DNA of 64,000 bases from Zygnema circumcarinatum SAG 698-1b (Eukaryota; Plantae; Zygnematophyceae), in assembly GCA_037447605.1 (NCBI GenBank), contig CM074819.1:1758297-1822296 (forward strand), in the 5' to 3' direction. Below are positions 1-64,000 of this stretch, piece by piece (the first letter of the stretch is position 1; each line of letters opens with the position of its first letter). The notes under the pieces are model-generated. The model saw only the letters and a list, made by a program, of their open reading frames with translations. It was not told the origin of the DNA and did not search any database. Both the position numbers and the translations under genes were made by a program.

Positions 1-165
1 TACATGCTCAGAAAATTAAGTCTAGACCAAAGTCAACGTTCAACAACTCAAAACTCCAAGAAAGGCACTCTGTTCCAAAAAAGAGCTATACCAATAGCTG
101 TGAAAAAATCGCCAAAACAATGGAGAAAGCGAACTTCAGCGAGGGAGAGAGTAAGTGAGAGGGGC

Positions 166-295
<130 letters not shown>

Positions 296-498
296 CATCT
301 GGAGGCTTGCTGTCAGAGCATGGTCGATCGTTCAGAACCATAGAAAGATCGGATCAGCCAAGAAAAAAGGCAAAACTCACGCCTATCAGTTTAAGCATAC
401 GTGCAGACAATGTTTTAGGTGCAAATATTTTTTGTTGATGCGCAAGTCACTGAAGCTTGAGATCATATATGGAAGGAAAACAAGTGCAAAATATAAAA

Positions 499-800
499 CT
501 ACATCCCAAACACAAGCACCGAAAGAAGCAAGAAAAGGCTCGTGCCGACCAAAACGAAGCCTGTATACCATAAGTTGTGAAACATCATTTGGCTTTTGAC
601 AGCGCCGTTTCAAACACACACGTAAGCGAAAGAAAAAAATAATAATAATCAAGAGAAAAACACTATCCGTTACTCCTTGCATCTGTACCTGCATCTCGCA
701 TTGAAGCCATTGGAGGATAGAGGTTCATAAGCTTCTCCACAGCCGCTCGCACCTTTTCATCGTCAAGGCTCAAATTTGGCGCACTGTCCATCGCCGCAAA
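499..800 (-). CDS. Possible 3' end of an unidentified gene with a C-terminal hydrophobic tail
   Basis: Two candidate exons (800-689, 560-499) with GT-AG boundaries and matching phase give FAAMDSAPNLSLDDEKVRAAVEKLMNLYPPMASMRDA-GFVLVGTSLFLLLSVLVFGM*; no family recognised. Confidence 0.35.
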
Positions 801-1666
801 CTGACAAAGAGCCGCTCAAAGCTTGAACGAAACATTTTGAGAACCATGTTGCCGTTCACTGAGGCATCACCCTTGTGCAGAAAACCTGCAAACACAAGGA
901 CTTGCAAAAAGTAGCCGATGCAAGTTACAAGCTGCAACACTCTTCTCTCTCTCTCTCTCTCTCCCACTACTCTCTCTCTCCTGTCTTCTCTCTCTCTATC
1001 GGTCTCTCTCTCTCAAACACACACACACACAAAAATAGACTTCTCGAAGCTCTAAAAAGTTGGAGAGGGATTGGTACAAAAAATCCAGAAACTAATAAAG
1101 CACTGCTTGTCCTTGCAGGAAGCACCTTCTTTCCTCGGAAAAAGTATTTTCTTGCAAAAAGACTGACGCGGATTCTTACCAGGAGATTGCTCGCTCCACT
1201 CAAGAAAAGACCCTTCCAAGCAATAATTGACACATGCGTCATGATTTTAACATCCAAATAGTATGGAAAAGCTGTAAGAAATAAGAAATACTTTTCTTCA
1301 GCAAGACTGATGCACCCCTCTCTATGCCTGCAAGGAAAGGTCTAAAACAAACCTGGTCAAGCAAGTGAGCCTCGTTTGGTTGCTCTGCACTGCTTCCCTG
1401 TCCTCCTCCTACAGAAGTGAGCAGCAGCAGTACAAAACTGGCGTGCCGTCAGATTGCGCTCTTATTGTGCTTGTTTTACCTGCTCCGTTTGGTATCCTTG
1501 TTCCTTATCTCTTAAAATTTTGGTATGGTCTCCTGCTCCAGCTGCTGCAGGAGCAGGATCAGCGCTTAGACCTTACAATCAACAGGCCTTTCAAGGAAGT
1601 GAAATCATCTTCCGGCACTTGGATATGCATGCATGCATGCATGATCCTCAGCGTTTCAATGATCGC

Positions 1667-1716
<50 letters not shown>

Positions 1717-3296
1717 GGGAGAGAGAGGAGAGAGAAAGAAAAGATTAACGCTGAGGCCGGCGGCTTAAAAATCCCTTTTTCCAATTTTTCTTGGCGGCTG
1801 CCCGGATCATCTCCGCCAACCACCGTGTTCCATCGGCTGCCCAAATTTCCCGAAGCTTCGCAAAACCTTCGTGTACCGTACATGCTCGTACGAAAATTTA
1901 CGTCATCTCATTTCAAAGTACTGTAGTTGATGCATGCCTGACGTGTCACAAACCGCAATTTGTGGTTCCGCAATTTGTGGTTTCGCATTTGCCAGTTGGC
2001 CCCTGGTGGCGTTGGGCCAATCAGGAGCGGCGGCGCGGTTTGTTTCGTACAGCCCTCACGTTTGTCGGTGCAAACGTGATGAGCTCAGCATGACGCACGT
2101 AGTCGCTGTCCTCAGTCTCTGTGTCGTACAGTGGAACGCGAAAGCGTGGAACAGACACCGTGAAATTAGACAGGTTGAGAATAACTGGAATTCAGGAACA
2201 AGAGAGAGAGGGAGAGAAAGAAAGGGAGAGAGCGAAAGAGGGACTGAGAGAGTGGTAGAGAGAGTGAGAGAGAGACAGGGAGCGAAAGAGTGAGTGAGAA
2301 GCAGAGAGAAAGAGACAGGGACAGTTGGAGATAGAGACATAGAGAGAGAGGGAGGGGGTGGGGAAGGAGGGGTATAGAAAGAAGGGAGAGAGAGAGGCGG
2401 AGAGAGGCAGATAGAGAAAGAGAGAGAGAGAACTAAAGTAGAGGGATTAGAAGCGGAGGTCAGCTCGCAGCTCTGTCCTTTCGTCTTTAGGTCCTTTGAC
2501 CTCAGAACCGGTTCCTCGTGGTTCCCCGTGTTGTTGTTGTTGTTGTTCATGAATCTTTCATGGCATCGCAATGGTGGGTTCAATGTGCCAATTTAGTTCC
2601 TTTGTCGGCATGCATCGGCGACGTCCCAATTCCATTCCAATCCATGGTTGAAACAACAAGCCAAGTCTCGGACCAAATGAAATCGAGATTCATGATTCAT
2701 GAGATGTTGTTGAACACAACACAACACAATGCGTCATCGCGAACATGGACTCACTTTCGAACTTAAACTTCAAGAGCCTAAATGTAACCTTATGAGGCCA
2801 CAAATGGCCCATCTCTAACCAACCCATGGAGCACCTTCTCCGTACGGTCTATTTTCACTGACGGTAGCCGCTCACATCGACCAACCTTCGTGCCTACCTT
2901 CACTCCAAACCCTAATTTAAGGACTCAATTGCAAGTCCTGAAATGGTTTGGTTAGCTTTATTGCAACACTTTCGCCCTGAATTGTCACTGACATCGTGCA
3001 TTGAAAAAAATCTGTGCAGACCCATTTCTTTCCTTGACCTCCTAAAGGACCAAACCTCACTATACTTTGTCTCCCTCAATGAAGACAGTCAGGAAATCGT
3101 CATCCTCTCCCTCTCCCTCTCCCTCTCCCTCTCCCTCTCCCTCTCCTCTCCCTCCCTCTCCCTCCCTCTCCCTCTCCCTCTCCTCTCCCTCTCCCTCTCC
3201 TCTCCCTCTCCCTCTCCCTCTCCCTCTCCATCTCCCTCTCCCTCTCCCTCTCCCTCTCCCTCTCCCTCTCCCTCTCCCTCTCCCTCTCCCTCTCCA

Positions 3297-5591
3297 CTAA
3301 TGGGAGTACAATTGTGGGCTCCACTCTGAGAGAGCTCCCTCTACCGGCCTCGTACAGGGACACTCCAAAAGGGAGGGGTTCACAACAGAGCCTCCTCCCA
3401 AGGCGTCCATTGGAGACCCATGAAAGAGGGGGCCACAAACACCGTTTAGACACACATTGCTGGAAGAAAATGAAGCGACGATGCTTGCAAGCTCCGGCTC
3501 TAACTCTTCCTCTATAGAGGCAGGGGAGGTAGAGCCCATATCAACAGAGCATGCTGCAGGTAGAGGCCCCACATTGCTAATTCCTAGGGTTTGAGGAGGA
3601 GGTCTATGTAAAGAAGGCTGAGAGGGCCATGGCCCTCTCACAACTGAGCCTATATCATCGCTTCGATCCACTTCAAGAAAACGTAAACTGTCGGTTGCAG
3701 GGGCTAACAAAGGAAAGGAAGAGTTTTGTGGTAGCACTCCTGCAAAGATGCTTTGAAGATCGTCTTCATAGGAGATACTCGAGAAGGGAGAACCCGTTGC
3801 AAAGGTGCCATCACTTTCCTCAAATGAAAGAAGGGGTAAGAAAGTGGCACAGTTTTCATCACTAGCTAAGAATTCTGGGTCTTTGCAGATGCTCTGAACC
3901 GGCCTTTCTGGACGATTCTCTCCCACAGCTGCTGATGTCGATTCGTCGAAGACTGCGCTTGAAACTATCTGCTTCGCTCTCTTCATATTGCCCTCGTGTT
4001 CGAATGAAGCTCCATATTGTAATGCCGATAAGCCCCTTTTTAGCAAGTGGGGTTTAACCGATTGGGACTCTCCGCTAGAAGATGTCGTCTCTCCCGAAAT
4101 TCCATTACTTTGTGTCTCATGTTCCCCTGCTACTGTAAGGGCCCACCTGCAAATTCTTGGGCTTCGTTCTGCCCTCTTTCTGCTAGTTTCTGCTGCTTCC
4201 TCCACACTTCGCCCATCCACCAAATCTCCCCCATTTCCTCCTTTTTCGGCTTCTGCATTCATGATCTCTGCCGCAAGCGCGTCCTCCGTCAGACCGAAGG
4301 ACTCGATAATTTTGATTTCCGACTCCTGAATTAGTGAGAGGGAGGGAGGGAGTTAGATAGTTAGATGAAGAATTCGAAGAGGTTTGATCAAGGCTGGTGA
4401 AGGAGATGGGGGAGTGGGGTGGAGTGTGAGGGGAGGGAGTGGGAGTAGGCAGTGAGAGGGACGAGAGGAAAGGGAGAGTGAGAGTGAGAGTGAGGGTGGG
4501 GGTGGGAGGGAGGGAGTGAGAGTGAGGGTCGGGGTGAAAGGGAGGGAGTGGGAGGAGGGAGGAGAGATGGAGCCACAGGGAGTGGCAGAAAGGGGGAGGG
4601 AGAGGAGAGGAGAGCAACCAGAGATGTCCGAACCTGAGGAACCTGAAGAATGCTCATGAGAATCTGCGCATATCCTCGTTTCAAAGTGGTGTTCCAATAA
4701 TTCTGCATTACACGCACCAACCGTTTCTTTCAATGAGTGATCGACGAAAACAGTCAGAGGGAGAGACCCACCCCTTCCCCTTCCCCTTCCTCTCCCTTCC
4801 CTTTCCTCTTGCCTCTCTACCTCCCCCTCTCCTCGACCCTCCACCTAAACCCCCCCTCCCCTCTCGCCTCCCTGCCTCCCTGCCTCCCTGCCTCCCTACC
4901 TCCCCCTCTCCTCGACCCTCCGCCTAAACCCCCCCCCCTCCTTATAATAGGCAAAGGGCAGCCTGCGAACTGACCCTCACAGCGCAGTCGGTGCGGCCCT
5001 CGAGCTCCTTGGCAATGTTCGCCCAGCGCGGGCCGTACTTGGCGTATCCCAAAGCCAAGACGCGCCCCTCCTCCACTGTGAACGGTGCTTTCGCCACCTG
5101 CACTTTCCCATGCGTGGGTCAGGCCATGTCGTGGGCATCTTACCATGAAAAATCAGGCCTTGCATGAGCCGCCTTCTCAACGTGCTATGTCACTTCCCTA
5201 TGCCAATTCACATATACATGGTAGCCCCGTGCCACGCCATGACCATGCCCAAGCCCATGCCCATGCCCAAGCCCAAGCCCAAGCCCAAGCCCAGGCCCAT
5301 GCCCATGCCCCATCAAGATGAAGCCCACGCATGACCCATGCCCATGTGGCCCAAGCCCCAGCCCAAGGTGAAGCCCCGTGCGCGTACCCTCGGGTCGAGG
5401 TGGTTGAGCCAGCGCAGGCGGCAGCACTTGGCGTTGCGCCCCCGCGCCCGCAGCTCTGCGCTGTGCGCCGCGACCGCGTTCCAGTCCCGCGCGCCGCCGC
5501 CCGCCACCACTGCGCGCCGCAGCGCCGCGTCCTCCGCCGCACTCCACGGCCGCCGCATGCGCGTACGCCGCGCCGCGCCGCCGCCCTCCAT
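3297..5591 (-). CDS. R2R3-MYB transcription factor, 4 exons (5591-5388, 5097-4975, 4702-4643 or 4634, 4325-3297)
   Basis: R2 RRPWSAAED...WNAVA...KCCRLRWLNHLDP; R3 APFTVEE...YGPRWANIAKELEGRTDCAVR|NYWNTTLKR; all junctions GT-AG, phase 0; long Ser/acidic C-terminal exon. Confidence 0.88.
5240..5342 (-). repeat. (GGGCTT/GGGCAT)n hexamer array in MYB intron 1
   Basis: About 11 GGG tracts with 3-nt spacing on the sense strand. Confidence 0.85.
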
Positions 5592-5592
5592 C

Positions 5593-5703
<111 letters not shown>

Positions 5704-6541
5704 GCTCTCTCTCTCTCCCCCTCTCTCTCTCTCTCTCTCCCCCCCTCTCTCTCTCTCTCGCTCTCTCTCTCTTTCTCTCTCCCTCTCTCTCTCTCTCTCC
5801 CACTGACTTCCCTCACTCCCCAGCTCCCTCTCACCGTTGATTTTTCTCCTCTCCCCCCTCTCTTCTTCGTCCTCGTCTTCCTCACCGCCGCGCCTCTCTC
5901 ACCTCCCCTCCGCCCCCTCGCTGCTAATGCTCCCCCCACTGCACCTCGAGTCCACAGTCTCCCGAAAACATCACAGGTTGAGATATTCCGATCTTCTCCT
6001 CCACTTCCTTTCTCTTTGTTCACCTCAACCCTCTCTCTCTCTCTTTCTCCCTCTCTGCTACGACCTCTCTCTCGCTCTTCCCTCTCCCTCCCGCTCTCCC
6101 TCTATCGCCAACCGTGGCAAACTCACCCAACCTCCTCAAATGCAGAGCCCCCTACCTTAGTCCTCTCCCCCTCCCTCTCTCTCGCCCTCCCTTCTCTCTC
6201 CCTCTATCTCTCTCTCTCACTCCCTATCTCCCTCCCACTCCCTCACTCCCTCCGCCTCCCTCAAGCGCCGCCACCTCCCCGTCCGTACGCGCGTGCCATC
6301 GAGTTTTGTCAGAACTCCCGCCAGCTGTCCTACGCCTTTCACGGAAACCAATACGCCTGCGCCACGTGTTCCCCGATTCCTGCCTCGACAGCGCGCCCAG
6401 CCCTTGGCAGCCGCACGGGGCGGCCAGTCCGTACACGTGGCCGGACACTCGTACGAACACTCGTACGAACGAAGTGCACGTGGGCCATGGTCTCCTGCTT
6501 AAGCAGTAAGAACCGTACAAATTTTATCGTTAGGGAATCGG

Positions 6542-7125
6542 AATAGGGGGTCTCAGACTTAAACAAAACTTGGTAATCGTACAGCTTGGTAATTGGTAAT
6601 CGGGGATAGAGAAATTGGTAATAATGATTACTTTGCCGAACCTGTGCCGAACCAAATGCAAGTCAACGCTGGTAATCGTACAAGTCCGAAATTGGTCATG
6701 GGCGCCCCAGGACTTNNNNNNNNNNTTATCACCACCCAAAACGGTGGTTTTCGGTCTCCGCGAAAGGAAATGGTAATGAAACGGGCGTCACCATGACGTC
6801 CACACCCCGGCCTGACATCCCCCTCCCCGCCCGCCGCCACAGGGGTCCGGGTTTGCAATTCAAAATTGCGGCATCTGACGTCAGGTATCGGCGATCTACC
6901 CGCGCCGTTCGCAGCCTTTTTTTAAGTTTGAGACCCCCCCGCGCGGGCGAAGTTGGTCATCGCGCCTTTGGAAATTGGTCATACCGGCAAATGCGGAGTG
7001 GTGATAAAGTCACGTCGCGTCACGATCACGGTTACGTTCGGGGGACTGGTGAAGTTGACTCGAAAACTTGGTAATCGTACAGCTTGGTAATTGGTAATCG
7101 TTTTTTAAGTCTGAGACCCCCTATT
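6542..7125. mobile_element. MITE-like element with 22-bp terminal inverted repeats
   Basis: aatagggggtctcagacttaaa (6542-6563) and its exact reverse complement (7104-7125); TA next to both GGGGG/CCCCC ends; spans an N gap. Confidence 0.55.
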
Positions 7126-9353
7126 ATAGGGGACCGTGCCGCCGCGCCCGCGGAGATTTGCAGAGTTCATAGGCGTCATGATTGCGGATCATGGCGAGTC
7201 TCAACAAGACCCATCACAGCGTGCCACGTATGAGCAAGCGCCCACGTGGCATAACGTGACTGGAGGAATGTGGTCTATTTTTTTATATGTGGACCTTTGG
7301 GATTCTCTGGTTGGAGTAGCAACATGACACGCCCGGTGGTCCGAGGAGACGGAACGAACTGGACTGTATACGAAAATACATACGGCGCCAATGGGAGGAG
7401 CGACGATTGTCGGTGGTTTTTGTCTGGAGTCGAAATTTCTGGCACAAACGACACAGGGTGCAAGTGTCAGGCGTCAGATTGTGAGCGAATATTTTGTCGT
7501 TTGAATCATACAATTATTCGATTTGATATGTCACAAGCGACTATTGGCATCTCAAAATTTTCGGAGGACTCGAGTTCAAACGAAGTACTTCAATGATAAA
7601 CAAATATTCATACCGTAGGTACTGATTTTGGTTGCCGTTTATGAACGAGTCGGCTGCCCGGATTGGAAAAATTTCCACGTTTGATATTCCCGATTTGGGC
7701 GCGAAGGAGGCTGGAAGGTTCCGAGTCCCAAAGATTCGAATGATTACAAAAGATTTGTCCGACGCGGACAAATCTTTCCCGCAAAACGACGACGAGGTGG
7801 CGTCACTTGGGGATCTCAGCCGCCATGTTCGCGGTTGCAGCCGTCAAATCGGACCAAAATGTACGAACGATCTCGGAATCGCCGAAACGGTGACGACAGA
7901 AAGGGGACCCACTGCCCGCCGCCAACCTGCGGCAGTGGGGCCCGGCGGGCGCTACGTGGGGCCCTCCCAGTGGCTGGGAAGGGCCACGTAGGAAACGTAC
8001 GACGCTGCGGTCAAGGTCAACCGACAATTNNNNNNNNNNCACCAGAAACTTATCACCACCCAAAACGGTGGTTTTCGGTCTCCGCGAAAGGAAATGGTAA
8101 TGAAACGGGCGTCACCATGACGTCCACACCCCGGCCTGACATCCCCCTCCCCGCCCGCCGCCACAGGGGTCCGGGTTTGCAATTCAAAATTGCGGCATCT
8201 GACGTCAGGTATCGGCGATCTACCCGCGCCGTTCGCAGCCTTTTTTTAAGTTTGAGACCCCCCCGCGCGGGCGAAGTTGGTCATCGCGCCTTTGGAAATT
8301 GGTCATACCGGCAAATGCGGAGTGGTGATAAAGTCACGTCGCGTCACGATCACGGTTACGTTCGGGGGACTGGTGAAGTTGACTCGAAAACTTGGTAATC
8401 GTACAGCTTGGTAATTGGTAATCGTTTTTTAAGTCTGAGACCCCCTATTATAGGGGACCGTGCCGCCGCGCCCGCGGAGATTTGCAGAGTTCATAGGCGT
8501 CATGATTGCGGATCATGGCGAGTCTCAACAAGACCCATCACAGCGTGCCACGTATGAGCAAGCGCCCACGTGGCATAACGTGACTGGAGGAATGTGGTCT
8601 ATTTTTTTATATGTGGACCTTTGGGATTCTCTGGTTGGAGTAGCAACATGACACGCCCGGTGGTCCGAGGAGACGGAACGAACTGGACTGTATACGAAAA
8701 TACATACGGCGCCAATGGGAGGAGCGACGATTGTCGGTGGTTTTTGTCTGGAGTCGAAATTTCTGGCACAAACGACACAGGGTGCAAGTGTCAGGCGTCA
8801 GATTGTGAGCGAATATTTTGTCGTTTGAATCATACAATTATTCGATTTGATATGTCACAAGCGACTATTGGCATCTCAAAATTTTCGGAGGACTCGAGTT
8901 CAAACGAAGTACTTCAATGATAAACAAATATTCATACCGTAGGTACTGATTTTGGTTGCCGTTTATGAACGAGTCGGCTGCCCGGATTGGAAAAATTTCC
9001 ACGTTTGATATTCCCGATTTGGGCGCGAAGGAGGCTGGAAGGTTCCGAGTCCCAAAGATTCGAATGATTACAAAAGATTTGTCCGACGCGGACAAATCTT
9101 TCCCGCAAAACGACGACGAGGTGGCGTCACTTGGGGATCTCAGCCGCCATGTTCGCGGTTGCAGCCGTCAAATCGGACCAAAATGTACGAACGATCTCGG
9201 AATCGCCGAAACGGTGACGACAGAAAGGGGACCCACTGCCCGCCGCCAACCTGCGGCAGTGGGGCCCGGCGGGCGCTACGTGGGGCCCTCCCAGTGGCTG
9301 GGAAGGGCCACGTAGGAAACGTACGACGCTGCGGTCAAGGTCAACCGACAATT
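6726..9353. repeat. Apparently identical 1.3-kb direct duplication (6726-8029 and 8050-9353)
   Basis: Identical ORF translations offset by 1324 bp; first copy bounded by N gaps on both sides. Confidence 0.9.
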
Positions 9354-10655
9354 TCAGACTTTGTCGGCGCCAATTGCGCCATCGGGCTTGGTCGTTTTTG
9401 CGTTCACACTTGGGCACTGTCGCGGTCGACGTTGAAGGTCTTAACACTTCACAGATCGGACCATTAGACAAACCAGTCGACTGGTTGGCAACCAGTGGTT
9501 GCGGACCGAAACAACCATTCGACTGGTTGCCAACCAGTGCCGCCGGATCGAAACAACCATTCGACTGGTTTGGAACCAGTGGATGCCACTGGTTGGCAAC
9601 CAGTCGAATGGTTGCCAACCAGTGGCATCCACTGGTTGGAAACCAGTCGACTGGTTGCGAACCAGTGGCGCAGGACTGAAACAACCATTCGACTGGTTCG
9701 GAACCAGTGATCCAATGGTTGGCAACCATTGAATTTCTGAAATTAAAAAAATTTGCAAAAATGGGTCGTATGTGTTTTTTGGTGGGTTGCCAACCGTTGA
9801 CAACTAGTGTAACAAGCCTGATGCGTACAGATGCGTACGAATTCGTACAGCCGAGTTGTACAATTGTACGGAAATTCTGTACGGCAGAACCGTAATAGTT
9901 TTCTCCGAAACGCCGACGGCATTTTGGTAGCTGTAGCGTTCAGTTCGCTACAACTAGTGATTTAATGGTTGCCAACCATTTGATTTAATGGATATAACCA
10001 TTCGACTGGTTGCCAACCAGTGGTTGCGGACCGAAAAAACCATTCGACTGGTTGCCAACCAGTGGATGCCACTGGTTGGCAACCAGTCGACTGGTTGCCA
10101 ACCAGTAGACGTCCAACCATTGCCATCCAATGGTTGTCCAATGGTTGCCGATCCACTGGTCCGAACTGTGTAACACTTGCGAGAATCGTGAAAAAATTGT
10201 AAAAACGAATCGTCGTTGTGCTGTTCACAAGTGGCGATTTATTTTCGTGGTCGTTTTTAGGGTTTTTACATGCAGGCGATATGAAATTAATATAAACGTG
10301 TCCTACGTGGCACAATCCGGCACCGTCCAGCCATTGGGAGGGCCCCACGTGGTGCCCCGCCGGGCCCTCTGCCGCAGGTTGGCGGCGGGCGGTGGGTCCC
10401 ATTTCTGTCGTCACCGCTTCGGCGATTCCGAGATCGCTTGTAGTCATCCGTACAATTTGACGGCTACAATCTCAAACTTGGCGGCAAAGATCGCCAACTG
10501 ACGCATTTGTTCGTCGTTTTGCGGAAAAGATTTGTCCGCATCCGACGAATCTTTTGTCATCATTCGGATCTTTGGGGCTCGGAAACTTCGAGCCTCCTTC
10601 GTGCCCAAATCGGAATGTCAAACGCAGAATTTTTTCCAATCCGGGCAGCGACATC
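8970..10655. mobile_element. Foldback/long-TIR non-autonomous element (about 350-bp imperfect inverted arms)
   Basis: About 8975-9325 is the diverged reverse complement of about 10295-10650 (e.g. acgatctcggaatcgccgaa..ggggccctcccagtggctgg vs ccagccattgggagggcccc..ttcggcgattccgagatcg); no transposase; TSD not identified. Confidence 0.6.
9465..10160. repeat. Two palindromic minisatellite arrays (9465-9730, 9963-10160)
   Basis: Reiterated caaccagtcgactggttg, tggttg(g)caacca and ccagtggatgccactgg units. Confidence 0.9.
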
Positions 10656-11226
10656 GTCCTGACGTCATGTCACTTCCATCGACGTCATATCACCCACTGG
10701 CAACTTGTCCCTGCCATACCGTAAGTACCGTCCTGAATGACCGTACTGTTTAGGACGTCCGTACCGTTCAAACTCAAAGTTGGTACAGTCAACAGTCCTC
10801 ATATTTTCGCCATGGTTTTGGCAAATATGAGGCGAAAATATTGATTGCGTTGCCGTAGGCAAAAGCTTTGTCATCGTTTTCATCCGTACGATTATTCGAT
10901 TAAGGTGTCAAAGATGATTTTGATGAAAATGGGGTGTAATTTCCGCGAGTGTGACGTTGCCACGTCGCGCGTCCTGATTGGTGTGCTCTTCGTTGGATCG
11001 AATGCGGTTAAAATGGGGTATATCGCGTATTTATGTACTCATAATTACGTTTCGTTTCAACGGGCAGCGTTGAAACGAAACGTTATTCAGTTATGCTTTT
11101 ATCCAGTTAGAAATTGCCACGTTGGTATTGTGGTGTTTTTTTGGATCGTTTGTAGGATATGGGGTATGTTTTTTATCCAGTCGGGTGTTGCCACGTAGCC
11201 CTAAAATGGGAAAAAAAATCAAAAAA

Positions 11227-11290
11227 AAACCACACACAAACTTGACGACAGAATGATGTGTCATTCTGTCGTCAAGTTTGTGTGTGGTTT
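11227..11290. other. Perfect 30-bp-arm hairpin with 4-nt loop
   Basis: aaaccacacacaaacttgacgacagaatga-tgtg-tcattctgtcgtcaagtttgtgtgtggttt. Confidence 0.95.
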
Positions 11291-11494
11291 AAAAAAAAAT
11301 TTTTTTTTTTTTTTTTTTTTGGATTGTGGAACGGAATGTGGTATACGTGTTATCCAGTCAGAGATTGCGACGTGGGTGTTGTGTGTTTTCTTGATTTTTT
11401 GTAGGAAATGGGTCTTATTTTATTCAATCAAGTGTTGCCACGTTGCCAATAATTTTTTATGTTTATCGATGTTTTCAATTTCTATATTATCGTT

Positions 11495-13085
11495 AATTCC
11501 ACGTAAGATGTTTTTAAAATGGCGGACTGGCCGACAGACAAAGTCTTTATAGTCCAGAGGACTGGCGGACTAGCCGACTGACTGACGGACGGACACGCGA
11601 ACTGGCCGACAAACCGACCGACAAACCGACTAACTCGCAGACTGCCCGACGACCGACAGACTGACTGACAGACGGACACACATACTGTCCGACAGACAGA
11701 CGACTGACTAACGGACAGACTGACAGACTTCCCGACAAACTGACAAGCTAACGGACTGACTAAAAACTGTAAAAATTCTGAAAGATTAAAAAAACTGTAA
11801 AAGCGCTAAAAATGCTTAAAATATCTATAAAATTTCTAAAAAACCTAAATAATAACCTAAATATGTAAAACCTTAAAAATCTTAAAATTCCTAAAAATCT
11901 TGAAAATAGAAAATGTCTAAGAAATCATAAAAACCCTTGTTTTTTAGTCTAACACGCAAATTGAGACACGCACAAACATCATCACAGTCGAAAAAAAAAA
12001 AAACAAACTATACAACATAGGGCCCTATGTGTAGTAGTTTGTTTCCTTTTTTTTTTTTTTTTTTTTCTTATTTGTAGAAAAATCACACACGCAAATTCTG
12101 CCGCACACAAAAACACTCGCAGAGAAAAAAAAAAAAAAACAATGTAATTATTACAACATTAGGCCTTCTGTTGTAATATTATTTTGTTTTTTTTTTTTTT
12201 CTATTTTCAGATAAAAGAATGCGCACAGTCAGACAAACATACAGACATAGCCACACACACGCCGACACTCACATAATGGAAAAAAACAAAAACATTATTA
12301 AAGAAGAAAAAGAAAAGGAAAAAAAAAAGGTAAAAGCTCTCTCTCTCTCTTTCTTTTCTTCCTCCTGTCTTCTACCATTCTTCCTACCGGTTTACCTCTA
12401 CAACTCTTCTGTCTTTCTGAAAACTATAAAAGTGGGAGGAATGAGAAATTGAAGTACGAACCTGTTTTGATGCGGATTTCCAAGTTTGACGATTTCCGCT
12501 CTTTTCGATCTTCGTTATCTCCAGGACTGGGTCCTTCAGAAATCAAAGTACGGTTATTTGTCATTTTACATATGAAAATAAACATAGATACGAACCTTTT
12601 CGGTGTTTCTGATTTTCGTTATCTCCAGGACTGGGTCCTTCAGAAATCAAATTAGGGTTATTTGTCTTTTTACATATGAAAATAAACATAGATACGAACC
12701 TTATCGGTGTTTCGGAATTTCGTTATCTCCAGGACTGGGTCCTTCAGAAATCAAAGTATGGTTATTTGTCATTTTACATATGAAAATAAAAATAGATACG
12801 AACCTTATCTTAGTCGAAAATTCCACATAAGAGGTTTTTAAAATGGCGGACTAGCCGACAGACAAAGTCTTTATAGTCCAGAGGACTGGCGGACTGGCCG
12901 ACAGACTGACGGACGGACACAGGAACTGGCTGACAAACCGACCGACAAACCGACTAACTCACAGACTGGCCGACGACCGACTGACTGACTGACTGACGGA
13001 CACACACACTGGCCGACAGACAGACGACTGACTAACGGACAGACTGACAGACTTCCCGACAACCTGACAAGCTAACGGACTGACT
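11495..13085 (+). repeat. Two roughly 265-bp direct repeats rich in GACA/GACG/GACT tetramers (about 11495-11762 and 12820-13083), with three copies of a roughly 105-bp tandem repeat (about 12495-12810) between them
   Basis: Shared ttttaaaatggcggact..gacagacaaagtctttatagtccagagg; three copies of ttcgttatctccaggactgggtccttcagaaatcaaa. Confidence 0.9.
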
Positions 13086-14526
13086 TGTTAGTTAGTAACT
13101 TTCATCTCCATCAACACCTTCTTCTTCCTTCCATACACCATTCTTCCTTCAGTACACTTCTCCTTTTCTTCTTTCTTCTTCTTCCATCTCCTTTCCACCA
13201 TCTTTCCTTCACCACAATCCTCCTACTTTTTCTTCTTTCTCATTTCCACCATTACATCTCTTCACACAATCTAAGCTCTTCATCTTCGTTTTCTTCTTTC
13301 TTCTATTACAACACTCCTTTTTTGCTCACAGCTGATGAGAAGAATTACGAGGAAAAACAGAAGAAACCGTCTAGTGAGTAGCCGAGCGTAAAAACACGTT
13401 TGTTCAGAGAATATAAACAACTGTGTAGTATGATATTGGCGTATTTCACAATACTCTCGTCATCGAAACGTCGTCGGCGTCACCGAAGCGGCACGAAACT
13501 GGTCGTTTTTGTTTTTGTTTTATGTAATCCGGTGATTGTGATTGTCGGTGGACAATGCCTGAAACGGGCTGTTTGTACCGGTGTACAACTGTCACTGTCC
13601 TTTGTTATATTACCGTATCAACTATATTTGTTAAATCAATCTAAGTCCACGCTGATTCACGTTTGTCCTTATTGAGGTCTTAAAAAATCGCAAAAAAAGA
13701 ATCGTCTTGCCTGGAAGAGAAGTTTTGTCGGTCAAAAAATCGTAACCGTAGATTACTCTGGGAAGATGTTATTTTCGGTGGAATCGACTAAATAGCGTAT
13801 CTAGCACGGATTCGTCTTGCCGTAATGTGAGAATCATCAACAGTTGAACCGTATCGCACGTGTGATAAATTCACTTCCGCGATTGATGTCGTAACAAATG
13901 AATCTTTAGATGCGTGCGGGTGCTGAGGATTGTCAACAAAATATCGCAATTACGCAATTACAAAATTTGAAAACAATAAGTAACACATGTACGGTTCAAA
14001 CATGAAAAACAATTAGAGCTGTTTAAATCGATTCGGTTACGTCCACGACGTTTCATGTCCATGTTCATGTGGCATGTTGGTGGCACAACTGCTCCCAACA
14101 TGCCGTGTCGGCGATTGTTATATCAAAAGCGGAATCAAAAGCCGTTCCATATTCTGCAGTTCACAAATTTCGTAACAGTTATGGTGTTGGTTAACAGAAT
14201 AACAGTTAACGAGCTGTTTGTTGGTACAGTTGTGTTGGAGTCCGCCTTGTAGTAAGACAAACACATGAGGTTTGATAAAACAGTTCCTCGACAAGTCGAT
14301 TCGGTATTCTTGATAAATAGAATTGTTCAGCGTTCATTTGCGTTCAAGAAATCGTTAACGGTCTTCATCGTTGTTGCGCGCGTTTCGTGGAAAACTTTTG
14401 ATCGTCTTCACGGTACGATTAGTACTCTTTTTTGTTGAAGATTTAATCTGAATTGACTATGATTTTTTAAAACTATTATTGTATTATATGGTTTTTTGTA
14501 AAATTAACGTGACATAACTTTTAAAA

Positions 14527-17500
14527 ATGTCAGATTATAGTTTACGGAGTTTGAAGAGACGACGGCGAGATAGTAATAATCAATGCCTTCGTGTTTTCAA
14601 TAATGTTGGATGTCATGTATTAATAAATGGTGTTACGACGATTGACTATCAGAATTGCGATGTACAAAATCCAGTTTTTATTGGTTTGAAGCGCATAAAC
14701 GGTAATCAATGGCAAGGTAAACTTACTATAAATAAAATATGGGATTTATGTCTCGGTGTTTTCCCATGTTCCTGTCTTGCTGCTTATGCATACGATTACA
14801 GCTTGTGTAGAGTGAGATGTTCGTCAAGAGAACGACGAAATTTTGATCATATGACGGATTTATCACATTTTGACATAAAAGAGGTTAATATTTGTGTCGA
14901 TAAAATGTTATTTAAGTACGGATTGTTGACAACTCAAGATGGTAATTTCCAAACTGTGAAAGATTTAGGTGTATATGAAAGTGATAATATGTGGACGTCC
15001 CTGTTTGTTATGTGTCATGAAGGACGCTTTTCGTATGTGAAAATTAAAGAAGCTGATAATATCGAAATAACGAAAGTTTATCGCGATATGTTTATGAAAA
15101 AATTGAGTTTTGACAGTTTTTACGGTTTAAATTACGAAAACGATGAAAAATTTATAAATATGTCTGAAACAGATTTGAATATTCTATCAAATATCTGTAA
15201 TGATTTTATGAAGAAAAATTTTCCATCATCGTTTTATGTAGCAAAACATCAATTCTTTGTAAGTACACGTGAAGGTCCAACTTGTGTTTGTGTATGTTGC
15301 AGTCAATTATTTTTTAAGAGATATATGAAAGATGTTCTCCCTTATAAGAATGATGTTCATAAATACTGCGTGGAAGAATTATGTAATAAATATGGTTACC
15401 AAATGTGTTTAAGGTGTTTCAAAAATGCTAATCAAAATAAAATTCCACTATTATCACGTCAAAACATTAAATTTCATGAAAAACCTTCTGTATTACACAA
15501 TTTAAATACTGTAGAAAAAAGATTAATCTCCCCTAGGATACCGTTTATGGTCATACGGGATTTGAAAATAAAACGTCTTGGCCAAATGGGTCTTAAAGGA
15601 AGTGTTGTTAATGTTCCATCTATTGTTAACACGACAGTATTAAAGTTACCCCGTGTTCGTAACGAATTAGAAACAATTTGTTTACGTTTTAAAAGGAAAC
15701 TGTCATATAAGACTGCTGTTTGGTCTGAAACTATTCGTCCACAGGCCGTTTTGACAAGCCTTGCTTGGTTATGTGACCATGGTGAATTATGGAAAGAAGC
15801 AGGTGTTTCTATGTGTGATATCAATGCTAGAATTCTGAGACAATGTCAAACAGATATAGATGTGTTAGGTGCACGAACCGATGATGATGAAGACGATGTT
15901 TCTTCTGAAGGTGAGGCAGTAGATAGTGATGATGATTCACATATGAGTGGTGCAAATATTGAAGAGGATCATAATGATGATGACATTAATATTGGCAATT
16001 ATGAATCTTTATTAGACAGTTCAGACTTATATCCTGATAACATCTTAGAGGTTGCTCCTGGTGAAGATCAAACACCGCTTGGTCTTTTTTATGATGAACA
16101 TAGTGAAGAATTAAGCTACCCAACAATTTTTTGTGGAAAAAAACGTTTTAAAGACAAAAAAATACATTATCTTGATGTTTGCAAGTGGGAATTAAGAAAC
16201 GTTGATAGAAGGGCAGCCACTAACATATCTAATATATTTTTTAAACTACGGAAATATCAAATAAGCCAATTATCTAATATTATCTATGCGAAAATGAGAC
16301 GAAGAAAATTGTCAGGTTTAACGGGTATTAATGCTGGAAATTTACTAGATCAAAAATTCAAAACACAATTATTTAAAAACGACGTCATGTATAGAGAATT
16401 CTCAAAACTGCGTGGTAGCCCACAATACTGGGAACAGAATAGAAGTGATGTTTTTGCAATGTTACGTCAATTAGGAAGACCAACATTTTTCATGAGTCTT
16501 TCTATGGCAGACTCACGGTGGAAAGAGCTGCATGTGATATTGTCAAAAGTAGTTGATCATAAAGATATTACCGAAGATGACGCTGCGGTAATGTCTTACG
16601 AGGACCGTGCCCGTTTGATTCGGTCAGACCCAATCACATGTGCACGTTATTATCGAAACCGTGTAGAGTCACTGTTTAATATTTGCTTGAAAAAATGTCC
16701 TGAAATAATAGGCCAGCTGCAGGACTGGTTTTGTGTTGATGAATTCCAGCAGCGTGGTTCACCACATACGCATTGCTTACTTTATGCTGGCTGTTTTGAA
16801 GATATGTTTAAGAGTAACGGTGTGTTTGATAATAATTTGATGATAAAATTTATAGACAAAAACATAACGTGTTCAAAAGATGCTGTTAGTAATGATCTGG
16901 TGAAACTGCAGATTCACAGACATGCCAGACGGTATTGCAGCCGCAAAAAGAATGGTATGGTCTCTTGCCGTTTTGGTTATCCTATTCCACCAATGCGTCA
17001 AACATGTATCTTAAATCCATTGACTAATATAACAGAAGATGAAAAGGCTGAACATAAAAAAAATTGGATAAGTATAAAAGTCTGTTTAGAAAAAAAAGGT
17101 GTGGATTTAGAAAATACACAGTCTTTTGACGAATTGTTAGACGAACTGAAAATAAATGAACATACATACATGACAGCTGTACAATGGAGTTTAGATCGTC
17201 CTACCGTAATGCTAAAACGCGATGTGTCTGAAATACGCATAAATAATTACAATGCTAAAATTCTGCAATTATGGTCAGCTAATATGGATATACAGTTTTG
17301 CTTAGAACCATACGCAGTTGCAAAATATATCGTGTCTTATATGTGTAAAGGGCAAAGTGGTATGTCATCACTAATGGATAATGCATGCAGGGAAGCTAAG
17401 AAAAAAAATTCAAATCTACAACAGCAATTAAGTGTGGCCGGAAATGTGTTTTTTCGGGCGCACGAAGTCAGTGCTCAAGAGGCTGTGTATCTGGTCCTGG

Positions 17501-20367
17501 GTTTGCCTTTACGTTCTTGTTCAAGATCTGTGCGGTTTGTTAATACTAACAAACCGAATGATAGGTTATTGTTGATAAAAGCAGACAAGGATTTAAAAAA
17601 ATTAAGGCCTGAAGATGAAAATGTTTATATACCAAACGCTTTGCTAACAAGGTACACTGAAAGGCCAGACTTACTTGAAGAGCTCTGTTTAGCTGAATTT
17701 GCAGCATCTTATGATGAGGTTTACAGCAAATCTGACGGCAATGAGGACGGAGAAAACGACGGAAACGATGATGAAGATTCATATCAGGTACATATAGCAA
17801 ACAGCAGTCAACAAGTCTATGGGCCTGATAAATCAAAGTTTCAAAGATATTATCGTTTAAGAAAAAAGAAACACACTTTGAAATATGTTAGAGGCAGATC
17901 AGATGACGAGGATGATGTGCGTCGTGTTTTAATTATGTTATTTTATCCGTGGCGTAATGAAGAGTCATTACAAAACACAGAATATGTTAATCAGCTGTAT
18001 GAACATCACAATGGCCGTATAGAGTCAATAAGACAATTATTTGAAAAAGAAATTGTGAACTGGGATGATCTTTTCGTAGAAATAAGAGAAGAATTACAGA
18101 ATGAAAGAGTCGGTGACATACCGTATACAAATATTATTAATGATGATGTCAACGCAGAATTTGACATGAATCGCGAGCTTGGATTAAATACAGGTTCTTC
18201 TTTTCGCGAATATGTGGTAACAAATAAATTGGTCTCAGATGATGAGTATAAAAATATGGCTAGGTCTTTAAACAGAGAACAAAAGCTTTTTTTTTATCAT
18301 GTGCTTCATCACGTAAAAAAAACAGATGAACCATTACGAGTTTTTTTAACAGGAGGAGCTGGTGTAGGAAAATCCAGATTAGTACAAACATTATATGAAG
18401 GTTTAGTTCGTTTATTCAATAAAGACACAAACACAAACTTTGATGAACCACGAGTTCTGCGTTTAGCTCCCACTGGCACTGCAGCCTTCAACATTAATGG
18501 TCATACGATACATGGTGCTCTAAGTATACCGTATACACAGAGTAAAAATATGTGTCTTACGGATGAAAAAAAAAATACTCTTTGGTCAAAATTAAGCAGT
18601 ATTAAATTTGTCATAATAGATGAAGTGTCTATGGTTGGACAGCGTTTATTTATGGCAGTTGATGATAGACTAAGAACACTTTTCTGTAAAACTAAACCGT
18701 TTGGTGGATTGCACATGCTTTGTGTTGGTGATTTTTTCCAATTAGCACCAGTGAAAGACTCATATGTATTTGCTAACAGTGATCATGATTATTCTGTACT
18801 AGTGAACAGTTTATGGAAAGATTTATTTGTTATGTTCGAACTTACAGAAATTATGAGACAAAAAAATGCGCTATTGTTCGCTGAAATATTGAACAGATTA
18901 CGTGAGGGAAACCATACTAATGATGATATCAACCAATTGAAAAACAGAGTAGTAAGTACAGATCATAATCCTGATTTAACATTAGTACATTTATATCGGG
19001 TGCGAGTCTTAGTAGAAAAACATAATCGTCGTGTTTATGAATCTATGGCAACTGAATCTGTAGAACTAACAGCTGAAGATACAAATACGTACAATACTTC
19101 GTGGCGATTTGTTTTACCAGACGATGTATATAACGATCCTCGGAAGACAGCGCAATTACATTCTGTTTTACGACTGCGGGTAGGTTTGCGAGTTGAAATG
19201 ACAATGAATGTGGATGTTTCGGACGGCCTAACTAACGGTGCAACGGGTGTAGTGAAATGTTTTAGTCGTGTTGACAATAGAGTATGTATAGTTTGGGTGC
19301 TATTTGATAATGCTGACGTTGGCAGAAATCGTAGGGCTGATCTCTCTGCGTATTACGAACGCTTCACAATCTGTCGAGATTGGACAGGTATTTCAAGAGA
19401 ATCACGTTCCTTTTCTTTTGCAAATAATGACCAATGTTCAATAAATCGTTCTCAATTTCCATTGGCTCCAAATTCAGCTATTACTATACACAGAGCACAA
19501 GGGAAAAGTTTGACAGCTGGTTATGTCAATTTGACAGGGAGCATCGGACACGGTATGCATTATGTTGCTTTAAGTCGTTTTGAAACGTTGTCAAACTTGT
19601 GTATATATGATCTAAATGAAAGCAGAATAAAAGTTTCAGAAAATGTAAAAAAAGACATGACCAGATTACGAAATGAATGCAAAATGATTTTATGTCCTGC
19701 TGAAATAAACGTAAATAATAATATAAACGCAATTCATATTACTTATCAAAATATTAGATCATTAAAAAAAAACAAAGTTGAGTTAGAAAATTCAACACAT
19801 GTTGATTGTGATTTGCTTTTAGTAGTTGAAGCATGGCTGTCAAGTACTGACGACTTTAAAAGTCTTGAAATAGCTGGTTTTTCAAATCGTGGATATGTAG
19901 GTGATAGCCACATTGACAATAGTCAACACGATGGTATAATGTTGTACTCAAAAATAAATATTAGATTTATTAAGCAATTTAAAAACATTGGCTGTCATTT
20001 AGTTTTAGTGCGTACTACGAAAGGAAATAATGTTATATTCATATGTGTAATATACCGTAAACCGAAATCTGTATCGCTTATGTTTATAGCTAATAAAATA
20101 AGGGATATGATTAAAAATATTAACGGGAAAATTATTATAATGGGTGATTTTAATGAAGACTGGTTACTTACACCACACTCAATAGATGTTACAAATTATA
20201 AGTCTGTAATGGAGTCATTAGGTTTTAAACAAATCATACAGGAATCAACAACAGAGTACGGGAGCATGTTAGATCATGTGTGGATAAATTCAAATTGTCA
20301 TGTTATTGCAAAAGTGATGGAAGCTTATTGGAGTGATCATAATCCTGTATATTTGCAAGCAATGTGA
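14527..20367 (+). CDS. Helentron RepHel transposase: Cys-rich N-terminal region, HUH Rep, PIF1-family SF1B helicase and C-terminal AP-like (EEP) endonuclease, 1946 aa, intronless
   Basis: Rep DEFQQRGSPHTH and KYIVSYMCK; helicase TGGAGVGKS, LAPTGTAA, IIDEVSMVG, GDFFQLAPV, LTEIMRQ, QFPL..AITIHRAQGKS, YVALSR; EEP motifs YQNIRS, VEAW, IYRKP, MGDFN, LDHVW, WSDHNP. Confidence 0.96.
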   Translation: MSDYSLRSLKRRRRDSNNQCLRVFNNVGCHVLINGVTTIDYQNCDVQNPVFIGLKRINGNQWQGKLTINKIWDLCLGVFPCSCLAAYAYDYSLCRVRCSSRERRNFDHMTDLSHFDIKEVNICVDKMLFKYGLLTTQDGNFQTVKDLGVYESDNMWTSLFVMCHEGRFSYVKIKEADNIEITKVYRDMFMKKLSFDSFYGLNYENDEKFINMSETDLNILSNICNDFMKKNFPSSFYVAKHQFFVSTREGPTCVCVCCSQLFFKRYMKDVLPYKNDVHKYCVEELCNKYGYQMCLRCFKNANQNKIPLLSRQNIKFHEKPSVLHNLNTVEKRLISPRIPFMVIRDLKIKRLGQMGLKGSVVNVPSIVNTTVLKLPRVRNELETICLRFKRKLSYKTAVWSETIRPQAVLTSLAWLCDHGELWKEAGVSMCDINARILRQCQTDIDVLGARTDDDEDDVSSEGEAVDSDDDSHMSGANIEEDHNDDDINIGNYESLLDSSDLYPDNILEVAPGEDQTPLGLFYDEHSEELSYPTIFCGKKRFKDKKIHYLDVCKWELRNVDRRAATNISNIFFKLRKYQISQLSNIIYAKMRRRKLSGLTGINAGNLLDQKFKTQLFKNDVMYREFSKLRGSPQYWEQNRSDVFAMLRQLGRPTFFMSLSMADSRWKELHVILSKVVDHKDITEDDAAVMSYEDRARLIRSDPITCARYYRNRVESLFNICLKKCPEIIGQLQDWFCVDEFQQRGSPHTHCLLYAGCFEDMFKSNGVFDNNLMIKFIDKNITCSKDAVSNDLVKLQIHRHARRYCSRKKNGMVSCRFGYPIPPMRQTCILNPLTNITEDEKAEHKKNWISIKVCLEKKGVDLENTQSFDELLDELKINEHTYMTAVQWSLDRPTVMLKRDVSEIRINNYNAKILQLWSANMDIQFCLEPYAVAKYIVSYMCKGQSGMSSLMDNACREAKKKNSNLQQQLSVAGNVFFRAHEVSAQEAVYLVLGLPLRSCSRSVRFVNTNKPNDRLLLIKADKDLKKLRPEDENVYIPNALLTRYTERPDLLEELCLAEFAASYDEVYSKSDGNEDGENDGNDDEDSYQVHIANSSQQVYGPDKSKFQRYYRLRKKKHTLKYVRGRSDDEDDVRRVLIMLFYPWRNEESLQNTEYVNQLYEHHNGRIESIRQLFEKEIVNWDDLFVEIREELQNERVGDIPYTNIINDDVNAEFDMNRELGLNTGSSFREYVVTNKLVSDDEYKNMARSLNREQKLFFYHVLHHVKKTDEPLRVFLTGGAGVGKSRLVQTLYEGLVRLFNKDTNTNFDEPRVLRLAPTGTAAFNINGHTIHGALSIPYTQSKNMCLTDEKKNTLWSKLSSIKFVIIDEVSMVGQRLFMAVDDRLRTLFCKTKPFGGLHMLCVGDFFQLAPVKDSYVFANSDHDYSVLVNSLWKDLFVMFELTEIMRQKNALLFAEILNRLREGNHTNDDINQLKNRVVSTDHNPDLTLVHLYRVRVLVEKHNRRVYESMATESVELTAEDTNTYNTSWRFVLPDDVYNDPRKTAQLHSVLRLRVGLRVEMTMNVDVSDGLTNGATGVVKCFSRVDNRVCIVWVLFDNADVGRNRRADLSAYYERFTICRDWTGISRESRSFSFANNDQCSINRSQFPLAPNSAITIHRAQGKSLTAGYVNLTGSIGHGMHYVALSRFETLSNLCIYDLNESRIKVSENVKKDMTRLRNECKMILCPAEINVNNNINAIHITYQNIRSLKKNKVELENSTHVDCDLLLVVEAWLSSTDDFKSLEIAGFSNRGYVGDSHIDNSQHDGIMLYSKINIRFIKQFKNIGCHLVLVRTTKGNNVIFICVIYRKPKSVSLMFIANKIRDMIKNINGKIIIMGDFNEDWLLTPHSIDVTNYKSVMESLGFKQIIQESTTEYGSMLDHVWINSNCHVIAKVMEAYWSDHNPVYLQAM

Positions 20368-22420
20368 TGACTTTGAAATCTTAATATTTAATGTTTTAAG
20401 TTACTGCAGAGGAGAAAACATGTGGAAAAATCTAATTTCACGCAGGTTGATAACTTGATGGTGTTCATCATGAAGAGGTATGTCACGAACTTATGATTAA
20501 AAAAACTCCGTTATTTTTATGTAACAAAACAAATTGTTATTTTTATATGGAACATTTACAGCAACAATAAATAATTAATTGTATGTAACAATGATAAATA
20601 CAGATTATGATTATCTTCATTTGTAAGTAACTGCACTTAAAAGAATTTTTTTTTTTTTTTTTTTTAAGTCACAATATTTACACTACTGTTTTACTATTTA
20701 CAGAGAAATTGCGGGACGCAAATCAATAATCTTCAGCAATACAACAAAACTCTGAACAGCCACAAAGACGGAATTAGCATTGAAGTTGTCTTTTATGACA
20801 TTTCAATGTAGGTAAGAACACAAACAAACAACACTCTCAAAAATATTAACTCTCAATATTTCATATCATAGATGTTAATTCAAACATTGTTTGTTTCATG
20901 ATGATGCAGACAGAAGTAAAAATAGATCATCTCAATTTTTTCTGCAAAAAACTATGTCTACACACCAGTCGACATACATGTGTACACAAAAAAATCAGGT
21001 AACAAAGTTCCACCTACAAAACGATTCTAAATACTTATAGTAAAACATTGACTAATAACATCAATATTTGGAATTGCAGGTGTGGATAGACACCAACAAC
21101 ACCGCACAAGAACGAATACACACTTATTTCGATGACATCAAGCAGATCTCAAGAATATTACAAGAAAGATTGTAGCGACATATACATTAATGTCTGCTAT
21201 CAATATTATCTTCAAATCACAAGAAAAATAAGTAGATGGTTTTTAAAGAGATGTTGGCGTATGCAATGACAACATATCTTAGATCGTATCTTACCTATGG
21301 TTTGACTAGGATTTTCTGTATATTAACAAAATTCTACTTAGACGTTTACAAACTATAAACAAAAACTTTGAAGTCTCTTAAAAACTTTTACAGCAATATC
21401 AGACTGCCGTCCGCGAACTCCAATTTTGTTGCGTCTCGATTCGTCATTCAATGTCTTCAACATACTTTTCACATCATATGATGCTGACACAAACATGTCG
21501 CTTTTTGTGTTGCGCCTAAATATTATAAATGTGCGCGTTTCGAAAATCCTAATCACGAAACGTACATCCGACGAAAACGGTTTGTTTTCTAAAATGTATG
21601 AAACAGCAATATTGCCAAATCAAACTTAATACTGCTGCGCAAAAAAAAACGTACACAACATTTACTTAAAAGAGCACTGTATAAAGTCATTACCTAAAAC
21701 AACAATAACAAAAAAAAAAAAAATAAACGTCCAAAATAATCCAAACAGAATAAGGGCCAACCTCCATGAGCGTTTGTCAGTACCGCCACATCGGATTAGA
21801 GTCAAGAAGGGAGAATTCCGGGTTCCATCAGAGGTCGCGCTAGCCAATCAGCAGTCGCCACGTTTCGTCCACTGTGATGGGGTTTCTTGGGCATGCTGCA
21901 CAAGTGGCGTCCACTGATTAGCGCGCGTTGGCGGCTGTGCGCCAGCGGGGCCGCCGTACCTCCGTGGCATCTCGAACGGATCTTTAACGCCACGCGGCGT
22001 CGCACGATTGGAAAAATCAGGCGTAATTCTGGGGAATTTTTTTTTGAGGGGCTGTTCTGGGGAACTACGACTGTACCTCCACGTCGGTCCTAATCGGTCC
22101 TAGTCGACGCCACGACGGCGCCACATCATCCTCCAAAACTACGCCTGTACCTCACGTCGGCGAAAAAACGCTGATGGACGTTGGCCGTAAAACTTCTCCG
22201 TTAAGAACAATAACTCAATCGACGTTTAAAAGACGACAAGTTCAAAAAATCTTTGATGATCGAATCTCAACACCCCATTCGGAACCAACACATTACGGTT
22301 CACGTGACGCAAACTTTCATTGAACTCGCGATGGCGAGGCCATCAAATTTACATGGATAAAGGCAAAATGTGGAACCACGAAGGACTGGTCACAAAGGAC
22401 CGAAACACAATAAAACGAAG

Positions 22421-23044
22421 CTAGGAGCGGAAAACTACGCCTAGGCACAACAACGCAGCCCTAGAAGCAGCCGCGAAGGTCACCGATGTGAGGCACGTCG
22501 CGAGGAGGGAGCGGCGGAAGTCCACCAACACGGTCACCAACAACTGNNNNNNNNNNCAGAAGGCGCCACACGAATTGTCGGGATGAGACCTAAACCGCCC
22601 GCCGAAATAGGGAGCGAGGCTTGCGTACGTGCAAGCGGACCCTCCGGTCGATCGAAAATACCAGGACCCAAAAGGCGATGACATACAGAAAACAAACGCT
22701 CATCGAAAGATTGCAATGACTCAAGGAAAGCAGGGTTAGGAGGGAGAGTTCGCAAAAGGTATGACGGACGCAAAGCAAAACAACGAGTAAGCAAAGAAAA
22801 AGCCACCTGAGGATCTGAAAGATGTGGAAGCTCATCGACCTGAGACGTATCCTCAACCAAAGCATCATCAACAAAACGATCAACATAAGATGCAACGCCG
22901 AAAGGGCAGCCTAAAACACGAATACCAATTCCATCAGCACAAGTCTGGATACCACAAGGGAGCGAAAGGGTAGAAGGGATACCAACCGGAGACCAAGCAA
23001 AACACTTCGACAAATTTACCGTCAAACGCATAGCGGCCAATCGA
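22421..23044 (-). mobile_element. 5'-truncated non-LTR retrotransposon RT fragment (CRE/R2-like clade by motif), nested in the Helentron
   Basis: RLAAMRLTVNLSKCFAWSP..GIRVLGCPFG..PQVAFSLLTRCFALRPSYLLRTLPP..QASLPISAGGLG, typical RT thumb/C-terminal region; GC-rich against AT-rich surroundings; N gap inside. Confidence 0.75.
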
Positions 23045-23652
23045 GTAGTAAAATCAGATTCACGTGAACGCCGTTTTGCAGATAAAAACACGAGTTCAAT
23101 AAACACGTTTAACCAATCAAAGATAGCCATCGCACGATTTAAACCGTCCGCCGTGGTGCAACAAGGTTCCCGTACGTACGTCGCCGTCGACATATCTGAC
23201 GGTTTGCAAGAAACGACGCACGTCTGTCGTTAACAAGGCGTTGACGCATCCATCCCGCGTGGCAATAGCACTCTTGAATTTTTCGGTTGTTACGGAGTGA
23301 CACGATATAGGTCGTACAAGTCTGCCTTTTCGTATGACCGTTTTAAGGAACGGTGTCTCTTCTGTACGTGACAGCCACGTCATCGCCACGTCTGTGAAAC
23401 TGCTACATAGAAACCAACCGTTGTTGTCCTCACGACGCCACGTAAGAATACAGAACTGATAGTATTCTACGCTTAAGCAAATATTACACAGTCATCACAA
23501 AACCGAGTTTAATTGTCGGTGCAAGTAAAATACAGTTGATTTTTAACCGACAAACCTCTAACTTCTCGTAAGAAAGTTTATCGTCACAGCAACCGAATTA
23601 AGAGGTTACATTGTTACGTAACAACTGAAACAACGGTATCATGTAATATAAA

Positions 23653-26117
23653 ATGTCAATGACACACATACGCCTAAACACTGCCAACGTACACGGAAGA
23701 AATAACACTTCCTACTCTCAAGCTCACGCAATCATGAATCAAAACGCGGACACACATATTTCTGGAGCGGAAGAATTATATGACGGTGTTCATCGTGAAA
23801 TGGTATGTTCACATGCATCAGGTGTAAAAACCAAGACGATAATAATTTTTATACAGTTCAAAACATCGAACTTTGTTGATCAATATTAATGACTCTATTC
23901 TAAAACAATCATATTTTTTTATCTAACTATGAATAGTTGTTTCTAATTTGTTATAAAACATGAAATATTTAATCCAGGACAATATATCTGGGTCGAACGG
24001 AGCATGCAGTTCAGGCGGCAAACTGATTTCAGAAAAAGTAAGTGCCGAAAACAAACTCTGCACAAAAAGAAAACAAATACAATATTTATGAGAATATGGA
24101 ATGTGGCATCATTATGCAACAACATCTGTTATTAGTTTACTGACTTATCTTATTTGTATGGTTTATTTACAGGTTATCACCAATACACCAAAGCTATTGT
24201 TTACATCTTTATCAAACACGTTAAGATCAGATTTTCACATGATTCTCACTATCGAGCATATTACTCTCCCAAAAATTGTTAATCAATCGTGTGTAGCAAC
24301 AATGGACGTATACGATGAAGATGGCGTTCGTTTCATGTTTGAAAATTGGGGAAAAGATACAGATATCAACGACATGACAGAAACTTTCTTAGGATACAAG
24401 GAAGGAGATGCAATTCGAATAAGCAATCCGTTCGTAAAAGAAACAAAAGATATGTAAGTGTCACGTTTCTTTTTAATAATACGGTATTTTTATCATGCTA
24501 AATAAACAAACAGAACAATCTAACTACAACCACCGTGTTTCTTCAAATATTGCAGATACAGGCGATACGGATCTACATACAAATTGTCACCTACGAAAAG
24601 GACGATCATTGACGTCTTAGAAAAATCAGAGAAAAAACAGTTCAAATTCGTATCCCCGCCGCCACCAAAAAATCTGTCCGTAATCAACGAAAATGTCAAT
24701 GTAAGACAATTGCTACCAGCTGTAATAACTAATATGGTTTGTTTTTTTTGCACGAAAAAATTATCGTCAACATAAAAGTGACAGAATGTAATTAAAACGT
24801 TTCTGTTTTTTTGTCTATGATTGCAGATAATGTTCGACGTCCAAGGAATCTTGAAGAGCAGACAAGAAATAAAACAAACTCAAACAAAAAATGGCTTCAA
24901 ACCATATTGCGACATTGAATTAGAAGATTATACCCGAATTCGGAAAATAACATTGTGGGGATATGATACAGACATCATCCATAAAACAGGCGTAAGAGTG
25001 GGTGAAACAGCAATTCGACTGACAAATTGTACATACACAGGAAACATGCTCAAAGTGACGTCCTCGTAAGTGTTTTAATCAAATAGTTCGTCATAATCCA
25101 AAACGACAAACAAAGATATCAAAAAATCAAAAATCACAATAACACATTGTTTTATCTGTTGTGTACTTACGAGAATTTTGCACATGTGTTTGGTTGGTTT
25201 CAGGACAACAATTATATTTCTGGCAGATGAACGCACAATCACAGCAATACATGGGCCAACAGGAATAAAACGGACCCATCCATTGGCTGGAGTTGAAACA
25301 GATACGTTGAGGTAAACCCAAAATTGAAAAAAAAAACCATAAGATAATATCAAAAAGTTTATGTTTTAACGATGTTAACACGTGTGAACATGTTTATTGA
25401 TAACGAAAATGTGATTGAGAATAATACCGAGATGAGTATGACCATTATGGTGCACACCGAAAGCGCACGTGCAACCATTGCTGAACGCTGCAATCGCGTA
25501 ACGGACGGTGGAATCTTTTGTAATGCACCAGCATACCCCCGTGTTCCGAATGGGCCAATGGAATGCAGAATCCACGGAGAAACAGCAACCATGAAATTTC
25601 TTATTGTATCTATCACAATGAGAGATGCAAGTAAGTAACTACTCTTATTGCAACATAAAGTCTGAATTCTTTTGTAATTTGTGATTTCTCTGCATTTTCA
25701 TTTTCTTTTTTTTAAACAAAAAAAAAAAAACATGTTATGTTCCCAACTTTGATCTCCACGTCTTTGCTGTTCACAGATTCTGAAAAAAGAGAAGCGAAAA
25801 TCTTCCCACATTCTTTCAAATTCTTGACTGGTCATACAGCAAGCACATTCGACAATTTATCCGACAGCAACAAAAAAAAAGAATTACAGAAACTCGAGGG
25901 AAATTTTGCTGCAAAGGTAAAAGACATACTTTTATATCGTCATATTGTACATTTAATAATTATAATTTGTCGTAAAAACTAATACTACAATTGTGTGTAC
26001 ATGATACTGCAGATTAAAATGAAAAGAGATGACGCAAAAATATTATACCAAATCGAAGACTTGACACCTGCCGAAATAAATGTGGTGTACAAAAAAAAAC
26101 ATAAGGTGAAATCATAA
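23653..26117 (+). CDS. RPA70-like multi-OB-fold ssDNA-binding protein with short introns, carried by the Helentron
   Basis: From about 24172 onward the exons splice in phase to ..MDVYDEDGVRFMFENWGKD..EGDAIRISNPFVK..FKFVS..FDVQGILKS..TKNG..DIELED..KITLWG..KVTSSTTII..ERCN..FCN..ECRIH..ITMRDANSEKREAKIF..LTGHTAS..FAAKIKMK, resembling RPA70 DBD-A/B/C with a Zn ribbon; 5' exons and start codon less certain. Confidence 0.75.
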
Positions 26118-28129
26118 TCACCTCAGCTTCTCCTCATCTTTATTATCTTTTCTTCTCTTTTTTTTCGTAACCTCTTTTTTTACGCTCCTCATTTATCTCG
26201 CTCCACTTATTTTTCGCTCCCTTCAAATATCACTAATATCTTCTCGCTTACCTCCTCACGTTTTCTTTAAACACTCTTCTGCCACTCGTACACCGCACTT
26301 CCCCTTCTCGTCTAATACCTGAACGTTCTATCAAACCTTCTCTTTTTCCCATTTTCCACCAATATCTACTTTTTCATCTATCTCCATTCTTTCTTCTCTC
26401 CTCCAATTCCATCTCTTTTTTACACCTCTAAAATTATTCTTTACAGACTGATTATAATTATAAACACATTGGCATTGCAGATAACACAAGATGCAGACGA
26501 TGAAGATCAAGGTTACGATGTAACCCTTTTCAATGGCTGACAAATAAGCAGTCCATACAGAATACGTACATCAAAACCAAAATCACAGCTTTCAATTCAG
26601 TATCAGCGACAGCAACATTGTCATATCTCTTCTGACATCATCACTTTCCACGTCTACTTCATCACCAACCACCACAATCATAACCATCAACCTTCAAAAA
26701 ATATGTACACATGTCAAATAGATTTTGCGAGTATAGCACTTTTTGTTTTTATTATTATTTCAGTAGTTTTTCCCATAAGATTTTTTTTGATTCGAGTGAA
26801 CATTTGTATACGCTATACTCATGATTTCTTGTTTTTTTTAAAAAAAAAAATTTATCTGTCCTGCCTTTGTGCCTATCATATCACAGCTTGCAAAAGTTTT
26901 GACGCCTCCGTACTTACTTTAATCTGTTTTAATACCTGCAAACAAAAATAAAAATAAAACATTCCTACTATCCTCTACACATCCGATTGCTTCGGCACCA
27001 GCAATTGCAGCAGCTCTGAATTCGGCGCTAAACAACGTAAAGTATTCGTAGAATTCACTACAAGCCATTTTTTCTACTAATAATATTGGCAAAAACCCAT
27101 TCATACGATGGACCATCTCATATCTGTCAACTGATATTTTCACTACTGAAACTGAACTAAAAACTCGATTCTTCAGAAATCACAACATATTAATTACTCA
27201 TAATTAACTAAATTCATCCAACAAAAACAAAAACTACAATTAAATCACAAAGTCGAATGAATAAATAAAAATATTTTCGTCATAGAGCACGCGAAACAGC
27301 CGCTCTCTTCGACTGAAATCGCACAGCTCCAATAGACTCCAAGTCTGAAGCGGATTCCTCATTACAGAGAAAACTATTCCTTGCGGCAGTGACATCCGCA
27401 CTACAAGCGTACTGTATTCGCTCACTGCAAAGAAAACACGACTTCTTCCTCTGCGCTTGATAAATTGCCATTCCGACGATGACACCACGGTATTTCTGTA
27501 ACCCTAATACGAGCGTCATAGCCACCGATTGACTGTCCCTTTAGACGAACCAACTGATGGAACACCGTTATGCCCACACTGCAATAAATGTTCAGTTTCA
27601 TTACCATTACATGAAAACGGTTCGGTTGAAAGGCCGTTAACTATAAAACTGTAACACGAAAAAAATCGGTTCGTACACATCGAAAAAATGAGCCACGTTA
27701 ACATCTAACAGACATCCGTAAAATAAAACGAACCAAAATTTGCCACACTATGCGATTACGGTTAACCAACAAAACTGATAGTATCGTACCGGACTGGTCT
27801 TGTCAACAAACATTCATGATTCAAAAGACGACAAGCGTAAACTGCTGAAAAATACACACAGATCGAAAATATAAATAACAACATGCTACACGTACGTTTT
27901 ACACCATACAGTACGACCGACATTGCCGACAGTTGTTGCCGGTACAAAACCAACTATTCAACTTCTAACTTCCAGTTAGATATTACCGTGACTAACCTCC
28001 GCTAAAAACTTCTACACGTCCACGTTTACACAGCAACAACAGCAACATGTACTATAAATTACCAACAAACTTGAGTGATGTCAATCACGGAGCAGCCTTC
28101 AGAGTTGAGGCTTATTATATCCTTCCGTC

Positions 28130-29446
28130 ATGACATCAAACATCAAGCGTTTACCAGTAGAAGTATTGGCGAAGATATTACAAATATGTATTACTCAGTC
28201 TTGTATGTTTATGCAAACAGCTATCCATCTATCAACAGTAAGCAAACATTTCAAAAATGCTGTGCAGGCTTTATCAATTGCCGTTATTGACAACAACTGC
28301 GCACACCGTATATCAACTTTAATATCCGATTCTTATGATGAAGCTATATATATTGCACGACAATTGTCATTCTTTCCACATCTTCGTGAATTGGTACTCC
28401 AATGCTCATCAATACCAGCAGTGATGTTTGATTATTGGACAACAACATTTGGGAAGACATTGACTACGCTGACAATATTATACTCTAATAACGGATTGAA
28501 TTGGAGTCATTTCGCGGCTTTATCGGAATATCCGTGCCTTGAAAATATAAACGCTTACATAGAACTTACAAATATTGAAAACAACCAACTGAAACCTCTT
28601 AAAAAGTTGAAAACCATTTATGCGACATTATGCAAAAGCGCAAAACGCCAAAATGACGAAATTACAAAAAAGACGTTTCAACGTTTTCTACAACTATTCC
28701 CTAATCTTCATGAATTACACATATATAATGATATTGACACCAGACTGCTGCTCATTCAACATTCGTCGTTGTATAATATTCTTATCAAAGGACAGGCAAC
28801 AAATCTGCACATTGATTGCTCAAAATTGCAACGGCTTCGAGTTGAAGTAAATGGAAAGATACAAGAATTTGTCGTTTCATGCGAACAATTGAAGTATCTT
28901 GACATTAGCAATGACATCGACAACCTTCATTTTATTAATAAAAAACCATTCATCACCCGATTAACACTACAATCACTTGAAAATAATATCGCCTGCACCG
29001 AACAGCAATTGAATATAGAAGAGTTGCACTGTAATGGATATTCTACGTATTCTACATTTGAGTTTTTAGTAAAGAGCAAAAAAACGTTACAACAAGCAAA
29101 GTTTACTTATTGTTATGCACAGTTTGAACTGTCACATGTTTTCCTTCATGCTAAAAAATTTCCAAAACTGATGATGTGTACATTTCAAAACGTCATGCAC
29201 GCAGATTTTTTAGACATAATATACTCACTTTTGAGAGTTTGTCCTCGTCTACATCATGTTAATTTTCAACTAGAGACATCTACAGCAAGAGATTTAGACA
29301 ACCATTTTATCAAAAAAGAAGAGACTATTACAACAAAAGTAAATAGAAAAATCTGGACCAGCATAGTTTTTATGTTGGTGACAAGTCGTGGCACAGTTTT
29401 CAATGACAGATGTCATAAATTATTTGTAAATATCGACACAAATTAA
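28130..29446 (+). CDS. Intronless F-box plus LRR-like protein, 438 aa, Helentron cargo
   Basis: N-terminal F-box-like KRLPVEVLAKIL..LSTVSKHFK followed by LxxLxL repeats (LRELVL, LTTLTIL, LENINA, LKTIYA, LHELHI, LQRLRV, LKYLDI, ITRLTL). Confidence 0.75.
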   Translation: MTSNIKRLPVEVLAKILQICITQSCMFMQTAIHLSTVSKHFKNAVQALSIAVIDNNCAHRISTLISDSYDEAIYIARQLSFFPHLRELVLQCSSIPAVMFDYWTTTFGKTLTTLTILYSNNGLNWSHFAALSEYPCLENINAYIELTNIENNQLKPLKKLKTIYATLCKSAKRQNDEITKKTFQRFLQLFPNLHELHIYNDIDTRLLLIQHSSLYNILIKGQATNLHIDCSKLQRLRVEVNGKIQEFVVSCEQLKYLDISNDIDNLHFINKKPFITRLTLQSLENNIACTEQQLNIEELHCNGYSTYSTFEFLVKSKKTLQQAKFTYCYAQFELSHVFLHAKKFPKLMMCTFQNVMHADFLDIIYSLLRVCPRLHHVNFQLETSTARDLDNHFIKKEETITTKVNRKIWTSIVFMLVTSRGTVFNDRCHKLFVNIDTN

Positions 29447-29689
29447 AAACTATATAATATTGAAGACTACGATAAACAAATTTATCTTTATACATCATAT
29501 TTTTTTCAACGAAAATAAAAAAATTACAAAAAAAAAAGCCCTTACTCTTTTCTCTGTCTCTCTTTTTATCTCTATTCTCTTTTATTTGTTTTTTTCCTTT
29601 ACTCTCTCACCAACTTCATCACATCTTCATCTATATGCACTTCCTGTATTCCCTTCATTTTTTCTGTTTCTTTTCTCTGTCTCTTTCGT

Positions 29690-30520
29690 CCATGTCCAAA
29701 AAAAAGGCCAATGCAACGTCTACTTCATACAAATCTCTTTCTGACAGAACAAAAGAGCTTTCGGCATTTTTTTTCCCCATATAAATAATAATAATAAAAA
29801 AACACAAAAAAAAAAAAAACCTGATATGATAACGACAAAAAACCAACCAACAGAAAAGATAATAATAACACAGACGCAGAGAACTCAACACGATGACTCT
29901 TTATAAGTCTGTTCGAGCAACACGTAACCTTAAAAACTAACCCTAAAAACCGTCAAAAAACGCACGGCGAACTGTACGGAAAAGTTGCACAGCGATCACT
30001 CGTACAAACAAATCTCCGTACATAATGTAAAACAGTTATCAATATTATAACAGCTCTACGCGCACAACATAAAACTTTGACCATAAAAAACCGCGATATA
30101 CGAAAAGTCGTAAACGCTAATGCAGCGTCTATTTCATAGAGATCTTTTTCAGACAGAACGAAAGACGATTCTCCAATCCTTTTTCCCATCTTAATAATAA
30201 AGAGGAAAAAAACCCAAAAAAAAAAGACACCTCTGATGATATTAAAAGAAGAGAGATGAAAAAAAAACTACAAACAAACAAACACACAGACAATTACACA
30301 GGATGACTATTTATCAGTCTGTTCCTGCTACTGGAAACCCTAAAAACTAACCCTAAAAACCGCCACCACAGCGAACCGCAAACTGTACGGAACGGTTGCA
30401 CAGCGATCAAACGTACAAAAACCAATCCGTACATATTGTTTAACAGTTAGCACTATTATAACCGCCTTTTTAAAGAAAGAGTACGCACACTACATAAACC
30501 GTCGACCAAAAAACCGCAAT
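29690..30520 (+). repeat. Diverged tandem duplication of about 410 bp near the Helentron 3' end
   Basis: Paired segments aaaaactaaccctaaaaaccg..actgtacggaa..gttgcacagcgatca..cgtaca near 29930 and 30340. Confidence 0.75.
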
Positions 30521-30709
30521 ACACGTACAATCGTAAACGCACAACTGTAAAACGTACAACGATACGAACTCACGAAACCGATTAAAACAACGTCGTATAC
30601 AAAACAAAACAAATCGGTCAACATGCCAAAAATACTGTAACAAAATCAAATCGAAATCGTTTTTTGCGATCATAATCACATTCTAACAAACACAATACTT
30701 TAGAATCAC

Positions 30710-31737
30710 AAAAACATGTGTACAAACAAAAACAGCCTCCACCATATCAACATCCAACCATGTGAAACACTACGGTATTTGTCCCCTCCACCACTTCGCT
30801 GTTGGAGTGGGGGACTGATCCCCGCTGCTCCCGGCAACACCTCGTGTGTCACCCTCCACAGGAACTCGTGTTCCCACCGATGTAGACATTCCCACTCTTT
30901 CACTCTCAAGGCTCTATCTCAATTCACTCATCGCCCATAACTCACAGAATGAACACCAGAGATAAGCACAGCGGAAATCAATCGAGAGAAGTGTAGGAGA
31001 AAGCTCACGGCTCTAAAACTCCTTTATAATAAGATGTCCACCCACATGAAGTTCTCCCACCACTACAAGGTAAGTCCCTCTTACTCACTACCTCACGACA
31101 CAAGTGAAGGCAGCCTGACAGCACGAGCAGGCACAGAATAAGAGACAGAACTAGTATGGTTATTTTTCCCATAGTAAAACTATGCACTATATANNNNNNN
31201 NNNTCACGCCCGCCATTGCAAACCCATGCACCGTGGGCGCACTCAAGAATAGCGACCGGAGAGTGGCCTCGCAAACCTACGACGACACCGACCTAGTTCT
31301 TGTCTGTCCGTACAATAGTCCGTACAGTTCCGCCGTTTCGTCAGCCTTCCTTAGCGATCTTCGCCCGCCGACACTTCGGCCGTACATACGAACCAGCGGA
31401 CCCACATCACGAGTGGTCCACGTGGCGCATTCCGATTCGCCGCCAAGTATCTCCCATGTCGTTTCCGCGCCGCAACTTTCCGCTCCGCGTTTTGCGCCCG
31501 CGCCGCGACCAATCAAAGTAGCGCGTCCGTACGTCGCGCACTCGCGTCAGCGCCGCGACCAATCATCGCCGCTCGTTCGAACTCCGCGCACTCGCGGCGC
31601 ACTCGCCTAAGTCAGAACACCGACATCACTAAATCTAGAAGCACTACGCCTAGCAGATCTCATGTTCAACAACTGAGTACCACAACAAGTTAGTGTGTCC
31701 AATGTAATGTCTAACTATCATACACTAACACTAACAT
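30710..31737 (-). mobile_element. LTR-like fragment, related to 33247-34573 in opposite orientation
   Basis: Shared aaggagttttagagcc..agctttctccta..ttccgctgtgc and tgttagtgtat..tagttag; similar peptides WEHEFLWRVT and MERELRWRVT; no TSD found. Confidence 0.4.
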
Positions 31738-32508
31738 TCGCGCGATGTCCCTCACGTCGCAGACCTTCACGGCTGCTTCTAGGAATTTATTATTGGTACT
31801 AAGCGTAATTATTCACTCTTTCCTTCGATCTTTCGTGTTTAAATCCTTTGCGACACGTCTTTCAATAATTCATGTGTTACATATATTCATGACATTTTAA
31901 TGATCATTCCATCGTCAATTCAATACAATTTCTCATTCCATTATTTTCGGTTTTATCACAGACATATTACCTTATAGTCACGTTTGTCTTAACATACAAC
32001 GACGTTTTGTTTATTCTTTCCTTCTGTGTTATACGGGCACGTTCGCCAAAGACGTCTCTTACGCCACACAAAAAAACTTGAACTCACACAAGTGAAAACA
32101 ACACAACTAAAACTACAACATCATACACCCAAGCACACGAAATCAAGATATCAAATACATCGTATCCAATAGGCCAACAGTCGACACACACGTGTTCCAT
32201 GAATTCTTATTACAATACACTTCACAAAATTATAAAGAAAAAAAAAAACCTTCAAAAAGGCAACGCACGAGGATCTTGATCCGCAGCCTCTTATTTTTGC
32301 AAATAGAAGGTTCGTGTTACCAATAGACGGGCGGTATTGTTAGAGTTCATGTTAGAGTTCATGTTGGACCGTACGTATCGTACCGACTCATATCGTACCA
32401 CATCGTATCGTATCGTATCGTATCGGATCCAAAAAGGAGGAAAGACGAGCGAGCGCCTCTTACGGCGGCACGAGCGGGAAGATTCGGTGAGTTTTGCTGA
32501 AGCCCGTA

Positions 32509-34886
32509 CAGTAGGGGGTCCTCATATTTTCCACCCTGGTTTTGGCCAATTTGAGGCGAAAATATTGACTTTGCATATATAAGGTTCGTGTTACCAATAG
32601 ACGGGCGGTATTATGTTAGAGTTCATGTTGGACCGTATGTATCGTATCGTACCGTAGCGTACCACATCGTACTGTATCGTTCTGTATCGTTTAGCGTCGT
32701 ATCGTATTGTGCCACATCGTAACGCATAGACGTAGTTTTCCGCTGTGTTGTTCGTCTCAGCTCGTACGGCTAGTACCGTATCGGGGCGTTTCGTATCGCA
32801 CCGTACCATATCGTACCGTATCGTACTGTAAAGGCTACTACAGCTAATACGGCTAGTACGGATAATACCGTATCGGGGCGTTTCGTATCGTACTGTACCG
32901 TATCGAAGCCAAGAAGAAGAGGGAGAAGAGCAAGAGCCTCTTACGGCGGGACGTGCGGGGAGATTAGGTGACTTTTGCGTAAGCCCAAGCCCTTAACGTT
33001 TAGTACGGCTAGTACGGATAGTACAGATAGTACGAATAGTACGGCAAACACACAGTTACCGTACAAAAAGGTGGTTTTGGCAAAATCGTGGCGAATTTCT
33101 TGAGGACGCTGTAGCACAAGATAAGTGGAGTTAAGAGGAGACTGCTGATCTAGCTGAAGGTGCTGTACGGCAACTAGTGCATCTGTCCTGAAACTAATGA
33201 AGGGTTGGATTGGGGCTGTGGGTCTGCCTGCAGTATAGAGCCAGGTGTTAGTGTATAGTAGTTAGTCACTAGACAAGTTGTTGTTGGGACATTAGTTTTG
33301 TGTGCGTGTGTTGTGTGTGGCCCTTGGCGGCGATGTGCGCCTAGACCGACGGGCGGCGGTACGGACTTTGGTCGGTGGAGAGGCGCGGCGCGGCGGAGTC
33401 AGAAGTGACGAGGCGCGACGCGACGAATCGAAAAGTGACGTGGCGCGGACGCGGACGCGGAGCGAATCGAAGATGTGACGCGACGCGCGAAACTGCGCGC
33501 AAATTTGAAGTGACGTGGCGCGGNNNNNNNNNNGGCCCTTGCAGGCCGCTAGTCGATGTTGTGAAGCTTCGTAGCATGTTGTCACGTGTGTAGTGACATG
33601 GTACGTAAGGATTGTTTTTGTTGTAGGCAAACAATTCATTCAGGCTGTTGTAGTCTCTGTTATGCTGTTCGCTCGTGTTGCGACACTACACTTACTCGTG
33701 CTGTGAGGTAGTGAGCTGTGAGATTGCTGAGCGGCCGATTTGAGAGGGGGTCTCTCAATGTATGAGTGAATTCACTATTAAGGAGTTTTAGAGCCAGGAG
33801 CTTTCTCCTATTCATTTCTCTCTGTTATTCCGCTGTGCATTATTGCTGTGATTCACTCTGTGAATAAAATGGGCTATGAGTGAATGTGAGGGATTTGAAT
33901 ATGTTATCGTCGATTGGAACGCGAACTCCGATGGAGGGTGACCCGAATGGAGGAACGAACGGCAGCAGTGGAGGAGTCCCTGCACCAACACCAGGAACCG
34001 GGGGATTCAGAGGTACGCGCAGCGGAAGATGTAGGGATCCTGAAGATGTTTGCGCCGGCGACCGGACTCGATACGCAAAGAGCCCTTCCCTGGGGGTTCT
34101 CTTCTTCTGTTCTCTCTTCAGCTATTCTCTTAGCTAGGCTCCTAGTTATTGTCGGTCATTGGGAGGAATGGAAGGCAGGATAAAGCAAGTTTGGAGCTTG
34201 GCATAGAGACAGCAAAGAGAAGATAGGAATCAACTTAGAAAAAGGGTGTGTCTTGGAAACTTACCCCAGCCAGCGGTTGGCTGGGGATTCTCATTACAAT
34301 ATAAGTGTCTTCTCACTGAAATGCTTGTCTGGCTGGGCTGAATTGGATGTCTAAATGCTATCAGCAAGAAGACTCTCTCTCTCACTCTGTAGTGGAACTC
34401 TTTCTCTCTCGTACTAGCATCTGTTGCTAGAGCTTGAGAGGAAGAAAAGAAGAACAGGACAACAAACCACACAGCAAATACAAATACTAAGCCTAGCACT
34501 AAAAGACAAACTAGCATCACTGACATCCCATCTATCTATCTCTGACAGTAAATCCTGAGTCTTAGTAGTGACAGCCTCTGATTGGCCAACTGACCACTGA
34601 GTGGCCTGGCTGACTATGTGGAGCCTTATGATAGGTCAACTAATAACTATCGGCGGCAAATTGCGGCGCTCCGAGTGCGCCTTGCTGGATGATGTGTTGT
34701 TCCGTGGGCCGCCAACACATGGTACTGCCTTCTCGCATCCTCCGTTGGCAGCTCTTGGATTTTGCTGATCCGTGATTCTGAAGAGGCATATATCAAGTAC
34801 AACTGAACTGACGCGGATCCGTCGAGCGCAGCTCCACTACGCTACAACGCACTCCTTAGGGCGGTAAATACGAGGACCCCCCACTG
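32509..34886. mobile_element. Inner copy of the CAGT-TIR MITE family inserted at TA into the outer copy
   Basis: TA|CAGTAGGGGGTCCTCATATTTTCCACCC ... GGGCGGTAAATACGAGGACCCCCCACTG|TA, about 28-bp TIR with 4 mismatches; (ATCGT/ACCGT)n and TAGTACGG arrays. Confidence 0.7.
33247..34573 (+). mobile_element. Solo-LTR-like sequence (TG...CA) inside the inner MITE
   Basis: Starts tgttagtg and ends agtagtgaca; similar to 30710-31737; no convincing TSD. Confidence 0.35.
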
Positions 34887-35669
34887 TAACGGCTAGTACA
34901 GCAAGTACGGCAAGTACGTCTAGTACGGCTAGTACGGTTTTTAGGGTTTCTAGGCTTTTAAGGTTTTAGGGGTACGGATAGTACGAATAGTACGAATAAC
35001 ACAGAGTTACCGTACACAAAGGTGGTTTCGGCAAAATCGGGGCGAATTTCTTGGGGACGCACTGTACAGGGTGGAAAATTTCAAATGCAGTTACGGGCTT
35101 ACGCAAAACGCACCTAATCTCCCCGCTCGTGCCGCCGTAATAGGCGCTCGCTCTTCTCCCCGTCTTCTTGACTTTGATACGATACGATATGGTCGATATG
35201 GTCGATACGATACGAAACTCCCATATACGGTACTATCCGTCCTAAAATACTAGTCCTAAAAACTACGCTTATGCGTCACGATATGCCACGATACGATACG
35301 ATGCTAAATGATACAGTACGATATGGTACGATATGGTACGGTACGATACGTACCGTCCAACATGAACTCTAACATAATACCGCCCGTCTATTCGTAACAC
35401 GAACCTTATATATGCAAAATTAATATTTTCGCCTCATATTGCCCGGAACCAGGGTGGAAAATATGAGGACCCCCTACTGTACAGTATGACTGCTGACAGT
35501 ACAGTACAGTACAGTACAGTACAGTACTGTACTGTTCTGACCGTACATTTGTTGCCAACCATTGGCCGCAGTTCAACCGCGGCACTGCCTTTGCCATTGG
35601 CGTGGCGTGACCTGGCATGACGTCACGTGCCGCCCTTGACCATCCTAAATTGGTATAAAAGTGTTATAA

Positions 35670-36070
35670 GGAAAGTGGCATTGGTCTCACGATGGCGATG
35701 ATGCCATCAAATGTACATGGATAACAACAACATGGGGAACCACGAGGAACTGTTCACAAAGGAATGGAACTGGCATTGATCTCACGAATGTACATGGGCA
35801 ACAACAACATGGGGGACCACGAGGAACTGGCAGAAAGTGGCATTGGTCTCACGATGGCGATGATGCCATCAAATGTACATGGGCAACAACAACATGGGGG
35901 ACCACAAGAAACCAATCGGTCACAAAGGATTGCCATGCCATGAAAGGTACATGAACAACAACAACATGGGGAACCACGAGGATCCATATTCACAAAGGAA
36001 TGGAACTGGCATTGATCTCGAAATAGCGATGATGCCATCAAATGTACATGCACAACAACAACATGGGAAA
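35670..36070 (+). repeat. Degenerate tandem repeat (atgatgccatcaaatgtacatg..aacaacaacatgggg..ccacgagga); related copy on the minus strand near 2510-2570
   Basis: At least 4 partial units visible. Confidence 0.8.
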
Positions 36071-36969
36071 CTACGAAGAACTGGTCGCAAAGGACCTAAG
36101 GACAAAAGAAAAAAGCTTGGAGCGGAAAGTGTTATGCTCCATGTGTTTATGTGACATATTTGCGGGCTGGAAAATAGCAGTTCTTTGATTCGAAAAATCC
36201 ACAAAGAACAGCAGGTTGAACTGCGAACGGTTCGGCGACTCACAGCGTTCCACGTTCAACGTAACTGGACAGAACTGGACATGGAACGCGGTCCTTCATT
36301 TTGCGCTCCTTGTTATGCGGAGGAAAAAGGGATGCGCTTCGGGCATGCGTGACAAAGTGAGATCTTTTCAACGGATCAGATTCGATCCTGAGATCTTTTC
36401 AACGGCTCATGTTCGCCCCGGAGACCTTTTCAACGGCTCCGATTCACCCCTGAAATCCTGCTCACACCGGGATGTGTTTGACGGTTTTTGACATCCAATG
36501 TGGTACGGTCCGGTGCTTTACCTCTCCTTTCGTACGGTACGGCACGTCATTTTGTCACGTCACAAGATACGGCAACAAAGCATTGGATCGCCACGTGTAT
36601 CTCTCCAAGCGCCCGACGTGGCCCGCAGCTGTTACCGTACGGACGAATTTTGGGGTTCCCAGTTACCGGCGGTCACCGCCGGTCGATAGCGGGCGGCAAG
36701 CCAGCCTGGCAGCAATCGCACGTGGCATCGAAATGAAACCTAACGACACGTGACAAATACGTATTGGTCTAATTCCACATAACTGCCATGTAGGCGCCAC
36801 GTTGGCAAAATGGCTCCATGGAACCCCGCCGCCCTCGGTCCAACTGTACTCTTCAACCCTCGGCCCTGTTCGGCGGAGCGGGAGAGGGGGTCGGAGAGAG
36901 GGACAGAGGGAGAGGAGGGGCAGAGGGAGAGGGAGAGGGAGTGGGAGAGGGAGGAGGAGGAGAGGAGCC

Positions 36970-39732
36970 ATGGCCGGCGCTATTTGTCGGCTTGCTGCTG
37001 ACGTGTCATTGGCAGCAATGCCGCAGGTATTTGAGCAGAAAATGACGTCAGCGCGTTTGGCAGCTGGTTTCTGGGATTTTAGGGTTCTGGAGGGTCTTTA
37101 GGGGATGTGGGGTGCGGCCGAAAAATAGGGTTTTGAGGGTTCACAGTTTTTAGGGTTTGTAGGGTTTTTAGGGTTTCGCATGTTGTGGAATGTACAATGA
37201 ATGTTGGGTGTGACATTTTCCAAAATGTGTGAGATTTGGACACCATTTGCGTTTAACAAAATTGGCGCTTAATTTATTATTATTATTTTTTTAAAGTAAC
37301 AATTAAAAAAAAAAATTTAAATAAATGCTTCCCCAATTCTTTCAGTTCAAAAAGTTGACTCTTAAAATTTTAACCCAATCTCTCTGCTTCTCTCTCGCCC
37401 TCCCTCCGCTGACCCCCTCTCTTTCTCTCTCTCTCTCTTCTCTCTCTCGCTCCACTCTCTCTCTTTCTCTCGCTCTCTCCCTCCTCTCTCTCTGTCGTTT
37501 CTTTCTTGCCTTTCCATGTGCGTAACTGAACAGGTCAGTTCTAGTAGAGCCGAATACGCAGCTTCCAATGGCCGGCTTCCATGTAACAGTTTAACGGCTT
37601 ATTCACGGACGATGTACTGTACTAGAAATAGAACGCCTTCTCCTGCCTTAGTAGTCTCCTTTCAGAACTCTACTATCTGTCCAGAAAACACCTTCTCCCA
37701 TATTAGAGAGCAGAAGATTCATAGTAGAAATTTCTCCCTCTCATCACCCCTCCCTCCTTCCCTCTGTCGAAATCCAAATGTGAACGTTTGTTTAAAAATT
37801 CGGGCAGCATATGAAAGTGGGAGCTCTTCTAGGAGGGGAGAGAGCGCTTCTCAAGGGGTAGGAGGAGGGAGAGGTGCGGGAGAGGGAGTGGGAGAGAGGA
37901 GGAGAGTGCGACAGGTGTCACAGAGGGCTGAGTCACCTCCTGCCTTTGAAGAAGACATGGTCGGAATTGGAGTTGTAATCGCAATTTTGGGAGCTGCTGG
38001 ATTCGGTAAATTTTGAATAATCCGAGTTTGTATGTTTGTTGGTTCGTTCGACGTTGATTTTTTTTTTTTTTGAATTGTGTTCTGCTTTTTGAAGTGGTTT
38101 GGGAAGTTTTATGTCTTTTCCTGCTCTCTAGAACTTTGGGTTTCTTTTGGGTAATTAAAAGTTAGTTTTTTTTAAGCTTTTGTTGATTAGGTTTTTCTGG
38201 GTTTCTGTCATTTGGGTTTGTTTCGAAGTTCTTATGTTGTTATCAAATTTTCGGTGTCTGTATTTTTGCTAATCCTTTGTTTATTAGCTTTTGCGAGTTT
38301 CTGGTTTTTGGAAATCTTTGGTTTTTGAGGTTTAGTTTTCCCATAGAAAGGTCCTAACCCCCCCCCTCCCTCCCCATCCCCCTAATTTGCTCATTTTAGG
38401 ACTCTTTAAACTTTTCACTCGAGGAGGAGGTTCGTCCGGTCCCTTTGGGCGAGAAGTCGACGAATCGAAACTTTCGACGGAAAAGAAATTAAAACTTTGG
38501 CAGTTTCAGTCCTCATCTCGATTGCGAGAATTTAATACGCAACTAAGGACCCTCCGAAATGTTGATTTTAACGGTACGTGGTTTGAATAGGAATTTCATG
38601 CTCTCTCTTTATTTGTCTCATTCCCTCCCTCTCTCTCTCTCTCCCTTCCTACTTTTCTCGCCCTCTCGCACTTCTCCCTCTTGCATTTGTTTCTCCCTTC
38701 CCTCTCCCCTCGAACCCACCTCTCTCTCCCCTCTCCTGCTCTCTCTCGTCTCACTCTCTCTTTCAGCGTCTCCCCTCCCTTTCTCTCCCACTCTCTTCAC
38801 CCCTTCTCCCTTCCTGGTCTCTCGTTCCATTCACTCCGCTTCCCTCATCTCCCACTTCCCCTGTTTTCCTCCCTGTCCCTATTCCTCTCCCTCTCCCTAT
38901 CCCTCTCCCTCTCTCTCTCCCTATCCCTCTCCCTCTCCCTCTACCTCCCCCTCTCCTTCTCCTTCTCCCTCTCCCTCTCCCACTCCCTCTCCCTCTCCCT
39001 CTCCCACTCCCTCTCCCTCTTCCTCTCCCTGTCCCTCTCCTTCTCCTTCTCCCTCTCCCTCTCCCACTCCCTCCCCCTCTCCCTCTCCCACTCCCTCTCC
39101 CTCTCCCTCTCCCACTCCCCCTCCCNNNNNNNNNNCCCTCTCCCTCTCCCTCTCCCACTCTCTCTCCCTCTCCCTCTCCCTCTCCCCCCCCCCCCACCGT
39201 CTGCCGACACAGAAGAGCCGCAGCCACTCGCCCAGCTTCTCCCCATCCCTCTCTCCCTCCGTTTCCCTCCTGCCCCTCCCTCGAATTCTCCATTTGCTTC
39301 ATTTGTCGCATCCTCTCTCTCTCTCTCCCCCCAACTCTTCCACCCCCCACTCACACCCTCCCTCTCTCCCTCCCTCCCTCCCTCCCAACGATGAACCTGT
39401 TTGGGTACTTTTCCTGCCTCTCTTCCCTTTTATCCTTCTTGCCCTTTGAATGTGCTGAAAGTTTGATTTCCTCTACCTTTCAGATTTCACGATAGCCTTT
39501 CTGTTTCATACCTTCATACCATTACAACTTCCAGATTTTTTTTTTTCCTTTTTTTTTTGCAATGTTATGCAGGCAAAAACTTGGGCGATGAAGGATTTAA
39601 GTATTTGGCAGAAAGTTTGGCCTTCAATCAGGTACTTGAGATTCCTATGCTCCTAAAGGGAAAAAAAAAAAATTTCACAAAAAAAAAGGGAACCTGGAAT
39701 CAGGATAGTAAGCCAATGCGATATGTACTTCC

Positions 39733-39783
<51 letters not shown>

Positions 39784-39940
39784 CCCTTTTCTACAATGCT
39801 CCTTTTCCCCCTCTTTCTCTTCTTTTATATGTCTCTCTCCTCTTTCACCCTCTCCCACTCCCTCTCTCGGTTTCTCTCCCCACTCACTGTCACTCTCTTT
39901 TTCTCTCTCTCTCTGGCTTCTTGTCTCCCTTGCACCTCCT

Positions 39941-39977
<37 letters not shown>

Positions 39978-41939
39978 TCTCCCGCAACATAATTCCACAC
40001 CTCTATGCCCATCTCTCCACATTTTCCACACATTTTTCCCGTCAACTCACACAATCACATGCCTCGATTGCCTAAACTTTTAACTTCTTCGTTAATCTAG
40101 TTTTAATCTGATTTAATTTCATTCCTTTATTTAGTTCTGGTGGCTTTTTTGGTTTTTTTTAGAATGCAGAATCTTGCGATTTTTCCTCCAATGGGATTGG
40201 AGCAGAGGGGATTCGATCCCTCACCCTCCCTCTCTCTAACAACAATTTTCTCAAAACTTTGAACATTTCCGGAAATACCATGGGGGATGAAGGGGCGCAG
40301 GTCAGTGAATCTCTCGCTTTTTCTCTCTCCCTCTCTTTCGCTCTCTCTCTCTTTCTCCGTCCCTCTCTGTCGTCCTTTGTCGCTTTCTCTTTCTCTCGCT
40401 CCCTCTTCCTTTCTGTCGCTCTTTCTCGCTTTCTCACTCTCTCTCCTTCTCTGTCGCTCTTTCTCTCCTTCTCTCTCTCTTCCTCTCTGTCACTCCCTCT
40501 CTTTCTCTCTCTCTCTCGTTCCGTTTCTCTCTTCGTTTTCTCTTGTTGAGTCGTTTTGCTTTGCTCGTTTTTTGCTCTTTCACACCACGGGTCTCGTTCT
40601 CAGTCTCTTTCTCTCTCTCGCTCTCTCTCCCTCTCTCTCTCTGGTGTGCGCTTTCCCACTCTCCCTTCACATCCCAATAGTGCCCAGAAACCCTTAACCT
40701 CTGAATTACATATTGTTGCAAACCCTAAAATGTGAAAGCCCTAAAATTCTAAAGGCTCATATCACCCTGAAACTTTGAACCATGTAAATCTGAAGGCTTA
40801 ATGGGCGTGGGAAAGGAACAGGGAGAGGGAGAGGGAGGGGGAGGGGGAGGGGGAGNNNNNNNNNNGGGAGGGGGAGGGGGAGGGGGAGACAGAGGAAATA
40901 TATCACTATCCTGTATTTTTCATCTCCCGTTTATTCTTTTTCCTTTTTTGGGGTTCATCAGCTATTGGCCGAAATACTAAGAACAAATCGAGGAATTCAG
41001 ACTCTCCAGCTTAACAGCAATAGCATTGGAGATGAGGTAAAATCATACCCCATGTGTGCCCCATATTCTATCAAATCATGCATTTAGGGTAGTGGGTTTC
41101 TTACTTTTACATGGGTATAAATATTTTCATGTTTTTTATTTTTCCCTTTTATAGCGATATTATAGTGTTATATTCGGTGCTTGGGTTCTCACCATTTATG
41201 CTTTCTTTAAACACTACATGCCTTTTAAGGTTTTGAAGATGTTGAGGATTTTGAGGATTTCCACAGGGAGGGAGAAGGAGACGGAGAGAGAAAGGTTGAG
41301 GGAGTGGGAGAGTGAGGGGGAGAGGGAGGAGTGGAGGGTGGTTGGAATGAGGAGAATTGGAAAAGAGAGGTAGAGTGGAGAAGAGGATTGGAGAGCGAGC
41401 GAGAGGGAGAGAGGGGGGAGGAGGGGGGAAGGAGTAAGTAGAGGGAGAGAGAGTGAGAGTGGATGAGAGAGGGAGGGAGTTGGAGTCCTGAAACGCTATT
41501 GCGGAGTGTGCTGCAGGGAGCTAAAGCTTTGGGAGAAATGTTGAAATTTAATGACACTTTGACCACTCTCGAGCTCAACAACAATGTCATTGACTACTCG
41601 GTAAGTCAAATCTCAATAAACTCAACATTAAAACCTCGATAAAGTCAGCAACGTTTGGTAAAGTTCACCTTCTCTTTGCGAACAGAATGTATCGAACAAA
41701 ATTCATGAATACGTCTTTCTCGTTTATTAATTCGTTTATTGTTCATGTTTTGTTTTCCGTTGTGCCCTTATGCAGGGCTGTGCAGCATTGGCGGAAGCCC
41801 TCATTACGAACACAACGCTGCGATCTCTCCATCTCAAGTACGTCTCCTTTCTTCACCCGAAAAAAGGATGAAAAGACTCTGCTAGATAAAATTAAGGTTA
41901 AAGTTAACGGCCCCTAAGGATGTGTCAGCTACCTTTAGA

Positions 41940-41970
<31 letters not shown>

Positions 41971-44900
41971 GGAGAGAGAGTGAGAAAGAGAGAGGAGAAA
42001 GGGAGCGAGAGGAAGTGAAAGACAGAGAGAGAGGGAGAAAGGGAGAGAGCGAGGGAAAGCCGCGAAAGAGAGTGAGTGAGAGGGCAATGCGGAGCAGAGA
42101 GAGAAAGGTGGAGAGAGGGAGAGAGGGAGAGAGGGAGAGGGAGAGAGGGAGAGAGGGAGAGAGGGAGAGAGGGAGAGAGGGAGAGAGNNNNNNNNNNAGA
42201 GAGGGAGAGAGGGAGAGAGGGAGAGAGGGAGAGAGGGAGAGAGGGAGAGAGCGCAGAGAGGTGACGGGGAGGAGGGCGCAGTGGGAACTATGCAGGAGCG
42301 CTCGGAGCCTCCGCTTTGGCGAAGGGCCTGCAAGAGAACAAAACGCTACGGGTACTCTCTTCTCCCTCGCTCTCTCGCCCCCCCTCTCTCTCTCTCTCTC
42401 TCTCTCGCCGTCTTGCACTGTCTGTCACCCCCACTCTCGCCCTATCTCGAATCTCGACGCTCTCTCTCTTCCTGTCCCTTTCTCTCTGCCCCGCGATCTC
42501 TTCCTGTCTCTCTCGATGACCCTCGCCCTCGCCCTCTCCCTCACTCCCTGCCCCCTTTTCTCTCCCTCCCTCTGCCACCGACTCTCTTGCTTACCCTCCT
42601 GCTCCCTGTGGCCCCTCTCTGTCGAACTCTCACTCCGCCTCTCCCCTCCCTCTGCCCCTTTCTGTCACTCTTTTCCCCTCTCACTTCTCCTCCTCCTCCC
42701 TCTCCCTCTGCCCCCTCCCTCATTCCCTCTCCCTCTCCCTCTCTCTGCCCCACTCCCACTCCCACTTCCACTCCCACTCCCACTCCCACTCCCTTGCCTT
42801 CTCCCTCACCCTGCACATGCATGCATGCATGGCATGGTTGACAGATGGGTGGTAGCCCTGAAAGGGGATGGGAGAGGCGAGCTGTAGGAGAGGGGTGATG
42901 TGAGAGGGGAGAATGGTGAAGTTGGAAGGAGAGGGCGGAAGGAGGGAGGGAGAGGGAAGTGGGCATTAATGCGAGAAGGCGGCATGGAAGGGGAAGGAGA
43001 GCAAAAGGGAGAGGCAGAGGGAGGGGTAAGGGAGCGGGGAAGGAGGGAGAGACTGAATGGAACGATGGGCGAGTGTTGTAGAGTGTGGTGGGAGAGGAAG
43101 AGAGGGAGAGAGGGAGATAGAGGGACAGTGGGATTTGATCCTTTATGGGTGCTGTGTCGGTCTTCAGGAGATTCACTTGCAAGGTAACAACATTGGAGAT
43201 GAGGGAGTTAGGGTTTTTGGAGGGGCTCTTCTTACCACTAAAGGTGAGCCTAAACTCATGAGACACACAGAGAGAGAGAGAGTGGGAAAGGGAGAGAGGA
43301 GGGGAGGGGGGAGACGGGAGGGAGAGGGAAGGGGGGAATAGTCCACTCACGCAATGTTGTGCAATAGATTTTAGCACATTGGGTATGCATGTATGGAGGG
43401 AGGGAAGGAGAAGAGCAAGGAGGAAGAGGGAAGGGGGGAGTGGGGAGGGGGGAGGAGAGAGAGGGGAGGAGGGAGGCCGGGGTGGAGAGGGAGAGGTTTG
43501 AGAGGCACAGTTTCAGACAAAGTCATTTTTCTCATTCTCCAAAGCAGACGTTAAGCAGACGTCTCTTCAAGTTGTTCAAAAATTGAGTCAGAAGGAAAAA
43601 AAATGAAAAAGGGAAAAAACTGATCCGCCCTTTCTCTGGGGTTTTACGGAACTTAGCCAAAATCTCGACCCTTGATCTTGGGAATAACGGAATCGGAGCA
43701 AAAGGGGCGTTCCATGTGGGAGAGTATCTGAAAAAGACAAAAGCCCTGCAGTGGTTGAGTCTGTATATGAATGACATTGGAGATAAGGTAAGAATAATCC
43801 TTTTTATTAATCATATATCTTCATCATACAGAAAAAAAAATCACGTTTTTCTTGTGGTATTTGGATGAATTGCAAATGAAATTCGAATTTCTTCGAGCCG
43901 TTATAGAGCTATAGTTTGTTTCTGAGCGAAATTACTTCAGATATAATGAAGTGATAACAAAAAACAAGCATTTGAATATCGTTGACTCTGTGCAGGGAGC
44001 TGAAAAAATTTCGGAAGCCCTAAAAAAAAATAAGAGCGTGTCGACTATCGATCTGGTGCGAGTCTCCTTTCTTTTCCCATGTTTATGTATATCTAGTATT
44101 TCTTTTCATTCTATTTTTGCGTGAGTAATTTAATTTGTGAATGCGCTTGTAATTTCATGCCTTTTGAAATGTGACCACCAGAAAGCAGCTTTTTGTCAAA
44201 ACCAAAAACCAAAAACCAAAAACCAAAAACCGCGGGTTTTCTGAGGCTGAAATCGGCCTATTGCAAGACAAATACTTTGGGAGGAATAATTTTTTAATCT
44301 TTTTAATGCCCACCTGATGGGGTGCAAATGGGGTATAAGGGAATGATGCGCAGGGCGGCAACAACATAACAACCGCAGGCATTGAACACATTTGCACCGC
44401 TATAAAGGAGAATAGTACAATAACAACGGTAAGAGATAGAGACACATCCCACCTTCCCCTCTCTCTCCCACTCCCTCCTCCCTCGTCCCCCCTCCCTCTC
44501 CCCATCTTGCCTGCCCTCCCTCAGCCCTCTCTTTCCCTTCCCACTCCTTCCTTCTCCCTCCCTTCCGTCACTCCACTCTCTTCCTCCCATCTCGGTCTCC
44601 GTTTCTGTCACCCTCTCCATCTCCCCTCCCTCTCTTTCTTCCAAGAACTCCTCCCTCCCTCCCTCCCACCTCCCTCACTTTCCTGCTTCTCGTCCTCGCC
44701 CCCCCTCTCACTCTCACTCTTCCCTCCCCCTCTGCACTCCCTCCCACTCTCTCCCTCCTCCCTCCCTCTCTCCCTCCTCCCTCCCTCTCTCCCTCCTCCC
44801 TCCCTCTCTCTCTCCGTTCCTCCCTCCTCCCTCCCTCCTCCCTCCCTCCCTCCCTCCTCCCTCCCTCCCTCCTCCCTCCTCCCTCCCCTCCCCCTCCCTC

Positions 44901-46658
44901 CCCTCCCTCCCTCCTCCCTCCTCCCTCCCTCCCTCCTCCCTCCCCTCGCTCCCTCCCTCCCTCCCCTCCCTCACTCCCTCCCTCCCTCCCCTCCCTCCCC
45001 TCCCTCCCCTCCCTCCCTCCCTCCTCCTCCCTCCTCCCTCCCTCCCTCCCTCCCTCCCCTCCCTCCCTCCCTCCCCTCCTTCCCTCCCTCCCTCCCTCCC
45101 TCCCTCCCTCCCTCCCTCCCTCCCTCCCTCCCTCCCTCCCTCCCTCCCTCCCTCCCTCCTGTCCCCTCCCTCCCTCCCTCCCTCCCTCCCCTCCTCACCC
45201 TCCCTCCCTCCCTCCTTCTCCTCCCTCCCTCCCTCCCTCCCTCCCTCCTCCCTCCTCCGCTCCCTCCCTCCCTCCCTCCAGTCCCTCCCTCTCCCTCCCT
45301 CCCCTCCCTCCCTCCTCCCTCCCTCCCTCCCTCCCTCCCTCCCTCCTCCCTCCCTCCCCTCCCTCCCTCCCTCCCTCCCCTCCCCTCCCTCCCTCCCCTC
45401 CCTCCCCTCCCTCCTCTCCCTCCTCCCTCCCTCCCCTCCCTCCCTCCCTCCCCTCGCTCCCCTCCCTCCCCTCCCTCCCCTCCCTTCCTCCTCCACTCTC
45501 TCCCTCCTGTCCCCTCCCTCCCTCCCTCCTCTCCCTCCCTCCCTCCCTCCCTCCCTCCTCCTCCCTCCCCTCGCTCTCTCCCTCCTAATCCCTCCTGTCC
45601 CTCCCTCCCTCCCTCCCTCCCTCCCTCCCCTCCCTCCCTCCCTCCCCTCCCTCCCCTCCCTCCCATCCCTCCTGTCCCTCCTTCCCTCCCTCTGTCCCCC
45701 TCCTTCCTCCCTCCCTCCCTCCCTCCCCTCCGCTCCCCCTCCCTCCCTCCCCTCCCTCCCTCCCTCCCTCCTCCTCCTCCCCTCCTCCCTCCCTCCCTCC
45801 CCTCCCCTCCTCCCTCCCTCCCTCCTCCCTCCCTCCCTCCCTCCCCTCCCTCCCTCCCTCCCTCCCTCTCCCCCTCCCTCCCTCCTTCCCTCCCTCCCTC
45901 CCTCCCTCCCCTCCGCTCCCTCCCTCCCTCCCTCCCTCCCCTCCCTCCCTCCCTCCCTCCTCCCTCCCTCCCTCCCCTCCCTGTCTCTCACTCTCTCCCT
46001 CCCCTCTCCACAGCTCAAGCTCGGGTGCGATCTTCTCGGCCGGAAGTTCCAAGGCTTTAAGCGACGCCATCAAGTTTTCTGGAAACATCGAAACTCTCCG
46101 CCTCGGATGGTGCAAGGTCCGGGCAGACAAAAAAAAACCTTTCTCCCTCTTCATCTCTCTCTCTCTGTCTCCCTCCCTTACCTCTTTTTTTCCCCTCTTT
46201 TTTTTTTTTGCCTGCCCGGAAAATTCAGATAGGAGTAAAAGGAGCGCAACATTTTGCCGACGCTCTGCGGTACAACTCCACTGTCTCGACTTTAGACCTG
46301 CGAGCTAACAGCCTCGGAGATGAGGTACACACTTCAAAAAAAAAAAAAAAAAAAATCAAGCGCTTCTAGAGCTCATTTTAAAACTATGGGTCTTTTGCTT
46401 TTAGGGTTAAGAAGTCTTCCTCTCTCTCGTCCTCTCTTGTATTCTCATTCTCCCTCTCTTGTTCTCTCTCCCACTCTCTCCCCCTCACTTTCTCTGTCTC
46501 TCTCTTTCTTTCTCTCACTCAGCCTCTCTCTTTCTCTTTTCTGTCTGTCTCTCGTTCACTCTTGCTCTCTCACCCTCCCTAACTCTCGTTCTCTCTCTCG
46601 CCCACTCTTTCTATCTCTCTCTCTCTCTCTCTTTTTTTCTCTCTCTCTCTCTCTCTCG

Positions 46659-46701
<43 letters not shown>

Positions 46702-46711
46702 NNNNNNNNNN

Positions 46712-46742
<31 letters not shown>

Positions 46743-47678
46743 CTCTCTCTCTCTCTGTCTCTCTCTCTCTCTCTCTTTCTGTCTCTGACTCTCACTCCTC
46801 CTCACTCTCTCTCTGTTTGTTTACTTTGGGTGTGCGGTATCAGGGAGCCGCTGCTTTAGCCAGCAGCCTCCGAGTTGTGAACGAACAATTAACAACTTTG
46901 GACCTCGGATTTAATGAAATCCGGGTAAGGGGACAGAAATGAAACAGAAATCTCTAAACTTCAAACACTCCGATAAACTCGTCTATCTATTTTACGAACC
47001 CTTTTTTTTTGTTATGAAAGAATATGAATGAGTTGTTGTGACGAAGATTTCATTGATAGCCCAAATTTCTCCGCACGTTGTCGAGGGTTTTTTTGGGTAT
47101 TCCGATTCAAAATGAACTGGAACTTCCAGTTCTCTGAAAAAATCCCGTTTCGATTTTGCCACCCTCCTCTCTCTCTCTCTCTCACTCTCTCGCTCTCTCT
47201 CTCCCTCTCCTCTCCTTTCCACCCTCTCTCGCTGTCGTCCTCTCTCACTACATCTCCTCTCCCTCGCCCGCCCACTCTCTCCCTGCCCTAATTTTCCAGG
47301 ACAAAGGAGCGTTCGCACTGGCGGAGGCGCTGAAGGCCAATGGGGAGGCGGCGGTCACTACCCTCAACTTGACCAGCAACTACCTCACCAAATATGGGGA
47401 GGTCAGTGCCCTCCCCCTCCCTCCCTCCCTCCCNNNNNNNNNNTCAGCAGCATTTTCATGTGTCCGTAATTTTACCGTATTCCGTGTTTCCCTGCTCCAG
47501 ATTTCTCGTAGTTATCAGTTAGACAAAAAAACTAGACCCTCCATGCAACCTTTTTATTTTGATCGATTTTTCTTTTTTTGCGTTGTTTTCATGTTTGTTC
47601 GGGCAGGTCGCGCTGAGCGAGGCGAAAGATATCGTGAGTGAAATGAACGACGGAAAGGAAGTCAATATTTTGTACTGA
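36970..47678 (+). CDS. EMB2004: Plastid-type RNI-like leucine-rich-repeat protein (EMB2004/At1g10510-like), about 18 exons
   Basis: Exons 36970-37026, 37534-38005, 38400-38573, 39573-39631, 40163-40300, 40962-41036, 41517-41600, 41776-41837, 42282-42351, 43168-43243, 43657-43787, 43996-44055, 44354-44428, 46014-46116, 46229-46324, 46844-46924, 47300-47401, 47607-47678; encodes [92 protein letters not shown], ending VNILY*, as recalled for the plant orthologue; first exon tentative. Confidence 0.9.
44640..46005 (+). repeat. About 1.4-kb (CCCT)n-type polypyrimidine tract filling an intron
   Basis: Directly visible. Confidence 0.95.
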
Positions 47679-50304
47679 GGGAGCATGGAACCAGTTAGAG
47701 CGTTTTTTGTTAGGCTTCAGTTTGACGGTTCCGTGTTGAACTGTTCCCGTTACAGTTTGAGAATACGTCTCAGCGAGAAGCTTGATTAGCGCAAAGCTCG
47801 ACGGAGGCTCCATGTGACGCGGAGCCTGCAGGTTCAGTTCCAACCGTTGTACAATTTTACAAAAAAAAAAAATCATGGAACGCGTCACTTTCATGTGATA
47901 CTGTCAGCTAAAACGCTAAAACCGTTAAAACGAAAAACCCTAAAATCGATTGCCCAAGCATCGTCGCTGACGTGCTCGATAAAACGTGAAGAAAAGTTCA
48001 CTGAATCTGGTCACAATAGTACTCCCAAGCGGCTGTTAAGTGCTCTAGGTTCACTGAACTTAGACATCGCGTCTACGTGACGCCATTCCGTCCGTACTGT
48101 CCCGTTCAAATGACTCGTTCTACATGCAAGGGAAATGGTGGTCCGTCCCGTTCAACAAGTCACATAGACAGCGACGCACGTGCACTTGAGGACGGCCAAT
48201 CCCTGTCAGTACAGATCGGTTGTTGATATTTTTGTCGTTTTCGTCATCTAGCAACATTTTTGGTGTACGGCAAAGGATTTTTTTGACCGTTTTCAACCTT
48301 TTCAACCGTTTCGTTGTAACTATTTTGTTTTTTTGGCTTTCCAAGATATGCTGCAACTTCCATCCGTACATAGGACGACCTCCGTACACTACTACAAACA
48401 AGCCCCGGTCCTACGTCGCAACAGCTAGCCGACAAAATCTGCATTTGACACCGTCCCGCCACGTGGACGTTCCGGCCTGTCGGAACCGGCCGACAATTCC
48501 GGCCGCAAACCCGGCCGACCGGTTCTCCGTACCGTTACGATTGGACGGCAGAGATTGGTCCGAGTTCTCCGTGATCTCCGATTCACCGTCGGATCTAAAG
48601 AAGTTTCTTCCAAACCTTGGAGACCGGCTCCCACCGACGGTAACCGATGGCAACCGCGAGCCACTCTTTTCGGACACGTGGAAAATTCGTAAGAGATCTA
48701 CCGGGGGGCTATTTAAAGTAAAATTTTCAGCCGCTATGTCTCAAAATGGGAATGAAACCAGCCACTCAGAGTTTGCCACGTGTGAAATTGTGCTGAGGTG
48801 ACGAGCTATGATTGGCTTTTGGGTTATCGTGGATTTCCACTGAGTGGGGCTCCGTCGCGACATCCGACGTGGCGTGTTCGCCGAATGTGCCACGTCGGAC
48901 GGCACGGGCCGACGTGGCCTACCAAGTTGGCCGCCTCCGGGGCGACCTTGATCGACGGTCACTGCGCGTCGATGCCAGCCTGGCGATAGGAACACAGGTG
49001 GCATTGAGACTGATCCTAAACGTTTACGTGGCAGCGGCCGATTGGTAAACATCTCCTCTCCTTCTCCTCTACCTCATAGCCACGTTGGTGCCACGTCGGC
49101 ACCAGGCCGTCCGACTACACCCCCATGGAACCAAAAATGTTGTTTCCTTCGACGCCAAGCTGTGCCATGGAACCCCCCCTTGCTGGGTCCCGCCAGCCAT
49201 TTACCGATCCACACAGCGCCCGCCAAACCGCCTTCAGCTGGCTCCCGTTTTGGACGCCCCATTGGGCCGGACCAGAAAAGGCTACACAAAAAAGTACACA
49301 AAATACAATAAGTACAATAACCGTACATAAGAAGTACAAGTAAAGTATTTACATGGACCAAAATTATAGATACTTTGCTCCAGGAAAATTAGTCCTGACG
49401 AGGTCCCCCGCCGCCCAGGCCAAAGTCCCCGAGCGACCCCAAACGAACGACGCGCAGGGACCCGTGGACTTTTCCCGCGCCTGTTTGACCGTACAAACCG
49501 TACAAATTCGCACGTATCTTCGCATGTTCGTACTCATTTGTCTCCATCCAGGGGACAATCCCACCGCCACTCGTGTGCTTTGACGTTTGGGGCAGCAAAC
49601 GACAAAAAACAAGTTTGTCGTTTGGGGTACCTCCGTCCTCAGATCTCACCCTCTCCTTCTAACCGTACACATCCGTACAAAACAACATAACTTTCGTACA
49701 ATCTGACTACAACACACTGCCGTTTCTATATGCGCTGTCATCGGTACGAACTATTCTGTCGTTTAGGATCGTACAACCCTAAACTCACCCTCTTGTCGAC
49801 GTGGTCACCTGCAGGTGGCTCTGTCGCCGGTATCTGGGGCCCACTGACCAATCAGGGGCCACGCCGACCCGTCCTGTTTTGTTCCGACCCGTGGGACTCG
49901 AGAGCGGATCCTGCCAATCAGGGAGGACCTTCGCCACTTGGCGCCGTCCCATTGGCCCCTTGAACCGCGCTTTTACTCCGCCTAACCGTCAGGCCCCGCC
50001 CCCTTTTAGCGCCGCCTCGCCGCAACCTCCCTCAGTCGCCGCCTCTCCCTCCCTCTCCCTCCCTCCCTCCCGCTCTCTCCATCCGTCTCTCCCGCTCTCC
50101 CACTACCACTACCACTCCCACTCCCACTCACTCTCCCGGTCCCTCCCCTCACTTGCGCTCTCCTCTCTCCCTCTCTCTCTCTCCCTCTCCCTCTCTCTCT
50201 CTCCCTCTCCCTCTCTCCCTCTCCCTCTCCCTTCTTCTCTATTACCCGCTCTTACTCTGTTCTCCCTCCCTCCCTCCCACCCTTCCCGCTCTCTCTCCCC
50301 CACC

Positions 50305-53300
50305 ATGGTCCGCCACGGGTACCGCCTCGCCCCTCTCAAGAGTCCCCCCCCTCCCTCCGCCTTCCTCTCCCTCTTCCTCTGCCGCCATGCCCCTCTCATA
50401 GGCGCCCTCCTCCTCCTCACTTGGACCTGGCACATAGTGGAGCAGCCCGCCTCTCCCTGCCCTCCCTCCTTCTCTCCCTCCTCCCTCTCCTCCCTCTCCT
50501 CCTCCCTCGACCGCCGCCTCCTTCAGTCCGCCCACCCCTCCCACCTCCTCTCTGAAACTTTCGAACCCATCTCCCGCCGCATCCTCAAGTCCTCCGAGGA
50601 CCTTTTTACCTTCAGTTCTAATGACAAGGCGGTCCCCGCGGTCCCCTCGATGACCATTTTCTGCGCCCCCAAGTCCTTCGCCAATGAGAGCATTCTCCCT
50701 CAGAGAAGGGCCCTTCTCTCATGGCTCGCCCTAAAACCCGCCCCCAAAATCGTCCTATTGGGGGACGACCCCACATTCGCTGACGTGGCGGCTGAATTCC
50801 CGAGCCACGTGTCAGTCGACGCTAACCTGGACTACAATTTCTATGGGATCCCTCAGTTCCACAGTATTGTTGCGAGGGCTCAGGCGGCGGATACGGACCT
50901 TTCCATGATCATCAATGGCGACATCATTCTGTTGAATGACGTCATGCCCGCCATAGTGAAGGTGAATTCTATGTTCGAGCACTGGGTGCTGACGGCACCT
51001 CGCTGGGATTTGGGCCAAGAATTTCCGTTCAGTTTCGAGCCTACTGAATTGAAGCGGATGCGGAAAACGGTGGCGGAATTCGAGGACGAAATTCGTCGTT
51101 TTGCGCAGAGGACGGGGAGCCTTCACACGTACGGAGGCGTTGACTTTTGGCTTTGGAACAACTCCCCGAAGCCCCTCTTCGCCGGCCAAATGCCCCCGTT
51201 CACATTTGGCCGCTCCAAATACGACAACTGGTTCACGCACGAGGCGATCGCGGCGGGTACTCGGCAGGTGGTGGACGCGGGGGAGGCCCTAACGAACTTA
51301 CACGTGGCGCACGCCTACGCGCACGTGAGCACGACGACCGGTAACGGGACGGCTGGGGCGGTTGAGGCCGGTAAGAACTTTTGGAGCATGCGGAAGAAGA
51401 GCAGTTGGGAGATGTTCAACAACATCCATCTCGCGGAGAGCCACGGATCGTACACCAATCAGAAGGGGACAGCGTTGCATGCGCCGTGGAGACTGGCGGC
51501 GTGCTACGAGCCGGCAGGTATGGGAGGATGAAGGAAGGGAGGGAGGGAGGGAGGGAGGGAGGGGAGAGTGGGAGAGGTGGTAGTGGGTGGGAGGAGAGGG
51601 CTGGGGTGGTAGTGGGGGGAAGGGGAGGGCTGGGAGTGGGGGGGAGGAGAGGGGAGTGGGGGTGGGGTGGGTGGTGGGAGGGGAGGGGAGGGGAGGGAGA
51701 TGGGGGGGAAGAGGAGAGCGGGTAGGTGGTGGCAGGGAGATGGTGGGGGGGGGGAAGGAAAGTGGAAAGTTTTGAGGGGAGAAGAAGGGGGACAGGGGGC
51801 AGCGGGAGGGAGAGATCAAGAGATAGAAGGGGGGGGGACGGGGGGAATGCGGGAGCGAGAGGGGGTAGCGAGTAGAAAAGGAGAGGGGAGGGAGAGAATG
51901 GGAAGGTGATGGGCCGGTGGTGGGTCTTTGGGGGAGGAAAAATAGCCATAGTCAGGATCCTAGTCAAGTCAAAAACTCTCATCTCCAAATATTGGGCCTC
52001 CTTAAGCCTGCTGGATTGCAGAACCCAAAACCTTCAAACCTCCTTGAAAATCCGAACTTTAAAATTGTGATTCTTCCTTGAAAAGGGTGTAATCCTTAAT
52101 GCTTAATCTTTAATGCTTAATCCTTAAATCTTAATTCCTAATTCTTAATTGCTCCCTCTCCCTCTCCCTCTCCCTCTTTCCTAATTCTCTTCGTGATTGT
52201 CCCCGCAGCTGGAAACATGTGCATGTTGAAGCGAACCCGCCCAGCAAACTGCTCCTGCGAATACTCTCCGTACATTACCTCCACCCAATCAGACCCCAAA
52301 CTTGACAACAAGGGGAGGTGGACCTGCGGAATGGTGTCGGTGGATAAGTCCAAAGATTACACCATCGTAACCTCCGCCTCCTCCAATTCCACTCCCGGTC
52401 TTCCACACACCATGGATCAACTCCTCCCGGTTCAAGCCCTCGAGATCAACGGTCTACAAGTCGTGACACTTGTCGCCGTCACATTCGGCTATGCGGAGAT
52501 GCTCATGAACTTTGTCTGCCAACTTCGGCTCATGAACCTTCACAAGAACCTTCTAATTGCTGCTTTAGACGAAGACCTATACAAATTCGCCTTCACTCAG
52601 GGGCTACCTGTATACTATGAGAAGGCAGGAGATGGGTTAAAGTCGATTGATTCTGGAAATTGCGCCTTTGGGAGTCAATGTTTCCGGCAATTCACAAAGC
52701 TTAAGTCAAGGGCTGTGCTTAAAGTTCTGAAGGCAGGATACTCTGTACTATGGACTGATGTCGATATTGTATGGTACAAGGACCCCCTCCCTGATCTTAT
52801 GAGCTTCGGAGCCGGAACTTTCCCTATTCAGAGTAATGAGCCGAATGGGTCAATCCCAGGCAGCGGAATAAGAAGAATTAATTCTGGGTTTTACTTTGCT
52901 CGTTCAGATAAGCTCACAATTGATGCTTTTGAAGCGATAGTTTCGCATGCAGCTAAGACTAAGCTTTCGGAGCAGCCCAGTTTCTATGATGTTCTATGTG
53001 GGGTTAAAGGGGAGCTGCTAGTGAAGGGGAAGGAGGAGTGCAGGTGGACCAATGGGCTTAGAACGATCTTTCTGGACCGTTCCGTTTACCCTAACGGAGC
53101 AGTACATGGGTTCTGGAGCACGGAGAACGTAACTGAAGCATGTAAAGCGAAGGGGTGTACTATTCTGCACAACAATTGGATCTCAGGGAAAGATGCGAAG
53201 AAGGAGAGATTGGTTCAGAATGGATATTGGCAATATGATGTGGAGAGGAGAATGTGCATGCACGGATGGCACAATAAGCTGTTGGAAAATTTGAGTACTC

Positions 53301-53332
53301 CCTCTAAGGGTGGTAGTAAGACTGTGAAGTAG
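50305..53332 (+). CDS. RAY1: Beta-arabinofuranosyltransferase RAY1-like (GT77, nucleotide-diphospho-sugar transferase), 2 exons (50305-51517, 52209-53332)
   Basis: Type II membrane anchor; N-terminal domain TIFCAP..QRRALLSWLAL..PQFHSIVARA; C-terminal LIAALDE..CAFGSQCF..KSRAVLKVLKAGYSVLWTDVDIVW..RRINSGFYFARSD..SEQPSFYDVLCG..LHNNWISG; intron GT-AG, phase 1. Confidence 0.88.
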
Positions 53333-56032
53333 AGGGGAGGGAGAGAGAGAGAGAGGGTTAAAAGCCTTTTGAAGGGTGCAGAGAAGCTGAAGGAGAGGTG
53401 GGAGAGAAGCTTCAGTTACAAGTGGGTGCTTCCATTTTTTAGGGTTTTAGATCTTGTAAAATGCGCCCATTGCAGACTGGGTGCTGTGTAAAGTCGTAGT
53501 GGTGTTAACAAAGTCAAAATCTTTTTCCTGTTAGAGGAGAAGGGCGTTGAACCCTTCACATCGATTTATTGATTCATTGAACCCTCCGTGTTTGGGTCGA
53601 GGCAGGCAAGAGGGAGAGGAGAGATGGGCATGGAGGGGGGCAGAAACCACTCACAGTAATGCGGAAAATTCTGCTCCTCAAGCTGTTCTGTTAAATGGCT
53701 GCAACCACAAGAGAGAGGGAGAGAGAGAGGGAGAGAGAGGGAGAATGGGTGCGACAGAGAGCGAAACGGAGAGGGAGGGGAGGAGGGGGAGGGCGAGGGA
53801 GAGGGAGAGGGAGAGGGAGGGAGAGGGACAGTGCTGGAGGAGCTTGAGGAGGTTACTTGTAGGATCAGTGTTCCTATGTATTGTGATATTAGAATTCGTA
53901 CAAGGAACGGCTCTGCTCTGTCAATCGCTAGGGTACAAATGCACGGTGGGAGGGAGAGAGAGGGAGAGAGAGGGAGAGAGAGGGAGTGCGGGAGAAAGGA
54001 GAGGGAGTGAGGGAGGAGAGGAGAGGGAGTGGGAGTGGGAGGAGAGAATGGCAGTGGGTGTGAGTGGGAGCAATAAGAAGATGGTCCCCTTGTTGGAGGT
54101 CAATGTCAGCCATGGTTTCAAGCTTAGAAACATGTCCTTCCCTCGCACGTGGGAACGCTGTAGCTGCTCTTCGATGCAATTCTTTCGATGTTGGTTCGCT
54201 TCATGAAGAAATTCGAATAGGAATTACATGATGGTCAATGTGCAATTTTTTATCCGTGGACATGTGCATGCATGCATGATCTGCAAGTCTTGGTGGTTTG
54301 GATCGAGTTTTTTGGTATTTTGGGAATGTCGTTGTTCGTGGTTTCTTGGTTATTTGTACTCGGACGGACTCGAACCTTTGACTTGATGGACTCGGTATCT
54401 CGTCTCGGAAAGGAACAGGAGGGGGAGAGAGAGAGAGAGAGAGAGAGGGAGGGGGCTGGAGGGAGGGAGAGCAAGAGGGAGGGGGGAGAGAGAAGGGAGA
54501 GAGAGCGAGGGGGGAGAGAGAGAGGGAAGGGGATAGAGAGAGGGAGGGGAAAGAGATAGAAGGGAGAGAGAGGGAGGGGGAGAGAGGAGCGGAGCGAGAG
54601 AGGGTGGGAGAGGAGGGAGTAAAAATGCCAAGTGGCAGGTGATGATAGCGCCTCCTTCTCGACACCCTGACTTCCACGTGGCATGAAAATGTTCACACTT
54701 CAGTCCGTCCACCAATCATAGCTCGCCACGTGGACAAAAAAAAAGCGCAGTCCCACGCTGACCAAATCTCGAGAGCTCTTTTCGCGGGATGCAAACAACC
54801 GTATGCATTCGTACGGTGTCATATGTATGGTGCTCATATCGTTGTAAACGAATCTCGGCCGTTGAAATTCAAAAAATCGTACTGATCCGACGGACACGAT
54901 GGACCTGGTGTGAGTTTGACGGCCTAACAGCCAGTCTCTGGACGACACGTGGTGGCTGTCTCTAGTACCACTCGAAAGTCATTGAAACCTGGTGAATTAC
55001 CGCAAGACGACAAAACATCGTACATTCGTGAGGTCAAATCTTAACTTTTTCCATCCGCATATCCATGTCGTTTTTCGAACACAACCGATGCCGTGGTTTT
55101 GTCTCTTGCGGTCCAGCGTACGGTCGACAACGGCAGGTCGTTATGCCGTACAGTTCAGTAGACGGGACGACAAGTGACAGTTATAACCGTTTCCTGTTGT
55201 TTATATGTACAAGAAATATGGATTTGGCGAGAAATTAGCCCCCAACCAACAAGAATTGGTTGGGGGCATCTGCTTCGAACAATACTGATCGAAGCGGACA
55301 GTACAGACCGGTGCTGAGCTTTCTTACAGTTCGTAAAAGACAAGAAATATGAGAAAAGCCGTTGGCCCGTTTCTGAGTCAACGGTTGTCTATCCAACGGT
55401 ACGCAGTTGAAATGGACCGCGTCAACTGAACTGCAACTGGAACGGGAACGTTACTGGAATAGAACTGGCTGGACGGTATGAACTGAACCGAACCGAACCA
55501 ACCATTGCAATGGCCCCCACTCAGTGGGAACCATAACAATTGTCGGATTCTCGTGTTCACATGAATGGCTCAACTTGTCCGGCCATCCACACCAACTACT
55601 CCAAAACATGGTCATCTCAAACAACAACAACACGAGTCCACTAGGAGAGCAAAACTTGCATGTTCAATTCCATACAAAGTTGCACATTTTTATAGTACAC
55701 AAGAGCATGAACATGAACATGAACATGAACACGAACATGGATATGAACATGAACTTCTCACTCATGCACGCATGCATGTGAGATGCATGCCTACATGGCA
55801 CTGCGCCCTACCAACATCTTCCTCACCGCCTTTCAGAACTTCACTTCAGCAATCCTCTTCCACCACCTCACCTCTTCCTACACCCGTCTCCCACGCACCT
55901 CTCTCACTCTCTCTCTCTCTCTCTCTGTGCCGCCCTCTCCTTCCATCGATATACCTTCGTAAGCAAGTACTTGCAGTACTTTGCATGCCTGACTCTCTCT
56001 CTTCACCACTCCCATCTCTTCATCTCTCTCTA

Positions 56033-59000
56033 TCATCTTCTCCTCTCCGAAGGAAACGCTCCTCTTTCATGACGACCACTGCTAATGCTCCGATCTTCAC
56101 CTCCTTCACCATTATACGCCCTCCAATCTCCCTCCTCCATCTGGAAGTGTGCTCTAACATCACCATACACACCTTGAGCCTCTCCCTCTCCCTCCATAGC
56201 AATTCTTAGCTCCTTTCCCTCCATCTCTCCCTCCAACCTTCTCCCTTCCTCTCCGTCTCTTTCGTCTCCTTCTTCGTCATCACCTTCAGGTTCTTCGTCT
56301 TCATCTCCTTCTTCTTCCTCTACTTCGTCCTCTCCTCCTACTCCTCCTTCTCCTACTACTTCTACTCCTCCTGTTTCTCCTTCTATTTCTTCTTCTTCTT
56401 CTTCTTCTACTTCTTCTTCTTCTTCGTCGTCTCCTTCTTCGTCTTCTCCGTCTCCTTCGTCTCCTTCTAATTCTTCGTTTCCTTCTTCTCCTTCTTCTTC
56501 TGCATCTTCTCCTTCTGCTGCTTCGTCTTCTTCTTTTTGGTCGTGAGAATTTTTGGAGTTGCTGCTTATTTTTGGGTTTTCTGATTCAAACATTATCTCT
56601 CGCCCGTCTCCTTCTTCTTCATTCTCCTCACTCCCATCCATGTCCAATGAAAGCCTCATAACTCCCTCTCCCGCCATCCCTCCTCCCCTGCTTTCTCTCA
56701 ACTCCGTTGATGGTTCTCCTCTCTCTTTCCTCTCCTCCCTCCCTCCGTCCCTTAATTGCGCAAATCGCCGCCTCTCGTGCTGCCACGTGTCAACCCTCGG
56801 ACGAGTCTCCGCCTGACACATGTGACGACCTCAGTTCCGTTACATGACATTCCCGGGAGAGGGGAAGAGACGGGACAGGGAGAGGGCAGAGAGAGGGAGG
56901 CGAGGGAGAGGGAGTTGAGAGGGGAGGGAGAAGTCGCAGAGATTGAGAGTGGACAGAGAAGAAGAGTGGAGGAAGAAGAAGAGTGGAGGGAGAGGGGCGG
57001 GAGAGAGAAAGTGGAGGGAGAAGGGAGGGAGAGGGGAAGGAGAGGGGAGGGAGAGGAAAAGTGGAGGGAGAGGGAAGGGAGAGGAAGAGTGGACGGAGAG
57101 GAGAGGGAGAGGAAGTGTTAAGGAAGTGCCAGGAAGAAGGGGAGAGAGGGGAAAAGGAGTGGAGATTGAGGGGAGAGGGGAGAGGGCAGGGGAGAGGGAG
57201 GGAGAGGGGAGGGCGAGGGGAGGGAGAGGGAGGCCGAGGAACAAGGGAGAGAGAGGAAAAGAGGAGGGTGAGGGGAGGGAGAGGGGAGGGAGAGGGGACG
57301 AAGAGGGGAGGGAGAGGGGAGGAAGAGGAGAGGAAGAGGAGAGGAAGAGGAGAGGAGAAGAGGGAAGAAGAGGAGGAGAGAGGGAGGGAGGGAGGGAGGG
57401 AGAGGAGAGGGAGGGAGGGATGGAGAGGGAGAGGGAGGGAGAGAGGGAGAGGAGAGGGAGGGAGAGAGGGGGAAAGGGGAGGGAGAGAGGGAGCAGGAAG
57501 GGGAGGAGGGAGGGAGGAGAGGGAAGGGAGAGGGAGGAGGGAGGGAGAGGAGGGAGGAGAGGGAGGGAGGGAGGAAGAGGAAGGAGAGAGAGGGAGGAGA
57601 GGGGGGAGGGAGTACCCTCCGCGCGGCCTGCATTGCGCACTGCTGCGCGAGCCAGCTGGCGAGCCCTCGTTGGTCCTCGCGGCCCCTTACGGCCAGCGCG
57701 TGGACAGCTGGCAGGTCGGCGTGGACCAGCGTGTGCCTGCCCCAAAAACCAAAAATTAAAAAACCGAACCACCAAAAATGGAAATCAAAAACTTGTTTAT
57801 GGCGGAGGTTTAGGGTTTAGGGTTCAGGATTTAGGGTTTATGGTGTAAGTTTAGGGTTGAGGGTTTAAGATTTTAGGGTTTAGGGTTTAGGGTTTCGGGT
57901 TTAGGGTTTAGGGTTTAGGGTTTAGGGTTTAGGGTTTAGGGTTTAGGGTTCAGGGTTTAGGATTTAGGGTTTTAGGGTATAGGGTTTCGGGTTTAGGGTT
58001 TACCAGTGTCGCGCGAGCCTTTTTTTTTCGACCTCCTCCTCGTGCGCGGACCAATGGGAGGGCTCCAATCCGTTGTGCTGGAAGTCCCACCGCACCTCCT
58101 CCCCGTTTTGTCGTCTTCTGGCAACTTCGTGCCACATCTCTCGACTCAACTGTGGACAAAAAGGACGAAAAAACATATCAAAGGTAGTTGAATTAAATTG
58201 ACTTGAATTGAATCGAACAAAAGTAAAATCAACTGAATTTAATGACATAAATTTGATTGAATCAAATGCTGGATACGTTTTCATTAATATTTTAGTATTT
58301 TGGTCAAGAGTTCCCGTCTTCCTCCCTCTCCTTCGCCCGCCGGCGATCCGTCTCCCCATTCCTCCCACTCCCTTCCCCACCTCTCTCCCCTTCCCCCTCC
58401 CTTTCTCCCTCTCCCCCTCTCCCCCTCTCCCCCTNNNNNNNNNNGGGGGGGGGGGGGGGAAGGGAAAGGGAGAGGGAGAAATATGGAGAAGGTGAGGGAG
58501 AGACAAGAAAACTAAAAAAACGCCAGTAAATCCTGGTCCCTAAAACCCCTGAATACCCTAAAATCTTAGCAACCCTAAAACGTGATAACAGTATGAGTAT
58601 TTTTAGGCAAAAGATGGTAACCTCCGACTGATCTCGAGATTTGGAAGAGACTCCGTCGAATCGTAGAGCGCCACCTGTCCCTGCGGTCCTAAAATTTGTC
58701 CTTTAATGTTCACCACTGCTTCAAAAAGTTTCGCTTTTTTCGGATCTCCTCGTTCAAGCTCTTCCAGATACCGAACGCGACACCTGTCACGCCGGGAGAG
58801 GAAGCCACGTGTCACTTTTTAACTCGTCCTTTTGTTTTGTCGTTTTGAGAGAGTTAATCAGAGTATGACTAGTCATAGTCGCGCTTCCTCTCCCTCTCCT
58901 CCTCCCGCTCTCCCTCTCACATTCCACCTACTGCTCCTGCAAAAGATTTTATCACTCTCCCACTTCATCTATCTCTCCCTCTCTCTTTCCTTCTCCCGCT

Positions 59001-60577
59001 CCCGCTTCTTCTCCGTCTCCGTCGGTCTCTCCCTCTGCCACTGTCCCTACTCTCGGCCTCTCCCGCTCCGACTCCCTCTCCCTCAACATCTGTCTGTCGC
59101 TCCTCTTGCCAACACCCGCTCCGACTCCCTATCCATCTGTCTCTCCCTCTCCCTCTCCCTCTTCAGCTGTCCTCTCCCCCCTTCCCCTCTCCTCCCTTCC
59201 CCCTTCCCTCCTGCCCCCGCCTCCTCCGCTCGCTCCGCTCCCCCATCCCCCCCTCCCCCTCTCCCCCCTTCTCCCCACTTCCTCTCTCCCTCCTCCCCCC
59301 TCCTTGCCCTATCCGTCCCCCTCTCCCTCCCCCCTCCTCCCCTTCCCCCCTCTCTCCCCTTCTNNNNNNNNNNCTCTCCCTCCTCCCCCCTCCTTGCCCT
59401 ATCCGTCCCCCTCTCCCTCCCCCCTCCTCCCCTTCCCCCCCTTCACCCCTTCTCCCCACTTCCCCTCTCCCTCCTCCCTCCCCCCCCGCCTCACCGTTTG
59501 AAAGCAGAGGGAAGACTCGCCAGAGGCCCCTCCCACTCCTCCCACACATTCTGCATTCGCCGAAGCATCCCCACCATTCTGCAAAACGCTCCCACACTCT
59601 TCGGTAAAATAATGTCGTAAAAAGATATATTGAATAAAGAAATTACGAAAGGAAAGGTCTAGTGAACTCATGAAATGCTAATTTCAACTATGCTTATAAT
59701 ATGATGATGATTGTTGTTGTTATTATTGATTAGTGCTGTATTATTGTTTTCATGCGTGGTACATTCTTCAAATGATTCGACCCACCGTGTGTGATACGTG
59801 TGAAGGTTTCGCAAATATTTTCGCCGCCTTTTCCGTAACTTTTCGTCCTGCTTCTCGATTTCGTCGGGGAGAAATTTTCCAAGGCAGACATCTGCGCCCC
59901 TGCACACTTCTTCATCTCAAATCTTCCGTGAATTGAATTCCCCCAAGAAAAGGGTNNNNNNNNNNGAGGGGGGAGGGGATGGAGGAAAAGGAGGGAGGGA
60001 GGGAGGGGGTAAAAAGGGGTTTTAGGGTTTGCATAAAAGTGGACAGATGTGAAATAACATTTAGATTTTTTTTCTTTTTTAAAAAGTTACATTTACCATT
60101 TCCGCAAAGGGTTTCCAAAATCCACATTTTCGCCCCTAAAGAGAGGGTCCAAAACGATTTCAGGACTGATGCCACGTGGCAGCAAACGGCGCATCCTCTT
60201 CCGCTCCTCTGACGTCAGACATTCCCGCCACGTCTGCACCACCCCCGAATGACGTCAGCCCGCCCGCCACCTCAGCCCTAATTCTTCCCAATCCCTCCCT
60301 GACACGTGTACCCTCTTCCAACCCCATCCGACGTGTCCCTTCCCATGTCTCGCCATGTGTCACCATTGCCAACCCAACCATTAGCCACCGCCACGTGGCA
60401 ACTCTGCCGCTGCCACGTGGCATCCCCCTGTACCTTCCAGTTCAGCACTCCCTTCAGATCCTTGAGCTCATAAATCTCCTCCGGAACCTCCAGCGTGGCA
60501 GCCACGCCACGTGGCAGCTCCTCCTGCGCCGGAAAGAGCCCCTCTGGAACGCTGTACCGCCGCCGGGGGGCGCCCAC
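56033..60577 (-). CDS. Unidentified multi-exon protein with an acidic C-terminus
   Basis: Exons ending 59786, 59578-59495, 58783-58675, 58149-58004, 57736-57616 and 56812-56033 join GT-AG in consistent phase into one open frame (KYLRNLHTYHTR-MVGMLRRMQNVWEEWEGP..RCRVRYLEELERGD..LSREMWHEVARR..RHW-HTLVHADLP..AARR-AETRPRVDTWQHERRRF..); exon 60577-60434 likely but its join crosses an N gap; start not resolved. Confidence 0.6.
57808..58001 (+). repeat. Interstitial plant-type telomeric array (TTTAGGG)n, degenerate, inside an intron
   Basis: Roughly 27 units with variants. Confidence 0.92.
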
Positions 60578-60696
60578 CTGCGTGCCACGTGGCACGTGGG
60601 GGGCTGGGGACGGGGCAACACGGGGCTTGCCCATTGTCGAACACTCAGGGATTGCCACGTGGCGCACTGTGCTTCCCTTTAGGGCTGCCACGTGGC
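60171..60696. promoter_or_regulatory. Cluster of seven perfect GCCACGTGGC (G-box/ABRE core) palindromes
   Basis: At 60171, 60390, 60412, 60506, 60584, 60654 and 60687; function not demonstrated. Confidence 0.4.
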
Positions 60697-60780
60697 AAGT
60701 TGAAGGGGGCCCTGCCAATGGTCAAACAATGGCCAAGGGCATAGTAAATAAAAGATGTACATATTCGTACACAAAAGGTA

Positions 60781-61231
60781 CCCCTAATATTTTCCACCCG
60801 ACGCTACCCAAGAAATTCGCCCTGATTATTTGGAGAGAACCACTTTTCTCCGCACTTTTAGTCAGTGTTACTGTATTCGGGGTGTTAACCTAACCTGACC
60901 TATTTTTCAATACAAAATCTGTTAATTGAAACGGATTTCAAACATGGGTCACGCTATTCCGCTGTACGGCGGTTACGGATAAAATCTCTGAATCGTACAT
61001 TATACGTACGGCACCAATAGGAGCTCGTGTAGTTAAATGTTTGGCACCAATAGGAGCTCGCGACAGGCCCACTGGGCAGCCATGCGCCTCCGTACAGGGA
61101 GAAACACTAGCCGCAGGCCGGTCTCGAGAAACCACGACCGCCCGCCTAATGTTAACACGGACTTCCGTTTACTTTCCAATCCCAAGATTTTCGTCCAATA
61201 TCGGCCGAAACCATGGCGAAAATATTAGGGG
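60781..61231. mobile_element. Small MITE-like relative of the CAGT-TIR family
   Basis: 13-bp perfect IR cccctaatatttt / aaaatattagggg; aaaccatggcgaaaatat matches the reverse complement of the 10800 region; TSD unclear. Confidence 0.4.
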
Positions 61232-62395
61232 CGCTTGCTGTATGCGTACACAAAAGGTACATATTGGTACACATTGTGCACATTCGTACATTTTCTTCTA
61301 CATTCATACATATTCGTACAATTCCTTTTCCAGTCCGTACAAGAGCTGGTTTGGTCACAAATCGTACGGCCGCTACATGACCTCTGTTCCACCTGTGCAG
61401 TCCTGTGACGTGGACGTCCTTTGGTTGACTGACCGGTTGACTGACTGACTGACTAAATGAGGCAATTGTCAGTAGACTTCGAAACGAAAAATAAGCAGTA
61501 ACGATCTTTTTGAGATCAATTTGGCGCATTGTGGCACAAGAAGTATGCAAGATAGTAATTACACTCCTCAAGATGTAAATGAAGGGAGTAAAGGAAAATT
61601 GACAGACTTTAGTCGACTAAGTATTGTTACAATCTCAGCGTTCCGAGTCAAACCAACCCTTTAGTCGACTACAGCAGTCATAGCCACTCACTGACTAACA
61701 CGCCCTTCCCGTAGTCATCGCCAGTCACTGCGCAAGCGCTACAGCGGATAATCCTTAAGCGCACATGGCAGGGAGGCGCAGCCAATCGGAAGCCGCCAAA
61801 GGTGCCAGATGTACCGTCCTTACAGTTAGGGCTGTGCGGGAAGCTGGGCGCGTCCAGTATCCCTCCCTCGGCGGCCGGCAGGGTCGAGGACGCGAGCGCG
61901 TCTGCGCTAGGGGCGGCGAGGGGCTGAGGACAGGGGGAGAGGGAGAGGGAGAGGGGGAGAGAGGGAGAGGGAGTGGGAGGGAGAGGGAGGGAGAGGGAGG
62001 GCGGGAGAGGGAGGGAGAGGGAGGGCGGGAGAGGAAGAGGGAGAGCGGGAGAGGGAGAGGGAGAGGGAGAGGGAGGGCGGGAGAGGAAGAGGGAGGGCGG
62101 GAGAGAGAGAGGAAGAGGGATAGTGAGTGGGAGACGGAGGAGAGAAGGGAGGAGGGGGTGGAGGGAGGTGGAGGGGAGGAGGAGAGGAACAGGGTGAGGA
62201 GGAGAGGAGGAGGAGAGGGAGAGGGGGAGGAGGAGGAGAGGGAGAGGGGGAGGAGGATGAAAGGAGGAGGGGAGGGGGTGGGGAGGAGGGGAGGGGGGGA
62301 GGGGAGGAGGGGAGGGGGTGGGGAGGAGGGGAGGGGGTGAGGGGAAGGAGGAGGGGAGAAGGAGGGAGGGAGGAGGAGGGGAGGAGGAGGAGGCC

Positions 62396-64000
62396 ATGGA
62401 CGAGGCCATGGCGGAAGATTTGGCAGCAGCAGCAGCTAAGGGGAAAAGTAGAAATCGTTTTTTTGAAGGAGAGGGGAGATATCGCTTTCTTGCTCAAGGA
62501 GAGGAGGAGAGAGCGGGAGAGGGGGAGGGAGAGGTAGAAAGTGGAGGCCCTGGTGGCTACGATCAAGACAGTAGGGTTTGGATCAGGGGAGAAAGGAGCA
62601 GGGTAGAAGGTGCTATCCCTAGCCCCAGCCCTAATCCTAACCCTAACCCTAACCCTAACCCTAACCCTAACCCTAACCCTAACCCTAACCCTAACCCTAA
62701 CCCTAACCCTAACCCTAACCCTAACCCTACCCGTAACCCCAACCCTAACCCTAACACTAACCCTAACCTTAACCCCAACCCTAACCTTAGCTCTAATTCT
62801 GTGGCAGACTTAGGGTTAGGGCGGAATGGGGCGGGAGAGAGCAGCCCCTCGAGCAACAGCAGCTTTCCCGCCTCCTTTGGTAGAGATGTATCCTTTCCAC
62901 ACTCGCCACCCGGCGGCTTCTTGTTGGGCCGCGGACACGAAGAAGTCGAACTGGAGTTTGAAGCAGCCATGGCGGCAGCTATGACTGCCGGTTCAACAGG
63001 AGGAGTTAGAGGAGGAGGAGGAGAAGGGGGGAGCGAGAGGCGCAGAAATGAGAGCTCCACATTTAAGGAATTTTCGTCTATAGAGAAGAGGGTGAGGCAG
63101 CTACTTGGAGGACTGCGTCAAGGAGGAGAGGTTAACCCTAGTCCTAGACTCGGAGGAGGAGGAGGAGGAGGAGAGGGAGGGGGAGGAGGAGGAGAAGACG
63201 CGGAAAGGGAAGGGGGGGAAGGGAGGGGAGGCGGGAGAAGAGGTTGGTGGAGGTGGGGGGAGGGGAGTGTGGGAGGGAGAGGGGATGGGAGGGCATTGTC
63301 TGTGCCGGCAGGGGGAGAGGAGAGAGGGGAGGCAGGGAGGGGGTTGGGGAGGAAAGGTGGGGAGGAGAGAGGAGGCGAGGAGGGTGGAGGTTGGGCAGGG
63401 AGGAGAGAGGATCTAGGAGCAGAGAGGGCAGGTAGAACAGGGAGGAGGTGGGAGCGGGGGTGGGAGCAATGGGCGGAAGATAGGAGAAGAGAGAGGGAAG
63501 TGGGAGGGAGAGCAGGAGAGGAGAGAGCAGGGAGGGGAGAGGTGAGAGAGTTTGAAGGCGTGGGAGCGGAAGCCGGAGTAGCTACAAGCGACGGGTCACC
63601 GCTACCTGATGCTCCCCTCCTACAGCTGGAAGGGGGCGGAGAGGAGGATGTGTTGGGAGAGGGAGAGGGCGAGGGAGAGGGAGCTGCAGGATCAAGTCAT
63701 ACTCCATTTTCCAAAAGGCCTAAGTTTTTGGTCAGCATGAGGTGGGTGGTCTCTCCCCCTCCCTCCCTCTCGCTCTTTCTCTCTCTATTTCTCTCGCTCT
63801 CTGCTGCTCCCTCCCGTCCTCCGCCTCTGTTCATCTTCTTACTTTCGCGCATTCTGTGTTCCTCAATTTGTGAAAATACAAGACATTGAAATGATCCAAG
63901 GATGACTAAAACCAGTGAACTTTTTGGTACATGCAGGCGAAGGATGAGGTGGAGCGGAGGTAGTGGAGGTGGTAGTGGGAGTGGGAGTGGGAGTGGTAGT
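62396..64000 (+). CDS. Probable 5' part of a low-complexity Gly/Glu/Arg-rich protein with a (Pro-Asn)n tract
   Basis: ATG at 62396, open to a GT donor after 63741 (phase 2), which matches an AG acceptor before 63937; no family recognised. Confidence 0.45.
62617..62790 (-). repeat. (TTAGGG)n array, 14 perfect CCCTAA units at 62641-62724 plus degenerate flanks
   Basis: Directly visible. Confidence 0.95.

Follow-up and report, generated by a model that had tools for sequence, protein, structure and literature searches.

When a block of AT-rich DNA is found to split a high-copy repeat, the questions that it raises are what has been inserted, exactly where it begins and ends, and which of the genes lying within it really belong to it. 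Such a block is present at 10846-32295 of the Zygnema circumcarinatum SAG 698-1b window considered here (the window being the whole stretch of DNA analysed, 64 kb in length); its GC content is 35%, as against 52% in the surrounding host DNA, and the host repeat at the insertion has a high copy number in every DNA run examined. As will be argued below, it is very probably an EN-bearing Helentron, belonging to group HLE2 of the Helitron-like elements, structurally complete and of autonomous type, lying on the plus strand in a T-run.

The limits of the insertion are given by the repeat that it interrupts. By alignment, the left half of this repeat occupies 10780..10845 (+) and the right half 32296-32420, the repeat stopping at ...GAGGCGAAAATATTGA (last base 10844) and starting again with TTTGCAAATAGAAGGTTCGTG from 32296. 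Intact paralogues at 32520-32620 (+) and 35380-35460 (-) represent the empty site, across which they read ATTGA-CTTT-GCA and ATTAA-TTTT-GCA respectively; the filled site reads ATTGA-T, then the element (TGCG...CTTATT), then TTT-GCA, to be compared with ATTGACTTTGCA and ATTAATTTTGCA for the empty sites. This is a T-T insertion without target-site duplication, for which the precise breakpoint among the T's is ambiguous. An earlier note on this DNA had described a host MITE that breaks and resumes here, with empty sites nearby, and both intact paralogues confirm the break and the empty sites; its claim of precise delimitation holds to about 2 nt, which is as well as the ends can be placed because T-runs flank both. 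As assembled, the element (10846..32295) comprises 21,450 nt with two 10-N gaps counted in, and since the first of these gaps is uncrossed the length of 21.45 kb is an estimate.

The structures found at the two ends resemble those described for Helentrons. A 9-nt terminal inverted repeat, TGCGTTGCC, at 10846..10854 (+) is complementary to a subterminal one, GGCAACGCA, at 32259-32267 (+), each occurring once in the window; such a match arises in 7 of 20,000 shuffles (p ~3.5e-4), so that the asymmetric inverted repeat reported previously is borne out. As in HLE2, the 5' copy is terminal and the 3' copy subterminal, while the length is just 9 bp (lengths are given as 12-16 nt in HLE2 and 13 bp in DINE-1). 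The left arm of a short hairpin, TTGCC-gta-GGCAA (10850..10862, +), lies inside the terminal repeat, resembling the 'IR' of DINE-1, for which an architecture with the hairpin nested in the terminal repeat has been described (PMC4067079). Further in are two perfect palindromes on the plus strand, one with a 16-bp stem (11047-11083; DNA fold -21 kcal/mol, z -7.3) and one with a 30-bp stem (11227-11290; -36.7 kcal/mol, z -14), so that the 5' palindrome claimed earlier is represented by a short hairpin and two long ones. At the 3' end (32259..32298, +), GGCAACGCA is followed by the palindrome GGATC-tt-GATCC (32271-32282) and a T-run (32294-32298); of the 3' hairpin proposed in the note, the short palindrome before the T-run is there, but it folds no better than shuffled sequence (-4.3 kcal/mol, z +0.41, with 125 of 200 shuffles folding equally well).

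Between the 5' end and the genes lie several kinds of repeat, all on the plus strand. Five direct repeats, each about 30 nt long, lie in a subterminal position (10940..11447) and share the core TTGCCACGT, four of them exactly and one as TTGCGACGT; the core is matched eight times in the window, where 0.31 matches would be expected, the remaining four being in host CCACGTGG clusters, and the five subterminal copies may be candidate transposase-binding sites. A non-coding block (11483..13085) contains arrays of the (GACA/GACT)n type at 11560-11761 and 12898-13085, which belong to a 280-nt direct repeat (93% identical), together with a 104-bp tandem repeat in three copies (12503-12809); DINE-1/HINE elements have a comparable microsatellite and 'central repeats' (PMC4067079). 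Nearer the 3' end, self-BLAST reveals two tandem units of about 410 nt (29703..30540, +; 73% identical).

The assignment to the Helentrons rests above all on the transposase, which is encoded by an intact ORF of 1946 aa (14527..20367, +) comprising a Cys-rich motif, DUF6570, an HUH Rep, a Pif1 helicase and an APE-type endonuclease. All of its Pfam matches are over cut-off: PIF1 (100.1 bits), Helitron_like_N (84.5), DUF6570 (54.7; residues 304-423, N-terminal to Rep) and Exo_endo_phos (28.7, cut-off 24.5; residues 1759-1938); DUF6570 placed before Rep is a marker of HLE2 according to HELIANO (PMC11417382). Judged across nine Helentron proteins, the Rep and helicase residues are invariant (H747, H749, Y934, Y938, K941, GGAGVGK at 1276-82 as Walker A and DE at 1365-6 as Walker B) and those of the endonuclease are conserved (N1742, E1768, D1874, N1876, D1916, H1938), while the probability of a 1946-codon frame being open by chance is ~1e-59. 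With four domains over the Pfam cut-off and every catalytic residue kept, the intact RepHel-APE ORF announced in the note is confirmed. There are 391 homologues, of which the best 120 are all Helentron-type proteins, and among those 120 the closest is 37% identical; on a tree the transposase stands isolated at the tip of a very long branch, and no donor could be identified from it. Protease domains of the OTU or Herpes_teg_N type were not found.

Downstream of the transposase is a probable gene, predicted to be multi-exon and to encode an OB-fold, RPA-like ssDNA-binding protein (23653..26117, +; gene model incomplete). Two OB segments, one at 24170-24453 and the other made up of 24556-24700 and 24827-25066, are followed by a Cys-rich piece at 25372-25630, all on the plus strand. 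The four introns, of the form GTAAG...TGCAG followed by AT, have canonical splice sites and preserve the frame; an exon link from the second part of the second OB segment to the zinc piece was looked for and not found. The language-model neighbours of both OB segments are OB-fold ssDNA binders, one segment matches REPA_OB_2 (E=7e-4, 19.9 bits, under the cut-off of 27), and there is a match to a Sulfolobus SSB at E=0.02. The Cys-rich piece shows, when read by eye, the pattern C-x9-C-x14-C-x2-H, and a search with 25372-25635 against Pfam and PDB gave no match, Rep_fac-A_C included. A relative, L001, likewise has a downstream ORF, on the same strand, with an OB-fold and a zinc ribbon. What had been called an RPA70-like gene is thus supported by its two OB-fold segments and by the counterpart in L001, but its REPA_OB_2 match is below threshold; most likely it forms part of the element.

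The third gene, at 28130..29446 (+), just 5' of the ~410-nt units, is a real open frame of 438 codons whose N-terminus (RLPVEVLAKIL...VSKHFKNAV) is F-box-like and whose body is LRR-like. Its N-terminus fits LPxE(V/I)LxxIL...VSKxF, which we take to be the F-box pattern. Its Pfam matches are both under cut-off (F-box, 16.6 bits vs 20.5; LRR_At5g56370, 22.9 vs 27), and no homologue was detected among 1.84 billion representatives. Its language-model neighbours are F-box families (0.95-0.96), the ten best family-bearing ones all falling in one clan, as happens also for a third of shuffled proteins. A single [LI]xCxE-like motif (IACTE, residue 287) is present, of a kind that by rough, uncomputed estimate occurs by chance about once per ten such proteins. 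Two AlphaFold models of the predicted accessory proteins were unusable (pLDDT 37.5 and 38), and when the accessory genes were compared with the loci of four relatives no pairwise similarity was seen. All three genes lie on the plus strand, as stated in the earlier note, and this third one is likely to be carried by the same element as the others.

Evidence on expression comes from run X16, identified as RNA by a computed guess, whose contigs cover 27600-30317 at 100% identity and unspliced (one may start near 26772), and which lacks 30358-30751, 31737-32130 (0.04 in the first bin) and the transposase. Of the RNA check that the note had proposed, then, the F-box region is covered by a probable RNA run and the transposase is not; probably the F-box-like ORF is transcribed and the transposase is silent. 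As for the F-box/LRR gene originally claimed, the open frame and its probable transcription stand, but it is an orphan with both Pfam matches under cut-off.

Within the AT-rich block are two GC-rich segments, neither assigned to a strand, and each contains an assembly gap. The segment at 21746..23460 (GC 0.505) is host-repeat-like, containing gap 1 (22547-22556), a stretch at 22312-22433 similar to a host tandem repeat (35679-36128) and a minus-strand ORF of 219 aa (22534-23193) belonging to no known family (no match in Pfam or PDB); it may be a nested insertion, or else host DNA that was captured. The segment at 30751..31870 (GC 0.514), containing gap 2 (31194-31203), is a high-copy host repeat similar to host 33776-33890, with a summed depth in the thousands where the unique parts have 48-110. 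No target duplication of at least 8 nt was found flanking either segment, and we infer that both are host repeats, whether later arrivals or captured. Since both gaps fall outside all three genes, no reading frame depends on them.

The gaps do, however, bear on whether the three genes form one element. Gap 1 joins the transposase contig to the contig carrying the other two genes, and it might be supposed that this middle contig (22557-31193) was placed there by the assembler, the true element being shorter and comprising the transposase alone. Both gaps are in repeat-like GC-rich segments, and the window has 13 such gaps; among the contigs examined none runs from unique sequence across a gap, and a 123-nt inverted similarity (22380-22502 / 31741-31863) places related repeats on both sides of the middle part. 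Such a composite is nonetheless very improbable, given that the middle part has a GC content of 0.350 and a trinucleotide correlation of r=0.99 with the transposase part, unlike the host (the three unique parts A, B and C all have GC 0.35, with r 0.90-0.99, the host 0.52 with r near 0). A 7802-nt Logan contig (~23028-30829), identical in two studies, has depths of 47.7 and 110.1 in them, equal to those of the 3' unique part (46.6 and 101.5), and Logan contigs show 27600-30829 and 31709-32283 to be single copy. Furthermore, 27600-30751 is missing from X7, a DNA run from the same species, as are transposase words and the 3' unique part; L001 has its downstream OB-fold gene; and across gap 2, in partial answer to a check proposed in the note, contigs derived from the repeat family's other copies run collinearly (X7 record 27, X16 record 13).

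Even if the three genes form one element, the F-box-like ORF, perhaps together with the OB-fold gene, could be cargo captured in a former host, incidentally transcribed and playing no part in the life cycle, a reading that we consider doubtful but by no means negligible. Helitron-like elements often capture genes, HELIANO lists an F-box-associated domain among those captured, and an ORF similar to this one is absent from the relatives examined; as it has no homologue anywhere searched, conservation across elements cannot be shown. No siblings or non-autonomous copies (HINEs) sharing the termini were found in the 64-kb window, and the parts examined in Logan contigs are single copy. Against the cargo reading, 438 codons are open at 35% GC (P ~6e-14 by chance), GC3 is 0.31, near that of the transposase (0.26) and unlike that of a host gene (0.54), and the ORF is probably transcribed, all of which argues for a maintained gene, though not for a role in transposition. 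It is unlikely, too, that the whole element is an immobile relic, an old silenced insertion that looks foreign only because transposable elements retain a composition of their own, and whose absence from X7 reflects another lineage under the species label or assembly drop-out. The two host-repeat segments inside it imply that it is not brand new, its single copy gives no sign of amplification, transposase words were found in no RNA run, and the transposase branch is long and isolated. Yet the 1946-codon frame is open with its catalytic residues intact, and X7, in which these repeat families are represented with a comparable range of identities, has in its contigs none of the ~3.5 kb of unique element sequence examined, bearing in mind that absence from contigs is not proof of true absence.

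Taking the element to be a complete Helentron, its mode of action can be sketched from what is established for Helitrons and HUH proteins. Rep would nick one strand at the 5' end and the Pif1 helicase would peel it off, 5' to 3', until the 3' subterminal repeat and short palindrome served as a stop mark; the freed single strand, or a circle, might then be coated by the element's own OB-fold protein and joined to a new site between two T's, where the C-terminal endonuclease may nick the target.

The note's suggestion that such a combination was novel in green plants is weakened by published work. HELIANO (PMC11417382, 2024) found HLE2 in 13 land-plant species, counts land plants as hosts of subgroup b, the one enriched for the EN domain, and includes RPA and Ssb-like OB in its list of captured domains; Helentrons with an RPA ORF had already been drawn by Thomas et al. 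(PMC4067079, 2014). Helentron-Mo-1A of Metaseiulus occidentalis and the partners of Drosophila DINE-1 (PMC4067079) are alike in their single Rep-Pif1-APE ORF and, probably, in an accessory RPA-type ORF, in TT insertion with variable T's, in 5' terminal and 3' subterminal repeats with a nested 5' hairpin, and in microsatellite and tandem 'central' repeats; they differ in having a repeat of ~13 bp (9 here), a 3' stem-loop that is marginal here, OTU/Herpes_teg_N and non-autonomous derivatives not seen here, and hosts other than a streptophyte alga. HelenSM92 of Sphagnum magellanicum (Li et al. 2024, PMC11417382), compared by description only, is likewise a plant-lineage HLE2 with short terminal repeats, T-T insertion and DUF6570, but has captured a GIY-YIG domain in place of an OB-fold gene and F-box-like ORF. 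In HELIANO the RPA domain of HLE2 lies upstream of RepHel and is confined to subgroup a, whereas the OB-fold gene here is downstream of an EN-bearing RepHel. The element thus belongs to a known kind, its host being a zygnematophycean alga, a freshwater green alga that is related to the land plants but is not one of them. Canonical plant Helitrons (HLE1) share the rolling-circle RepHel and, probably, the downstream RPA70-like gene. They have 5'-TC and CTRR-3' ends and A-T insertion, and lack terminal inverted repeats, endonuclease and DUF6570; at its ends the present element shows no feature of HLE1.

Only the orphan F-box-like gene, which is probably transcribed, goes beyond published architectures. 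The most likely function for its product, proposed tentatively, is as substrate adaptor in the SCF ubiquitin ligase of the host. Viral F-box proteins that plug into host SKP1/SCF are known in nanovirus Clink and polerovirus P0 (PMC3588083), and nanoviruses are themselves small HUH-Rep rolling-circle replicons with their own F-box protein, a likeness that is one of analogy without sequence similarity. Of the three-gene, virus-like module envisaged earlier, the Helentron core and the probable OB-fold gene are retained, but the F-box-like part is an orphan and its role in host manipulation is conjecture. The fullest version, by analogy, would have the element encode its own SCF adaptor, expressed while the transposase is silent and sending a host protein to degradation (a brake on the cell cycle, for example, or a factor in silencing) in the way of Clink and P0, in a recent horizontal arrival still mobile in some strains; this is distinctly improbable, but if true a rolling-circle transposon would for the first time have been shown to carry a factor for host manipulation.

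Foreign composition and an isolated tree position do make a horizontal arrival possible, from a donor that cannot be named. To our knowledge, intact autonomous Helentrons with both ends and the empty site defined are uncommon, and we know of none for which transposition has been shown experimentally. With its catalytic residues kept, a single copy and apparent presence or absence across accessions, this element is therefore a candidate for tests of Helentron mobility, and also for studying the functions of the endonuclease and the OB-fold protein, in a streptophyte alga.

The block at window positions 10846-32295 (+) is a well-delimited and apparently functional Helentron. The left host flank stops at 10844, reading ...GAGGCGAAAATATTGA, while the right flank, from 32296, reads TTTGCAAATAGAAGGTTCGTGTTACC, the two being halves of one dispersed host repeat for which sequence comparison found uninterrupted copies nearby, at ~32520-32620 (+) and 35380-35460 (-). 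In the alignment, the empty site of these intact copies (ATTGA-CTTT-GCA and ATTAA-TTTT-GCA) falls exactly at the position of the 21.45-kb block, bearing out what the earlier note had claimed as to a broken host repeat with empty sites close by. Comparison of the filled site with the intact copies reveals no target duplication. Because the break falls inside a T-run, each end can be placed only to within about 2 nt; under a T/T convention they lie at 10846 and 32295, and to that precision the limits originally proposed can be retained. Contamination and a chimera were both rejected, as the two junctions lie within gap-free stretches of the assembly and run on into two halves of one host repeat.

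The terminal structures resemble in several respects those described for Helentrons. At the 5' extremity (+) the repeat TGCGTTGCC is complementary to GGCAACGCA, a subterminal repeat at 32259-32267 (+), 28 nt short of the 3' end; just 7 of 20,000 shuffles reached this 9-nt inverted match, so that the proposed asymmetric inverted repeat of 9 bp is upheld, although a greater length, 12-16 nt, is given for HLE2 (the Helitron-like group, as in HELIANO, to which the element belongs). A small hairpin at the 5' end (TTGCC-gta-GGCAA) has its left arm inside the 5' repeat, as in the 'IR' arrangement of DINE-1, where a hairpin arm is nested in the terminal repeat (PMC4067079). On its 3' side a repeat search found five repeats (+) of ~30 nt each with a TTGCCACGT core, succeeded by two perfect palindromes, which confirm the 5' palindrome noted earlier, and then by a region made up of (GACA/GACT)n arrays and tandem repeats of 104 bp, similar in kind to what DINE-1/HINE elements have as microsatellite and central repeats. 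As for the hairpin that had also been claimed at the 3' end, it is weak: the palindrome there is just GGATC-tt-GATCC, whose fold is not better than that of shuffles. Matches to TTGCCACGT outside the element were considered as possible related elements and rejected as host CCACGTGG clusters; those at 60393, 60652 and 60690 are due to a cluster of such motifs (G-box-like) at 60390-60700, and a further match lies at 48773. In one sequencing run (X5), three contigs match the window from 32254 on, over the element's final 40 nt, but what precedes this in them (AAGGTTCGAAGACATTTCTAT) is unrelated; these could be graph branches at a repeat, or other elements with the same 3' end.

The transposase reading frame at 14527-20367 (+) comprises 1946 residues, within which DUF6570, Helitron_like_N, PIF1 and Exo_endo_phos all score above their Pfam cut-offs. 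Alignment with eight database Helentron proteins shows the HUH histidines H747 and H749 to be invariant, as are Y934, Y938 and K941, Walker A (1276-1282), Walker B (1365-1366) and, in the endonuclease, N1742, E1768, D1874, N1876, D1916 and H1938; with four domains above cut-off and its catalytic residues invariant, the claimed intact Rep-helicase-endonuclease frame is well founded. Searched against 5.8 billion proteins, the transposase has 391 matches; the best 120 listed are of Helentron type, and a protease domain (OTU or Herpes_teg_N) is present in many of them. Named sources among the matches listed are mainly corals, echinoderms, a hemichordate, bivalves and insects, with two labelled as bacterial MAGs, and identity to the matches listed is at most 37%. 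In a FastTree phylogeny the algal protein stands alone at the end of a long branch (1.39 changes per site), outside every animal group, and given also the low identities, its "animal-style" character mirrors database content and names no donor. A recent origin by transfer from one of the animals sampled was rejected on the same grounds (best identity 37%, long branch, no nesting in an animal clade). Exact-protein look-ups, with the transposase and with the F-box-like protein discussed below, gave zero matches.

That the host is a zygnematophycean alga follows from a host reading frame at ~52193-53332, a RAY1-like beta-arabinofuranosyltransferase (Nucleotid_trans, 119.7 bits) that is 76% identical to its closest named match, in Mesotaenium endlicherianum, 69% to Closterium and 40-48% to land plants. 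Two other host stretches, 44000-47000 (GC skew -0.81, GC reaching 0.64) and 38000-41000 (GC skew -0.5, AT skew -0.45), are strongly strand-skewed. Both strands carry long ORFs that match nothing in Pfam, and the sequence is probably of low complexity or satellite-like.

Downstream of the transposase, at ~23653-26117 (+), lies what is probably an RPA-like gene of the element, for which the present gene model is incomplete. Four in-frame, stop-free introns with GTAAG donors and TGCAG/AT acceptors join most of its pieces, and no splice link was found from 25066 to a Cys-rich piece at 25372. The sole piece matching REPA_OB_2 is 24821-25066 (E=7e-4; 19.9 bits, where the cut-off is 27), which also matches Sulfolobus SSB (E=0.02); for this piece and for 24170-24448 the nearest families in language-model features are the OB-fold ssDNA binders RFA1-like, Ssb-like OB and POT1. 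The AlphaFold model of OB segment 1, made without an alignment, has a pLDDT of 38. At the locus of a relative Helentron (L001; RepHel 36% identical) an ORF of 277 aa that lies downstream of the transposase in the same orientation combines a weak REPA_OB_2 match with a zinc ribbon. There is no RPA gene among the gene calls of two other relatives, which would probably miss spliced genes, and tblastn found no significant match either between the accessory pieces and the loci of four relatives or between the L001 OB protein and the element. The RPA70-like gene of the earlier note thus retains the support of its OB-fold signals, canonical introns and L001 counterpart, but its Pfam match stays below cut-off. 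L001 also has, downstream and on the opposite strand (23233-23541), a faint match to GIY-YIG, a domain reported by HELIANO as captured in a Sphagnum HLE2 family (PMC11417382).

The remaining gene, at 28130-29446 (+), had been put forward as F-box/LRR. Its open frame is real, as 438 codons would stay open in DNA of 35% GC with a chance probability of only ~6e-14, and its GC3, at 0.31, agrees with that of the transposase (0.26) but not with that of the host gene (0.54); but both its F-box and its LRR match fall below the Pfam cut-offs and it is an orphan, with no homologue in a word-index search and an exhaustive HMMER scan of 1.84 billion representatives, nothing similar at four relatives' loci, and just an LRR protein (E=0.3) in a PDB sequence search. 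Its language-model neighbours are F-box families (0.95-0.96) and its N-terminus agrees by eye with the F-box pattern; an AlphaFold model without alignment has a pLDDT of 37.5. At 28988-29002 (residue 287) it reads IACTE, of the [LI]xCxE type. This motif occurs in retinoblastoma-binding proteins such as nanovirus Clink; on a rough estimate about 1 in 10 proteins of this size carry one by chance, making it a mere pointer. Any likeness to the plant-virus F-box proteins, nanovirus Clink and polerovirus P0 (PMC3588083), would be one of analogy only.

Contigs of run X16, classed as RNA by automated guess, cover 27600-30317 at 100% identity and without splice joints; depth is zero at 30358-30751 and nearly so at 31737-32130 (0.04 in the first bin), transposase words are absent, and the ratio of repeat to unique depth is ~10-20, as against several hundred in DNA runs. 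These coverage limits and this low ratio fit RNA, with transcription restricted to the F-box region at 27600-30317. Downstream of the F-box-like frame, at 29703-30540, a unit of ~410 nt occurs in two tandem copies (73% identical), into which the probably transcribed stretch extends, to 30317.

The window contains 13 ten-N runs, two of them inside the element (gap 1, 22547-22556; gap 2, 31194-31203), each within a GC-rich segment (21746-23460, GC 0.505, and 30751-31870, GC 0.514, the remainder having 0.35). Neither touches a proposed gene, so that the reading frames are independent of them. Logan contigs were compared over 27600-33500, a range including gap 2 only. Of the GC-rich segments, the second proves to be a host repeat of high copy number, with summed contig depth in the thousands versus 48 and 110 for unique sequence, and contigs from other copies of the family (X7 record 27, 660 nt, 31077-31706; X16 record 13) cross gap 2 collinearly; its two sides thus adjoin each other within a single repeat unit, and only some tens of bases are missing between them. 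No target-site duplication of 8 nt or more was found at the borders of either segment, so nested insertion and capture are indistinguishable. Identification of a 219-aa minus-strand ORF at 22534-23193 as a LINE ORF2 tail was withdrawn, there being no Pfam or PDB support. A host tandem repeat at 35679-36128 (units ~80-160 nt) resembles 22312-22433 of the element (73-81% identical).

A stretch of 123 nt left of gap 1 (22380-22502) is 72% identical, inverted, to 31741-31863, so that the middle part with the OB and F-box-like genes is bracketed by related host-like repeats; one repeat family could have inserted there twice, independently, or both stretches could be termini of one larger insert. 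Such flanking, and the fact that no read spans gap 1, would suit a composite in which the middle part does not physically belong to the element, but this seems quite improbable, since the three unique parts outside the GC-rich segments are alike in GC (0.352, 0.350, 0.353) and in trinucleotide profile (correlations 0.99 and 0.90) and unlike the host (~0). Moreover, a 7802-nt Logan contig (~23028-30829), identical in two studies, equals the 3' terminal part in depth, and run X7, labelled as the same species and covering host repeats with a similar identity spread, has none of the compared unique parts (within 27600-33500) and no transposase words, bearing in mind that contigs show presence better than absence. 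Shared composition, matching depth and co-absence, on which the case across gap 1 is based, therefore favour one physical unit that some accessions carry and another lacks.

HELIANO in 2024 reversed the view that land plants lack HLE2, with 13 land-plant species positive; it placed land plants among the hosts of HLE2 subgroup b, where the EN domain is enriched, and its captured domains include RPA, Ssb-like OB and an F-box-associated domain (PMC11417382). Thomas et al. (2014) had drawn Helentrons with an RPA ORF (PMC4067079). A full-text literature search, judged by titles and abstracts, found no paper on Helitron elements of Zygnematophyceae. The Helentron type as such is thus already known, and of the gene combination claimed as new for a green plant, HLE2 in land plants and the RPA ORF had been reported, but the orphan F-box-like gene, with its probable transcription, goes beyond published architectures; the presence/absence pattern of the element among accessions is useful.

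Follow-up and report, generated by a model that had tools for sequence, protein, structure and literature searches.

A Helentron insertion spans the locus

The window, meaning the whole 64,000-nucleotide stretch of Zygnema circumcarinatum SAG 698-1b DNA analysed here, contains a complete Helentron (HLE2) insertion of 21.4 kb at positions 10845–32295, which lies on the + strand, as do all features of the element located below. Its extent was defined from its termini and by comparison of its junctions with an uninterrupted copy of the host repeat unit at ~32484–32660. The insertion splits a 274-bp host repeat unit at a T/T target (the slash marks the junction), and the host DNA left of 10845 and right of 32295 forms a single 274-bp repeat unit when joined. 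The 5′ boundary reads T/TGCGTTGCC, where the 5′ terminal inverted repeat TGCGTTGCC (10846–10854) is complementary at 9 of 9 positions to 32259–32267 (shuffle P ~6e-4). At the other end, the boundary reads GGCAACGCA-cga-GGATC-tt-GATCC-gcagcctcttatt/T, comprising the 3′ subterminal inverted repeat GGCAACGCA and, after it, the hairpin GGATC-tt-GATCC (32259–32282 together, with the hairpin at 32271–32282). Short terminal inverted repeats (TIRs), a 3′ stem-loop and a TT target are the features described for HLE2 in HELIANO, the same as those found at the Helentron ends here (PMC11417382).

Within these ends, a RepHel-endonuclease ORF of 1946 aa (14527–20367) has a fully intact reading frame, with Pfam matches to DUF6570 (54.7 bits), Helitron_like_N (84.5 bits), PIF1 (100.1 bits) and a C-terminal Exo_endo_phos (28.7 bits). 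This predicted domain set, combining Rep (HUH), a PIF1-type helicase, a C-terminal AP-endonuclease and the DUF6570 marker, is the Helentron/HLE2 architecture. In HELIANO, DUF6570 serves as the marker of HLE2, and the endonuclease (EN) domain is enriched in HLE2 subgroup b (PMC11417382).

The subject of this study is a second, F-box/LRR-like ORF at 28130–29446. Between it and RepHel, on the same contig as the F-box/LRR-like ORF, lies an exon-like ORF (24821–25069) matching the RPA OB-fold (REPA_OB_2, 19.9 bits, E 7e-4, below the cutoff of 27); all three are on the + strand, and RPA is a typical accessory gene in Helitron-like elements (PMC11417382). The F-box/LRR-like ORF sits well within the Helentron termini, the position that the HELIANO accessory-domain criterion requires, and no flanking TIR or LTR pair was seen that would point to a separate nested element. 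An earlier sequence-only reading had placed it inside the ends of the element, which the 9-nt TIR, the 3′ hairpin and the T/T site bear out, with the linkage to RepHel crossing a 10-N scaffold gap that we consider below. Just 3′ of the ORF is a tandem duplication of ~410 bp with 70–76% identity between its copies (29703–30560).

The open reading frame is not a chance frame

The ORF extends from ATG to TAA without interruption (438 aa, the coordinates including the stop), and an in-frame TGA is located 7 codons 5′ of the ATG. An intact 438-aa ORF at 28130–29446 had been described previously, and it is present exactly as described. Given the local base composition (34% GC, at which stops make up ~6.7% of random codons), the probability of 438 open codons is ~7e-14, and the longest open frame in 200 shuffles of the 10 kb around the ORF was 191 codons. 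Together, these two results establish that the ORF is real and reject a chance frame. Its GC content by codon position (0.40/0.31/0.31) shows the coding-like excess of the first position over the second and third. The 438-codon ORF is intact and apparently intronless. The opposite reading, that non-coding, AT-rich DNA happens to be open here, could draw on the results reported below that no homologue was found and no run is recorded as RNA; however, set against the calculated probability, the shuffles, the GC1 excess and domain matches that are significant by E-value, it is hardly conceivable. Other ORFs nearby, on the minus strand at 26.9–27.95 kb and, in smaller form, on the + strand, are without Pfam matches.

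The predicted protein resembles F-box/LRR adaptors

At the extreme N-terminus of the predicted protein, residues 6–48 (28145–28273) contain an F-box-like motif (LPvEvLakIL ... VSKhF) that matches two Pfam profiles, PF00646 and PF12937, both below threshold. For the PF00646 F-box, the whole protein scored 16.6 bits (E 0.008, residues 6–48) and the first 75 aa alone 20.1 bits (E 5.7e-4), the latter just under the cutoff of 20.5, while the PF12937 F-box-like profile gave 13.6 bits for the whole protein and 16.7 bits for the N-terminal 75 aa (cutoff 24.3). The core of the F-box consensus consists of LP, E/D-x-L/I-L and I/L, followed later by V-S/C-K-x-W/F. In the ORF product, the core residues L8, P9, E11, V12, L13, I16 and L17 are present together with V37, S38, K39 and F41. 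Between helix 1 and the VSK motif the match takes in an insertion of 6 residues, so that it spans 43 residues vs 37 profile positions.

The remainder of the protein is predicted to form ~13 irregular leucine-rich repeats (LRRs) over residues 82–400 (28373–29329), as judged from a Pfam match, a layout drawn by eye and neighbours in the Atlas. The Pfam match is to PF24758, LRR_At5g56370, an FBD-type LRR profile (22.9–23 bits, E 7e-5 to 7.8e-5, cutoff 27, residues 77–124). By eye, the repeats are 19–32 aa long and each starts with xLxxLxL, for example PHLRELVL, PNLHELHI, SKLQRLRV, EQLKYLDI and PRLHHVNF; the hydrophobic autocorrelation peaks at a lag of 21 (z = 2.6). The F-box and LRR matches are colinear and in the expected order, with significant E-values and scores short of the curated cutoffs. 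No FBD domain was detected in the ORF product.

In comparisons based on language-model features, F-box families accounted for 20 of the 30 Atlas clusters nearest to the whole protein (top score 0.96, recognition 2783), and residues 70–438 taken separately gave, as a lead, FBXL15-type and At5g56370-type LRR clusters at 0.83–0.89. Searches of the PDB with the full-length protein and with each terminus separately returned a single match, which was weak (E 0.25–0.3), to the LRR protein dynein light chain 1; even at E 10, the N-terminus retrieved no F-box chain. A single-sequence AlphaFold model of the ORF product had a pLDDT of 37.5 and was unusable.

An F-box followed by LRRs is the best reading of the ORF product and, judged on these profile and feature matches, probably the right one. 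The description of the locus as an intronless F-box/LRR gene thus holds as to the intact and apparently intronless frame and as to the preferred architecture, with the qualification that the Pfam cutoffs are missed. We considered whether the F-box match is fortuitous, in which case the element-borne gene would encode not an SCF adaptor but a repeat protein, leucine-rich or otherwise, that has another partner. The sub-threshold scores for both F-box profiles, the insertion that the match requires and the lack of a PDB F-box chain at E 10 fit such a protein, but the F-box match lies at the extreme N-terminus, ahead of LRRs of the kind that go with F-boxes, F-box families dominate the language-model neighbours, and the protein has the core residues LP-E-L-IL and VSK-F; we consider this alternative unlikely.

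Composition ties the gene to the element and not to the present host

The sequence-only reading had remarked on an AT-rich composition shared with RepHel, and measurement gave the same picture: GC content is 33.6% in the F-box/LRR-like ORF and 34.3% in RepHel, vs ~45–63% in the host flanks of the window. Relative synonymous codon usage (RSCU) of the ORF correlates with that of RepHel (r = 0.67) and not with that of the host gene (r = −0.10), and GC3 is 0.31 in the ORF vs 0.54 in the host gene, where the host reference is one ORF, a Nucleotid_trans glycosyltransferase at 52193–53332, the only identifiable host gene. Recent capture from the present host is ruled out by this composition together with the result that a DNA run from the alga itself shows no second locus at 85% identity or above. 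The ORF is accordingly not a near-identical copy of a gene of the present host; derivation as a near-identical processed host-gene copy had been named as an origin that would speak against a role in the element.

The scaffold has 13 gaps of 10 N, and the physical connection between the ORF and RepHel crosses one of them. Two of these gaps, at 22547–22556 and 31194–31203, part the contig that bears the F-box/LRR-like ORF (22557–31193) from the RepHel contig and from the contig with the 3′ end, and both fall in repeat-like, GC-richer inserts (21.7–23.4 kb and 30.5–31.6 kb). An independent Logan contig from the DNA run covers 23028–30829 with zero differences and ends within the flanking repeats. 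A target-site duplication around the insert at 21.7–23.4 kb, which would have proved the join between RepHel and the F-box/LRR-like ORF, was not recognisable by eye.

It is conceivable on these grounds that the contig 22557–31193 represents a separate locus, mis-scaffolded into the Helentron across repeats: both gaps lie in repeat-like, GC-richer DNA, and the Logan contig stops inside repeats at 23028 and 30829. However, the contig has the 34% GC of the element, which is matched by no host stretch in the window, and on the same strand it has the RPA-like OB exon, RPA being a hallmark accessory gene among Helitrons. The outer contigs, moreover, bear termini that match each other, together with a single host repeat unit that the insertion interrupts. 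An assembly artefact of this kind is in our judgement most unlikely.

The gene is a single-copy orphan

We searched for relatives of the ORF product in several large collections. A word index of 5.8 billion clusters returned no homologue at E 0.01 and none at E 10, exhaustive phmmer against 1.84 billion representatives returned none at E 1e-3, and tblastn against JGI metagenome contigs and IMG/VR viral contigs detected no relatives. Exact-sequence look-up found neither the F-box/LRR-like ORF nor RepHel on record. The nearest relatives of RepHel are 36–40% identical, and the named ones are from bivalves and corals. At six loci of the nearest RepHel relatives (38–40% identity), no F-box or LRR family is on record among the neighbouring genes, and local tblastn of the F-box/LRR-like ORF against these six loci and the rest of the window (E 10) gave a best match of only E 1.7.

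Within the organism itself, positions 26200–30829 are covered in the DNA run by one contig at a single depth of 47.7, and no second contig with the ORF was found there at 85% identity or above, while the repeat at 30.8–31.0 kb reaches a depth in the thousands in the same run. The sequence of the ORF is identical, with zero differences, in runs from four studies. The F-box/LRR-like gene is a single-copy orphan in the collections searched. Presence in this copy only had been put forward earlier as an outcome that would count against a function for the element, and to the letter this is the outcome obtained, since no other copy or homologue appeared in these collections.

Putative expression signals flank the gene

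Upstream of the ORF, CCACGT (28020–28025) and TATAAAT (28053–28059) may form a promoter, 71–110 nt 5′ of the ATG, and downstream an AATAAA at 29514–29519, 68 nt past the stop codon, may act as a poly(A) signal. As sequence motifs, the three are compatible with the F-box/LRR-like ORF having its own promoter and poly(A) signal. A CCAAT-N9-CCACG promoter module was not present 5′ of the ORF, where only the single CCACGT occurs.

None of the runs that contain the stretch is recorded as RNA. Three runs of unknown or guessed type yielded patchy, low-depth contigs, without joints, over the ORF and the non-coding flanks alike, a pattern that is equally expected from low-coverage DNA. A contig start at 26771/26772 common to two runs might have marked the end of a transcript, a reading that was rejected as it is indistinguishable from an assembly break.

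Comparison with accessory genes and parasite F-box proteins

Protein-degradation domains have been catalogued in Helitron-like elements before. HELIANO (2024) reported 20 domains stably carried by HLE families, among them OTU, UCH, Peptidase_C48, FBA_3, RPA and EN (PMC11417382). According to the same work, HLE2 is present in land plants, and the hosts of the EN-bearing HLE2 subgroup b include land plants (PMC11417382). Like these cases, the gene described here is a separate ORF 3′ of RepHel, in an HLE2 element, with a domain type connected to ubiquitin and protein degradation (PMC11417382). In contrast, the F-box-related entry in the HELIANO list is FBA_3 (F-box-associated), found almost only in HLE1, and the list has no F-box + LRR adaptor (PMC11417382). 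Ubiquitin-pathway cargo in Helitron-like elements is thus already published, whereas the HELIANO list does not include an EN-bearing HLE2 with a complete F-box/LRR-like ORF. HELIANO further counts a domain as stably carried when it has a conserved position in most family copies (at least 5 copies or 50%), and with one copy and no family the present gene does not qualify.

Among cellular proteins, the closest parallels are FBXL proteins and the plant F-box/FBD/LRR proteins (At5g56370), which have an N-terminal F-box followed by irregular LRRs, the arrangement predicted for the ORF product over its ~440 aa. These families are also its best Pfam and Atlas neighbours. Unlike cellular F-box/LRR proteins, the ORF product has sub-cutoff scores and no homologue at E 1e-3, and its gene is transposon-borne with a non-host composition.

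Viruses offer possible parallels of a functional kind. The nanovirus Clink is an F-box protein, as the ORF product is predicted to be, and is likewise encoded by a rolling-circle, HUH-Rep-dependent genetic element (PMC3588083); it binds SKP1 and, via LxCxE, the retinoblastoma-related protein, favouring replication (PMC3588083). In contrast to the ORF product, Clink is small (~20 kDa) and without LRRs, and the two have no sequence similarity. The ORF product has one match of the [LI]xCxE type, I287-A-C-T-E291, inside a predicted repeat; residue frequencies give an estimated chance expectation of ~0.14, corresponding to about one in seven proteins of such size and composition. We regard this match as a lead, a candidate for a Clink-type motif that would bind a retinoblastoma-related protein. 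Polerovirus and enamovirus P0 is similar in concept, as a parasite F-box-like motif that hijacks the host SCF against the defence protein AGO1 (PMC3588083). The sequence-only reading had proposed a role on this model, in which the Helentron may direct degradation of a host restriction factor; such an anti-silencing role is conjectural. Unlike the ORF product, P0 has its minimal F-box-like motif in a central position, and neither LRR nor WD40 repeats occur in it (PMC3588083). No similarity between P0 and the ORF product was found.

Among transposons, VANC of VANDAL (Mutator-like) elements provides a further precedent, in concept only, of an accessory protein acting against host silencing (PMC5735166, PMC10398659). 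According to the abstracts of these papers, VANC proteins act sequence-specifically, through binding to noncoding DNA of particular transposable elements, and are not described as ubiquitin-ligase adaptors (PMC5735166, PMC10398659). They belong to a different superfamily and have no similarity to the ORF product. No homology of the ORF product to P0, Clink or VANC was found by phmmer (E 1e-3), by word search (E 10) or in viral contigs.

Retained accessory gene or passive cargo

We tentatively place first the explanation that the F-box/LRR-like ORF is a genuine accessory gene of a single-copy Helentron, encoding a very divergent SCF-type substrate adaptor, a reading that we hold plausible while stopping somewhat short of calling it probable. 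Under this explanation, the N-terminal F-box would dock on the SKP1-CUL1 ligase core of the host, and the solenoid of ~13 leucine-rich repeats would bind a target protein, leading to its ubiquitylation. The gene would have been captured in the past of the element and not lately from its present host, and it would have been kept open in the element lineage for long enough to adopt the codon usage of the element. What the analysis shows is the ORF, its position within canonical element ends, its composition and its lack of relatives; an F-box/LRR fold, docking on SKP1, selection, expression and any benefit to the element are inferred.

The argument for retention is indirect. The lack of detectable relatives and the element-like codon usage together imply a long divergence of the gene, and over a long divergence an unconstrained frame in DNA of 34% GC should gain stops, so that the intact frame argues for its having been retained.

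The main competitor of the retained-gene explanation is passive cargo, that is, an F-box/LRR gene recently taken up from an unsequenced, AT-rich former host, which is intact only because the copy is young and which has no role in the element. Helitron-like elements often capture host genes, ubiquitin-pathway domains included (PMC11417382), and the fast divergence of F-box/LRR families would explain the orphan status. The gene occurs once, and the nearest RepHel relatives do not have it as a neighbour. As RepHel is also intact, the copy has undergone little decay, and an open ORF of 1.3 kb would then need no selection. An AT-rich donor would, moreover, account for both composition and orphan status without selection. 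On the other hand, RepHel-like codon usage requires either long co-residence, in which case stops are expected, or a donor with the same bias. In addition, the two GC-richer inserts (21.7–23.4 and 30.5–31.6 kb) have had time to arrive, yet the ORF is intact. Passive cargo is, in our assessment, a serious possibility that we nonetheless find somewhat doubtful, and we rate passive capture as nearly as likely as retained function.

A bolder proposal is that this rolling-circle transposon encodes its own SCF adaptor to destroy a host protein, as Clink and P0 do. The adaptor might target a component of the silencing machinery or a cell-cycle brake of the retinoblastoma type. We consider the proposal, in this full form, very unlikely. 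If it were true, destruction of the host protein would favour the replication-dependent transposition of the element, and the ORF product would be the first transposon-encoded F-box effector. If both SKP1 docking and a host target were true, DNA transposons, like viruses, would be able to redirect the host ubiquitin system, and the gene would offer a way to study how a Helentron deals with silencing, or meets its need for replication factors, in a cell of the plant lineage. As it stands, the gene adds one more ubiquitin-pathway cargo gene to those of Helitron-like elements, made distinct by the complete F-box/LRR-like adaptor that it is predicted to encode within an endonuclease-bearing Helentron of a streptophyte alga.

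Repeats and inserts within the Helentron

Within the first 600 nt of the Helentron, upstream of the RepHel gene, a unit of ~30 nt occurs in five copies (10940–11447), each of which contains the G-box-like core TTGCCACGT; these units could constitute a Helentron promoter tuned to the host. Also near the 5′ end lies a perfect palindrome with 30-nt arms and a 4-nt loop, followed by A9T20 (11227–11290). In the 5′ non-coding part, a 272-nt direct repeat, whose copies share 94% identity and lie 1324 nt apart (11490–13085), encloses three tandem 104-nt units (12497–12809).

Two GC-richer inserts are found inside the element (21750–23450 and 30500–31600), each holding one 10-N scaffold gap. The first carries a host-type CCAAT-N9-CCACG module (21844–21862), and the second contains a very high-copy repeat, with a depth of up to ~20,000 versus 47.7 in the flank in X1, a DNA run of the same organism.

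Features in and upstream of the F-box/LRR-like ORF

Upstream of the F-box/LRR-like ORF (28130–29446), contigs from X6 and X7, two runs of unknown or guessed library type from different studies, share a common start at 26771–26772, directly preceded by an acceptor-like site, tttcag|tag, and the ~330 nt before this position are covered by the contigs of neither run. This shared start could mark a transcript or exon boundary, or simply an assembly break.

Within the ORF itself, IACTE (residues 287–291; 28988–29002) fits the [LI]xCxE retinoblastoma-binding pattern, with a chance expectation of ~0.14, and lies within a predicted LRR. Clink, an F-box protein of nanoviruses, binds the retinoblastoma-related protein through this pattern (PMC3588083).

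Host surroundings and origin of the Helentron

Among the ten long ORFs scanned in the window, the sole clear host gene is the ORF at 52193–53332, which matches Nucleotid_trans (PF03407) with 119.7 bits. Long low-complexity tracts of (GGGAG)n, (GAGAGG)n and (CT)n with strong strand skew occupy 38000–47500 and 58400–60000, and many of the 10-N gaps in the window fall in these tracts.

Among the matches listed, the closest relatives of the RepHel-endonuclease (14527–20367) are just 36–40% identical. Those with a named source belong to marine bivalves and corals, and the matches listed include no plant sequence nearer than these. The Helentron has a GC content of 34%, compared to roughly 50% in the host. 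Taken together, these distant bivalve and coral relatives and the divergent base composition hint that the Helentron may have arrived in the alga horizontally.
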